34,215 bases of DNA from Gemmatimonadaceae bacterium (GTDB lineage: Bacteria; Gemmatimonadota; Gemmatimonadetes; Gemmatimonadales; Gemmatimonadaceae). Below, piece after piece: positions 1-34,215 of this stretch. The notes under the pieces are model-generated. The model saw only the letters and a program-made list of their open reading frames with translations, did not search any database and was not told where the DNA came from. The translations under genes and the position numbers were made by a program. Where the stretch lies: the NCBI GenBank assembly GCA_035512875.1, contig DATKDD010000085.1:1-34215 (forward strand). Reading direction: 5' to 3'. Position 1 is the first letter of the stretch. Each line of letters begins with the position of its first letter.

Positions 1-126
1 CGCGATTATGCGGCCAAGTACATCGTCGGAATGCCTTACGTTGTCGGCGTCATACTCTCTCCCCAGGCACGGGCGGCGCTCAATCTGGTGCCTGACGATC
101 TGATCGCCGATTCGGAGGCTCCATGA
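1..126 (+). CDS. 3' end of a gene running in from the window edge; probably the partner subunit of the downstream M16 peptidase
   Basis: Frame 1 is open from base 1 to TGA at 124-126. The stop overlaps the next ATG (ATGA at 123-126), suggesting translational coupling. Only 41 codons are visible, so identity is inferred from the usual pairing of M16 genes. Confidence 0.4.
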   Translation, partial: RDYAAKYIVGMPYVVGVILSPQARAALNLVPDDLIADSEAP

Positions 127-1478
127 GCTTTCGTCTGGTGGGATTCGCGACGGCCGCGTTTGCTCTGGCGACCGGCGTGACCGGCGCCGGCGCTCAGGTG
201 CAGCGCATGCTTCCCGGGACATCTCGTGAGGCACCGGACACGGCAACGGTGGATTTCGTGACGGGAGGCGTGCGGGTGATCTTGCGGCGAAACGCCGCCA
301 ACGATGTCGTGGCCGCCAATCTTTACCTGCTGGGCGGCGTCCGACAGGTTACGGACGAGAACGCGGGAGTCGAAGCGTTCGTCCTCGCCGCCTCCGAGCG
401 CGGTACGGCCAGGTTCCCGAAGAACCGCGCCCGCCTGACGGCTGAATCGTTGGGAAGCACCTTCGTCATCGAGCCGACTGAAGACTGGACGATGTTCGGC
501 TTCCGGGCGCTGCGCACGACACTCGACAGCACCTGGGCGTTGTTCGCCGACCGGATCATGTTGCCGACGCTGGACGTAAAGGACGTCGAGCTGATTCGCG
601 CCCAGCTGATGTCCGAGGCCCGCGGGCTTCGTGAGTCGCCCGACGCACTCGTACACCTCCTTGCCGACAGCCTCGCTTTCGCCGGCCATCCCTACGGGCT
701 CTCACCGATAGGCACGGAACGCTCGGTCGCCGGCATGACGAGTGCCGCACTTCGCGCCTATCGTGACTCGCACTTCGTCACATCGCGAATGCTGCTGGTG
801 GTCGTCGGCAACGTGGAACGCGCAGCCATTGAGCGACTGGTCGGCGCCACGCTCGTCAGGTTGCCGCGCGGCTCCTACGAGTGGACCGCACCCGGAGCGC
901 CGCCGGCGCATGATGGAACGCTGACGGTAGTGCAGCGCTCGCTACCGACGAACTATCTCCTTGGCCGGTTCAGCGGCCCGCCCGCTTCGGAGTGGAGCGA
1001 CTATCAGGCATTGCGGGTGGCAATGGCGATTCTGTCCGGACGTTTGTTCAATGAGATCCGGACGCGCCACAACCTCACTTACGCGGTGGACGCGCCGTTC
1101 ACCGACCGGGCCATTTCGTCAGGCGGGATCTACATAACGACCGTGTTCCCCGATTCGGCGCTGACGCTGATTCGCCGGGAGGTGGTACGGCTCCAGACCG
1201 ATCTCGTCGAGCCGTCGTCGCTCGCCAGGCTGGTACAGGGATTCCTCACCGAATATTTCCTGGACAACGAAACGAACGCCGAGCAGGGGGATTTTCTGGC
1301 GCGCGCGGCGCTGTACCGCGGCGATTATTCGGCAGCGGGCGAATTCGTCGAGGAGCTGCGCCGCGTCACACCGGAGGACGTGCGTCGCGTGGCGCGGCAG
1401 TACATCCGGTCGCTACGGTGGGCGTACATCGGTAATCCGGCGCGGATCACGAGCGCCCGGGCGACCGGCCTGGAGTGA
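123..1478 (+). CDS. M16 (pitrilysin/insulinase) family peptidase-like protein, probably a non-catalytic subunit, with signal peptide
   Basis: 451 aa with N-terminal signal-like segment (FATAAFALATGVTGAGA) and two-domain M16 length and layout. At the position of the HXXEH zinc motif the sequence reads GVEAFVLAASERGT, so no His/Glu ligands are present. Confidence 0.8.
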   Translation: MSFRLVGFATAAFALATGVTGAGAQVQRMLPGTSREAPDTATVDFVTGGVRVILRRNAANDVVAANLYLLGGVRQVTDENAGVEAFVLAASERGTARFPKNRARLTAESLGSTFVIEPTEDWTMFGFRALRTTLDSTWALFADRIMLPTLDVKDVELIRAQLMSEARGLRESPDALVHLLADSLAFAGHPYGLSPIGTERSVAGMTSAALRAYRDSHFVTSRMLLVVVGNVERAAIERLVGATLVRLPRGSYEWTAPGAPPAHDGTLTVVQRSLPTNYLLGRFSGPPASEWSDYQALRVAMAILSGRLFNEIRTRHNLTYAVDAPFTDRAISSGGIYITTVFPDSALTLIRREVVRLQTDLVEPSSLARLVQGFLTEYFLDNETNAEQGDFLARAALYRGDYSAAGEFVEELRRVTPEDVRRVARQYIRSLRWAYIGNPARITSARATGLE

Positions 1479-1485
1479 ATCCTAC

Positions 1486-2292
1486 TCAGCCTTCCCCATC
1501 CGTGGATTGGGGTACCGGGTCGTTCACGTCTCGTAAGGCAGGCGCTTCGCTGGGAGCCGGGAGAGGCGCATGATGCGTGGCGAGCGCCCCGTACAACGCC
1601 CCAACTGCGGTGCCGGCGAGCGCCACTCCGCCTATCGGGAGCAGGTCCCATGGCTCGATCAGCGGAATGAGCCACGGGGTAATGGCTCCGAATGCGGCGC
1701 CGAGCACTGCGCCGAGCGCGGCCGAGCTCAGCACCGTTTCATTACCGGCCCAGCGCATCAGGGCCGTGTGCATCACGCTGGCGATGAGCGCCGTGGGAAG
1801 TGCCGCGATGTAGGTTCCAATGAAAGCGAGCAACGCCAGCAGTATGGAAGCGAGCCCATTCCCATCGAGCAGCGCAATTACGAGGTACCCCGCGGCGATG
1901 ACGCCGGCGATCAGCGGCATGACCCTGCGCAACAGCACCAGGGCGCGATCGACATACCCTCTTCCGCGCGCCGGATAGAGCGGCGGCGGGCGGTCGGCGT
2001 CGAGGTAGAGCGCGAGCAACTCCGACACACCGTCCTGAAGCATTGCACGGGCGTGCTCGGGGGTCGTCGGCTCCGAACCCGGCACCTCCACCGGTAGCTC
2101 GATGACGTCGACGAGCTCCCCGTCCCGGTAGAACCAGACCGACGCAGCCGATTCCCGCATCCCGGCGACGTCCGAGCGGTCGGTTATGCCACGGTAGTCT
2201 GCCCGTAGGCGGATGCGCGCGAGCGGCTCCTCATAACGTGTCAGCACTTCCAGCGCCGCCGCGTCGATCCCGGACACCAGATCCGATCCCAT
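1486..2292 (-). CDS. hypothetical membrane protein (soluble N-terminal ~115 aa plus about 4 C-terminal TM helices)
   Basis: 268-aa ORF fills the gap between flanking genes. The C-terminal half is hydrophobic and Ala/Gly/Leu-rich (e.g. LIAGVIAAGYLVIALL). I recognise no family. Confidence 0.55.
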   Translation of the reverse strand: MGSDLVSGIDAAALEVLTRYEEPLARIRLRADYRGITDRSDVAGMRESAASVWFYRDGELVDVIELPVEVPGSEPTTPEHARAMLQDGVSELLALYLDADRPPPLYPARGRGYVDRALVLLRRVMPLIAGVIAAGYLVIALLDGNGLASILLALLAFIGTYIAALPTALIASVMHTALMRWAGNETVLSSAALGAVLGAAFGAITPWLIPLIEPWDLLPIGGVALAGTAVGALYGALATHHAPLPAPSEAPALRDVNDPVPQSTDGEG

Positions 2293-2319
2293 GGCGAATC
2301 ATAGCGGTGGGGGCGAGAG

Positions 2320-2425
2320 GGTAAAGCGGGAATCGGGAAACGGGAACCGCGACGGGACGGGGCTCCGGCCCACCTCTAGCAGCGCTTTTCCCGATTTCCC
2401 ATTTCCTGTTTCCCTTTTCCCGCTC
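2320..2425. repeat. imperfect palindrome built from GGGAAWN units (G-rich arm, then C-rich arm)
   Basis: Left arm AGCGGGAATCGGGAAACGGGAA (2325-2346). Right arm TTCCTGTTTCCCTTTTCCCGCT (2403-2424), whose reverse complement matches the left arm at 19 of 22 positions. It lies just downstream of the pntB stop and upstream of the 1486-2292 gene. Confidence 0.75.
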
Positions 2426-2439
2426 AGCTGCTTCTCGAA

Positions 2440-3834
2440 TCACACGGCCTTAACCTCGCCTACCAGCTTCGTTATCGAGGACTTTGCATCGCCGAACAGC
2501 ATCGAGGTCTTTGGATTGTAGAACAGGTCGTTCTCGATACCGGCGAAGCCCGGATTCATGCTGCGCTTGAGGACGATGATGCTCTTCGCGTGATCCACGT
2601 TCAGAATCGGCATGCCATAAATCGGGCTCGCGGGATCGGTACGTGCAGCGGGGTTCACCACGTCGTTCGCGCCGATTACGAGCGCGACGTCGGCTCGGTC
2701 GAATTCCGGATTGATGTCATCCATGTCGTACAACTTGTCGTACGGCACATTGGATTCGGCAAGCAGCACGTTCATGTGTCCCGGCATGCGGCCGGCAACC
2801 GGATGAATGGCGTACTTCACCTCTCCACCTCGCTTCTCGATCTGCTCGGCCAGCTCCCGCACGGCGTGCTGCGCCTGCGCCACCGCCATTCCGTAGCCGG
2901 GGACGACGATCACCGAGCGCGCATAGGCCAGTTGAAGCGCGGCGTCTTCGGGGGTGATCGATTTGACCGTGAGCCCTTCGCCGGTGCGCCCGGACGCCAC
3001 CGCGGAGACGCTCCCGAAGGCGCCGAATAGCACGTTGGTCAACGAGCGGTTCATCGCCTTGCACATCAGCTGGCTCAGGATGATGCCTGACGATCCTACC
3101 ATCGCGCCTGCGATCATCAGCACGTGGTTGTTGATCACGAACCCCGTCATTGCCGCGGCGATCCCGGAATAGGAGTTCAACAGCGCGATCACCACCGGCA
3201 TGTCGGCGCCGCCGATCGGCAGCACCAGGAACACGCCAAGCAGCAAGGATATGCCGATCACCACGTAAAAGGGCCACAGCAGTGCCTCGGCCGTCACCAG
3301 CTGGTACGCGCTCAGCGCCAGCACCACCAGTAACGCCAGCGCGTTCACGACCTGAAGCCCTGGAAAGGTGACCGGGCGGCCAGTGACCAACTCCTGCAGC
3401 TTGCCGAAGGCGATCAAACTACCGGTCAGCGTGACTGCTCCGATGAGGACCGCCAGCTGGATCGCGATGCCGTTCATCAACGGCACGTTGCTGCCGACGA
3501 GCTCCGACCGCAGAAACTCGGCGCCGCCGACAAGGAGCGATGCGCCACCACCGAAGCCGTTGAGCAGCGCCACCATTTGCGGCATGGCAGTCATCTTCAC
3601 CGTGCGCGCCATCCAGATGCCTAGCGCCGTACCGACGATGATGCCGGCGATGATGACCTGGTACGAGACGATCTGCCGGTCGAACAAGGTGATGGTGATC
3701 GCGATAAGCATCCCGATCCCCGACAAGCGATTCCCCTGCCGCGCGGTCGCCGGACTGTTCAGCTTCTTGAGGCCGAGGATGAAGAGGACGGCGGCGAGCA
3801 GATAGCTCAGCTCGACCAGGGCGTGAGGTATCAT
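2440..3834 (-). CDS. pntB: NAD(P) transhydrogenase subunit beta
   Basis: 464 aa. Multi-TM N-terminal part plus C-terminal NADP(H) domain with GYGMAVAQAQH and typical PntB N-terminus (LSYLLAAVLFILGLK). 4-bp ATGA overlap with pntAB. Confidence 0.95.
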   Translation of the reverse strand: MIPHALVELSYLLAAVLFILGLKKLNSPATARQGNRLSGIGMLIAITITLFDRQIVSYQVIIAGIIVGTALGIWMARTVKMTAMPQMVALLNGFGGGASLLVGGAEFLRSELVGSNVPLMNGIAIQLAVLIGAVTLTGSLIAFGKLQELVTGRPVTFPGLQVVNALALLVVLALSAYQLVTAEALLWPFYVVIGISLLLGVFLVLPIGGADMPVVIALLNSYSGIAAAMTGFVINNHVLMIAGAMVGSSGIILSQLMCKAMNRSLTNVLFGAFGSVSAVASGRTGEGLTVKSITPEDAALQLAYARSVIVVPGYGMAVAQAQHAVRELAEQIEKRGGEVKYAIHPVAGRMPGHMNVLLAESNVPYDKLYDMDDINPEFDRADVALVIGANDVVNPAARTDPASPIYGMPILNVDHAKSIIVLKRSMNPGFAGIENDLFYNPKTSMLFGDAKSSITKLVGEVKAV

Positions 3835-4106
3835 GCTTCCTTGTCCCGCTTGAACATCTCGAGCATTCGGTCAGTAACCACGTATCCACCGGCCACGTTG
3901 AACATGGCGAAGACGATCGCCATAAAGCCGATTACGGTGGAGATCCAACCATGTCCCCCGCCGGCGACGACCAGCGCGCCCACGATCGTAATGCCGCTGA
4001 TGGCATTCGCGCCGGACATGAGTGGCGTGTGCAGGGTTGGCGGCACCCGGTGGATCAACTCGAATCCGAGAAAGGTGGCGAGGGTGAAGATGACGATGTT
4101 GATCAT
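3831..4106 (-). CDS. pntAB: NAD(P) transhydrogenase subunit alpha part 2 (membrane part)
   Basis: 91 aa, three hydrophobic helices, typical PntA2 sequence (HTPLMSGANAISGI). Sits between pntAA and pntB. Confidence 0.9.
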   Translation of the reverse strand: MINIVIFTLATFLGFELIHRVPPTLHTPLMSGANAISGITIVGALVVAGGGHGWISTVIGFMAIVFAMFNVAGGYVVTDRMLEMFKRDKEA

Positions 4107-4118
4107 GGGCAGGCTGAG

Positions 4119-4146
4119 CCGGAAACCGGGAAATGGGAATCAGGAA
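4119..4146. repeat. half-element of the same GGGAAWN repeat family, with no inverted partner
   Basis: CCGGAAACCGGGAAATGGGAATCAGGAA fills most of the 33-bp pntAA-pntAB spacer and overlaps the pntAA stop codon. Confidence 0.4.
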
Positions 4147-5234
4147 CTCGGGGCGGACAGCAGCATGGCGCTGACGATTTCGTCCTGCTCGTCAAGCGCG
4201 AGCGCGCCCTCGGGCGCCAGGTGCTTGATGAGCGTCTCCAGGTTGCGGGAGAACATCTGGCTCGCGTGAAGCGGCACTGTCGACGGCAGATTCGTCGGTC
4301 CGAGGATCGTCACTCCGTTCACGGCGACCGTCTCGTCAGGTTCGGTCAGCTCGCAGTTGCCGCCCGCCTCGGCGGCGATATCGACGATCACCGAGCCCGG
4401 TCGCATCGAATGAACCATCTCGCCGGTGATCAGCCGGGGCGCCGGCCGCCCGGGAATGAGCGCCGTCGTTATGACGAGATCCTGGTCGGCGATGTGCTTG
4501 CCGATCGTCGCCAGCGTGCGGGAGTGCTCGTCCTCGGTCTGCTGCCGCGCGTAGCCGCCGGCGGTCTCGGCACTCTGCGCCACCGCCTCCGAGCTGACGA
4601 ACGAGGCGCCAAGGCTCTGCACCTGTTCGGCGGCGGCGGGCCGAATGTCGAACGCGGACACGATCGCCCCCAGTCGCCGGGTGGTGGCGATCGCCTGCAG
4701 TCCGGCGACGCCCGCGCCGAGCACGAACGCACGGGCCGGAGCGATCGTACCGGCGGCGGTCGTCAGCATCGGCAGGAATTTCACCAACTGCGCCGCCCCG
4801 ATGAGCGCGGCCTTGTAGCCGGCGACCGTGCTCTGCGACGAGAGCACGTCCATTGACTGCGCCTTCGTTATGCGCGGAACCTTCTCCAGCGACAGCGCCT
4901 TGACGGAGCGCTCTCGCAGGGCGACGCTCAGATCGCCCGCCGTCGCCGGCTGCAGGAGCGCGACCAGCAGGCTTCCTTCCTTCAGCAGCGCAACCTGCTC
5001 CATTGACGGTCGGCGAACCGCAAGCACCAGTTCAGCATCGGCGGCGCTCGCAGCATCCGGGACGATGGTGGCGCCGGCAGCGGCGTACTTCTCGTCGGGG
5101 AATCCGGCCGCGATGCCCGCCGCGCTTTCGACCCGGATCTCGTGACCAGCTTTCGCTAGGCGCGCGACACCGTCGGGAATCAGCGCGACGCGACGCTCTC
5201 CCGCCGCCCGTTCGCGCAGTACGCCAATGCGCAT
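4140..5234 (-). CDS. pntAA: NAD(P) transhydrogenase subunit alpha part 1 (alanine-dehydrogenase-like dI domain)
   Basis: 364 aa with Rossmann motif VLGAGVAGLQAI. AGGAGG lies 9 nt upstream of the ATG on the minus strand. Confidence 0.92.
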   Translation of the reverse strand: MRIGVLRERAAGERRVALIPDGVARLAKAGHEIRVESAAGIAAGFPDEKYAAAGATIVPDAASAADAELVLAVRRPSMEQVALLKEGSLLVALLQPATAGDLSVALRERSVKALSLEKVPRITKAQSMDVLSSQSTVAGYKAALIGAAQLVKFLPMLTTAAGTIAPARAFVLGAGVAGLQAIATTRRLGAIVSAFDIRPAAAEQVQSLGASFVSSEAVAQSAETAGGYARQQTEDEHSRTLATIGKHIADQDLVITTALIPGRPAPRLITGEMVHSMRPGSVIVDIAAEAGGNCELTEPDETVAVNGVTILGPTNLPSTVPLHASQMFSRNLETLIKHLAPEGALALDEQDEIVSAMLLSAPSS

Positions 5235-5502
5235 CAGCTCCGCCTCCTGGCGCGTTCCACGCGCACCTTGTTTCGAACCATCGCACCTTCGACTCGGAAA
5301 AGTCGTCGCTACGGTACACCGTCACCGCGCCGCTCACAAGGTTGGCCGCGCTTCGATTGCCACACGCCGTCATCATTGTCAACATGCACGAATTGCCGTG
5401 CAAGGCGGCGTCCGGCCCTATCGCCGCGACACGACGGCACCGATCTTCTACATGCCGGTCCCGAGCAGTTGTTAGCGCCCTTTCCCTTGCGACCGCCGCT
5501 CT

Positions 5503-6375
5503 ATGATCGCTCGCATCTGGTTCGGAATTGTGCTCGTACTCGCATCTTTCGTCTCTCGAGGTGCGGCGCAGGAACGCGTGGTGCAGCGCCATGGTTTTTC
5601 CGATGGAGAGGGAAGGCTGATGGCGTTCTACTCCGCGGGGCTCACGTTCTCGCCGGTTGCCGCCCCGCGCGAGCGCGCGCGCGGCGATCTCGCGCTCGGC
5701 CTGGAGCTGGGCTACCTGCCGCCGCTTTCAACCGAGCAGCGCCGTGTCGGTGACAAGCCCGAAGCGACCAATCTCGCGCCGATCTTTCCGCGCCCGCGCA
5801 TCTCCTACGCACTCACCGACCGCGTAACTGTAGAGGCGAGCTGGATCCCACCGATCGAGTTCTTCGACGTGAAGGCCAACCTGGCCAGCCTCGCCCTCTC
5901 GTGGACCGCACCTGCCAGCGGGGCGCTGCGATTCACCCCGCGCCTCGCCGGCACCCTCGGTTCGATTGAAGGGGCAATCACGTGCTCCGAAGAGCTTTTG
6001 AGCGGCTCGATCGATCTGGCCGTGTATTACGCGCTGGTTTGCTACGGCAGGGAGAGCCGCGATGAGTTCTTTCCGCGGCACATACTTGCGGAAGTGACGG
6101 TCGGATGGGATCGCGCGAACGCGGCCGTGGAACCGTATGCGGGGATCGGCGCCCGCCGCGACTGGGCACGGTTCGACATCGGTGTGATACGCGCCGATGG
6201 GTCGCGCGAGCCCGATCACCCGATTCTCGAGCTGCGCGCCCTTCGTCCGTACGGCGTGCTGGGCGCCACGGTTCGCGCGGCAGCACGCGTACGCGCAACG
6301 GCCGAGATGCTCTATGCGCCGGGAAGCATTCTCACACTTCGCCTTCAGGGGACGATCGATGCGATCAGGCGTTAG
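5503..6375 (+). CDS. secreted hypothetical protein, possibly an outer-membrane beta-barrel
   Basis: 290 aa with N-terminal signal peptide (IWFGIVLVLASFVSRGAAQ). It shows alternating hydrophobic beta-like segments. No family recognised. Confidence 0.55.
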   Translation: MIARIWFGIVLVLASFVSRGAAQERVVQRHGFSDGEGRLMAFYSAGLTFSPVAAPRERARGDLALGLELGYLPPLSTEQRRVGDKPEATNLAPIFPRPRISYALTDRVTVEASWIPPIEFFDVKANLASLALSWTAPASGALRFTPRLAGTLGSIEGAITCSEELLSGSIDLAVYYALVCYGRESRDEFFPRHILAEVTVGWDRANAAVEPYAGIGARRDWARFDIGVIRADGSREPDHPILELRALRPYGVLGATVRAAARVRATAEMLYAPGSILTLRLQGTIDAIRR

Positions 6376-6811
6376 GGGTGGGCTCGCGGCGGCCACCCTC
6401 TGCGCTGCCGTGGGCTCGTGCGCCGACTTTTCGGGGACCGAGGATCCCGCGTTCGGACTCCCCGATGTGGTAGTGGCTCAGCCTTCGTTCGCCGCGGACG
6501 TGCAACCGATCCTCAAAATGCGGTGTGCAGTGGGTGGCTGTCACACCCTCGCCTCAGAGCAAGGGGGGCTGGCGCTCGATGCGACTGTGTCGTACGATGA
6601 GTTGGTGGGCGTGCCAGCGACTTCGAGCGCCAATGCGTACCTACGTGTAGCGCCCGGGAACGCGGCGGATTCCTGGCTCATTCGGCGCGTCCGCGCCGAT
6701 CCCGCACTGCGAAACGGTCTAACACGGATGCCGCTCGCCACGCTCCCGCTTACCTCCAACCAGATCAGTACCATCGTGAACTGGATAGATCAGGGGGCGC
6801 CGCGAAACTAG
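6359..6811 (+). CDS. lipoprotein with Planctomycete-cytochrome-c-like (PSCyt1-type) domain
   Basis: I start it at the internal ATG 6359 (MRSGVRGGLAAATLCAAVGSC, lipobox-like). The longer ORF from 6197 would overlap the upstream gene. The domain pattern F..DVQPIL..RC....CH ... GGL.L ... S.L ... MP ... L....I..I..WI..GA matches PSCyt1 as I remember it. Confidence 0.6.
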   Translation: MRSGVRGGLAAATLCAAVGSCADFSGTEDPAFGLPDVVVAQPSFAADVQPILKMRCAVGGCHTLASEQGGLALDATVSYDELVGVPATSSANAYLRVAPGNAADSWLIRRVRADPALRNGLTRMPLATLPLTSNQISTIVNWIDQGAPRN

Positions 6812-6867
6812 AACGCCTGTGACCGGCGGCACAGTCCGCCCGGGCCCCGCACTGCATCATTAATCAG

Positions 6868-6889
6868 CCGGTGTGCACGCGCACACCGG
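6868..6889 (+). other. GC-rich stem-loop, possible terminator or attenuator
   Basis: CCGGTGTGC-ACGC-GCACACCGG, a 9-bp perfect stem with 4-nt loop, 57 nt after the 6811 stop. No U-tract follows. Confidence 0.3.
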
Positions 6890-6909
6890 TCGGCGTCTCC
6901 GGGAGGGGA

Positions 6910-7326
6910 ATGCACATCGTCTGTATTGCACGACACCCAATGCTGAGCGAGCACATCGCTGCGCTCTGCGTTTCGGCCGGGGGCGTCGGAAACCCCGCGG
7001 TGGGAGCCGACGAAGGGATGCGCCTTGCGCGAGCGGTGCGGCCGGACGCTGTGCTCTGCGAAGTGGATCTGCTCGTTCCGGAGACGATGCGCACCTGGGA
7101 ATCCGATCTCCAGCTGGGCGGCATTCCATTGCTTGCGGTCAGCTTGACCAGACGGCAGAACGAGGTGCCGATGCTCGCCGGTGCCCCTGTATCGGGATAC
7201 CTGTACCTGCCCACGCTCGCCGACAACGACTTGCGCCGCGCGCTTTCCGCCGCCACTCGTGCCACCCCGTCGCCTTCGGATGCCTATCGGTGGAGCAGGA
7301 CCGAGGAGCATTCACCGGTCGCCTGA
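6910..7326 (+). CDS. stand-alone CheY-like receiver-domain protein with degenerate active site
   Basis: Start chosen at ATG 6910 because GGGAGGGG lies directly upstream and the hairpin above sits inside the longer ORF. A (beta-alpha)5-like pattern is visible: HIVCIA / AVLCEVDLLVP / IPLLAVS / GYLYLP. By hand alignment to CheY the phospho-acceptor Asp and the Ser/Thr are kept. The DD pair (here AR) and the conserved Lys (here L) are missing. Confidence 0.5.
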   Translation: MHIVCIARHPMLSEHIAALCVSAGGVGNPAVGADEGMRLARAVRPDAVLCEVDLLVPETMRTWESDLQLGGIPLLAVSLTRRQNEVPMLAGAPVSGYLYLPTLADNDLRRALSAATRATPSPSDAYRWSRTEEHSPVA

Positions 7327-7328
7327 CG

Positions 7329-7853
7329 ATGATCAGGCACCGCCCGCTGGCCGCCGCGCTTTTGTGCGCCGCCGCCGCGTGCGGAGAGGATCCCGCCCCG
7401 GCTTCGGACAGCGCCACCGCTCATTCCGAGAGCCGCACGGCGACACTCGATATGGATTCGGTTGCCGCTGTGCAGCGTGCCGAGAGCCTCGCGGTGGCGC
7501 AGGATGCATGGAACCGGAGCGAGGTGACGAGCCGGCTCGAGGCGGCGGGGCTGGTAGTCCGCGACCTGGGTCGAGAGGTGCGGGCGCCGGGATTCAGCGT
7601 CCCCGGCGTCACACTTTCAGTGAGCGGCGGCGAGATCGTCGTTTTTCTGTACGAAAGCGCCGTGTCGCGATCGGCCGATACTTCGGCTCTCGATTCCGCC
7701 TCTGCCGCTCCGCCCGGCACCGCGGCATCGTGGCCCGATCGTCCGCGACTCATCACGTCCGGCAATCTGGCTGCATTACTCTTCACCGATCGTGAGCAGC
7801 TGGCCGAGCGCGTGCGCAACGTGTTGACCGCGCGACACGTGGGCGGGGGATGA
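7329..7853 (+). CDS. hypothetical lipoprotein
   Basis: Internal ATG 7329 gives MIRHRPLAAALLCAAAAC (signal plus lipobox), 2 nt after the upstream stop. No family recognised. Confidence 0.6.
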   Translation: MIRHRPLAAALLCAAAACGEDPAPASDSATAHSESRTATLDMDSVAAVQRAESLAVAQDAWNRSEVTSRLEAAGLVVRDLGREVRAPGFSVPGVTLSVSGGEIVVFLYESAVSRSADTSALDSASAAPPGTAASWPDRPRLITSGNLAALLFTDREQLAERVRNVLTARHVGGG

Positions 7854-7858
7854 GATGC

Positions 7859-8024
7859 GGGACGAGGGAAGCGCGACGCGCGACGCGGGACGAGGGACGA
7901 GGGAAGCGCGATGCGGGCTGCGCGATGCGCGATGCGGGCGAATCGGTGAGGTGAATGTCCTTCGCTTCCCGCCTCCTGCGTCGCGTTCCCTCGTCGCGCG
8001 TCGCGCTTCCCTCGTCCCTCGTCC
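7859..8024. repeat. long palindromic element built from GGGACGA / GCGCGAYG units
   Basis: 27-bp perfect inverted repeat: 7859-7885 GGGACGAGGGAAGCGCGACGCGCGACG pairs with 7992-8018, separated by 106 nt. The spacer is itself made of the same tandem units. It lies between convergent genes. Confidence 0.85.
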
Positions 8025-8031
8025 TGGATGC

Positions 8032-8065
8032 GAAAAGGGCCAGGCATTTCTGCCTGACCCTTTTC
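8032..8065 (-). terminator. intrinsic (bidirectional-type) terminator downstream of the pilin gene
   Basis: GAAAAGGGCCAGGCA-TTTC-TGCCTGACCCTTTTC. On the minus-strand RNA this gives a 10-bp GC-rich stem (one G-U pair), a GAAA loop, then UUUU. It lies 24 nt past the pilin stop. On the plus strand the same position is a C-A mismatch. Confidence 0.65.
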
Positions 8066-8088
8066 CGTGGAGTACCGTACCCAATTGC

Positions 8089-8472
8089 TTACGGGCAGTC
8101 CGGCACGCCTTCCTTCTGGCCAGCGGCCACGCTAGCACCGACGGCGACCGTGCACGTCCTGCTGGGGACCAGCGCGTGAACGCCGGTCGCGAGCCAATCG
8201 GCGGCCGTCGCACCCAGGACGGGTGTTACCGTCACGTTCGTCGACGGATCGAAGTTCAGCGCCACAAGGTCGGTCGTGAACGCCTGATTGTCGGAGAAGA
8301 AGCCTTCCTGAGCGGTGACGAGGTTGCGGAGATCGGACTTGACGGTCGCGATGTAAGCCTTCTCCTTCGTCGTCGCGAACTTGGGGATCGCGATCGCGGC
8401 AAGAATGCCGATAATCACGACCACGATCAAAAGTTCGATAAGCGTGAAGCCCTTCCGGGTATTGCGCAGCAT
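8089..8472 (-). CDS. pilA: type IV pilin (prepilin with N-terminal methylation/cleavage motif)
   Basis: 127 aa. Leader MLRNTRKG followed by FTLIELLIVVVIIGILAAIAIP (G/F cleavage site, Glu at +5). C-terminal Cys pair (SRTC...VPDC) typical of the pilin D-region. GAGG lies about 9 nt upstream of the ATG. Confidence 0.9.
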   Translation of the reverse strand: MLRNTRKGFTLIELLIVVVIIGILAAIAIPKFATTKEKAYIATVKSDLRNLVTAQEGFFSDNQAFTTDLVALNFDPSTNVTVTPVLGATAADWLATGVHALVPSRTCTVAVGASVAAGQKEGVPDCP

Positions 8473-8537
8473 TGTCGTACCTCACGGGGAGTGGTGCAAC
8501 GGCGAGGGCCAGAGTGCCTTCGCTCGACCACTGCAAA

Positions 8538-8553
8538 AGCACGGTCGGTGCCA
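8538..8553 (-). promoter_or_regulatory. candidate sigma-54 (-24/-12) promoter of the pilin gene
   Basis: Minus strand reads TGGCACCGACCGTGCT. Against consensus TGGCACG-N4-TTGCW, the GG and GC are exactly 10 nt apart and 10 of 12 conserved positions match. It sits about 65 nt upstream of the pilin ATG. Confidence 0.5.
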
Positions 8554-8581
8554 CACTCGAGACCATTTCTAAGTGCGCCTC

Positions 8582-8594
8582 AATCAAGCATTTA
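8582..8594. promoter_or_regulatory. candidate IHF site
   Basis: AATCAAGCATTTA fits WATCAANNNNTTR exactly. It is in a locally AT-richer patch 30-40 bp upstream of the -24 element, the usual place in sigma-54 promoters. Confidence 0.3.
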
Positions 8595-8629
8595 GGTAGG
8601 GCTGTACCGAAACGTTCCGGCCTCCAAAG

Positions 8630-8644
8630 GTTGCGCTTTGCAAC
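8630..8644. promoter_or_regulatory. dyad GTTGC-N5-GCAAC, possible enhancer-binding-protein site
   Basis: Perfect 5-bp dyad centred about 110 bp upstream of the predicted start site, with further TGCAA copies just beyond it. Short, so it could be chance. Confidence 0.2.
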
Positions 8645-8777
8645 TCGCAAGGCAGTCTGCAATGTGGCGGGCGCGCCGCGTGGGGGGGTTGCTACCCGCT
8701 CTTCAGAGGGTGATGTAGAGGGGGTCCTGTGTGGTGCAGAACTTGCCCCCCGCGCCCGCGGCCCCGAAAGCACCTGA

Positions 8778-10403
8778 TTGAGACGCCTACCTTTCGACCC
8801 TGTGGCGCCCCTGCTGCCGCTTCCTTCGCTACTAGAGGCCGTCCTGCATCTGCTCGACGACGGCATCGCCGTGCTCGGCAAAGACGGGCGGATCGTATTT
8901 GCAAACGAGGAGATGGAGCGCGCGCTTTGCCTGGAGGGCACGGCGCTCGTTGGGGCCATCGGCAGTGAGGCGTTGGTCGAGTTCTTTCCGGACGCGAGCT
9001 CTCTTCGTCCTAATAAGCACGCGGCGGGTGTTCCGGCTCGTCGTGTGGAGCGCATGACTGCCGCCGGTCCTCGAGTGTATGAGGTCTCGGTCGAGGGGCT
9101 GGCGCAGGGTGCTCTCGTAGTTCGGGCAAAGGACATATCGAGCCGAGTAGAGGCCGAGCGGTTGGCACGGTCGCAACTCGCGGAAAACGAGTCTTTCCGC
9201 GTTGTCGCCTGCCTCATGGCTGAGGAACGTGATGTTCGGCAGGTTCTCGAGCTACTCTCCGCGCAGGCCGCTGCGCAGTGCGAGGGCGACGGCGCCACGG
9301 TCATTCAAATTGAAGGAGAGCGGGGGCGGGCCGTGGCGTCGGTGGGCTTGCTCACTCCGCTTCGCGGTCGCGAATTCCTGATGGGGGGCTCGCTAGCCGA
9401 GTCGGTGATACGGAATCGCACTTCAGTGGCGATTACGGATTTCCTTACCCAGTATCCGGATCATCCGTGGTCCGACGCGGCGCGCGAAGTGGGCGCGGGC
9501 CCTGTCGTGCTTGCTCCCTTGTTCGCGCACGACTCCTTGATGGGCATCGTCACCGTGGTGCGGGAACGAGGTCGAGAGGCATTTGCCGACCCGGAGATTC
9601 GCCGGATCCGGGCATTGGCCGACCAGGCGGCACTCGCGCTGTGGAAGTCACGGCTGCTCGATGAGGCCGAGGCGGCCAACCAGGCGAAGGACGAGTTCAT
9701 CGCCGTCATCTCTCACGAGTTGCGCACGCCGCTCGCCGCCGTCGCCGGGTACGAAGAACTTCTCGCCGAGGAGATTCTCGGCCCACTGAACGAGGAGCAG
9801 CATAACGCCGTCGACCGGATGCGTTGGAGCACGAAGCTTCTCACGAGCATCATTGAAGAGATACTGACCTTCTCGCGCCTCGAGACCGGCGAGGTGCACC
9901 TCAATGCCGAGTCGACGAGCGTGCGGGCGCTCCTCTCATCGGCCGGGGCGGTGGTGGAGCCGCTTGCCACCGCGCGCGGACTGGCGTTCAGCATCAATGC
10001 CCCTAACGAAAAGATCCCTCTCACGACCGACGCGGATGTGGTGCGCCGCGTGCTGGTGAACCTCGGATCCAACGCAGCGAAGTTCACGCAGCGGGGAGGC
10101 GTGGAGCTGAACGGCATGCGCGTTGGTAGCCGGGTCTGCCTCGCAGTGCGAGACAGCGGGATTGGGATTGCCGAAGTAGATCTCAGAAGGATTTTCGACG
10201 CCTTTACGCAGGTGCACACAGGCACCGCGCGTCCATACGGCGGGACCGGACTCGGGCTGCACACGGCGCATCGCCTGGCCCGCCTGGTGGGTGGCGAACT
10301 CACGGTGGAGTCGACGCCGGATCGCGGCAGCACGTTTTCCCTTCTGCTGCCGCTGACGCTCCCCGCCGCCGGCCTCGCCGATCGGGGTTCGACGCAACGC
10401 TAG
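8778..10403 (+). CDS. soluble sensor histidine kinase (PAS - GAF - HisKA - HATPase_c)
   Basis: H-box ISHELRTPL, N-box NLGSNAAKFT, G1 DSGIGI and G2 GGTGLGL are present. N-terminal PAS-like segment (GIAVLGKDGRIVFAN) followed by a GAF-like region. No TM helices seen. The start is uncertain: TTG at 8778, or GTG at 8802. Confidence 0.85.
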   Translation: MRRLPFDPVAPLLPLPSLLEAVLHLLDDGIAVLGKDGRIVFANEEMERALCLEGTALVGAIGSEALVEFFPDASSLRPNKHAAGVPARRVERMTAAGPRVYEVSVEGLAQGALVVRAKDISSRVEAERLARSQLAENESFRVVACLMAEERDVRQVLELLSAQAAAQCEGDGATVIQIEGERGRAVASVGLLTPLRGREFLMGGSLAESVIRNRTSVAITDFLTQYPDHPWSDAAREVGAGPVVLAPLFAHDSLMGIVTVVRERGREAFADPEIRRIRALADQAALALWKSRLLDEAEAANQAKDEFIAVISHELRTPLAAVAGYEELLAEEILGPLNEEQHNAVDRMRWSTKLLTSIIEEILTFSRLETGEVHLNAESTSVRALLSSAGAVVEPLATARGLAFSINAPNEKIPLTTDADVVRRVLVNLGSNAAKFTQRGGVELNGMRVGSRVCLAVRDSGIGIAEVDLRRIFDAFTQVHTGTARPYGGTGLGLHTAHRLARLVGGELTVESTPDRGSTFSLLLPLTLPAAGLADRGSTQR

Positions 10404-10489
10404 CCGTTCCGGGGGATCGGCGGCATGCGGGCGCTTTGGAGCCCGACAGCCGGCCCGCTCCGATGGGCGGGCTCGTTACATTTGAACGC

Positions 10490-13270
10490 ATGACCAGCGT
10501 TCCGATTACCGGCGCATTCAACGACGCGTTCATCGCCGGCCTGTACGAGCAGTGGCTCGAGGACCCCGAGTCGGTCGATGCGTCCTGGCGGCAGTTCTTC
10601 GCACTGGCGCGCAGCCTGACCGCCGGCGCTACGGCTGCCCCGTCGCATGATGCTGCCACGCTTCGCGCCGTTGCGGGCGCGGCGGCGCTGGTGGATGCGA
10701 TCCGGCTGTACGGCCACTACGCGGTGCAGCTCGATCCGCTCGGCGCGCCTCCGCTCGGTGCCGCCGAGCTGTCGCCCGAATTTCACGGAATAGCCGAATC
10801 GGATTTGCGGGCCATTCCCGGGTCTGCGTTAGGATTCGAGGACGAGACTGCCGCCGATGCCGTCGAGCGGCTGCGTGGGCTGTACTCGTCGACGATGGGG
10901 TTCGAATTCGAGTACATGGACGACGAACGACAACGCCAGTGGTTCCGCGAGCAGATCGAAACCGGGGCAATGCGCCGGGTGTTGTCGCCTGACGAAAAGT
11001 CGGCGGTGCTGCTGCGGCTCACCGAAGTCGATGGGCTGGAGCGATTCCTCGGCCGAGCCTATCAAGGCACCAAGCGGTTCTCGATCGAGGGGACGGATGT
11101 ACTGGTGCCAATGATCGACGCGGCGATAGACGGCGCGGGGCGCCAGGGCGCTCGCGACGTAGCGATCGCGATGGCGCATCGCGGCCGCATTAACGTGCTC
11201 GCACACATTCTCGACAAACCGTACGCAACGCTGTTCCACGAGTTCGCCGGCTTGCATCCGACCAGCAACGCCGAAAGCGGGACCGGCGATGTGAAGTACC
11301 ACCTCGGTAAGGCAACGACTCGCACGCTCGACACTGGCGAACAGGTGGATGTCCGGCTGGTGCCCAATCCGAGTCACCTGGAGTTCGTGAATCCCGTGCT
11401 ATCGGGCCTGGCGCGGGCCACGCAGCGGCTGACCGACGCGCCGGATCAGCGCAATGAGGATGCGGTGCTCCCCATTGCCGTGCACGGCGATGCGGCGTTT
11501 CCCGGCGAAGGGATCGTCGCCGAGACGTTCAATCTGGCCGCGTTGCGCGGTTTCCGTGTGGGGGGGACGCTGCACATCATCGTGAACAACCAGCTGGGGT
11601 TCACCACTGATCCTCACGATGCCCGGTCGACGTATTACGCCAGCGATGTGGCGAAAGGGTTCGACGTTCCGATCGTGCACGTGAACGCCGACAACCCGGA
11701 AGCGTGTCTGTCGGCCATCTGGCTGGCGCTGGCCTACCGCCGGGAGTTCCATCACGATTTCGTGATCGATCTCGTCGGCTACCGCCGGCACGGCCATAAC
11801 GAGATGGATGAGCCGGCGTACACCCAGCCGACGCTTTATGAAGCGATCAAAAGGCATCCATCACCGAGAATCGTCTGGGGTAATCACCTCGTCGAGACGG
11901 GCGCGGCCACCGACGAGACGGTGGCTCGACTGGATGCCGAGATTCAGGGCAAGTTCGAGAGGATCCACGCGGACCTTCAGTCCGGACGCGTGCACCCGAG
12001 CGAAGACCTCCCGGAAGAGAATGCCGACTGCAGTACGCCGAACGTGCAAACGGGCGTGAAGGCCGAGACGCTCATAGCGCTGAACGAGCGGCTGCTGGCA
12101 TGGCCGTCGGACTTCCGCCCGCTCGCCAAGCTCGCGCGCCAGATCGAGCGGCGGCGCGGCGCTCTCACCGAGATGAAGGACACGGCGCTCGGGCCTCGCG
12201 GGCAGATCGACTGGGGACATGCCGAATCGCTGGCATTCGCGTCGCTGCTGATGGAGGGCGCATCGGTGCGATTTTCCGGGCAGGATTCCGAGCGGGGCAC
12301 CTTCTCTCATCGTCAGGCGGTGCTGCACGATGCATCGACCAATCAGCGCTACACGCCGCTGGCGAATCTGCCGGGGGCAACCGGTGCGTTCGAGATCTAC
12401 AATTCGCCGCTCAGTGAAACGGCGGTGATGGGATTCGAGTACGGTTTCAGCGTAGCCGCCCCCGATACACTCGTGTTGTGGGAGGCGCAGTTCGGAGACT
12501 TCGTGAACGTTGCGCAGACGGTCATCGACCAGTTTCTCGCCGCCGATCGCGCCAAATGGGGACAGGACTCGGGCGTCGTGCTGCTCCTGCCGCACGGACA
12601 CGAAGGACAGGGACCGGAACACTCGAGCGCACGGTTGGAGCGGTTCCTTCAATTGTGCGCTGAAAGCAACCTGCGTGTCGCTTACTGCAGTACGCCGGCC
12701 CAGTATTTTCATGTCCTCCGTCGCCAGGCCATTTGCCCGGTGCGGCGCCCCCTGGTGCTGATGCAGCCCAAGAGCCTGCTTCGCCTGCCCGAAGCCGCAT
12801 CCTCTCTCGACGACCTGTCGACGGGCCGGTTCGAGCCGGTGATCGATGATGCGGTCGCCTCGCCTGACGAAGTAAGTCGTCTGGTATTCTGCTCCGGCAA
12901 GATCTTCTACGATCTGGCAACGCAGGAGCGCTCGCCGCAGGTGGCGCTGATCCGGATCGAGGAGCTCTATCCGTGGCCGCACGAGTCGATCGCCGCGGTC
13001 GTGGACCGGTATCCCAACGCGACCACCGTCATCTGGGCTCAGGAAGAGCCGAAGAACATGGGCGCATGGACGTTCGCCGCCCCGCGGTTGCGCGCCGCCG
13101 TGGGCACGACGATGCCGATCCGCTACATCGGCCGGCCTGAGCGCGCGAGTCCCGCCGAGGGGCACACGTCCTCGCACCAGAGCCGGCAGGCGGCGATCGT
13201 GTCCGAAGCCCTTCGGGTGGATGATGGAGCGGGCGCTCGGCAGAAGACGGCGGCGCGCGCGGAGGCGTGA
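10490..13270 (+). CDS. sucA: 2-oxoglutarate dehydrogenase E1 component
   Basis: About 926 aa from ATG 10490. The N-terminus FNDAFIAGLYEQWLEDPESVDASWRQFF is the characteristic SucA opening. ThDP-enzyme length and layout. Confidence 0.92.
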   Translation: MTSVPITGAFNDAFIAGLYEQWLEDPESVDASWRQFFALARSLTAGATAAPSHDAATLRAVAGAAALVDAIRLYGHYAVQLDPLGAPPLGAAELSPEFHGIAESDLRAIPGSALGFEDETAADAVERLRGLYSSTMGFEFEYMDDERQRQWFREQIETGAMRRVLSPDEKSAVLLRLTEVDGLERFLGRAYQGTKRFSIEGTDVLVPMIDAAIDGAGRQGARDVAIAMAHRGRINVLAHILDKPYATLFHEFAGLHPTSNAESGTGDVKYHLGKATTRTLDTGEQVDVRLVPNPSHLEFVNPVLSGLARATQRLTDAPDQRNEDAVLPIAVHGDAAFPGEGIVAETFNLAALRGFRVGGTLHIIVNNQLGFTTDPHDARSTYYASDVAKGFDVPIVHVNADNPEACLSAIWLALAYRREFHHDFVIDLVGYRRHGHNEMDEPAYTQPTLYEAIKRHPSPRIVWGNHLVETGAATDETVARLDAEIQGKFERIHADLQSGRVHPSEDLPEENADCSTPNVQTGVKAETLIALNERLLAWPSDFRPLAKLARQIERRRGALTEMKDTALGPRGQIDWGHAESLAFASLLMEGASVRFSGQDSERGTFSHRQAVLHDASTNQRYTPLANLPGATGAFEIYNSPLSETAVMGFEYGFSVAAPDTLVLWEAQFGDFVNVAQTVIDQFLAADRAKWGQDSGVVLLLPHGHEGQGPEHSSARLERFLQLCAESNLRVAYCSTPAQYFHVLRRQAICPVRRPLVLMQPKSLLRLPEAASSLDDLSTGRFEPVIDDAVASPDEVSRLVFCSGKIFYDLATQERSPQVALIRIEELYPWPHESIAAVVDRYPNATTVIWAQEEPKNMGAWTFAAPRLRAAVGTTMPIRYIGRPERASPAEGHTSSHQSRQAAIVSEALRVDDGAGARQKTAARAEA

Positions 13271-13388
13271 GCCGGCCGGACGGGTGAAAGGGCGAGCGGA
13301 TTCCACGGGAACCCGGTCGCGGCGGGTCGCGTTCGCCGCGCGGGGTCTTCCGTCCGCGTGCGGCGGTCCGCACCATCCCGGTTCATTC

Positions 13389-15941
13389 ATGCTGAAACGA
13401 TTCATTCACCTGTCCCGTGTGCTCGCCGCCGGGGTGATCCTCGCGGCCGACGCACTGCCGGCCCAGCATAACGGCGCCGCCGCGTTAGGCTCCCTCGTCG
13501 AGGGACTCGGCGTTTCCGCCCGCGTGCTCGTCATCGGCGCGCACCCGGATGATGAGGACACGCGCCTGATCGCCTTTCTTGCGCGCGGCCGCCACGTCCG
13601 CACCGGGTATCTCTCCCTCACTCGCGGTGACGGCGGGCAGAATCTGATCGGAAACGAGCTGGGCGAAGCGCTGGGGGTCATTCGCGCGGAGGAGCTTCTC
13701 ACCGCGCGCCGCCTGGATGCCGGGGCGCAGTACTTCACCCGCGCCTATGATTTCGGATTTTCCAAGAGCGCCGAGGAAACGTTCGCGCATTGGCCACGCG
13801 ATACGCTGCTCGGCGATGTCGTGCGCGTGGTGCGTGCGTTCAAGCCGCACGTGCTGGTGGGATTGTTCAGCGGCACGTCTCGCGACGGGCATGGGCAGCA
13901 TCAGGTTTCGGGCATTCTCGCTCGTGAGGCGTACGAAGCGGCGGCTGATACGCTGCGCTTTCCGCGGTCCGGGTTCGGCACCCCGTGGACTGTCGGCAAG
14001 TTCTATCGTGCGACACGAGGCCGGGTGCAGGATGCCACGTTGCGGTTCAATGCCGGGGAGTACTCTCCACTGATCGGCCGCTCGTACGCCGAGATAGCCG
14101 CGGAAAGCCGCAGCCAGCACAAGTCTCAGGCGTTCGGACAGGTCGAGCCGAGAGGCGTAGCCTACAGCGGTGTGCGTCGTGAGTCGACGCGACTCAACCC
14201 GGGAACGCCCGCCGAGGCCGAAGCGGGGTTGTTCGCCGGCATGGACACTTCGCTGGCGCGGGTGCGCGATTCACTGTCCTGCGCGCCCGGCAAAGCGGCG
14301 CTCGATACGGTGCGGTCAGCGGCAGCGGAGGCGCGTCGAACCTTCGACCCCTTCGATCCGACGCCGCTTCGCGAGCCGCTGGGTAGGGCGGTGGTGGCCG
14401 TGCGCAGCATAACGTGTATGCCACGGAACTCCGATGCCGCGGCATCACTCGCGCATCTGCAGTCGCGACTGGTCGATGCGTGGCGCCTCGCGAGTGGGGT
14501 GGTGGTCGAGGCGATCGTCGATCGGGAGCTGGTGGCAATCGGCGACACGATCGCCGTCGTGCGCACGATCTTCAACCGGGGCCGTGCGCCGGTGGCGATA
14601 CAGCTGGCTTCGGCACGAGTGCTGACGCTCGCCCCGGACAGCGCTCGGGTCGACACGTTGCAACTGAGCTATTCGCCCGATACCCGTTCCGCCTGGCGCG
14701 AAATGATGGAACCAGGGTGGCTCACACTTCCCCGGCGGGGAGGAATGTTTGCCGTGCCTATCGACACCGCGCCGGCCGGCACCCTGCCTCCCGCCGCGCT
14801 CGTGCACGTGGCCGTCGGTATCGGCGGAGAATTCGTTCCGCTGGAGGCACGGGTGCTTTACCGCTTTGCCGATCCCATTCGCGGCGAGGTGAACCGGCCG
14901 CTGGCGGTGGTGCCGGCGGTCACGGTGACGCTCGACCGGTCGCTGGAGCTCGCTCCGGCGCGCACGCCCCTCGATCGCGTCGTGCGGGTGCAGCTTCATT
15001 CGGCGGCGGGTTCGTCACGAACGGTGCGCGTCGGCCTCCGCCTTCCGCGGGGATTGCGCGCCGACTCGGCGGCGCGCTCCGCGGTGCTGCCTCGATACGG
15101 AGCCACCGCGACGCTCGAGTTTCGCCTGACAGGCACGCTGGCCCCAGGTCGGCACGAGGTCGTGGCGGTGGCGGAGTCAGGCGGCGAGGAGTACTCCACT
15201 GGTTATACGCTCATCGACTATCCACACATCGAGCGGCGGCGGATCTTCCGCGATGCCGTGCTCGCGCTCGAAGCCGTGGACGTGCGAATTCCGGCGGGAC
15301 TTAGCGTAGCGTACGTGCCGGGAGTCAGCGACAACGTCGCTCCGGCGCTCATCGACCTCGGTGTGCCGGTGACGGTGCTCTCGCCTGACGATTTGACAGG
15401 TACCGATCTCATGGCGTTCACCACCCTGGTGATCGGGCCGCGCGCCTACGAAGCGTCCGACCGGCTGGTGGCCGCGAACGACCGCCTGCTCGAGTTTGCG
15501 CGGCGTGGTGGCACGCTCGTGGTGCAGTACGGGCAGTACGAGATGATGCGGCCCGGTATGATGCCGTATCCGATCACCATCGCGCGGCCTCACGACCGCG
15601 TTACGGTGGAGGAATCGCCGGTGCGACTGCTGCGGCCGGATCATCCGCTGCTCAGCGTGCCGAACCGCATCACCACAACGGATTTCGATGGTTGGGTCCA
15701 GGAACGGTCGCTGTACATGCCGCGTACCTTTGGAGATGCCTTCATTCCGCTGATCGCGGTACAGGAGCCGGGAGAGGAGGAACGGACCGGCGCGCTGCTG
15801 ATAGCACCATTCGGGGAGGGAACCTACGTGTACACGACGCTCGCATTCTTCCGCCAGCTGCCGGCCGGAGTGGCTGGTGCGGCGCGCCTGTTCGTGAACC
15901 TCCTTGGCGCCGATGCCGGTGCGCACGGCGAGGCGCCGTGA
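13389..15941 (+). CDS. secreted PIG-L/LmbE-family deacetylase with large C-terminal extension (GATase1/ThuA-like end)
   Basis: Start at ATG 13389 gives a signal peptide (MLKRFIHLSRVLAAGVILAADALPA). PIG-L signatures VIGAHPDDED and LTRGDGGQN are present. The C-terminal about 250 aa resemble class-I amidotransferase-like domains; that assignment is from memory only. Confidence 0.8.
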   Translation: MLKRFIHLSRVLAAGVILAADALPAQHNGAAALGSLVEGLGVSARVLVIGAHPDDEDTRLIAFLARGRHVRTGYLSLTRGDGGQNLIGNELGEALGVIRAEELLTARRLDAGAQYFTRAYDFGFSKSAEETFAHWPRDTLLGDVVRVVRAFKPHVLVGLFSGTSRDGHGQHQVSGILAREAYEAAADTLRFPRSGFGTPWTVGKFYRATRGRVQDATLRFNAGEYSPLIGRSYAEIAAESRSQHKSQAFGQVEPRGVAYSGVRRESTRLNPGTPAEAEAGLFAGMDTSLARVRDSLSCAPGKAALDTVRSAAAEARRTFDPFDPTPLREPLGRAVVAVRSITCMPRNSDAAASLAHLQSRLVDAWRLASGVVVEAIVDRELVAIGDTIAVVRTIFNRGRAPVAIQLASARVLTLAPDSARVDTLQLSYSPDTRSAWREMMEPGWLTLPRRGGMFAVPIDTAPAGTLPPAALVHVAVGIGGEFVPLEARVLYRFADPIRGEVNRPLAVVPAVTVTLDRSLELAPARTPLDRVVRVQLHSAAGSSRTVRVGLRLPRGLRADSAARSAVLPRYGATATLEFRLTGTLAPGRHEVVAVAESGGEEYSTGYTLIDYPHIERRRIFRDAVLALEAVDVRIPAGLSVAYVPGVSDNVAPALIDLGVPVTVLSPDDLTGTDLMAFTTLVIGPRAYEASDRLVAANDRLLEFARRGGTLVVQYGQYEMMRPGMMPYPITIARPHDRVTVEESPVRLLRPDHPLLSVPNRITTTDFDGWVQERSLYMPRTFGDAFIPLIAVQEPGEEERTGALLIAPFGEGTYVYTTLAFFRQLPAGVAGAARLFVNLLGADAGAHGEAP

Positions 15942-16981
15942 GGGCGGGAAGCCGGGCGCGCCGCGCATGTCTGACTGTCATTGCCTTCTCGCTGGCGGCT
16001 TGCGGGGGCGACGGCAGGACCGTGCTCACCGTCTACTCGCCTCACGGCAAGGAGCTGCTGGAGCATTACGAGTCCGCGTTCGAGGCCGCCAACCCGTCCA
16101 TCGACGTGCAATGGGTCGACATGGGATCCCAGACGATCCTCGAGCGTTTGCGCGCGGAACGGCAGAATCCGCAGGCGGACGTGTGGTTCGGCGCACCGGC
16201 GGAGATCTTCGAGAGGGCCGCGCGCGAAGGGCTGCTCGCCACCTTCGAGCCGACGTGGAGCAGCGCGGTAGGGCCGGAGTCGAGAGATTCGCGAGACCGA
16301 TGGTACGGAACCTACCTCACCCCCGAGGTGATCGCATACAACAGCGAGGCGGTCCCGGCGGCGGAGGCACCGCGCGATTGGGATGATGTGCTGGATCCCA
16401 AGTGGCGCGACAAGGTCCTGATCCGTAACCCGATCGAGAGCGGCACGATGCGGGCGATCTTTGGCGCGATGATCCTTCGCTCGATCCGCGAGACGGGCTC
16501 ACCGGATGCAGGATTCGACTGGCTGCGCAAGCTCGACGCCAACGTCAAGGAGTACACCGCCGACCCCTCGATTCTGTTCCAGAAGCTGGGTCGCCAGGAA
16601 GGTGTGGTAACGCTGTACAACATGCCGGACATGCACATCCTGCAGCGTCGCGGCTATCCGGTGGACTACGTGTTTCCGTCGAGCGGCACACCGCTCCTCG
16701 TGGATGGCATAGCGATCATCCAGGGCACACAGGTGCCGGACGAGGCTCGCGCCTACTACGAGTTCGTCACCACGCGTGAGGCGCTGATCACGGCGTCCGA
16801 GCAGTTCACGCGCATCCCCGCGCGCACGGACATCCCGGCCGACAGTCTGCCGGAATGGGTTCGCACGGCGCAGGCGCAGATCACCCCCATGCCGCTCGAT
16901 CGCGCGGTGCTTGGCGAGAAGCTCGACGAGTGGATGCGTTACTGGGATGCGAACATTCGTAATCAGCATCGGGGTCGGTGA
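15938..16981 (+). CDS. ABC transporter substrate-binding lipoprotein, Fe(3+)/Fbp-AfuA-like family
   Basis: GTG 15938 overlaps the upstream stop (GTGA) and gives VRAGSRARRACLTVIAFSLAAC (lipobox). The mature part starts TVLTVYSPHGKELLE, typical of family-1 iron/thiamine-type binding proteins. The substrate is not determinable. Confidence 0.75.
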   Translation: MRAGSRARRACLTVIAFSLAACGGDGRTVLTVYSPHGKELLEHYESAFEAANPSIDVQWVDMGSQTILERLRAERQNPQADVWFGAPAEIFERAAREGLLATFEPTWSSAVGPESRDSRDRWYGTYLTPEVIAYNSEAVPAAEAPRDWDDVLDPKWRDKVLIRNPIESGTMRAIFGAMILRSIRETGSPDAGFDWLRKLDANVKEYTADPSILFQKLGRQEGVVTLYNMPDMHILQRRGYPVDYVFPSSGTPLLVDGIAIIQGTQVPDEARAYYEFVTTREALITASEQFTRIPARTDIPADSLPEWVRTAQAQITPMPLDRAVLGEKLDEWMRYWDANIRNQHRGR

Positions 16982-18090
16982 GCGCCGGTCGGGCGATGGA
17001 GCGCGAGACGGAATCGCCTGACGAAACAGCGATCCGCGAACGGGCAGGTACGCTGTCGCTGCGTGGCATGACGCGGCGATTCGGCACCCATGTCGCGGTG
17101 GACGATCTCTCGCTCGACATCGCGCCCGGCGAGCTGATGGCGCTGATCGGGGCGTCAGGCTCGGGAAAGACCACGACACTGCGCATGGTTGCCGGATACG
17201 AGAGCCCGGACGGCGGCCGGATCTTCCTCGATGGGCGCGACATCACGTCTCTTCCGCCGCAGCGAAGGGACTTCGGTATGGTCTTTCAGCACTACGCGCT
17301 CTTTCCGCACATGTCGGTGGGCGAGAATGTCGCGTTCGGGCTCGAGGCCCGTGGAATCCGCCGCGCCGAGCGGCGATCGCGGGCGGAACGTGCCCTTGCC
17401 AACGTCGGGCTCGAGGGGGCGGTCAAGCGGCAGGTGCAATCGCTGTCCGGCGGCGAGCAGCAGCGGGTGGCGCTCGCCCGCGCGCTGGTGATCGAGCCTC
17501 GCGTGCTGTTGCTCGATGAGCCGCTGTCCAATCTCGATCCCACCCTCCGCCGGTCCACTCGCGAGGAGCTCCGCGCGACGCTCCACCGGTTAGGCGTCAC
17601 TTCCCTTTTCGTCACGCACGACCAGGAGGATGCGTTCGCCGTCGCCGACAGGGTGGCGGTCATTCGCCAGGGCAGGCTGCTCCAGGTGGGCCGGGCCGAC
17701 GAGCTGTATGATCGCCCCGCGTCGCGCGCCGTAGCCGAGTTCATTGGACACGCGACGCTCGTGCCCGGGATACTGGCGGGCAGCGAGGTTACCGTGGCAA
17801 TCGGCGGACGCGAGTGGCGGCTGTCGGCGGAAAGGCCGCCGGCAGTGCCTGACGGGAACGTGATGGCGGTTCTTCGCCCCGACGCACTGGCTTTCGCTTC
17901 CCCCGATTCACCGTCCGGGTGGCAGGCCGAGGTGACGGAGCGGCGGTTCGCCGGCGCGCTCATCGCCTATCACGTGAAGCTCTCGGACGGCGTGCATCTG
18001 GAGCTGTACGGTACGGAGCGCGACGTGAGGGTCGGCGACCTGGTGAGCGTACGCGTCGCGCGGGAGCCGGTTGCCGTCGTAGCGCCATGA
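16978..18090 (+). CDS. ABC transporter ATP-binding protein (FbpC/PotA-like, with C-terminal TOBE-like domain)
   Basis: Walker A GASGSGKTT, signature LSGGEQQRVALARAL, Walker B LLLDEP. GTGA overlap with the upstream gene. Confidence 0.9.
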   Translation: MSAGRAMERETESPDETAIRERAGTLSLRGMTRRFGTHVAVDDLSLDIAPGELMALIGASGSGKTTTLRMVAGYESPDGGRIFLDGRDITSLPPQRRDFGMVFQHYALFPHMSVGENVAFGLEARGIRRAERRSRAERALANVGLEGAVKRQVQSLSGGEQQRVALARALVIEPRVLLLDEPLSNLDPTLRRSTREELRATLHRLGVTSLFVTHDQEDAFAVADRVAVIRQGRLLQVGRADELYDRPASRAVAEFIGHATLVPGILAGSEVTVAIGGREWRLSAERPPAVPDGNVMAVLRPDALAFASPDSPSGWQAEVTERRFAGALIAYHVKLSDGVHLELYGTERDVRVGDLVSVRVAREPVAVVAP

Positions 18091-19823
18091 CATCGCGCCG
18101 GGCCGCCCCCACTCCGCATACCGCTACCGGCGTGCCGGCCGTAGTCGGTGACCCACGCGCATGGCGTGGGCTCGGGACCTGGGCACTGGCGTTCCCGGTC
18201 TTTCTGCTGCTCGCCTGGGCGGTGGTGCTTCCGAATGTAACGGTAATTGCCGGCAGCTTTGCCAGCGGACTCGAGCACTGGCGCGAGTTCGTGAACAGCC
18301 CGGCCGATCGTGAGGCACTGTGGTCCACCCTCGTAATATCGTTCTGGTCGGTGTTTGCGGCGGCGGCGATAGGCATTCCGCTGGCATTTCTACTCACACG
18401 CTTCGAGTTTCGTGGTCGTCGGACACTGAGCGCGGTGGCGACGCTTCCAGCGGTGCTGCCGCCGCTGGTGGGCGTGATTGCGTTCCTCTTCCTGTACGGC
18501 GAGACGGGGCTCATCACTCGCGTTGTCCAGATCGTGTTCCGTCTCGAGCAGCCGCCGTGGACACTCACCGGGTTAGGCGCGATCATCTTCGTGCATGCAT
18601 ACACCATGTACGTGTTCGTCTTTCTGTTCGTCGCGGCTGGACTCGAAAGAATGGATACGTCTCTCGACGAGGCGGCGTCGGGGCTCGGGGCATCGCGGGC
18701 GCGCCGCCTGGCGCGCATAACACTCCCGCTGCTCACGCCGTCGATTGCCGGCGCGATGTTGCTCGTTTTCATGAACTCGCTCGGCTCGTTCAGTGCGCCG
18801 TACATCTTCGGCGGCGGGCTGCGCGTGCTGTCGACGCAGATCTTGTCGTCCAAGACCATCGGGGCGATGGGGCTCGCTTACGTCGAGACGACGGTGCTGG
18901 CGGTGAGCGCGGTGCTGGCGTTGATCGTGTTCCGCTGGTTCGAGCGGCGCCGCCGATATGTGATGCCGGGGAAGGGGCGCGCGTCACGAGTCGTCGTGCG
19001 CTCGCGCGTCGCCCGGCTGGCTGGGCCGGTACTCGGCGTTGCGCTGGTGACGACGCTGGTGCTGCCTCACGCGATGGTGGTGCTCATTTCCTTTGCGCGA
19101 GAAGGATCGTGGACCACGCAGATCCTCCCGACGTCGTACACTCTGGACAATTTCCGGCGCCTGGCGACGGATCCGCAGCTCTGGGTACCGATTCGCAACA
19201 GCGTCTCGATGGCAGCCATCGCCACGGTGGCCAACATCATCGTGTGCTTCGCCGCCGCCTACCTGATAGTGCTGCGCAGTTTCCGCGGGAGGCGCCTTCT
19301 GGAGCTGCTGGTGGCGCTCCCATGGGCGATCCCGGCGACGGCGATCGGCATTGGCCTGGTGGCGACGTTCGATCGGAACGATCTGGCGACCGGGAGGGTG
19401 TTGCTCGTCGGGACCTTTGCGATCTTGCCGCTGGCTTACTTCGTGCGCGGCATTCCGCTGGTCGTCACCGCGACCGAAGGATCTCTGAAGCAAATGGATC
19501 CCTCGCTCGAGGACGCTGCACGCGGACTCGGCGCCTCCTGGTGGCTCACCATGCGGCGGGTCGTGCTGCCGGCGGCGCGGCCGGGGCTGGTGGCCGGCGC
19601 AATGCTCGCCGCCGTGATGGCTGTCGGCGAGTTCGTCGCCAGCATCGTGCTCTATACGCGGGCCAACCGCCCGATCTCGATCGAGATCCTCGCGCAACTG
19701 CGCGATCTGTCGTTCGGAACCGCCGCGGCGTACAGCGTGCTGCTGATCGGTCTGACGCTCGTCATCACCCTGTCGGCGCGGTGGCTGGAAGGCCGCGCCA
19801 CCGCCGGCGAACATGCCGCATAA
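18087..19823 (+). CDS. ABC transporter permease, duplicated (two-module, FbpB/ThiP-like)
   Basis: ATG 18087 overlaps the upstream stop (ATGA). About 578 aa with two permease modules, each containing an EAA-like loop (LDEAASGLGASR and LEDAARGLGASW). Confidence 0.88.
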   Translation: MTSRRAAPTPHTATGVPAVVGDPRAWRGLGTWALAFPVFLLLAWAVVLPNVTVIAGSFASGLEHWREFVNSPADREALWSTLVISFWSVFAAAAIGIPLAFLLTRFEFRGRRTLSAVATLPAVLPPLVGVIAFLFLYGETGLITRVVQIVFRLEQPPWTLTGLGAIIFVHAYTMYVFVFLFVAAGLERMDTSLDEAASGLGASRARRLARITLPLLTPSIAGAMLLVFMNSLGSFSAPYIFGGGLRVLSTQILSSKTIGAMGLAYVETTVLAVSAVLALIVFRWFERRRRYVMPGKGRASRVVVRSRVARLAGPVLGVALVTTLVLPHAMVVLISFAREGSWTTQILPTSYTLDNFRRLATDPQLWVPIRNSVSMAAIATVANIIVCFAAAYLIVLRSFRGRRLLELLVALPWAIPATAIGIGLVATFDRNDLATGRVLLVGTFAILPLAYFVRGIPLVVTATEGSLKQMDPSLEDAARGLGASWWLTMRRVVLPAARPGLVAGAMLAAVMAVGEFVASIVLYTRANRPISIEILAQLRDLSFGTAAAYSVLLIGLTLVITLSARWLEGRATAGEHAA

Positions 19824-19829
19824 CGCTAC

Positions 19830-21131
19830 GTGAGCTCGTCACGTGCGGTAACGCCACGAAGCCGGCCCCACGTTGTCGTAATCGGCGGGGGTTTTGGAGG
19901 ATTGTATGCCGCGCGTGCGCTGCGGAACGCGCCGGTGACGGTAACCGTGGTCGATCGAACCAATCACCACCTCTTTCAGCCGCTACTCTACCAGGTCGCT
20001 ACGGCAACGCTGTCGCCAGCCGACATTGCGCAGCCGATCCGGTTCCTGCTGCGCAAGCAGCGTAATGCAGCGGTGATTCTGGCCGAAGTCGACCGGGTTG
20101 ATCCGGACGCCCGCATGGTGCATTTGCTGCACGGTGGCACTCTGCGCTACGACTATCTGATCGTGGCGGCCGGCGCGCGTCACAGTTATTTCGGCAACGG
20201 AGAGTGGGAAGGGCTGGCACCGGGGCTCAAGACTCTCGATGATGCCCTGGAGATCCGCAGGCGATTTCTCGTCGCCTTCGAGATCGCGGAGCAGTGCACG
20301 GATGCGGCGGAACGCCAGGCGTGGCTCACGTTCGTCGTCGTCGGCGGCGGACCGACCGGAGTGGAGTTGGCGGGGATCATGCCCGACATTGCCAAACGGG
20401 GCATGCGAGAAGACTTCCGGAACGCCGATCCGGCGAACATTCGCGTGGTGCTTCTCGAGGGTGGAGCGCGGGTGCTGCCGGCGTTCGGTGAGCGTTCGTC
20501 GGAGCGCGCGCACGAAGACCTCGAGGCGTTAGGTGTGGAGGTGCGTGTGAATGCGATGGTCACCAGGATCGATGCCAAGGGCGTGCACGTGGGGGAGGAG
20601 TTTCTTCCGGCACGAACTGTGTTCTGGGGCGCCGGCAACGCTGCTTCGCCGCTCGCCCGCTCGTTGGGCGCGCCGCTCGACAAGGCCGGACGCGTTCGGG
20701 TAAACAGCGATCTGACCGTTCCCGGCCACACCGAGATTCTGGTCGTCGGTGATCTGGCCGCGGTCGAACAACAGAATGGCCAACTCGTGCCTGGCGTCGC
20801 GCCGGCGGCGATGCAGGAAGGACGCTGGGCCGCGCGGAACATCATCCGCGCCGTGCGCGGCGAGGAAATGCGCCCCTTTCGCTATGTCAACAAGGGAGAC
20901 CTGGCGACCATCGGCCGGGAGCGCGCGGTGGCGGAGTTCGCGAACGGCCGGTTGAAGTTCGGCGGCAGGCTCGCCTGGCTGCTATGGCTGTTCATCCACA
21001 TCATGTATCTGGCTGGCTTCCGAAACCGCGTAATCGTCCTGATGGAGTGGGCGTATGCCTACGTGACATATCGACGCGGCGCACGGATCATCAGATCCGG
21101 CGAGGCGGGGTACCCCGCCGGTCGGACATGA
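19830..21131 (+). CDS. ndh: type II NADH dehydrogenase (NDH-2)
   Basis: Two dinucleotide folds: VVVIGGGFGGLYAA and VVVGGGPTGVELAG. Length 433 aa. GTG start 6 nt after the permease stop. Confidence 0.88.
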   Translation: MSSSRAVTPRSRPHVVVIGGGFGGLYAARALRNAPVTVTVVDRTNHHLFQPLLYQVATATLSPADIAQPIRFLLRKQRNAAVILAEVDRVDPDARMVHLLHGGTLRYDYLIVAAGARHSYFGNGEWEGLAPGLKTLDDALEIRRRFLVAFEIAEQCTDAAERQAWLTFVVVGGGPTGVELAGIMPDIAKRGMREDFRNADPANIRVVLLEGGARVLPAFGERSSERAHEDLEALGVEVRVNAMVTRIDAKGVHVGEEFLPARTVFWGAGNAASPLARSLGAPLDKAGRVRVNSDLTVPGHTEILVVGDLAAVEQQNGQLVPGVAPAAMQEGRWAARNIIRAVRGEEMRPFRYVNKGDLATIGRERAVAEFANGRLKFGGRLAWLLWLFIHIMYLAGFRNRVIVLMEWAYAYVTYRRGARIIRSGEAGYPAGRT

Positions 21132-21189
21132 TGCTTCGCATTCTCGACGGAGCTCACGAAGACGAGAGGAGCTGGAGTGTCTCCGTTGC

Positions 21190-21570
21190 CTACTCCGTGG
21201 GCGGAATCGTCAGCGTGATGACTTCCCCGGGCACCAGCGTGATCTCCTCGGAGATCGGCGCCCGGCTTCCACCAATCGGATCGGCCTGAAAGCGCAGCGA
21301 CCGTACGCCCCCAAGCAGACTGCCCGGAATGCGCAGGGTGGTGACCGAGTTGCCGGTGGCGGTGCCGATCCTCGAACGCATCCCCGACGACTCGACGACG
21401 TAGATCGCCATGTCGGGGAACGCCTGGTTGTCCACGCGCAAAGTTGCGTCCCTGGCGTTAGGAACGGATCTCGCGGCATTGGCCGATATCGTTCCGCTGG
21501 CCGTGCTCGTGCTTGCCTTGGCGCACGCCCCGATCGCCAGCGCCGCCACGATCAATGCAGATAGACGCAT
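21190..21570 (-). CDS. hypothetical small lipoprotein
   Basis: 126 aa, MRLSALIVAALAIGAC (signal plus lipobox). GGAGG lies about 7 nt upstream. No family recognised. Confidence 0.55.
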   Translation of the reverse strand: MRLSALIVAALAIGACAKASTSTASGTISANAARSVPNARDATLRVDNQAFPDMAIYVVESSGMRSRIGTATGNSVTTLRIPGSLLGGVRSLRFQADPIGGSRAPISEEITLVPGEVITLTIPPTE

Positions 21571-21678
21571 GCATACCTCCGATGAAGGCTCGATTTCCAG
21601 GTAGAGCGCGCAGCGAACGTGCCACGGCGCGGAGCCGCAATGACGAGGAAGGACTTCCCTGCGCTGCTTTCCCGGCTT

Positions 21679-22908
21679 CTAATGTCCTGTTTTCTGGTAC
21701 TTTTCCATGCCGCGTCCCAGCAACAGCGTACTCAGCACGAAGATGGCGGAGGTGATGAACGGAACCTTGGCGCCACCGAATTGCTCCCACGCCCAGCCCG
21801 CGTACAACGGGTAGATCACCCTGAGAATGCCACCGTACGTCTGTTGTACTCCCATGTAGACGCCGCGTTCGTGCTCGCCGATCACCTGCGACAGCAGCGC
21901 GGTCACCGCCGGGAACGTGAACGCCGTACCTAACGGGATGAGCGCCACGGTCATCGCCAGTACCGGCAACGTCGTCGTGAAAGGCGTCAGTCCCAGCCCG
22001 AGCGCCAACAGCACCGCGCCCAGACGTACCGTGCGCGGCTCGCCGAGTCTGTCCACCACCCAGCCGAGCAGCCAGATGCGTATGAGGACGCTCAACCCTC
22101 CCATGTAGGCGAAGAAGAATCCGATCGTGCCCACGTCCACGCCGAACTGCTGCTCGAGGAAGAACACCAGATAGGCGGTCACCCCGTAAAAGGCGCCGAT
22201 CGCGACGGCGTAGATCCAGATCAGTCGCGAGGGTGGCTCGTACCAGTGAGCAGCGACGCGAACGACCATCTGCCACGGCGAGCGCGCGGTCTTGGCCTTC
22301 CTTCGCGCATCCACTCCATGCGACTCCATGAGATATCTGGATGCGAAGAACATGTTCACGACTGACAGCGCCGCGGCGAGCAGTCCCGGCGCGGCCGTCC
22401 CCCACCGTGCCGCGGCGGATCCGATCATCGGTCCGAGCACCACGCCGGCATTCGTCGCTGCCGACAACCAGCCTAACGCCTTGGAGCGCTTTCCGGGCTC
22501 CACCGCGTCGGCGACGTACGCCTGGATCACGCCAACCGTTCCGCCGCCGGCGCCCTGGACGATCCGCGACACCAGCAGCAGCCAGAAAGTGTCGGCGAAG
22601 GCGAACACGACATAGGCGACAACCGAGGCTCCGAGTCCTATCAACAGCGTCGGTTTGCGTCCGTAGCGGTCCGATACCCGGCCCCATAGCGGGGCGCTCA
22701 ACAGCTGCGCCGCCGAGAACGACGAAACGAGTACGCCGACCTCGAACTTGCTCGCCCCCAGCGTATCGGCATAGAACGGCAACAGCGGAACGACCATCAA
22801 CGCTCCCACCATGTCGAGGAACGCGGTGGCCATCAGCACGTAGAGCCGGGCCATGCCGTCGTACTTCGGCGCCGGAGGCGGTTCTCTATCGGGGAGCGTC
22901 GAGGTCAC
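21679..22908 (-). CDS. MFS transporter (drug/H+ antiporter-like, 12 TM)
   Basis: 409 aa with MFS motif A (GRVSDRYGRKP) between TM2 and TM3. The start is only 6 nt downstream of the ABC permease stop. Confidence 0.85.
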   Translation of the reverse strand: MTSTLPDREPPPAPKYDGMARLYVLMATAFLDMVGALMVVPLLPFYADTLGASKFEVGVLVSSFSAAQLLSAPLWGRVSDRYGRKPTLLIGLGASVVAYVVFAFADTFWLLLVSRIVQGAGGGTVGVIQAYVADAVEPGKRSKALGWLSAATNAGVVLGPMIGSAAARWGTAAPGLLAAALSVVNMFFASRYLMESHGVDARRKAKTARSPWQMVVRVAAHWYEPPSRLIWIYAVAIGAFYGVTAYLVFFLEQQFGVDVGTIGFFFAYMGGLSVLIRIWLLGWVVDRLGEPRTVRLGAVLLALGLGLTPFTTTLPVLAMTVALIPLGTAFTFPAVTALLSQVIGEHERGVYMGVQQTYGGILRVIYPLYAGWAWEQFGGAKVPFITSAIFVLSTLLLGRGMEKYQKTGH

Positions 22909-22914
22909 ACGGCG

Positions 22915-23796
22915 CTATTCGGCGCGTCCGAGGGCGGCGGGCGGGATGGAGCGGCCGACGAGGCCGGTGAGGGCGACGATAGTCAGGACGTACGGGATCA
23001 TCTGCACGAATTGCGACGGCACAGCCTGTGTTCCCTGGAGCGCTATCTGCAGAGTTTCCGCGCCTGCGAACAGGAAGCAGGCAAGGCCGGCGCGAGCCGG
23101 ATCCCACCGGCCGAAGATCACCGCTGCGAGAGCGATGAACCCGCGGCCCGCGGTCATGTTGTCCGTGAACTGATGCTGGTCGAGCGCGAGATATACTCCC
23201 CCCAGGGACGCGAGTACCCCCGACATGACAACTGCCGCATACCGCACCGGTTTGACCCTGACGCCGACCGACTCGGCCGCGGCGGGGTGCTCACCGACCG
23301 CGCGCACACGCAAACCGAAGGGCGTCCGATACATGACCCACGTCAGAATCGGGACGACCATCAGTCCAGCCATGACGAGCGGATTCTGCAGCGTGGCGAG
23401 GAGTAGCCCGCCTGAACCCGTCGCGGCGGTGAACCCTTCAACCCGCGGCGAGTTGGAGGAACTGTCGAAGGCGAGCTGCAGGCCGAGCCGCGTAAGGCCG
23501 ATCACCAGCAGGTTGATGGCGATTCCGGCGACGATCTGGTCGGCGCGAAACCGGATGCACGCAACTGCGTGCAACAGTCCGAACAGCGCGCCAGCGACTA
23601 CTCCGCACAGAATGCCGAGCCAGGGGTCGCCGGTCATCCAGCTCCCGACGACCGCGGCGAACGCGCCGGTGAGCATGAATCCTTCGAGCGCCAGGCTCAC
23701 GACGCCTGCGCGCTCCGCCAGAGCGCCGCCTGACGCCGCGAACAGATAGGGAATGGCGATGCGGATCATCTGAGCCGCGAGATCGGACGCGTTCAT
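22915..23796 (-). CDS. BMP-family (nucleoside/simple-sugar type) ABC transporter permease 2
   Basis: Trimmed to ATG 23796 (MNASDLAAQMIRIAIPYLFAASGGALAERAGV...), which overlaps the upstream stop by ATGA. The 600-aa ORF in the track runs off-frame through the upstream permease. Confidence 0.85.
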   Translation of the reverse strand: MNASDLAAQMIRIAIPYLFAASGGALAERAGVVSLALEGFMLTGAFAAVVGSWMTGDPWLGILCGVVAGALFGLLHAVACIRFRADQIVAGIAINLLVIGLTRLGLQLAFDSSSNSPRVEGFTAATGSGGLLLATLQNPLVMAGLMVVPILTWVMYRTPFGLRVRAVGEHPAAAESVGVRVKPVRYAAVVMSGVLASLGGVYLALDQHQFTDNMTAGRGFIALAAVIFGRWDPARAGLACFLFAGAETLQIALQGTQAVPSQFVQMIPYVLTIVALTGLVGRSIPPAALGRAE

Positions 23797-24902
23797 GCCG
23801 GCCCTGCCGCCCTGGCGACGCCGGCACGCAGCACGCGGCGGACTTCGGGAACAGCCGCCGCTACGGCGAGTATGACGACGCCTTGCAACACCTCGACGAA
23901 TTGCTTCGGTACGAGCGCGTTTATCGCCAATCCTCCCTGCGACAGCGTAGCGAAGAACAGCGCCGCGAGCACGATTCCCAGAGGGTGATTGCGTCCGACG
24001 AGGGCCACGGCAATGCCCAGGAACCCGAATCCTCCGGCCAGCCCCTCCTCGTAGTAGTGCTTGTATCCGAGGACGAAGTTGATTCCGCCGAGTCCGGCCA
24101 GCGCGCCGGAGAGCGTGAGCGCCCGGATCCACACGCGTCGAACGCGTATGCCGCCGTACTCCGCTGCGTCCGGCTGCAATCCGGTCGCCCTGAGATCGAA
24201 CCCCATGCGCGAGCGGAACAGCATCCACCACATGCCTAACGCCGCGGCGAGCGCTACGATGAGCGTGAAGTTCGCCGCCGAACCGTGGAACGCCGGAACC
24301 AGCGCGGAGAGTCGTGGCACCTTGCCGGCCGCGATCTCGGGTGTGTGCAGCGTCTCGGGCACATTGAGATGTGAGGCAACCACCCAGTTCAGCATTGCCA
24401 GGACGATGAAATTGAGCATGATCGTGACGATCACTTCGTGGGCCCCGAACCGTGCCTTGAGAACGCCGGGAACCCAGCCGGTAGCGCCACCAGCCAACAT
24501 CGCCGCCCCGATGGCGATCGGGACCGCGAGGAGGGCCGAGGTGCCTGACGGGAGCCACAGTCCGGCAATCGCCGCGGCGAACGCGCCAGCCGCGAGCTGC
24601 CCCTCGGCCCCGATGTTGAAGAGCCCCGCGCGCAATCCTATCGCGACAGCGAGCCCGGTGCAGATGAGCGTCGTCGCCTTGTACAGCACCTGGCCGAACC
24701 CGTAGGCGTTGCCCCACGTGCCCTCGAGCAGCAGTCCGAATACCGCCGCCGGCGATTGCCCGAATGCGAGAATCAACAGGTCGCCTGCTACGAGCGCGAT
24801 GAGCAACGCGACCACCGGCGGCAGCAGCGATTCTGCGAGCGCGGTGCTGGCGCGGGTCGCGCGCGAGGGCGCGATCAGAGAAGCCGCCGGAGGGGCCGTC
24901 AT
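23793..24902 (-). CDS. BMP-family ABC transporter permease 1
   Basis: 369 aa, multi-TM, with typical motif LFNIGAEGQ. ATGA overlaps at both ends. Confidence 0.85.
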   Translation of the reverse strand: MTAPPAASLIAPSRATRASTALAESLLPPVVALLIALVAGDLLILAFGQSPAAVFGLLLEGTWGNAYGFGQVLYKATTLICTGLAVAIGLRAGLFNIGAEGQLAAGAFAAAIAGLWLPSGTSALLAVPIAIGAAMLAGGATGWVPGVLKARFGAHEVIVTIMLNFIVLAMLNWVVASHLNVPETLHTPEIAAGKVPRLSALVPAFHGSAANFTLIVALAAALGMWWMLFRSRMGFDLRATGLQPDAAEYGGIRVRRVWIRALTLSGALAGLGGINFVLGYKHYYEEGLAGGFGFLGIAVALVGRNHPLGIVLAALFFATLSQGGLAINALVPKQFVEVLQGVVILAVAAAVPEVRRVLRAGVARAAGPA

Positions 24903-26488
24903 GGCGGCGTGGCGCCCGGCACGCTGGTGGCGCCGGTCATCAGCGCGCCGAGGCGCTCGGTGGTCGCCTCCGCCCGGGGAAGAATTGCCACAAAGGCGCC
25001 TCGGTACATCACCGCTATTCGATCGGCGAGTGCGAGAACCTCGGAGAGCTCAGCGGACACGAGCAGAATCGCTTTTCCCTCCGCCCGCGCCGCCAGCAGC
25101 CGGGAATGGATGAACTCGATCGCACCTACATCGACGCCGCGAGTGGGCTGCGCGGCGAGGAGCACGGAGTAGTCGCGTCCCATTTCACGCGCGATGACTA
25201 TCTTCTGCTGGTTGCCGCCGGAGAGCGCTCGCGCCGGACGGCTCGCGTCAGGCGGCCGTATGTCGAAGGTCCTGACTTGCCTCTCTGCCTGGGCAACGAC
25301 CGCGGCGCGGTCTATCTGCGCGGCGCGCGTGTAGCGGTGCTGCAAGCCGAGCACGAGGTTGTCGGCGACCGGAAAGTCGAGCACCAGCCCGCGCCGCTGC
25401 CGGTCTTCCGGGATGTGCGCCAATCCCCCATCCGTTCGCTCGCGCACCGGCGCGCGAGTAATGTCGCGGTTCCCGAGCATCACGTTGCCTGACGACACCT
25501 CGCGCAACCCGGCCAGGGCCTCGATCAGCTCCGTTTGCCCGTTACCCTCCACACCGGCTACGCCGAGAATCTCCCCCGGCGCAATCGCAAACGTGACCCC
25601 GTCAACCGCTCGCTCATTCCGCAAGGTGCCGACGACCAGATTCTGCACCTCCAACGCGTGCCCGGCTCCCTTCGTTGCGCCGGCCTCCCTCGGTTCCCGA
25701 TCCCCGATTCCCGATCCTCGATGCGCCAGGACCACTTCCCGCCCGACCATCGCGCGGGCGATGTCGGCCGGGGTGGTATCGGCGGTTGCCAGCCGTGCGG
25801 TCGTCTCACCGTGGCGCATAACGGTGATTCGCTCGGAAATGTCCATGACTTCATCGAGCTTGTGCGTGATGAGGATGGTCGTAGCGCCACCATCGCGCAG
25901 GCGGCGGAGCACGCGCCACAGCTCACCGACTTCGGGTGGGGAGAGGACCGCCGTCGGCTCGTCGAGCACCAGAATTCGGGCGCCGCGGATCAGCGTCTTG
26001 AGTATCTCCACTCGCTGCGCTTCGCCGACCGACAGCTCGGCGACTCGCCGCCTCGGATCGACCACCAGCCCGAACTGCTTGCCGAGCGCGATCACCTCCT
26101 CCTGGGCGAGGGCCATGTCGATCGCCCCATAACGCCGAGGTTCCCGGCCCAATACGACGTTTTCGGCGACGGTGAGCGTCGGTACGAGCATGAAATGCTG
26201 GTGCACCATCCCGACTCCGGCGACTATCGCCTGACGAGTACTCCACCCGGTGACGTCGTGCCCATCCACGGCGACCGTTCCCTCATCGGGTTCGTACAAG
26301 CCGGTGAGAACGTGCATCAACGTGGATTTGCCGGCGCCGTTTTCACCTACGATCGCGTGGATCTCCCCCGGCGCAACCTCCAGGCTCGCCCCGCGATTCG
26401 CCACGACGGCCCCGAACCGCATGACGATGCCGGACATGCGCACGGCGAGCGGCGCTAGCTGTGCCGACGCGGCCTGTGCAGCCGTCAT
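24899..26488 (-). CDS. ABC transporter ATP-binding protein with two fused nucleotide-binding domains
   Basis: Walker A GENGAGKST and GVEGNGQTEL. Signatures LSVGEAQRVEI and LSGGNQQK. 529 aa. Confidence 0.9.
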   Translation of the reverse strand: MTAAQAASAQLAPLAVRMSGIVMRFGAVVANRGASLEVAPGEIHAIVGENGAGKSTLMHVLTGLYEPDEGTVAVDGHDVTGWSTRQAIVAGVGMVHQHFMLVPTLTVAENVVLGREPRRYGAIDMALAQEEVIALGKQFGLVVDPRRRVAELSVGEAQRVEILKTLIRGARILVLDEPTAVLSPPEVGELWRVLRRLRDGGATTILITHKLDEVMDISERITVMRHGETTARLATADTTPADIARAMVGREVVLAHRGSGIGDREPREAGATKGAGHALEVQNLVVGTLRNERAVDGVTFAIAPGEILGVAGVEGNGQTELIEALAGLREVSSGNVMLGNRDITRAPVRERTDGGLAHIPEDRQRRGLVLDFPVADNLVLGLQHRYTRAAQIDRAAVVAQAERQVRTFDIRPPDASRPARALSGGNQQKIVIAREMGRDYSVLLAAQPTRGVDVGAIEFIHSRLLAARAEGKAILLVSAELSEVLALADRIAVMYRGAFVAILPRAEATTERLGALMTGATSVPGATPP

Positions 26489-27522
26489 CTCGTGAACGGC
26501 ACGCTGATGTGGCCAGCGATGACCGAGTCGCGGATGCCCTCGACGCGCTCGCGTACCCGATCGGGAATCAGCGATCGGTTGTTATCGTCGTAGACGTAGC
26601 CGACGCCGTTCTCGGCCAGGCCGTAGCTGTAGATCCCGCCGGCGAAGGTTCCCTCCTTCACGCGCCTCACCGCGTCGTACACCACTTCGTCCACCACCTT
26701 CACCATCGACGTGAGGATGTGTCCCGGTGCTGCATCGTACTGATCGGAGTCCACTCCGATCGCCAGTTTGCCCGTCTGTCGCGCCGCCTCGAACACTCCC
26801 AGCCCGGTGGAGCCTGACGCGTGAAAGATGACGTTCACACCCGATCCGTACTGACTCAACGCGAGCTCCTTGCCTTTTCCCGGATTGCGAAAGGCGTCCG
26901 GTGTGACACCCGCGTACTGCGCCACCACCACGCAATCGGGACACACGTGCCTGACGCCGGCGCGGTAGCCTGCCTCGAACTTGTGGATGAGCGGAATGTC
27001 CATTCCCCCGACGAAGCCCACGCGGTTGGAGCCGCCGGCGAGGACGGCAATGGCGCCAACCAGGAAGGAACCCTCCTCTTCGCGGAATCTGAGTGCCGCG
27101 AGGTTTGCCGGCGGCTGGACCGCGTTCCCCTGTTCATCCACCGTGAGCGCGTAATCCACGCCGGCAAAGGGAATTTCGGGGTATTCCCTTGCGAGTTGCG
27201 TAAGGTCGTCGGTGAAGATGAAGCCGATCCCCGCAACCAGCGCCATTCCCTGAGCAGCGAGCAGCCTGAGCCCCGCCTCGCGGTCAGAACCGTCCCCTGG
27301 CTCAATGAACCGCACGGCCACACCCAATTCCCGCTCGGCCCGCTCCGCACCCAGGTACGCGGCATCATTGAACGACTTGTCGCCTCGCCCGCCGACGTCG
27401 AAGACGATCCCCACGGCGAGCCGGTCGTCCGCTTCCTGGCTCACGGCTCCTTCCGGACGGACGAACAGGAGTGCCACATGCGTGGCGAGTAGGAGCGCGG
27501 CGACAATGAGGAGCTTTCGCAT
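26485..27522 (-). CDS. BMP-family (basic membrane protein / PnrA-Med-like) substrate-binding protein
   Basis: Start at ATG 27522 (MRKLLIVAALLLATHVALL). Characteristic GDKSFND motif near the N-terminus of the mature protein. First gene of a 4-gene operon joined by ATGA overlaps. Confidence 0.85.
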   Translation of the reverse strand: MRKLLIVAALLLATHVALLFVRPEGAVSQEADDRLAVGIVFDVGGRGDKSFNDAAYLGAERAERELGVAVRFIEPGDGSDREAGLRLLAAQGMALVAGIGFIFTDDLTQLAREYPEIPFAGVDYALTVDEQGNAVQPPANLAALRFREEEGSFLVGAIAVLAGGSNRVGFVGGMDIPLIHKFEAGYRAGVRHVCPDCVVVAQYAGVTPDAFRNPGKGKELALSQYGSGVNVIFHASGSTGLGVFEAARQTGKLAIGVDSDQYDAAPGHILTSMVKVVDEVVYDAVRRVKEGTFAGGIYSYGLAENGVGYVYDDNNRSLIPDRVRERVEGIRDSVIAGHISVPFTR

Positions 27523-27763
27523 GGCCGCCAAAGCTCTAGCGTGCGTCGAGAAATGGGAAGTGGCGGGAGCACATATCGAATGGTGCGACGCATTCGTCAC
27601 CACCCTGCAGGGCCTTCAAACCCGGTGAACTGAAGGCTGTGCGCCGCATTATCTTGCAGCGTCATACGCAAATCCGGTGGTTTTGGTGTGAGCAGGTGCC
27701 GGACTGGTAACCGCGTACGAGCGCCGCTCGTGACATTCAACGCGCGATCGACAGACCCACCGA

Positions 27764-29278
27764 ATGCCCACTCGAATCCGGACTCGATTCCTCGTGATTG
27801 GCAGCGGAGTCGCCGGGCTGCATACCGCCTGGCGGGCCTCCGATTCGGGTGAACACGTGGTGGTCCTCACAAAGCGTTCGCTGTTCGACAGCGCCACCGC
27901 CTACGCGCAAGGCGGCATTGCCGCTGCGTTAGGTGCCGGTGACTCGCCGGAGCTGCACTGGCGCGACACGCTGGCGGCCGGCGCGGCGCTCTGCGATGCG
28001 GATGCCGTTGCCGTGCTCGTCACCGAAGGACCGGCGCGAGTGCGCGAGCTCCACGCCGCCGGCGCGGATTTCGACCTCGACCCGAGTGGCGAATTCCTTC
28101 TCGGTCGCGAGGCGGCGCATTCGCAGAATCGCATCGTGCATGCGCACGGTGATCAAACCGGTGCGGAAGTCGCCCGGACGCTCATCGAGCGCGTGCGCGC
28201 CAGCGACCGTGTTCGCGTGCTGGAGCGGGCGCGCGCACTCGACCTGATCATCGATGAAGGGATCTGCGCCGGAGCGCGCGTCAGCGTGGCCGGCCGGCCG
28301 ACCGAGATCATCGCCGATGCGACGGTGCTCGCCGCGGGAGGGTGCGGACAGCTGTTTCGCCATACCACCAATCCGCAGGTGGCGACCGGAGATGGCTTCG
28401 CCATCGCCCATCGCGCGGGCGCGCGGCTCGCCGACATGGAGTTCGTGCAGTTCCACCCCACGGCGCTCGACACCCCGGAGAATCCCCTCTCGCTGATCTC
28501 CGAGGCGGTGCGCGGAGAGGGCGCGATTCTGCGTAACGAGGCCGGCGAGCGATTCATGCTCGGCGTACATGAATCGGCCGAGCTGGCGCCGCGCGATGTA
28601 GTGGCCCGCGAGATCTTCGCCCAGCGTGCCGGTGGTCGCGCCGTCTTTCTCGACGCCACGGCGTTAGGCGATCGCTTCGTCGATCGGTTCCCCGGCATCT
28701 ATGCAATCTGTCTTGCGCGCGGCATCGACCCGCGTCACGACCTGATTCCCGTTACTCCAGCCGCTCATTACATGATGGGCGGAGTGGTGACCGATCTGGT
28801 CGGTCGCTCGAGCATTCCGCGGCTGTACGCCTGTGGCGAAGTGTCGAATACGGGTGTGCACGGCGCAAATCGCCTCGCTTCCAACTCGCTGCTCGAAGGG
28901 CTGGTGTTCGCCGAACGGGTGGCGCGCGACATGCAGACGACCCCGCCCCTGGGCGCTCAGCCGCCCGTGGAGGCGTGGGATGTACCCCCCCTCCCCGACC
29001 GGGGAGCCGCACAGGTCGCGGCTAACGCCGTGCGCGACGCGATGTGGCAATACGCGGGTATCAGCCGCACCGCCGAGGGCCTTCGTGCCTGCCAGCATAT
29101 ACTCGAAGACATCGAGGCGCGACTTCCTCCAGGTGCAACCGAGGAAGTGAACATGGTGCAGGCCGCACGGCTCATTGCCGACGCCGCGCTCCTTCGGGAG
29201 GAATCACGCGGCGGCCACTACCGGAGCGACTATCCGCAGTCGAAGCGGACCTGGGGGGGGCGGAGGATTGTGTGGTGA
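27764..29278 (+). CDS. nadB: L-aspartate oxidase
   Basis: FAD fold VIGSGVAGL, HGANRLASNSLLEG and C-terminal ESRGGHYRSDYP. 504 aa. Confidence 0.93.
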   Translation: MPTRIRTRFLVIGSGVAGLHTAWRASDSGEHVVVLTKRSLFDSATAYAQGGIAAALGAGDSPELHWRDTLAAGAALCDADAVAVLVTEGPARVRELHAAGADFDLDPSGEFLLGREAAHSQNRIVHAHGDQTGAEVARTLIERVRASDRVRVLERARALDLIIDEGICAGARVSVAGRPTEIIADATVLAAGGCGQLFRHTTNPQVATGDGFAIAHRAGARLADMEFVQFHPTALDTPENPLSLISEAVRGEGAILRNEAGERFMLGVHESAELAPRDVVAREIFAQRAGGRAVFLDATALGDRFVDRFPGIYAICLARGIDPRHDLIPVTPAAHYMMGGVVTDLVGRSSIPRLYACGEVSNTGVHGANRLASNSLLEGLVFAERVARDMQTTPPLGAQPPVEAWDVPPLPDRGAAQVAANAVRDAMWQYAGISRTAEGLRACQHILEDIEARLPPGATEEVNMVQAARLIADAALLREESRGGHYRSDYPQSKRTWGGRRIVW

Positions 29279-29281
29279 CTT

Positions 29282-29474
29282 GGGGGTCGGGGGTCGGGGG
29301 TCGGGGGTCGGGAATGGGAATAGGGAATCGGGAAATGGGAAACGGGAAACGGGAAATGGGAGATGGGACTCATCTGAATCTCGAATGATGCGGGCTCGAA
29401 CCGATCCCGATTCCCGTTTCCCGTGTCCCGCGCCTCTCGACCCGAGCCCCGCGTCCCTCGACCCTCGACCCCCG
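29282..29474. repeat. 193-bp imperfect palindrome of tandem G-rich heptamers inside the nadB-nadA spacer
   Basis: G-rich arm 29282-29367: 4 x GGGGGTC followed by 9 GGGAAWN-type units, 13 G-runs in all. About 35 nt centre. C-rich arm 29403-29474, whose reverse complement reads CGGGGGTCGAGGGTCGAGGG...CGGGAAACGGGAATCGGGATC and pairs with the outer and inner parts of the left arm. Confidence 0.85.
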
Positions 29475-29503
29475 TCTCATGACTTTCCGTTTAATTTTCA
29501 GAT

Positions 29504-30496
29504 GTGTCCCTCCCACTACACGACCAGATTCGCGCGCTGGCTCGAGAGCGCAACGCCGTGATTCTGGCGCACAACTACCAGCGGCCGGAGGTCCAGGATG
29601 TCGCAGACTTTGTCGGCGACTCGCTCGGCCTGTCGCGCGAAGCGGCGAGCACCGGGGCCGAGATCATAGTATTCTGCGGTGTGCACTTTATGGCTGAGAC
29701 CGCGGCCATCCTGTCACCGGAGAAGATGGTGCTTCTCCCCGACATGGCCGCTGGTTGCTCACTAGCCGCGACGATAACCGCCGAACAGCTGCGCGAATGG
29801 AAGGCGGAGCATCCTGGAGCCGTCGTCGTTTCGTACGTGAACACGAGTGCCGAGGTGAAGGCCGAGAGCGACTATTGCTGTACGTCGGGAAATGCGGTCG
29901 AAATCGTGAACTCCATTCGCGCCGATCGTGAGATTCTCTTTCTACCCGACATGTTTCTCGGAGCGCACGTGCGCCGGGTGACCGGCCGGAAGAACATGTT
30001 CGTGTGGATGGGCGAGTGCCACGTTCACGCCGGCATAACGCCGGAGCACATCGGCCAGCAGCGTGCCCTGCACCCTGACGCCGAGTTTCTCGTGCATCCC
30101 GAATGCGGCTGCTCGACCAGCGTGCTCGAGGCGATGTCCGCGGGCGACGTGGAAGCGGAGGGGGTGCAGATCCTCTCGACCGAAGGGATGATCAAGCGGC
30201 CGGGACTCAGTGATGCGGACGAGTTCATCGTTGCCACCGAGGTGGGGATTCTTCACCGGCTGCGCCGCGAGAATCCCGGGCGCACGTTCCACGCGGCCAA
30301 CGATCGTGCCAGCTGCGCGTTCATGAAGGTTACCACGCTTCCAAAGGTGCTTCGCTCAATGAAGCGCCTGGAGCATCACATCACCGTCCCGCCGCACATC
30401 GCCCACCGTGCCCGCCGCGCGATCGAGCGAATGGTGTCGATAGGCGGCTCCAACCCGGCCCCGCTGCTCCCCGGCGGGGTGGATCCCGGAGAATGA
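29504..30496 (+). CDS. nadA: quinolinate synthase
   Basis: GTG start. RNAVILAHNYQRPEVQDVADFVGDSL closely matches the Thermotoga-type NadA N-terminus. Cys ligand contexts present (GCS, ECHVH, CAFM region). Confidence 0.92.
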   Translation: MSLPLHDQIRALARERNAVILAHNYQRPEVQDVADFVGDSLGLSREAASTGAEIIVFCGVHFMAETAAILSPEKMVLLPDMAAGCSLAATITAEQLREWKAEHPGAVVVSYVNTSAEVKAESDYCCTSGNAVEIVNSIRADREILFLPDMFLGAHVRRVTGRKNMFVWMGECHVHAGITPEHIGQQRALHPDAEFLVHPECGCSTSVLEAMSAGDVEAEGVQILSTEGMIKRPGLSDADEFIVATEVGILHRLRRENPGRTFHAANDRASCAFMKVTTLPKVLRSMKRLEHHITVPPHIAHRARRAIERMVSIGGSNPAPLLPGGVDPGE

Positions 30497-31416
30497 CTCG
30501 CTCCTCCAGAACGGTTCGCAACACGCCTAGCGACCAGCAGCTCGTCGTCGATGGCGATCCGCAGCGCTTTCCGCTGCGGCAGGCCCAGCTGGACTCGGTG
30601 GTACGCGCGGCGCTGAAGGAAGACCACGCGTTCGACGACATCACGACCATCGCCACGGTGGCGTCCAATCGCCGGGCGCGCGGGATGATCGTCGCTCGCG
30701 CCCAGGGGATCATAGCCGGAACGCCGCTCGCGCTCGCCGCGTTCCGCATCCTCGATCCGAAAGTCGTCGTGCGCGTCGATGTGACGGATGGCGGGGTTGT
30801 CGAGCCCGGCACGCCGATCATGTTCATTTCCGGTCACGCCCGGTCGCTCCTGTCCAGCGAGCGCGTCGCGCTCAATTTCATGCAGCGACTGTCCGGCATC
30901 GCGACGCTCACGTCGCGTTACGTCAGCAAAGTCGCGGGTACCCGTGCGCGCATCTTCGACACGCGCAAAACGACACCGGGGTGGCGGCTGCTCGAAAAGT
31001 ACGCTGTGAGGTGCGGCGGAGGGATGAACCACCGGCTCGACCTGTCCGATGCGATACTCATCAAGGACAACCACCTGGCCGCACTCGGCGGCAACATCAG
31101 TCTCGCGCTGAAGCGAGTGCGCAGGCTCGCTCCCGAGGGCGCGCGCATCGAAATCGAGTGCGAGCGCATAGAGCAAGTCCGCCAGGCGCTGGACGCTGGT
31201 GCCGATGTGGTGCTGCTGGACAACATGGCGCCGGATGAGCTGCGGGAATGCGTCGCTCTTGCGCAGGGGCGCGCGCTCACCGAGGCGTCAGGCGGAATCA
31301 ACCTTCAAACGGTACGACGCGTCGCCGAGACCGGAGTGGACTGGATCTCCATTGGAGCGTTGACCCACTCGGCCATCTCGCTCGACATCGCACTGGACTT
31401 CGAAACCGTCCGATGA
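30493..31416 (+). CDS. nadC: nicotinate-nucleotide pyrophosphorylase (quinolinate phosphoribosyltransferase)
   Basis: ATGA overlap with nadA. Typical motifs RKTTPGWR, LIKDNHLAA and SGGINL. 307 aa. Confidence 0.92.
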   Translation: MTRSSRTVRNTPSDQQLVVDGDPQRFPLRQAQLDSVVRAALKEDHAFDDITTIATVASNRRARGMIVARAQGIIAGTPLALAAFRILDPKVVVRVDVTDGGVVEPGTPIMFISGHARSLLSSERVALNFMQRLSGIATLTSRYVSKVAGTRARIFDTRKTTPGWRLLEKYAVRCGGGMNHRLDLSDAILIKDNHLAALGGNISLALKRVRRLAPEGARIEIECERIEQVRQALDAGADVVLLDNMAPDELRECVALAQGRALTEASGGINLQTVRRVAETGVDWISIGALTHSAISLDIALDFETVR

Positions 31417-32087
31417 ACGAGATGGCCGCGCTCATCGTAACCGCCGTCATCCTCGGCGCCCAACATACGCTGGCGCCGGATCACGTCGCGGCCGTCTCGG
31501 TGTTTGCCAGCCAGCGCCCGTCATGGCAACGGGCGCTGGGACTGGGTGCGCGGTGGGGGGTCGGACATTCGCTCACGATCGTGCTGCTCGGGAGCGCGCT
31601 CGTCCTGTCCGGGGCCCACATACCGCTGGCCTGGGAATCGTCCATCGAGCGGTTGGTTGGCGTCGCCCTCGTGCTCGTCGGCTGCGCGAGCATCTGGCGC
31701 GCGGCGCGATCGCCGCGCCGGTGGCACGAACACGACGGCGTAAGGCATGCACATCCGCCCATGGTGCGCGGCGCGCGGCACGATCGCGATCATCGCGCAC
31801 TGCTCGGCATCGGCATGCTGCACGGCGTCGCCGGCACCGGGGCCCTCGTCATTGCAATACCGCTCGCCGCGGCAGGCTCACCGGCGCGATCGATGATGTT
31901 TCTCGCCTCTTTCGGCATCGGTACCATCGTCGCGATGTCGGTCTTCGCAGCCGCCGCCGGCGCTGTGTTCGGCCGCGCGGCCCGGCGTTCGGCGGCGATG
32001 GAGCGCGGGTTGGGGTTTGCCGCCGGCGCCGGCAGCGTCCTCGTCGGCGTGTGGTGGTGGGCCGCCGCCGCCGGCGCGACTCCCTAA
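31413..32087 (+). CDS. NicO/UreH-like metal (Ni/Co-type) transporter with His-rich loop
   Basis: ATG 31413 overlaps the nadC stop (ATGA). About 6 TM. HX4DH signature (QHTLAPDH) in the first helix. Central loop RRWHEHDGVRHAHPPMVRGARHDRDH. Confidence 0.7.
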   Translation: MNEMAALIVTAVILGAQHTLAPDHVAAVSVFASQRPSWQRALGLGARWGVGHSLTIVLLGSALVLSGAHIPLAWESSIERLVGVALVLVGCASIWRAARSPRRWHEHDGVRHAHPPMVRGARHDRDHRALLGIGMLHGVAGTGALVIAIPLAAAGSPARSMMFLASFGIGTIVAMSVFAAAAGAVFGRAARRSAAMERGLGFAAGAGSVLVGVWWWAAAAGATP

Positions 32088-32114
32088 CGAGCGCGAGCTC
32101 CATGCCTGCCGGTG

Positions 32115-34205
32115 TCAGCGCAATCCTGCAGCGCGCTCCAACTGCTCGCCCAATTCTTCGGGGTTGGTTACCGGTGCATCGCAGGAATGGCTGCGGCAGA
32201 CATATGCCGTGGCGTGCCCGTCGCGCGCGACCCGTCCCTCGAGGAGGGCCGGCACTTCAGCGTCCGCCGCGCCGCCGGCCAGCACCAGCGCCGGCAGATA
32301 CCGCCGGGCGGTTTCGCGCGCCAATGCCTGAAAGTCCGGCGATTCGGGGTTGCCGGCGATCGCCACTTCGACCGCGCCGAATGCGGCCAGCTCCGCCGCG
32401 CCAAGCAGGTGGCCGAAGGCGGTAGGGTGCCGCGGCATTGGATCGGCCAGCGTTTCACAAACGAACACCGCGCGCCTCCGCAGCTCCGCATCGGCGGTGA
32501 GCTCCGCCACCCGCAGCAGCAGCTCGACGGCGAGCGACGTACCTGACGGAACCGCGTTGTCGGTGATCTCGCGTGGGCGTGTGATCAGCGCCTCGTGATC
32601 GCTGGCGGTGTCGAAGAACGCGTTCGCCTCGTCGTCCCAGAACCACTCTACCGCCGCGTGCGCCAGTGCGACCGCTCGCCGCATCCATTCCGGATCGAAT
32701 GTAAGCTCGTACATCCCTAACGCGGCGAGGCCGGTTGCCGCATGGTCCTCGAGCATGCCGTTGATGCGGGTCACCCCGTCCTTGTGCACCCGAAACACCC
32801 GGTCGTCGCGCACCAATTCCCGAAACAGGAACTCAGCGTTGGCGAGAGCGAGCTCGCGGGCCTGCGGGTGCTCGAGTGTGCGCGCCACTTCGGCCAGCGC
32901 TCGCAGCATCAGCGCGTTCCACCCGGCCAGGATCTTCTCGTCGCGTGCGGGCCAGATCCGCTTGGCACGCGCCGCGTACAACGTCTCGCGAATGCGCACG
33001 AGTTGCTCGTGCAGCACCTCGGCCGGTACTCCCTCGCGGGCGGCAACGACCGCAGCATCGTCGGTGACGTACAGAATGTTCTGCCCCTCGAAGTTTCCAG
33101 TCTTGGTCACGCCGTAGTACGAGATTGCCCGCCTGGCCAGCTCGCGTCCCAGCAGCTCGTGCAGTTCGTCTTCAGTCCAGAGGTAGAACAGCCCTTCTTC
33201 ACCCTCGCTGTCGGCGTCCAGTGAGGCAAAGAAGCCGCCCGACGGCGACGTCATCTCGCGGCCCACCCACGCAACCGTCTCGTCGACAACCCTCCGGATC
33301 TCCGGACTGCCCGTTGCCTGACACAGGTGCGCACCCAAACGGAGCAGCAGCGCGTTGTCGTACAACATCTTCTCGAAATGCGGCACCAGCCATTGCGCAT
33401 CCACCGAGTACCGGGCAAAACCGCCGCCGATCTGATCGTAAATGCCCCCGCGCGCCATCGAGCGAAAGGAATTGGCGGCGATCTCCAGCGCTCGCCCGTT
33501 GCCCGTGCGCCGCCAATGGCGGAGCAGAAAATCCAGCGCCATGGTCTGTGGAAACTTCGGCGCCCCCTCGAAGCCGCCGTAGCGGGAGTCGTAGCGCTGA
33601 GCCAACTCGCGGAACGCCTTCTCGAATAGCGGCGCGTCCAGCGCGCCCGAAGGACCCATTGCCTGCTGCGCTACCTCGTAGATCCTCCGGAGCTGCGTTG
33701 CGCCCTGCTCCACCTCGCTGCGACGGTGTCGATAGGCGTCGGCCACGGCGTTGAGCACGCGCGGAAATGCCGGGAGCCCATGCCGGTCCTCCGGCGGGAA
33801 GTACGTCCCTCCGTAGAACGGCGATCCATCGGGGGTGAGGAACACCGTCATCGGCCACCCACCGTGTCCGGTCAGCGCCTGCACGGCGGCCATGTAAATG
33901 GCGTCGACATCGGGGCGTTCCTCGCGATCCACCTTTACGTTCACGAACAGCCGGTTCATCGTTTCGGCGATCTCCGCGTGCTCGAACGACTCGCGCTCCA
34001 TCACGTGGCACCAGTGACAGGCCGAGTAGCCCACGCTGAGGAGGATCGGTTTCTCTTCCTGCCGCGCGTGCGCGAATGCCTCGTCGCCCCAGGGGAACCA
34101 GTCCACTGGATTGTGCGCGTGCTGCAGCAGGTACGGGCTCGTCTCACCGGCCAACCGGTTGGACGCGCGCCCGGCGCTGGTCGGTCGCTTGTGTGGTGAC
34201 GGCAT
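32115..34205 (-). CDS. YyaL/SSP411-like thioredoxin-domain protein (DUF255 plus six-hairpin glycosidase-like domain)
   Basis: 696 aa. N-terminal [13 protein letters not shown]...[14 protein letters not shown] is the family signature. Confidence 0.88.
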
Positions 34206-34215
34206 GATGGGTGAT

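Follow-up and report, generated by a model that had tools for sequence, protein, structure and literature searches.

An over-represented asymmetric DNA word in a small clade of soil Gemmatimonadaceae and its possible role as an uptake tag

In E. coli, Dcm/Vsr very-short-patch (VSP) repair causes an excess of CCWGG and a deficit of CTAG, although its effects are modest, run from T to C and concern a palindromic site. The cyanobacterial word HIP1 (GCGATCGC) is a palindrome overlapping known methylation sites, while Chi and KOPS/AIMS are strongly co-oriented with replication. Uptake sequences, i.e., the USS of Pasteurellaceae (AAGTGCGGT / ACAAGCGGT) and the DUS of Neisseriaceae (GCCGTCTGAA), occur equally in both orientations, are spaced more evenly than random, show a strong frame bias and tripeptide enrichment, and accumulate through point mutation rather than copying; their frame use correlates with preferred codons (PMC2817400). 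HIP1 is conserved between genomes past neutral expectation and is therefore regarded as held by selection (PMC5861425).

Copies and extent of the word

The window analysed here is a 34,215-nucleotide stretch of chromosomal DNA from an uncultured Gemmatimonadaceae bacterium, with 65.9% GC (about 68% had been assumed in a first-pass annotation) and housekeeping genes; homologues of its NadA bear the name Gemmatimonadaceae. It carries 38 copies of CGTYAGG/CCTRACG, every one at the position given in that annotation, and these fall in 20 annotated genes, in agreement with its estimate of at least 20. CGTCAGG occurs 7 times on the plus and 18 times on the minus strand, CGTTAGG 7 and 6 times, respectively. 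The copies are listed below by coordinates, strand and context, with reference to the relatives L081, L082, L163 and L164, which are syntenic, independent assemblies with NadA at least 88% identical.

91..97, minus: tCGTCAGGc, with TGA, not in any annotated CDS
434..440, minus: M16 peptidase gene, antisense, CGC-CTG-ACG, Leu-Thr frame
854..860, plus: M16 peptidase gene, sense, CTC-GTC-AGG, Val-Arg, AGG rare
1117..1123, plus: M16 peptidase gene, sense, TCG-TCA-GGC
3086..3092, minus: pntB, sense, TCG-TCA-GGC
4334..4340, plus: pntA, antisense, CCT-GAC-GAG, CCT rare
6370..6376, plus: overlaps TAG stop of ORF 5503-6375, CGT-TAG-G
7322..7328, minus: unannotated stretch; TGA of the copy terminates ORF 6871-7326
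10002..10008, minus: histidine kinase gene, antisense, CCT-AAC-GAA
10827..10833, plus: sucA, sense, GCG-TTA-GGA, TTA rare
10988..10994, minus: sucA, antisense, CCT-GAC-GAA
12311..12317, plus: sucA, sense, CGT-CAG-GCG
12863..12869, minus: sucA, antisense, CCT-GAC-GAA
13483..13489, plus: PIG-L-domain gene, sense, GCG-TTA-GGC
15384..15390, minus: PIG-L-domain gene, antisense, CCT-GAC-GAT
17017..17023, minus: ABC ATPase gene 16978-18090, antisense, CCT-GAC-GAA
17153..17159, plus: ABC ATPase gene 16978-18090, sense, GCG-TCA-GGC
17848..17854, minus: ABC ATPase gene 16978-18090, antisense, CCT-GAC-GGG
20527..20533, plus: NDH-2 gene, sense, GCG-TTA-GGT; orthologous L081 site is GAG-TTA-GGC
21456..21462, plus: ORF 21190-21570, antisense, CCT-AAC-GCC
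21929..21935, minus: MFS transporter gene, sense, CCG-TTA-GGT; kept in L081 and L082
22472..22478, minus: MFS transporter gene, sense, GCG-TTA-GGC; also in L081
23257..23263, minus: permease gene 22915-23796, sense, GGC-GTC-AGG; also in L081
23729..23735, minus: permease gene 22915-23796, sense, GCG-TCA-GGC; kept in L081 and L082
24235..24241, minus: permease gene 23793-24902, sense, GCG-TTA-GGC
24544..24550, minus: permease gene 23793-24902, sense, CCG-TCA-GGC; also in L081
25246..25252, plus: ABC ATPase gene 24899-26488, antisense, CCT-GAC-GCG
25488..25494, minus: ABC ATPase gene 24899-26488, sense, TCG-TCA-GGC; kept in L081 and L082
26230..26236, minus: ABC ATPase gene 24899-26488, sense, CGT-CAG-GCG
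26813..26819, minus: Bmp/PnrA-like binding-protein gene, sense, GCG-TCA-GGC
26950..26956, minus: Bmp/PnrA-like binding-protein gene, sense, GGC-GTC-AGG; kept in L081, L082 and L163
27927..27933, plus: nadB, sense, GCG-TTA-GGT
28662..28668, plus: nadB, sense, GCG-TTA-GGC
30074..30080, minus: nadA, antisense, CCT-GAC-GCC; Asp native (D/E in 40 homologues)
31286..31292, plus: nadC, sense, GCG-TCA-GGC; also in L081
32083..32089, minus: overlaps TAA stop of DsbD_2-family gene, CCC-TAA-CG
32542..32548, minus: DUF255/thioredoxin-domain gene, sense, CCG-TCA-GGT; also in L082
32716..32722, minus: DUF255/thioredoxin-domain gene, sense, GCG-TTA-GGG; also in L081

A type IV pilin of the ordinary PilA-like sort is also encoded in the window (8089-8472); the first-pass annotation saw no direct link between it and uptake, and no specific link emerged here either.

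The base 5' of the core, pooled, is G in 43 copies, T in 43, C in 14 and A in 5, which makes G and T about equal, and the 3' base is C or T. From these flanking preferences the full word is a 9-bp asymmetric K-CGTYAGG-Y, longer than the 7-mer core; the copy at 434..440 is not a 9-mer, as C precedes its core. Two bases upstream of the core no G is conserved, and the consensus GGCGTYAGGC proposed earlier gives way accordingly. The one-mismatch relatives CGTTATG and CGATAGG are likewise over-represented. Flanks of different copies are unrelated to one another.

Excess, reading frames and strands

Dinucleotide shuffles (n = 100) yielded 10.1 ± 3.6 copies with a maximum of 22, against the 38 observed, and an order-3 Markov model predicts 6.0 + 1.3. 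In coding sequence, where 34 copies lie, within-gene synonymous-codon shuffles (n = 2000) gave 10.5 ± 3.0 (maximum 21). The excess also survived the shuffles that had been suggested as a check, which preserve protein, codon usage and all dinucleotide counts (8.25 ± 2.7, maximum 14), and under which 2.95 ± 1.6 copies of the 9-mer are expected and 23 observed. CCTAACG and (G)CCTGAC(G) were the leading 7-mers of the window in an unbiased k-mer scan. GGCGTYAGG was again counted 12 times, with 0.84 expected; the centre variants CGTAAGG and CGTGAGG (5 and 13 copies), earlier placed near expectation, are mildly above it only.

Copies are concentrated in few codon contexts (Ala-Leu-Gly, x-Ser-Gly, Pro-Asp-x), as would be the case if the word merely followed from usage of codons, codon pairs, dinucleotides or peptides, or from an assembly or base-calling artefact. 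Such an origin is nevertheless hardly credible, since the excess persists under the constrained shuffles, the two main contexts are related solely as reverse complements, the excess is missing from a sister that has the same genes and matches in GC content, five independent assemblies carry it, and the amino acids encoded at the copies also occur natively in homologues. Codon bias and assembly artefact were rejected on the native residues, the word-poor sister and the shuffles.

The word is spelled with the disfavoured codons TTA, TCA, CCT and AGG. Only 13 TTA codons occur in the window, 9 of them within xCG-TTA-GGx; TTA thus fills 9 of 25 NCG-Leu-GGN sites and 4 of about 1090 elsewhere. CCT-GAC-G occupies 8 of 25 Pro-Asp-Gnn sites, and CCT followed by GAT has zero occurrences. 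The pooled 9-mer is over-represented in all five usable frames (observed/expected 39/1.06, 30/2.24, 5/0.42, 6/0.95 and 14/5.28), from 2.7-fold to 37-fold, a more than 10-fold range; enrichment reaches 37-fold and 13-fold in frames that leave the A/T positions 3 and 5 silent, and 2.7-fold in the Leu-Thr frame. Counts of the 7-mer in the window are 18 against 1.1 and 10 against 2.1 in frames with wobble at positions 2, 5 and 8, which are tightly coupled, and 1 against 5.0 in the Leu-Thr frame with its preferred codons. CCC:CCG and CTC:CTG ratios are the same in and out of context, while in-context TCC is scarce next to TCG (2 vs. 10).

The excess in two wobble frames, the low Leu-Thr count in the window and the scarcity of TCC would suit a neutral context-specific mutational hotspot, e.g., deamination or mis-repair giving A at position 5 of CGTYNGG, by which silent-site copies are continually replenished. 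We nonetheless regard it as quite improbable: the 9-mer is also enriched in the Leu-Thr, Val-Arg and Arg-Gln frames, TTA lies two changes from CTN and AGG a transversion from CGG, in-context non-motif codons keep their usual proportions, and, as described below, copies persist at the same sites despite saturated silent sites and amino-acid replacements lead towards the word. A simple hotspot does not explain the enriched protein-fixed frames, the undrained precursors and the shifted amino acids. Of the mutation or repair bias raised in the first-pass annotation, the hotspot form is disfavoured on these three counts, and a motif-directed repair drive is conceivable.

Orientation relative to genes is balanced (70 sense, 68 antisense, pooled), although the minus strand carries somewhat more copies than the plus strand in the window (24 minus, 14 plus) and likewise in the relatives. 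This slight imbalance, and the nature of the word as a short asymmetric over-represented 7-8-mer in core genes, could point to a polar recombination or segregation signal, Chi-like (RecBCD/AddAB) or KOPS-like (FtsK). The sense:antisense balance and the many copies on each strand within 34 kb make this very improbable, the more so as known 7-8-mer Chi sites are several-fold sparser than 1-2/kb and KOPS far sparser; Chi and KOPS had rightly been set aside, because the word is without polarity within genes.

The copies are spaced a little more evenly than expected by chance (CV 0.76, p = 0.047). Together with the neutral orientation, this would fit a binding-site array for a hypothetical chromosome-organising or nucleoid-associated protein, HIP1-like and selected for chromosome structure or segregation. 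We consider such an array unlikely, given that the word is asymmetric and HIP1 palindromic, and that about 1 copy per kb far exceeds the numbers of parS, NBS, SBS and matS, nucleoid-protein sites that occur in tens per genome. In its favour, the word is hyper-abundant, intragenic and conserved beyond neutral expectation, and the same argument has been made for HIP1 (PMC5861425).

Distribution and conservation in the clade

The four relatives carry 1.27-1.95 copies/kb, and their genes missing from the window 1.65 copies/kb; core density across the clade is 1.1-1.9 copies/kb, on either strand and mainly within genes, as derived from about 100 kb of a single syntenic region in which orthologous copies across the five genomes are non-independent counts. 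The syntenic sister L165/L166 (NadA 85% identical) has 0.24/kb, and in other GC-rich loci (1.6 Mb) the 7-mer occurs at 0.20/kb and the 9-mer at 0.071/kb. The excess is common to five independent assemblies (sources: window, JGI, NCBI, ENA), and hyper-abundance is confined to this one small clade, a narrow group of uncultured soil Gemmatimonadaceae.

Nucleotide identity among clade members is just 78-82%. The comparison of orthologues in relatives, also suggested earlier, bore out the signal, as copies are found at orthologous sites in 57-77% of comparisons if the partner genome has the word there and in 2-29% if not; in lineages with saturated silent sites, same-site persistence is 67% vs. 19%. 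For the rarest codons elsewhere (each <10% of its amino acid), retention is 0-18% of comparisons. The outgroup tripeptide is incompatible with the word at roughly half of the clade motif sites, [SPA][LS]G is raised 1.1-1.6-fold and [SPA][IVM]G lowered, and at ABC2 codon 231 Arg-Leu-Ala / Gln-Met-Ala has given way to His/Arg-Leu-Thr. The word thus appears to have shifted amino-acid triplets. From the rare codons, all-frame enrichment, orthologous persistence and triplet shifts, we conclude that the double-stranded DNA word is itself the object of a selection-like force, under which about one third of compatible sites stay occupied. The DNA-level signal first suspected is hence upheld by coding-aware nulls, both orientations, rare codons and orthologous conservation beyond synonymous saturation.

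Such a force could conceivably be a methylation- or repair-linked drive, which we hold to be doubtful. On the opposite strand the word reads CCTRAC(G), whose fifth base is A, and this sequence would be recognised by a hypothetical clade-specific methyltransferase or restriction-type enzyme with an MmeI- or BREX-PglX-like asymmetric site, and very-short-patch-like repair of mismatches towards the word would create and preserve copies without organism-level function. Asymmetric 6-8 bp sites with one R/Y position, as the word is, are typical of these enzymes; the enrichment peak at silent positions 3 and 5 and the coupling of positions 2, 5 and 8 are consistent with the proposal, the sharp clade boundary is what gain of one gene predicts, and conservation is predicted too if repair restores the word. 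However, known VSP repair pushes T to C, whereas here A:T pairs are gained; frames with positions 3 and 5 protein-fixed are also enriched and their copies conserved, and transition precursors are undrained. Moreover, restriction-modification sites are usually neutral or avoided, and a 10-20-fold enrichment is atypical for them.

A possible uptake tag and comparison with known systems

As the best-fitting mechanism we tentatively favour a role in self-recognition, with the word serving as a tag comparable to DNA uptake sequences. Fragments bearing it would be bound by a surface DNA receptor belonging to the competence or type IV pilus machinery, uptake and recombination would favour word-bearing conspecific alleles, and molecular drive would spread and keep copies wherever proteins allow. 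Uneven frame use may arise in that positions 0 and 8 are part of the word, restricting the Leu-Thr frame, and in that new copies would form most easily by GC-to-AT changes at silent sites. Balanced orientation, even spacing, frame bias and tripeptide enrichment match the traits of uptake sequences (PMC2817400), and the unrelated flanks point to gain by point mutation, not copying. A type IV pilin gene is at hand in the window, but such genes are near-ubiquitous and prove nothing. Frame differences of more than 10-fold are unexpected for a uniform drive at equilibrium, and motif-directed repair would yield an identical conservation signal.

Among known systems, Dcm/Vsr resembles the present case in that a sequence-specific DNA-level process alters word counts on both strands independently of coding, whereas here the excess is 10-20-fold, the word asymmetric, A:T gained in a GC-rich genome and amino acids altered. 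Chi and KOPS/AIMS are also asymmetric over-represented 7-8-mers in core genes; the word differs in lacking polarity within genes and is much denser. HIP1 is similarly hyper-abundant, up to at least one per gene, and lies within reading frames, but the Gemmatimonadaceae word is asymmetric. Compared with USS and DUS, the word belongs to another phylum, Gemmatimonadota, and is shorter and more degenerate (about 15 bits vs. 18-24 bits), with a self/foreign contrast of 10-20-fold over background instead of 200-1000-fold. Intergenic inverted pairs or terminator dyads of the word were looked for and none found, unlike the inverted pairs that serve USS and DUS as terminators, and its favoured frames carry rare codons; these differences, that of phylum apart, count against an uptake tag. 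Still, the earlier likening to uptake sequences is apt on shared traits: like USS and DUS, the word is lineage-specific, short, asymmetric, present at about 1/kb, mostly or often intragenic, similar in number per orientation, stable in position between related species, of point-mutation origin, frame-biased, fairly evenly spaced and accompanied by enriched encodable tripeptides; and it stays at its sites within genes long after silent positions have been randomised, as the tags of Neisseria and Haemophilus do.

Abundance of the word and its phylogenetic range

The heptamer CGTYAGG/CCTRACG (hereafter the core) occurs 38 times in the window, with 14 copies on the forward and 24 on the reverse strand; CGTCAGG accounts for 7 and 18 of these, and CGTTAGG for 7 and 6, respectively. 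All of the copies listed in the first-pass annotation were found at exactly its coordinates, and they lie in 20 genes, in agreement with its figure of at least 20. The GC content of about 68% that it had assumed has to be corrected to 65.9%. Dinucleotide-preserving shuffles gave an expectation of 10.1 ± 3.6 core copies (maximum 22 in 100 shuffles), and an order-3 Markov model gave 6.0 + 1.3, compared with the 38 observed. For the 34 coding copies, synonymous-codon shuffling within genes yielded 10.5 ± 3.0 (maximum 21, n = 2000), and a swap chain preserving protein sequence, codon usage and all dinucleotide counts, the kind of test that the first-pass annotation had proposed, yielded 8.25 ± 2.7 (maximum 14), so that the excess stays. 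In an unbiased scan of 6- to 8-mers, CCTAACG and (G)CCTGAC(G) were the most over-represented 7-mers of the window, and the top 8-mers included CCTAACGC (10 copies versus 0.4 expected) and CGTCAGGC (20 versus 2.1). The 12 copies of GGCGTYAGG reported earlier were likewise recovered, with 0.84 expected.

Core density in the window, its syntenic relatives and other loci (copies per kb)
Window: 1.11
L081, motif-positive relative (JGI metagenome; NadA identity 88-90%): 1.71
L082, motif-positive relative (NCBI MAG GCA_035461825.1; NadA 88-90%): 1.62
L163, motif-positive relative (ENA; NadA 88-90%): 1.95
L164, motif-positive relative (JGI; NadA 88-90%): 1.27
L165/L166, syntenic sister (GCA_035249955.1; NadA 85%): 0.24
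80 loci around NadA homologues in species genomes, including Gemmatimonadaceae with 73-80% NadA identity: at most 0.57 (CGTTAGG 0-3 per locus)
Controls outside the clade (1.6 Mb pooled, GC >= 62%): 0.20 (9-mer, 0.071)

Within the approximately 100 kb covered, all from one syntenic region, the over-abundant word is a property of a narrow clade consisting of the window and its four motif-positive relatives, and across the same sequence the 9-mer K-CGTYAGG-Y is 10-20-fold more frequent in this clade than in the controls. Those genes of the relatives that are missing from the window (cydAB, an M20 peptidase, a TMEM260-like gene and CarboxypepD_reg) carry 1.65 copies/kb, compared with 0.17/kb in the matching stretch of the sister. 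Since the excess is shared by five assemblies and by genes outside the window, it is neither an artefact of a single assembly nor confined to the genes of the window, while the sister, with the same genes and GC content, serves as a built-in control for effects of codon pairs and peptides. The chance that a coding or assembly artefact is the source of the excess is negligible. A scan of a genome collection returned no clade member among its matches; the NDH-2 metagenome matches listed were relatives with at most 64% identity and were used as negative controls only.

Codon choice, reading frames and conservation of sites

Two codon arrangements, related only as mutual reverse complements, hold most of the window copies. 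On the coding strand they read xCG-TYA-GGx (Ala/Ser/Pro - Leu/Ser - Gly) or, with the word on the template strand, CCT-RAC-Gxx (Pro - Asp/Asn - x). TTA makes up just 13 of the 10,536 codons in the window, with 9 of the 13 inside xCG-TTA-GGx and 11 followed by GG; at NCG-Leu-GGN the leucine codon is TTA in 9 of 25 cases, compared with 4 of about 1090 elsewhere, and at NCG-Ser-GGN the serine codon is TCA in 9 of 18. Similarly, CCT-GAC-G is found at 8 of the 25 Pro-Asp-Gnn sites, and CCT never precedes GAT or a codon with a first base other than G. At the copy encoding Pro-Asp-Ala in NadA, D or E is present in most of 40 homologues. As the residues at the copies are native, these are silent codon choices rather than sequencing errors, and base-calling errors at a methylated site were rejected for this reason and because the word is common to five independent assemblies of different origin. 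With TTA nearly private to the word, codon-usage statistics of the clade are distorted by a DNA signal, and such words are a warning for codon-usage and selection analyses in general.

Judged from the window alone, nearly all of the frame excess fell in frames that put positions 2, 5 and 8 at wobble bases (18 copies versus 1.1 expected, and 10 versus 2.1), and the Leu-Thr frame (nnC-CTG-ACG, which uses preferred codons) held 1 copy versus 5.0 expected. This had suggested a G-to-A hotspot at position 5, which would be silent only in the former frames. The idea was dropped because pooling of the 9-mer over the five genomes shows every frame enriched, because precursor codons are not drained, and because the sites are conserved among genomes; it is further opposed by TTA being two changes away from CTN and by AGG being a transversion from CGG.

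The 9-mer by reading frame, with retention between genomes. Observed and expected copies are for 91 kb of coding sequence pooled from five genomes under synonymous shuffling, in which orthologous sites are not independent. Retention is the frequency of the word in genome B when genome A has it and when A does not, scored at orthologous sites with a compatible tripeptide in both genomes; these are not independent counts.
xCG-TYA-GG (sense): 39 observed, 1.06 expected; retention 67% and 19%
CCT-RAC-G (antisense): 30 observed, 2.24 expected; retention 58% and 29%
Val-Arg (sense): 5 observed, 0.42 expected; retention 77% and 2%
Arg-Gln (sense): 6 observed, 0.95 expected
Leu-Thr (antisense): 14 observed, 5.28 expected; retention 57% and 8%

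The pooled enrichment ratios range from 2.7x to 37x and are thus more than 10-fold apart. Where position 8 is a purine, Leu-Thr copies are about as frequent in the pooled set as expected (9 versus 11.25), and the Leu-Thr copies conserved between genomes mostly carry Y there (CAC, CGC, GAC or TAC before CTG-ACG). The proportions of non-motif codons in motif context are normal (CCG:CCC 13:9 versus 247:152 outside; CTC:CTG 22:12 versus 94:41), indicating that transition precursors have not been drained. Occupancy of compatible sites, by a rough estimate, is similar across frames at about a quarter to 40%. We infer that what counts is the density of copies rather than any single one, and that GC-to-AT changes at silent sites are the easiest route to a new copy.

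Nucleotide identity among the clade members is only 78-82%, and rare codons at same-residue sites recur near background frequency (TCA 4%, CTA 2%, CCT 11%, AGG 12%, TTG 14%); silent sites in the clade are effectively randomised. In the comparison of orthologues that the first-pass annotation had called for, the word was kept in 57-77% of cases, compared with 0-18% for the rarest codons outside it. These rare codons are the informative control, a generic 7-mer control being too broad to decide. For HIP1 it has been argued that conserved sites mean maintenance and not neutral replenishment (PMC5861425), and by the same argument the retention seen here points to selection-like maintenance of this word, too, rather than replenishment. 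A neutral hotspot is very improbable. When soil-metagenome (Logan) short contigs were compared with the window, none of the 40 listed differences lay inside copies, where about 0.4 would be expected; as most differences were unlisted, this comparison carries no information on the word.

At about half of the motif sites in the clade, the sister has a tripeptide unable to encode the word (e.g. AAG, AVA, AMG, PEG). Within these orthologues, [SPA][LS]G is 1.1-1.6-fold commoner in the clade than in the sister, albeit in small numbers, and the control [SPA][IVM]G is rarer. At codon 231 of ABC2, three relatives have His/Arg-Leu-Thr with the word, compared with Arg-Leu-Ala in the window and Gln-Met-Ala in the sister. 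Judging from these comparisons, which involve small numbers and lineages that are not independent, the word seems to have shaped proteins.

Anatomy, placement and gene context of the word

The pooled set of 105 copies has T (43) or G (43) immediately ahead of the core, less often C (14) or A (5); directly behind the core stands C in 66 and T in 18, and the position beyond that is rarely C. Of the 40 copies in which position 8 falls on an unconstrained wobble base, 36 have C or T there, an ending found in only 62% of background Gly codons. The flank counts and the bias at position 8 replace the formerly proposed consensus GGCGTYAGGC with K-CGTYAGG-Y, and since the flanks are unrelated beyond one base on each side, the word is not a piece of a longer repeat.

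Most single-base variants of the core occur in the window about as often as expected; the two exceptions are CGTTATG (12 versus about 2) and CGATAGG (10 versus about 3.5). Relative to the controls, the former is enriched 20-fold in the clade (0.244/kb versus 0.012/kb in 1.6 Mb) and the latter 4.5-fold.

Positions of the two enriched variants in the window
CGTTATG (position-6 mismatch; often CGTTATGC): 1133, 2232, 4467, 4866, 9801, 11795, 13467, 14408, 19819, 25817, 26128, 30034
CGATAGG (position-3 mismatch): 706, 757, 1631, 5417, 7283, 14757, 18367, 24637, 30438, 33730

CGTTATG stands mostly in nnC-ATA-ACG or CAT-AAC-G, thus again in rare codons, and appears to be a near-cognate version of this signal that is tolerated. 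CGATAGG stands mostly in NCG-ATA-GGC; at site 24637, GCG-ATA-GGA in the window corresponds to GCG-TTA-GGT in L081 and L082, so at least some of these are mutated copies of the word. Enrichment of both variants is the pattern that would be expected from a protein whose specificity is graded. Other lineages over-use another centre variant, CGTGAGG (15 versus about 5.5 in L017, a Gemmatimonadales MAG with a 3.5 Mb contig; 12 versus 5.8 in L072; 8 versus 4.1 in L075), and may have over-represented words of their own.

Both orientations are used, as the first-pass annotation had stated: pooling the five genomes gives 70 copies in sense and 68 in antisense orientation, and the 2:1 preference for sense in the window does not hold generally. 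A polar signal such as Chi or KOPS is strongly co-oriented with replication, whereas the word shows no such polarity within genes of either orientation, and both strands are well populated within one 34 kb stretch (14 versus 24 copies); this reading has very little probability. Gaps between copies in the window have a coefficient of variation of 0.76, compared with 0.97 for random placement (p = 0.047, for 38 copies only), and copy density outside genes is about that inside, with no intergenic excess. Only one inverted pair with a spacing of at most 60 nt was found in 102 kb (L163, 9517/9558), with no sign of terminator dyads. As many as four copies in the window overlap a stop codon, two in annotated genes (6370 and 32083) and one, possibly two, in unannotated ORFs (7322, possibly 91):

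6370-6376, CGT-TAG ending the ORF 5503-6375
7322-7328, CC-TGA-CG ending the ORF 6871-7326
32083-32089, CCC-TAA-CG ending the DsbD_2 gene
91-97, possible overlap, TGA at 93-95

Up to four overlaps are more than we would expect for about 27 stops; the word in the window also uses the stop-containing frame.

By Pfam, the window genes, whose starts are approximate, are ordinary chromosomal genes: M16 peptidase, PntAB transhydrogenase, histidine kinase, SucA, a PIG-L-domain protein, two ABC transport systems, NDH-2, an MFS transporter, NadB, NadA, NadC, a DsbD_2 protein, a DUF255 thioredoxin-domain protein and a PilA-like type IV pilin. An exact look-up of the window NadA gave no record; the closest match to this protein shares 94% identity with it, the homologues that carry a name come from Gemmatimonadaceae MAGs, and the public runs containing the window sequence are soil metagenomes. 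Soil-metagenome contig depth rises 10- to 50-fold at 17228-17729 and 28272-28773, which is attributed to conserved protein motifs recruiting contigs of many other organisms and is not a property of the genome. No Pfam-supported gene was found in 6376-8088, where gene calls are uncertain. Further features of the window and its relatives are as follows:

8089-8472, reverse strand, pilin gene resembling a classical type IVa major pilin, 127 aa, with a C-terminal cysteine pair and the N-terminal methylation motif KGFTLIELLIVV
6197-6811, forward strand, ORF with a CxxxxCH-like haem motif
6873-7853, forward strand, ORF whose second half resembles a lipoprotein with a start near 7330
17228-17729, Walker/ABC signature region of an ATPase gene
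28272-28773, part of nadB
cydAB (cytochrome bd oxidase), between nadC and the DsbD_2 gene in the four motif-positive relatives: L081 11913-14344, L082 10039-12491, L163 7813-10241, L164 1951-4400; window counterpart 31416-31419

The pilin gene shows that the organism has type IV pili, yet it is generic and nothing ties it to the word; the first-pass annotation had seen no direct link between the pilin gene and uptake. cydAB is absent from both the window and the sister L165, which reflects either a subclade insertion or parallel loss.

Nature of the signal and comparison with known systems

In roughly 100 kb of one syntenic region, our analyses show that within one clade a selection-like force acts on a 9-bp word of double-stranded DNA. 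The word is a lineage-specific hyper-abundant genomic word, like an uptake sequence or like HIP1; it is asymmetric and overrides codon preference, to the point that TTA is almost exclusively found inside it. To our knowledge, such words of unknown function (e.g. HIP1) are still unexplained after decades, and the only families known for sequence-specific DNA uptake are Neisseriaceae and Pasteurellaceae. Literature searches, both on the motif strings and on competence or uptake sequences in Gemmatimonas, returned nothing relevant.

A drive linked to a methyltransferase or to repair, acting on an MmeI/BREX-style site CCTRAC(G), would account for the sharp clade boundary and for the larger effect at silent A/T positions, and site conservation would likewise be expected; we nevertheless consider it unlikely. 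Its Dcm/Vsr-type form, VSP repair, corrects a methylated site directionally at one position and depletes the deaminated variant, whereas here one-off variants of the core are not depleted overall, precursor codons remain undrained, and all frames are enriched with amino acids changed. A structural binding site of the HIP1 kind would be in keeping with an over-abundance that is upheld by conservation of individual sites; HIP1 is a palindromic octamer, however, whereas CGTYAGG is not self-complementary, and we regard such a binding site as rather improbable.

The sharp on/off contrast between sister lineages implies that the responsible gene, whether for a receptor, methyltransferase, repair enzyme or DNA-binding protein, can be found by comparison of gene presence and absence, and words of this kind could serve as lineage markers in metagenome binning. 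The phylum, abundant in soil, is one in which gene exchange is hardly studied. The word might be the first DNA uptake sequence outside Proteobacteria, used by a naturally competent genus-level clade of uncultured soil Gemmatimonadaceae that takes up only DNA with K-CGTYAGG-Y and acquired this tag after the split from the sister, a possible but doubtful scenario. If true, the origin of uptake specificity could be dated and bracketed phylogenetically, and the receptor gene could be traced via motif-positive versus motif-negative genomes.

We tentatively favour molecular drive of the DNA uptake sequence kind as the most likely mechanism, since it is the known process that yields the whole pattern. 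The correspondence is incomplete. Frame use of DNA uptake sequences follows preferred codons (PMC2817400), whereas the most used frames of the word need TTA, TCA, CCT or AGG and the preferred-codon frame C-CTG-ACG is the least enriched. Intergenic inverted-pair terminators are frequent there, in contrast to the single pair seen here; the word carries less information and stands out less from foreign DNA, and only the generic type IV pilin gene bears on competence. On the other hand, DNA uptake sequences are lineage-specific, intragenic and orientation-neutral words at about one copy per kb, with frame bias, tripeptide enrichment, stable positions and an origin by point mutation (PMC2817400). 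Likewise, the word occurs at 1.11-1.95 copies/kb in the clade, far above the 0.20/kb of the controls (in about 100 kb), in similar numbers in both orientations within genes, with a frame bias and enrichment of the encoded tripeptides in small numbers, and at positions that are stable between related species.

Follow-up and report, generated by a model that had tools for sequence, protein, structure and literature searches.

Of all DNA words in the genome of an uncultured Gemmatimonadaceae soil bacterium (G000; a MAG of 2.65 Mb, 83% complete, with 4% contamination), the most over-represented is a short one, K-CGTYAGG-C (reverse complement G-CCTRACG-M). The rare-codon pattern associated with it is, on balance, likely to be a by-product of this genome-wide iterated word, kept by selection or recombination-linked drive. 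The cause acts on DNA, not on translation. Since the word lies on both strands and in every frame, the odd codon use would be a side effect of a reader at the DNA level. The window, that is, the whole stretch of 34,215 nucleotides under analysis, was examined together with the G000 genome, the same-genus set of five genomes (G000–G004), 31 relatives and a phylum survey of 150 sampled genomes. Genes of G000 and of the window were predicted anew, and the codon counts rest on those calls.

Rare codons in the window and the genome

The original prediction held that TTA, TCA and CCT are used in the window almost only where they build the word. For TTA the link stands. Recounting with the new gene calls gave exactly the 14 in-frame TTA codons reported, 11 of them followed by GG: nine as CG-TTA-GG at the same coordinates, two as GG-TTA-GG (17590 and 18573), and three exceptions at 7776 and, on the minus strand, 1536 and 3333. 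Across the genome 8.8% of Leu residues are followed by Gly, close to the assumed one in ten, and at that rate the probability of at least 11 of 14 is 7e-10, beyond chance. For TCA and CCT the claim was too strong, as 9 of 37 TCA codons (7.3% genome-wide) and 9 of 42 CCT codons (17% genome-wide) lie in the word. All nine Ser-Gly copies written xCG-TCA-GG were recovered, including that in the Walker A motif, and the copies written CCT-GAC-G and CCT-AAC-G, put earlier at nine and two, came to eight and one. The preferred codons CTG/CTC, TCG/AGC and CCG/CCC were as described.

Genome-wide, GG comes next in 51% of TTA codons and 34% stand in CG-TTA-GG, values that reach 60% and 40% in high-confidence genes; the CG..GG context thus holds 34–40% of TTA and 1–2% of the other Leu codons. 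Leu is written TTA in 19.8% of cases between ..CG and GG.. versus 1.1% overall, Ser is written TCA in 22.5% between the same flanks versus 5.3%, and Pro is written CCT in 48.7% before GAC-G versus 9.9%. Further effects had escaped the prediction: Arg is AGG in 35.8% of cases after xxC-GTC (5.2% overall) and CGT in 29.7% before CAG-G (11.5% overall), and three copies in the window double as a gene's stop codon (Table 1).

Table 1 Copies of the word and near-motifs in the window
Position	Strand	Form	Gene or context	State in genus genomes
91..97	-	motif	intergenic	
434..440	-	CGC-CTG-ACG	preferred codons	
854..860	+	CTC-GTC-AGG	rare Arg codon AGG	
1117..1123	+	CGTCAGG as TCG-TCA-GGC		
3086..3092	-	CGTCAGG as TCG-TCA-GGC	pntB	
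4334..4340	+	CCT-GAC-GAG on gene's strand	pntA	
6370..6376	+	motif	provides the TAG stop of gene 5578-6372	
7322..7328	-	motif	provides the TGA stop (+ strand) of gene 6940-7323	
10002..10008	-	CCT-AAC-GAA	histidine kinase gene	
10827..10833	+	CGTTAGG as GCG-TTA-GGA	sucA (2-oxoglutarate dehydrogenase E1)	conserved in G004; CTC in G001
10988..10994	-	CCT-GAC-GAA	sucA	
12311..12317	+	CGT-CAG-GCG	minor Arg codon CGT	conserved in G004, G003, G001
12863..12869	-	CCT-GAC-GAA	sucA	conserved in G004, G003, G001
13483..13489	+	CGTTAGG as GCG-TTA-GGC		conserved in G002-G004; CTG in G001
15384..15390	-	CCT-GAC-GAT		conserved in 5/5
17017..17023	-	CCT-GAC-GAA		
17153..17159	+	CGTCAGG as GCG-TCA-GGC	Walker A GASGSGK	Ser is TCG in G003, TCC in G001
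17588..17594	+	near-motif GGTTAGG as CGG-TTA-GGC		
17848..17854	-	CCT-GAC-GGG		G000 only
18571..18577	+	near-motif GGTTAGG as GGG-TTA-GGC		
20527..20533	+	CGTTAGG as GCG-TTA-GGT		conserved in 5/5
21456..21462	+	motif	intergenic	
21929..21935	-	CGTTAGG as CCG-TTA-GGT	MFS transporter gene	conserved in 5/5
22472..22478	-	CGTTAGG as GCG-TTA-GGC		conserved in G002-G004
23257..23263	-	GGC-GTC-AGG		
23729..23735	-	CGTCAGG as GCG-TCA-GGC		
24235..24241	-	CGTTAGG as GCG-TTA-GGC		G000 only; CTA in G004, G002; ATA in G003
24544..24550	-	CGTCAGG as CCG-TCA-GGC		
25246..25252	+	CCT-GAC-GCG on gene's strand		
25488..25494	-	CGTCAGG as TCG-TCA-GGC		
26230..26236	-	CGT-CAG-GCG		
26813..26819	-	CGTCAGG as GCG-TCA-GGC		
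26950..26956	-	GGC-GTC-AGG		
27927..27933	+	CGTTAGG as GCG-TTA-GGT	nadB	
28662..28668	+	CGTTAGG as GCG-TTA-GGC	nadB	
30074..30080	-	CCT-GAC-GCC	nadA	
31286..31292	+	CGTCAGG as GCG-TCA-GGC	nadC	
32083..32089	-	motif	provides the TAA stop (+ strand) of gene 31413-32084	
32542..32548	-	CGTCAGG as CCG-TCA-GGT		
32716..32722	-	CGTTAGG as GCG-TTA-GGG		

Abundance, frames and spacing

The core CGTYAGG has about 2,500 copies in G000, roughly one per kb, and 38 in the window versus 10.1 +/- 3.6 in shuffles. CGTTAGG (7.7x Markov-2 expectation) and CGTCAGG (3.7x) are the top two over-represented 7-mers, and the top 9-mer, GCCTGACGA, occurs 806 times at 17x expectation. Measured against synonymous-codon shuffles within genes, CGTTAGG and CGTCAGG were enriched 11.5x and 3.9x. 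Near-motif words NGTTAGG are enriched 2-3x. Other TA-containing words (CGTTATG, CGATAGG and CGTAATG) are likewise enriched and conserved, and the reading of a single word does not explain them.

Enrichment was observed in all five stop-free frames (1.4 to 21x) and in intergenic DNA (O/E 2.4-9.8), and the excess was alike in the two orientations (+771 sense and +732 antisense, summed over frames). Copies are spread almost uniformly along genes, with the first tenth slightly low. Gaps below 100 bp made up 6.3% in G000 versus 11.2% expected (z = -7.7) and 7.2% in G012, of a sister genus, versus 18.4% (z = -7.1); three control words were spaced at random. Copy counts per gene were under-dispersed (chi2/df 0.83).

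Distribution and conservation among relatives

The five genus genomes hold 806-1,952 copies of GCCTGACGA, versus 20-80 in most relatives, and G012 holds 9,004 copies of CGTTAGG, versus 10-130 in word-poor relatives. The word of G012, KCGTTAGGC, shares its flanks with KCGTCAGGC of G000 and is a variant of it. In the phylum survey, enrichment was found in only about six more genera within the family and in one to three of a sister family. TTA stands at 0.09-0.22 per 1,000 codons in the word-poor genomes G020 and G006, 1.2 in G000 and G004 and 4.3 in G012. Word-poor relatives of similar GC use TTA 5-13x less than G000 and 20-50x less than G012, without the GG bias, which was seen in word-rich genomes only. 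Its absence from G006 and G020, of similar GC, and from about 140 of the 150 sampled phylum genomes indicates that it is not a general high-GC effect.

G000 and G004 are 84% identical overall, and 65% identical if third codon positions are taken by themselves. Conservation of whole words was 58% and 72.5%, versus 30% both for neighbours with one mismatch and for 7-mers as a whole, and CCTAACG was the best-conserved 7-mer of all. Conservation inside the word exceeded that outside for TTA (22 of 25, 88%, versus 9 of 40, 23%), TCA (13 of 15 versus 29 of 131) and CCT (42 of 55 versus 61 of 189), so that rare codons inside the word were kept across 16% divergence; preferred codons were conserved alike inside and outside.

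Discussion

The genome-wide tally and the relatives agree with the core of the original prediction, that a DNA word rather than codon drift lies behind TTA-GG. We propose that a force on double-stranded DNA would favour K-CGTYAGG-C wherever the protein sequence permits. The landing frame alone would then set the rare codon: TTA or TCA from xCG-TYA-GG, CCT from CCT-RAC-G, AGG from xxC-GTY-AGG and CGT from CGT-CAG-G. The needed amino acid (Ser or Leu, Asp or Asn) would dictate the middle C or T, and the benefit would level off once copies lie a few hundred bases apart.

What that force might be was left in the prediction between selection and a context-dependent mutation or repair process. A bias of the latter kind, very-short-patch-like or a methylation-linked hotspot, that makes and protects the word and leaves the codons passive, seems unlikely to us. 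It would suit copies in all frames and in intergenic DNA; enrichment and conservation are correlated across 7-mers generally, as a mutational equilibrium or context-dependent sink would predict, and deamination could in principle turn the C form into the T form. However, the two forms interchange at just 2 of 110 sites shared by G000 and G004, differences strike all seven positions, transversions included, none of the one-mismatch precursors shows strong depletion (every neighbour is slightly low, at 0.5-1.1), and a mutational process does not predict evener-than-random spacing. Vsr and a C5-methylase are present in G000 and were not found in G001-G004 or G012, and the search for N6/N4 methylases (PF01555) gave no match in G000, G001, G003 or G004. 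The spacing, the lack of a single depleted precursor, the spread of changes and the lack of co-occurrence with Vsr or the tested methylase families make us lean towards selection or drive, which is probably the force at work. Dcm/Vsr very-short-patch repair in E. coli (CCWGG) similarly acts at the DNA level and shifts word frequencies in all frames, but here no T:G precursor is depleted, the presence of Vsr and C5-methylase does not match that of the word, and the effect is far stronger, with evenly spaced copies. It is distinctly improbable that the word would be the site of a methyltransferase or restriction-like enzyme and serve as a methylated self-mark, a reading that overlaps with the favoured one if an uptake or recombination system reads the mark. 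CCTRAC resembles the MmeI-family site TCCRAC, and CCTNACG the Bpu10I site CCTNAGC. An Eco57I/MmeI-type methylase of ~1,050 aa, followed by an SNF2/ResIII helicase gene, is encoded at C96 of G000, with homologues in G001, G004, G012 and some other word-rich genomes. Yet nearly every word-poor relative has the same methylase, identity to the G000 copy follows phylogeny and not word status (50-56% across the family in word-rich and word-poor genomes; 40% in word-rich G030), and restriction sites are normally avoided rather than enriched.

That the chromosome is seeded with integron integrase sites, the T form being a recombination box, is very improbable. The T form contains GTTAGGC/GCCTAAC exactly, matching the attC/attI core GTTRRRY (classically GTTAGGC) and inverse core RYYYAAC, integrases are common in the order, and G000 carries at C356 an integron integrase scoring 439 bits, accompanied by two boxes that resemble an attC pair (ACCTAAC at 388, GTTAGGC at 477). 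But about 74% of copies in G000 have the C form GTCAGGC, which violates the conserved GTT, and they are single boxes, unlike the paired R''/R' hairpins of attC; close pairs are depleted, so copies do not form such hairpins. The integrase, present in 20 of 31 relatives, is unrelated to word richness: many integrase-positive genomes are word-poor, word-rich G012 has only a frameshifted one, and nothing exceeded the family cut-off in G008 or G018. A translational cause (a codon-pair preference, bldA-like regulation by way of a scarce tRNA-Leu(UAA), pausing or frameshifting programmed at TTA-GGN, or the off-frame stops offered by the prediction) is hardly tenable. TTA is the rarest sense codon at 1.2 per 1,000, as in Streptomyces bldA regulation in a high-GC genome, and TTAGG, CCTGAC and CCTAAC contain out-of-frame stops. 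The 40 tRNAs recovered from the incomplete MAG include no tRNA-Leu(UAA), but Ile and Cys tRNAs are missing as well, so this absence carries no information. Strand symmetry and intergenic enrichment already contradict a translational cause, and near-uniform placement along genes tells against pausing or frameshifting; sense CGTCAGG, stop-free in every frame, is still enriched 2.7-5.8x, contrary to the off-frame-stop option. Unlike bldA-regulated codons, TTA here is set by the CG..GG flanks, lies not in a regulon but in such housekeeping genes as sucA, nadB and those of ABC transporters, and is mirrored antisense and in intergenic DNA. Finally, it is scarcely credible that the word acts as a polar signal for chromosome handling, like Chi (RecBCD/AddAB) or KOPS (FtsK). 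These are comparably short, asymmetric and over-represented, but the word has no strand polarity: orientation was not heterogeneous among contigs (chi2 389.6 on 380 df, versus a computed ~2.3 per contig for a 75:25 polar word), and it correlated only weakly with GC skew (rho -0.20), not more so than with gene direction (rho -0.26).

The favoured reading, a DNA word kept by selection or drive, has its closest known parallels in the cyanobacterial HIP1 and in the uptake sequences of Pasteurellaceae (USS) and Neisseriaceae (DUS), which its upkeep would resemble. HIP1 (GCGATCGC) is likewise hyper-abundant in coding and non-coding DNA, non-randomly spaced and conserved beyond codon preference; its codons are better conserved inside than outside, the same outcome as here, and its function has long been unknown (PMC5861425). 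HIP1 is reported to be tied to orphan methylases and to help transformation in a methylation-dependent manner (PMC4390886; bioRxiv 10.1101/2024.09.10.611283). HIP1 is a palindromic octamer whose core two orphan methylases recognise, whereas the word here is asymmetric and none of the tested methylases tracks it.

USS and DUS are also short (7-10 bp), non-palindromic, present at ~1/kb in both orientations, several coding frames and intergenic DNA, evenly spaced, conserved at orthologous places and variable between genera, with codon and peptide use shifted. Unlike them, the word forms no terminator-like inverted pairs, its host is a gemmatimonadote rather than a proteobacterium, and its enrichment is weaker (4-17x in G000, 25-70x in G012). 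USS and DUS enrichment is higher than these values. To our knowledge, natural transformation has not been documented in Gemmatimonadota. ComEC, DprA and the pilin family of the window do not track the word, the first two being present in word-rich and word-poor genomes and the last found everywhere, and no ComEA-type match was obtained in G000 or G004, both incomplete. Codon and tripeptide use are both altered by uptake sequences, whose drive is of about the same strength as selection on codons (PMC2817400). By analogy, and tentatively, the word may possibly serve to mark the bacterium's own DNA for uptake or recombination.

Rare codons in the window and across the genome

The window is the longest contig of a 2.65-Mb, 407-contig Gemmatimonadaceae MAG (G000; 65% GC, completeness 83%, contamination 4%), whose nearest named relatives are uncultured Gemmatimonadaceae MAGs, and its genes are ordinary housekeeping genes (pntAB, sucA, two ABC transporters, nadBAC and a type IV pilin). 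Using our own iterated codon-log-odds model, we called 2,332 genes in G000, covering 86% of the genome. The original prediction was that the codons TTA, TCA and CCT occur in the window almost only where they build a motif, here termed the word: K-CGTYAGG-C (reverse complement G-CCTRACG-M), with a C form, CGTCAGG, and a T form, CGTTAGG. Its list of 14 in-frame TTA codons was exact, comprising nine in CG-TTA-GG, two in GG-TTA-GG and three exceptions. The link between TTA and a following GG is beyond chance: Leu is followed by Gly in 8.8% of cases, so 11 of 14 has P = 7e-10. The claim of near-exclusive use holds for TTA; it fails for TCA (9 of 37 codons in the window and 7% genome-wide) and for CCT (9 of 42 and 17%). 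In total, CGTYAGG occurs 38 times in the window, against 10.1 +/- 3.6 in shuffles. By reading frame, the copies include nine xCG-TTA-GG, nine xCG-TCA-GG (the predicted Walker A copy is confirmed among them), eight CCT-GAC-G, one CCT-AAC-G, three xxC-GTC-AGG, two CGT-CAG-G and one xxC-CTG-ACG. Five of the 38 lie between genes or at their edges; three of these five supply stop codons.

The same preference extends to the whole of G000. A genome-wide tally, which the original prediction had put forward as a check, found GG directly after TTA in 51% of cases and the full CG-TTA-GG context in 34% (60% and 40%, respectively, in high-scoring genes), compared with 1–2% for other Leu codons. Whatever the frame, a rare codon is used several times as often as usual where it completes the word: TTA rises from 1.1% to 19.8% of Leu codons, TCA from 5.3% to 22.5% of Ser codons, CCT from 9.9% to 48.7% of Pro codons, and AGG and CGT from 5.2% to 35.8% and from 11.5% to 29.7% of Arg codons. 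We also looked for a tRNA-Leu(UAA) gene, the presence of which had been raised as a question; it was not found among the 40 tRNAs of G000, a result that is uninformative because the tRNA set of the MAG is incomplete.

Other repeated and unusual features were seen in G000. REP-like words built of GGGAAWN / GGAATTAGG units are 20–90 times over expectation genome-wide, in agreement with the GGGAAWN palindromes noted in the original prediction. Sister genomes have REP-like units of their own, GGGAATCGGGAAT in a second genome of the genus (G004) and GATAGGGGATAG and AAAGGGGTCAGAGT in a genome of a sister genus (G012). G000 has two tRNA-SeC genes, and two genes of the window give weak matches to families linked to selenium use.

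The word acts at the level of DNA

No 7-mers of G000 are more over-represented than CGTTAGG and CGTCAGG. The top 9-mer, GCCTGACGA/TCGTCAGGC, has 806 copies, 17 times the Markov-2 expectation, divided almost equally between forward (397) and reverse (409) orientations. There are 2,536 copies of the core, which is preferentially flanked by T or G before and C after. When synonymous codons were shuffled within each gene, which preserves both protein and codon usage, CGTTAGG and CGTCAGG were still 11.5 and 3.9 times enriched. The word is enriched in all stop-free frames, with an excess of +771 on the sense and +732 on the antisense strand (summed per-frame rows); it is also 2.4 to 9.8 times enriched in intergenic DNA relative to the composition of that DNA, and its copies are near-uniform in position along genes. 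Translation-level causes are ruled out by this equality of the strands, by the enrichment in every frame and outside genes, and by the nearly even placement along genes. Selection for off-frame stops, one of the causes proposed in the original prediction, also fails: sense-strand CGTCAGG contains no stop in any frame yet is enriched, and off-frame stops are therefore not the cause. Regulation through TTA of the bldA type was rejected as well, the TTA codons lying in sucA, nadB and transporter genes, bound to their DNA context and not confined to a regulon. We conclude that the effect is on DNA and not on translation, and that TTA use in this genome is a clean, quantified case of codon use set by a signal on double-stranded DNA.

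Several related words, CGTTATG, CGATAGG/GATAGGC and CGTAATG, are also 2–6 times enriched genome-wide, and CGTTATG and GATAGGC are 54–57% conserved between G000 and G004. These may reflect a second effect, or they may be variants of the word that are tolerated despite one mismatch. Words with CCTGG or GGCC were the most under-represented relative to synonymous shuffles.

Spacing and conservation of the word

The spacing of the word is more even than chance. Gaps shorter than 100 bp make up 6.3% of those in G000, against 11.2% expected (z = -7.7), and 7.2% of those in G012, against 18.4% expected (z = -7.1); three abundant control words were randomly spaced. Counts per gene in G000 are likewise under-dispersed. 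Orientation among the contigs of G000 is random (chi2 389.6 on 380 df), with no bias following replication, and the word is therefore not a polar motif of the Chi or KOPS kind. Some stretches of 5–15 kb on which 5–15 copies would be expected are free of the word (C317, C141, C151, C121 and C193 of G000; C4, locus L099, of G004). Their genes have ordinary accessory functions, and we found no obvious mobile elements among the genes of word-poor contigs. These stretches may be recent acquisitions or binning contamination.

We examined conservation in 160 kb of G004 aligned to G000, with 84% identity overall and 65% at third codon positions. Whole words were kept at 58% of C-form and 72.5% of T-form sites, compared with 30% for one-mismatch neighbours and for all 7-mers; CCTAACG was the best-conserved 7-mer of all. 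Rare codons were kept far more often inside the word than outside it (22/25 versus 9/40 for TTA, 13/15 versus 29/131 for TCA, and 42/55 versus 61/189 for CCT), whereas preferred codons showed no such difference. Gains and losses are balanced, with 64 copies private to G000 and 58 to G004, and single differences fall at all seven positions, transversions included. The C and T forms were interchanged at just 2 of 110 shared sites, as expected if the amino acid determines which of the two is used.

Variant forms in related lineages

GCCTGACGA is present in 806–1,952 copies in the five genomes of the genus of G000 and in a few hundred copies in some other genera, and stands at a background of 20–80 copies in about 20 relatives. 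In G012, of the same family, it is CGTTAGG that abounds, with 9,004 copies (1.8 per kb) compared with 10–130 in word-poor relatives. The two genomes have variants of one word: KCGTTAGGC, the extended form in G012, has flanks identical to those in G000. Across lineages the flanks are shared and the prevailing form varies, being the C form in G013 and the genus of G000 and the T form in G012, G008 and G018. A locus of the public Gemmatimonadaceae MAG SMAG_U4522 (L029; DASYRX010000218.1) has 17 copies in 8.5 kb, 14 of them in the T form, which makes SMAG_U4522 a T-form genome as G012 is. In a set of 150 genomes of the phylum, enrichment was confined to some six additional genera of this family and one to three genomes of a sister family. 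Word-poor tallies include an unpublished genome, G011, on which no claim depends.

The original prediction called for a comparison with relatives of similar GC, and this bore it out. In two such word-poor genomes, G006 and G020, TTA accounts for 0.22 and 0.09 of every 1,000 codons and shows no GG bias, compared with 1.2 in G000 and G004 and 4.3 in G012, in each of which 34–43% of TTA codons lie in CG-TTA-GG. The bias is therefore no general codon-pair effect of high GC, and the word inflates TTA use 5- to 50-fold. No other hyper-words were found in G006 and G020, which argues against an order-wide habit taking other forms. A small sample of G020 (L141–L144, 73 kb) has GCTGGTGG, the E. coli Chi word, at 3.7 times and TGCTGGTGG at 9 times expectation, excesses that may come from codon usage.

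Candidate determinants

For 31 relatives, we asked whether candidate determinants co-occur with an abundance of the word. Neither C5-methylases nor N6/N4-methylases tracked it, and nor did Vsr, integron integrases or the type IV pilin of the window, pilins being ubiquitous. An Eco57I/MmeI-type methylase of G000 likewise failed to track it, whether by presence or by similarity to the G000 copy. This methylase is 85% identical within the genus, 50–56% within the family and 40–42% in other families, and has been inherited vertically through the whole order, which is unusual for a restriction-like gene. In G000, Vsr with a C5-methylase occurs on a single contig, and the pair was not found in the four further genomes of the genus (61–94% complete) or in G012 (92% complete). 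Very-short-patch bias through Vsr/Dcm was rejected, as the enzymes do not co-occur with the word and a depleted precursor word is missing.

An integron core site was a further candidate identity, as CGTTAGGC contains the core site GTTAGGC and integrases above the family cut-off are present in 20 of 31 genomes of the order. This reading fails: the dominant C form in G000 breaks the conserved GTT, and the integrase does not follow word richness. Moreover, attC sites pair R''/R' boxes as an imperfect palindrome 50–150 bp apart together with an integrase, whereas close pairs of the word are depleted. G000 carries an integron integrase gene and an attC-like pair on one contig.

Coordinates of features in the window and on other contigs of G000
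Contig	Position	Feature
Window	10829, 13485, 20529, 27929, 28664; minus strand 21933, 22476, 24239, 32720	TTA codons in CG-TTA-GG
Window	17590, 18573	TTA codons in GG-TTA-GG
Window	7776; minus strand 1536, 3333	Other in-frame TTA codons
Window	6370-6376	Word supplying stop codon, CGT-TAG
Window	7322-7328	Word supplying stop codon, CC-TGA-CG
Window	32083-32089	Word supplying stop codon, CC-TAA-CG
Window	2325-2424	REP-like words
Window	4119-4146	REP-like words
Window	29282-29474	REP-like words
Window	19902-21128	Weak match, SelD-associated oxidoreductase domain
Window	32118-34154	Weak match, TsoB-like rhodanese/DsbD
C131 (L158)	2918-5396	C5-cytosine methylase, unknown 276-aa ORF and Vsr endonuclease in a row
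C96 (L159)	2-2749	Eco57I/MmeI-type N6-adenine methylase (~1,050 aa)
C96 (L159)	2737-5025	Overlapping SNF2/ResIII helicase gene
C356 (L156)	5796-6740	Integron integrase, 439 bits vs TIGR02249
C356	388-483	attC-like pair ACCTAAC...GTTAGGC, 89 bp apart

Origin and meaning of the word

The original prediction had offered either a DNA word kept at the cost of codon optimality or a process of mutation or repair that creates it. A pure mutation or repair bias would agree with the correlation between enrichment and conservation that holds for words in general. It is the less likely explanation because none of the possible precursor words is singled out for depletion, the differences between copies involve every position and type of change, and even spacing is not what it predicts. 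Maintenance of the word itself is the best supported of the options proposed. The data fit a force that acts on double-stranded DNA, promotes about one copy in every few hundred bases and outweighs codon preference. Precedents exist: uptake sequences alter the use of codons and tripeptides through a drive similar in strength to codon selection (PMC2817400), and codons are more conserved inside HIP1 than outside it (PMC5861425).

The word belongs to a known class of genome-wide iterated words, of which it is a new variant. It resembles USS/DUS in its copies in the thousands, genome-wide and in both orientations, in genes and spacers, with even spacing and lineage-specific variant forms. The DUS of Neisseria has a sequence-specific receptor, ComP. 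The uptake genes ComEC and DprA are present in word-rich and word-poor genomes alike and do not discriminate between them; neither G000 nor G004, both incomplete genomes, yielded a match to ComEA. Like HIP1, the word and its codons are conserved beyond codon preference. Unlike HIP1, a palindrome with sites for cognate orphan methylases, it is asymmetric, and no C5, N6/N4 or Eco57I-type methylase tracks it. Our literature search found nothing relevant on the word or on uptake sequences in Gemmatimonadota. We tentatively suggest, as a possibility that we consider rather doubtful, that K-CGTYAGG-C serves Gemmatimonadaceae as a putative self-recognition mark in DNA uptake or homologous exchange.

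Codons imposed by the word would mislead codon-usage models, expression predictors and gene finders. The word, patchy, conserved and evenly spaced in an under-studied soil phylum, shares its behaviour with the uptake sequences of Neisseria and Haemophilus and the HIP1 of cyanobacteria. It also offers a testable handle, a defined 8–9 bp word (GCCTGACGA, GCCTAACG) with sister genera rich and poor in it whose genomes can be compared, and raises the question of whether members of the Gemmatimonadaceae use transformation to exchange DNA or have another means of marking their own. If self-recognition is indeed its role, this would be the first uptake-sequence-like system outside Proteobacteria, with C/T variants of its centre at the level of the genus and a signal strong enough to make the rarest codon 5 to 50 times as common.
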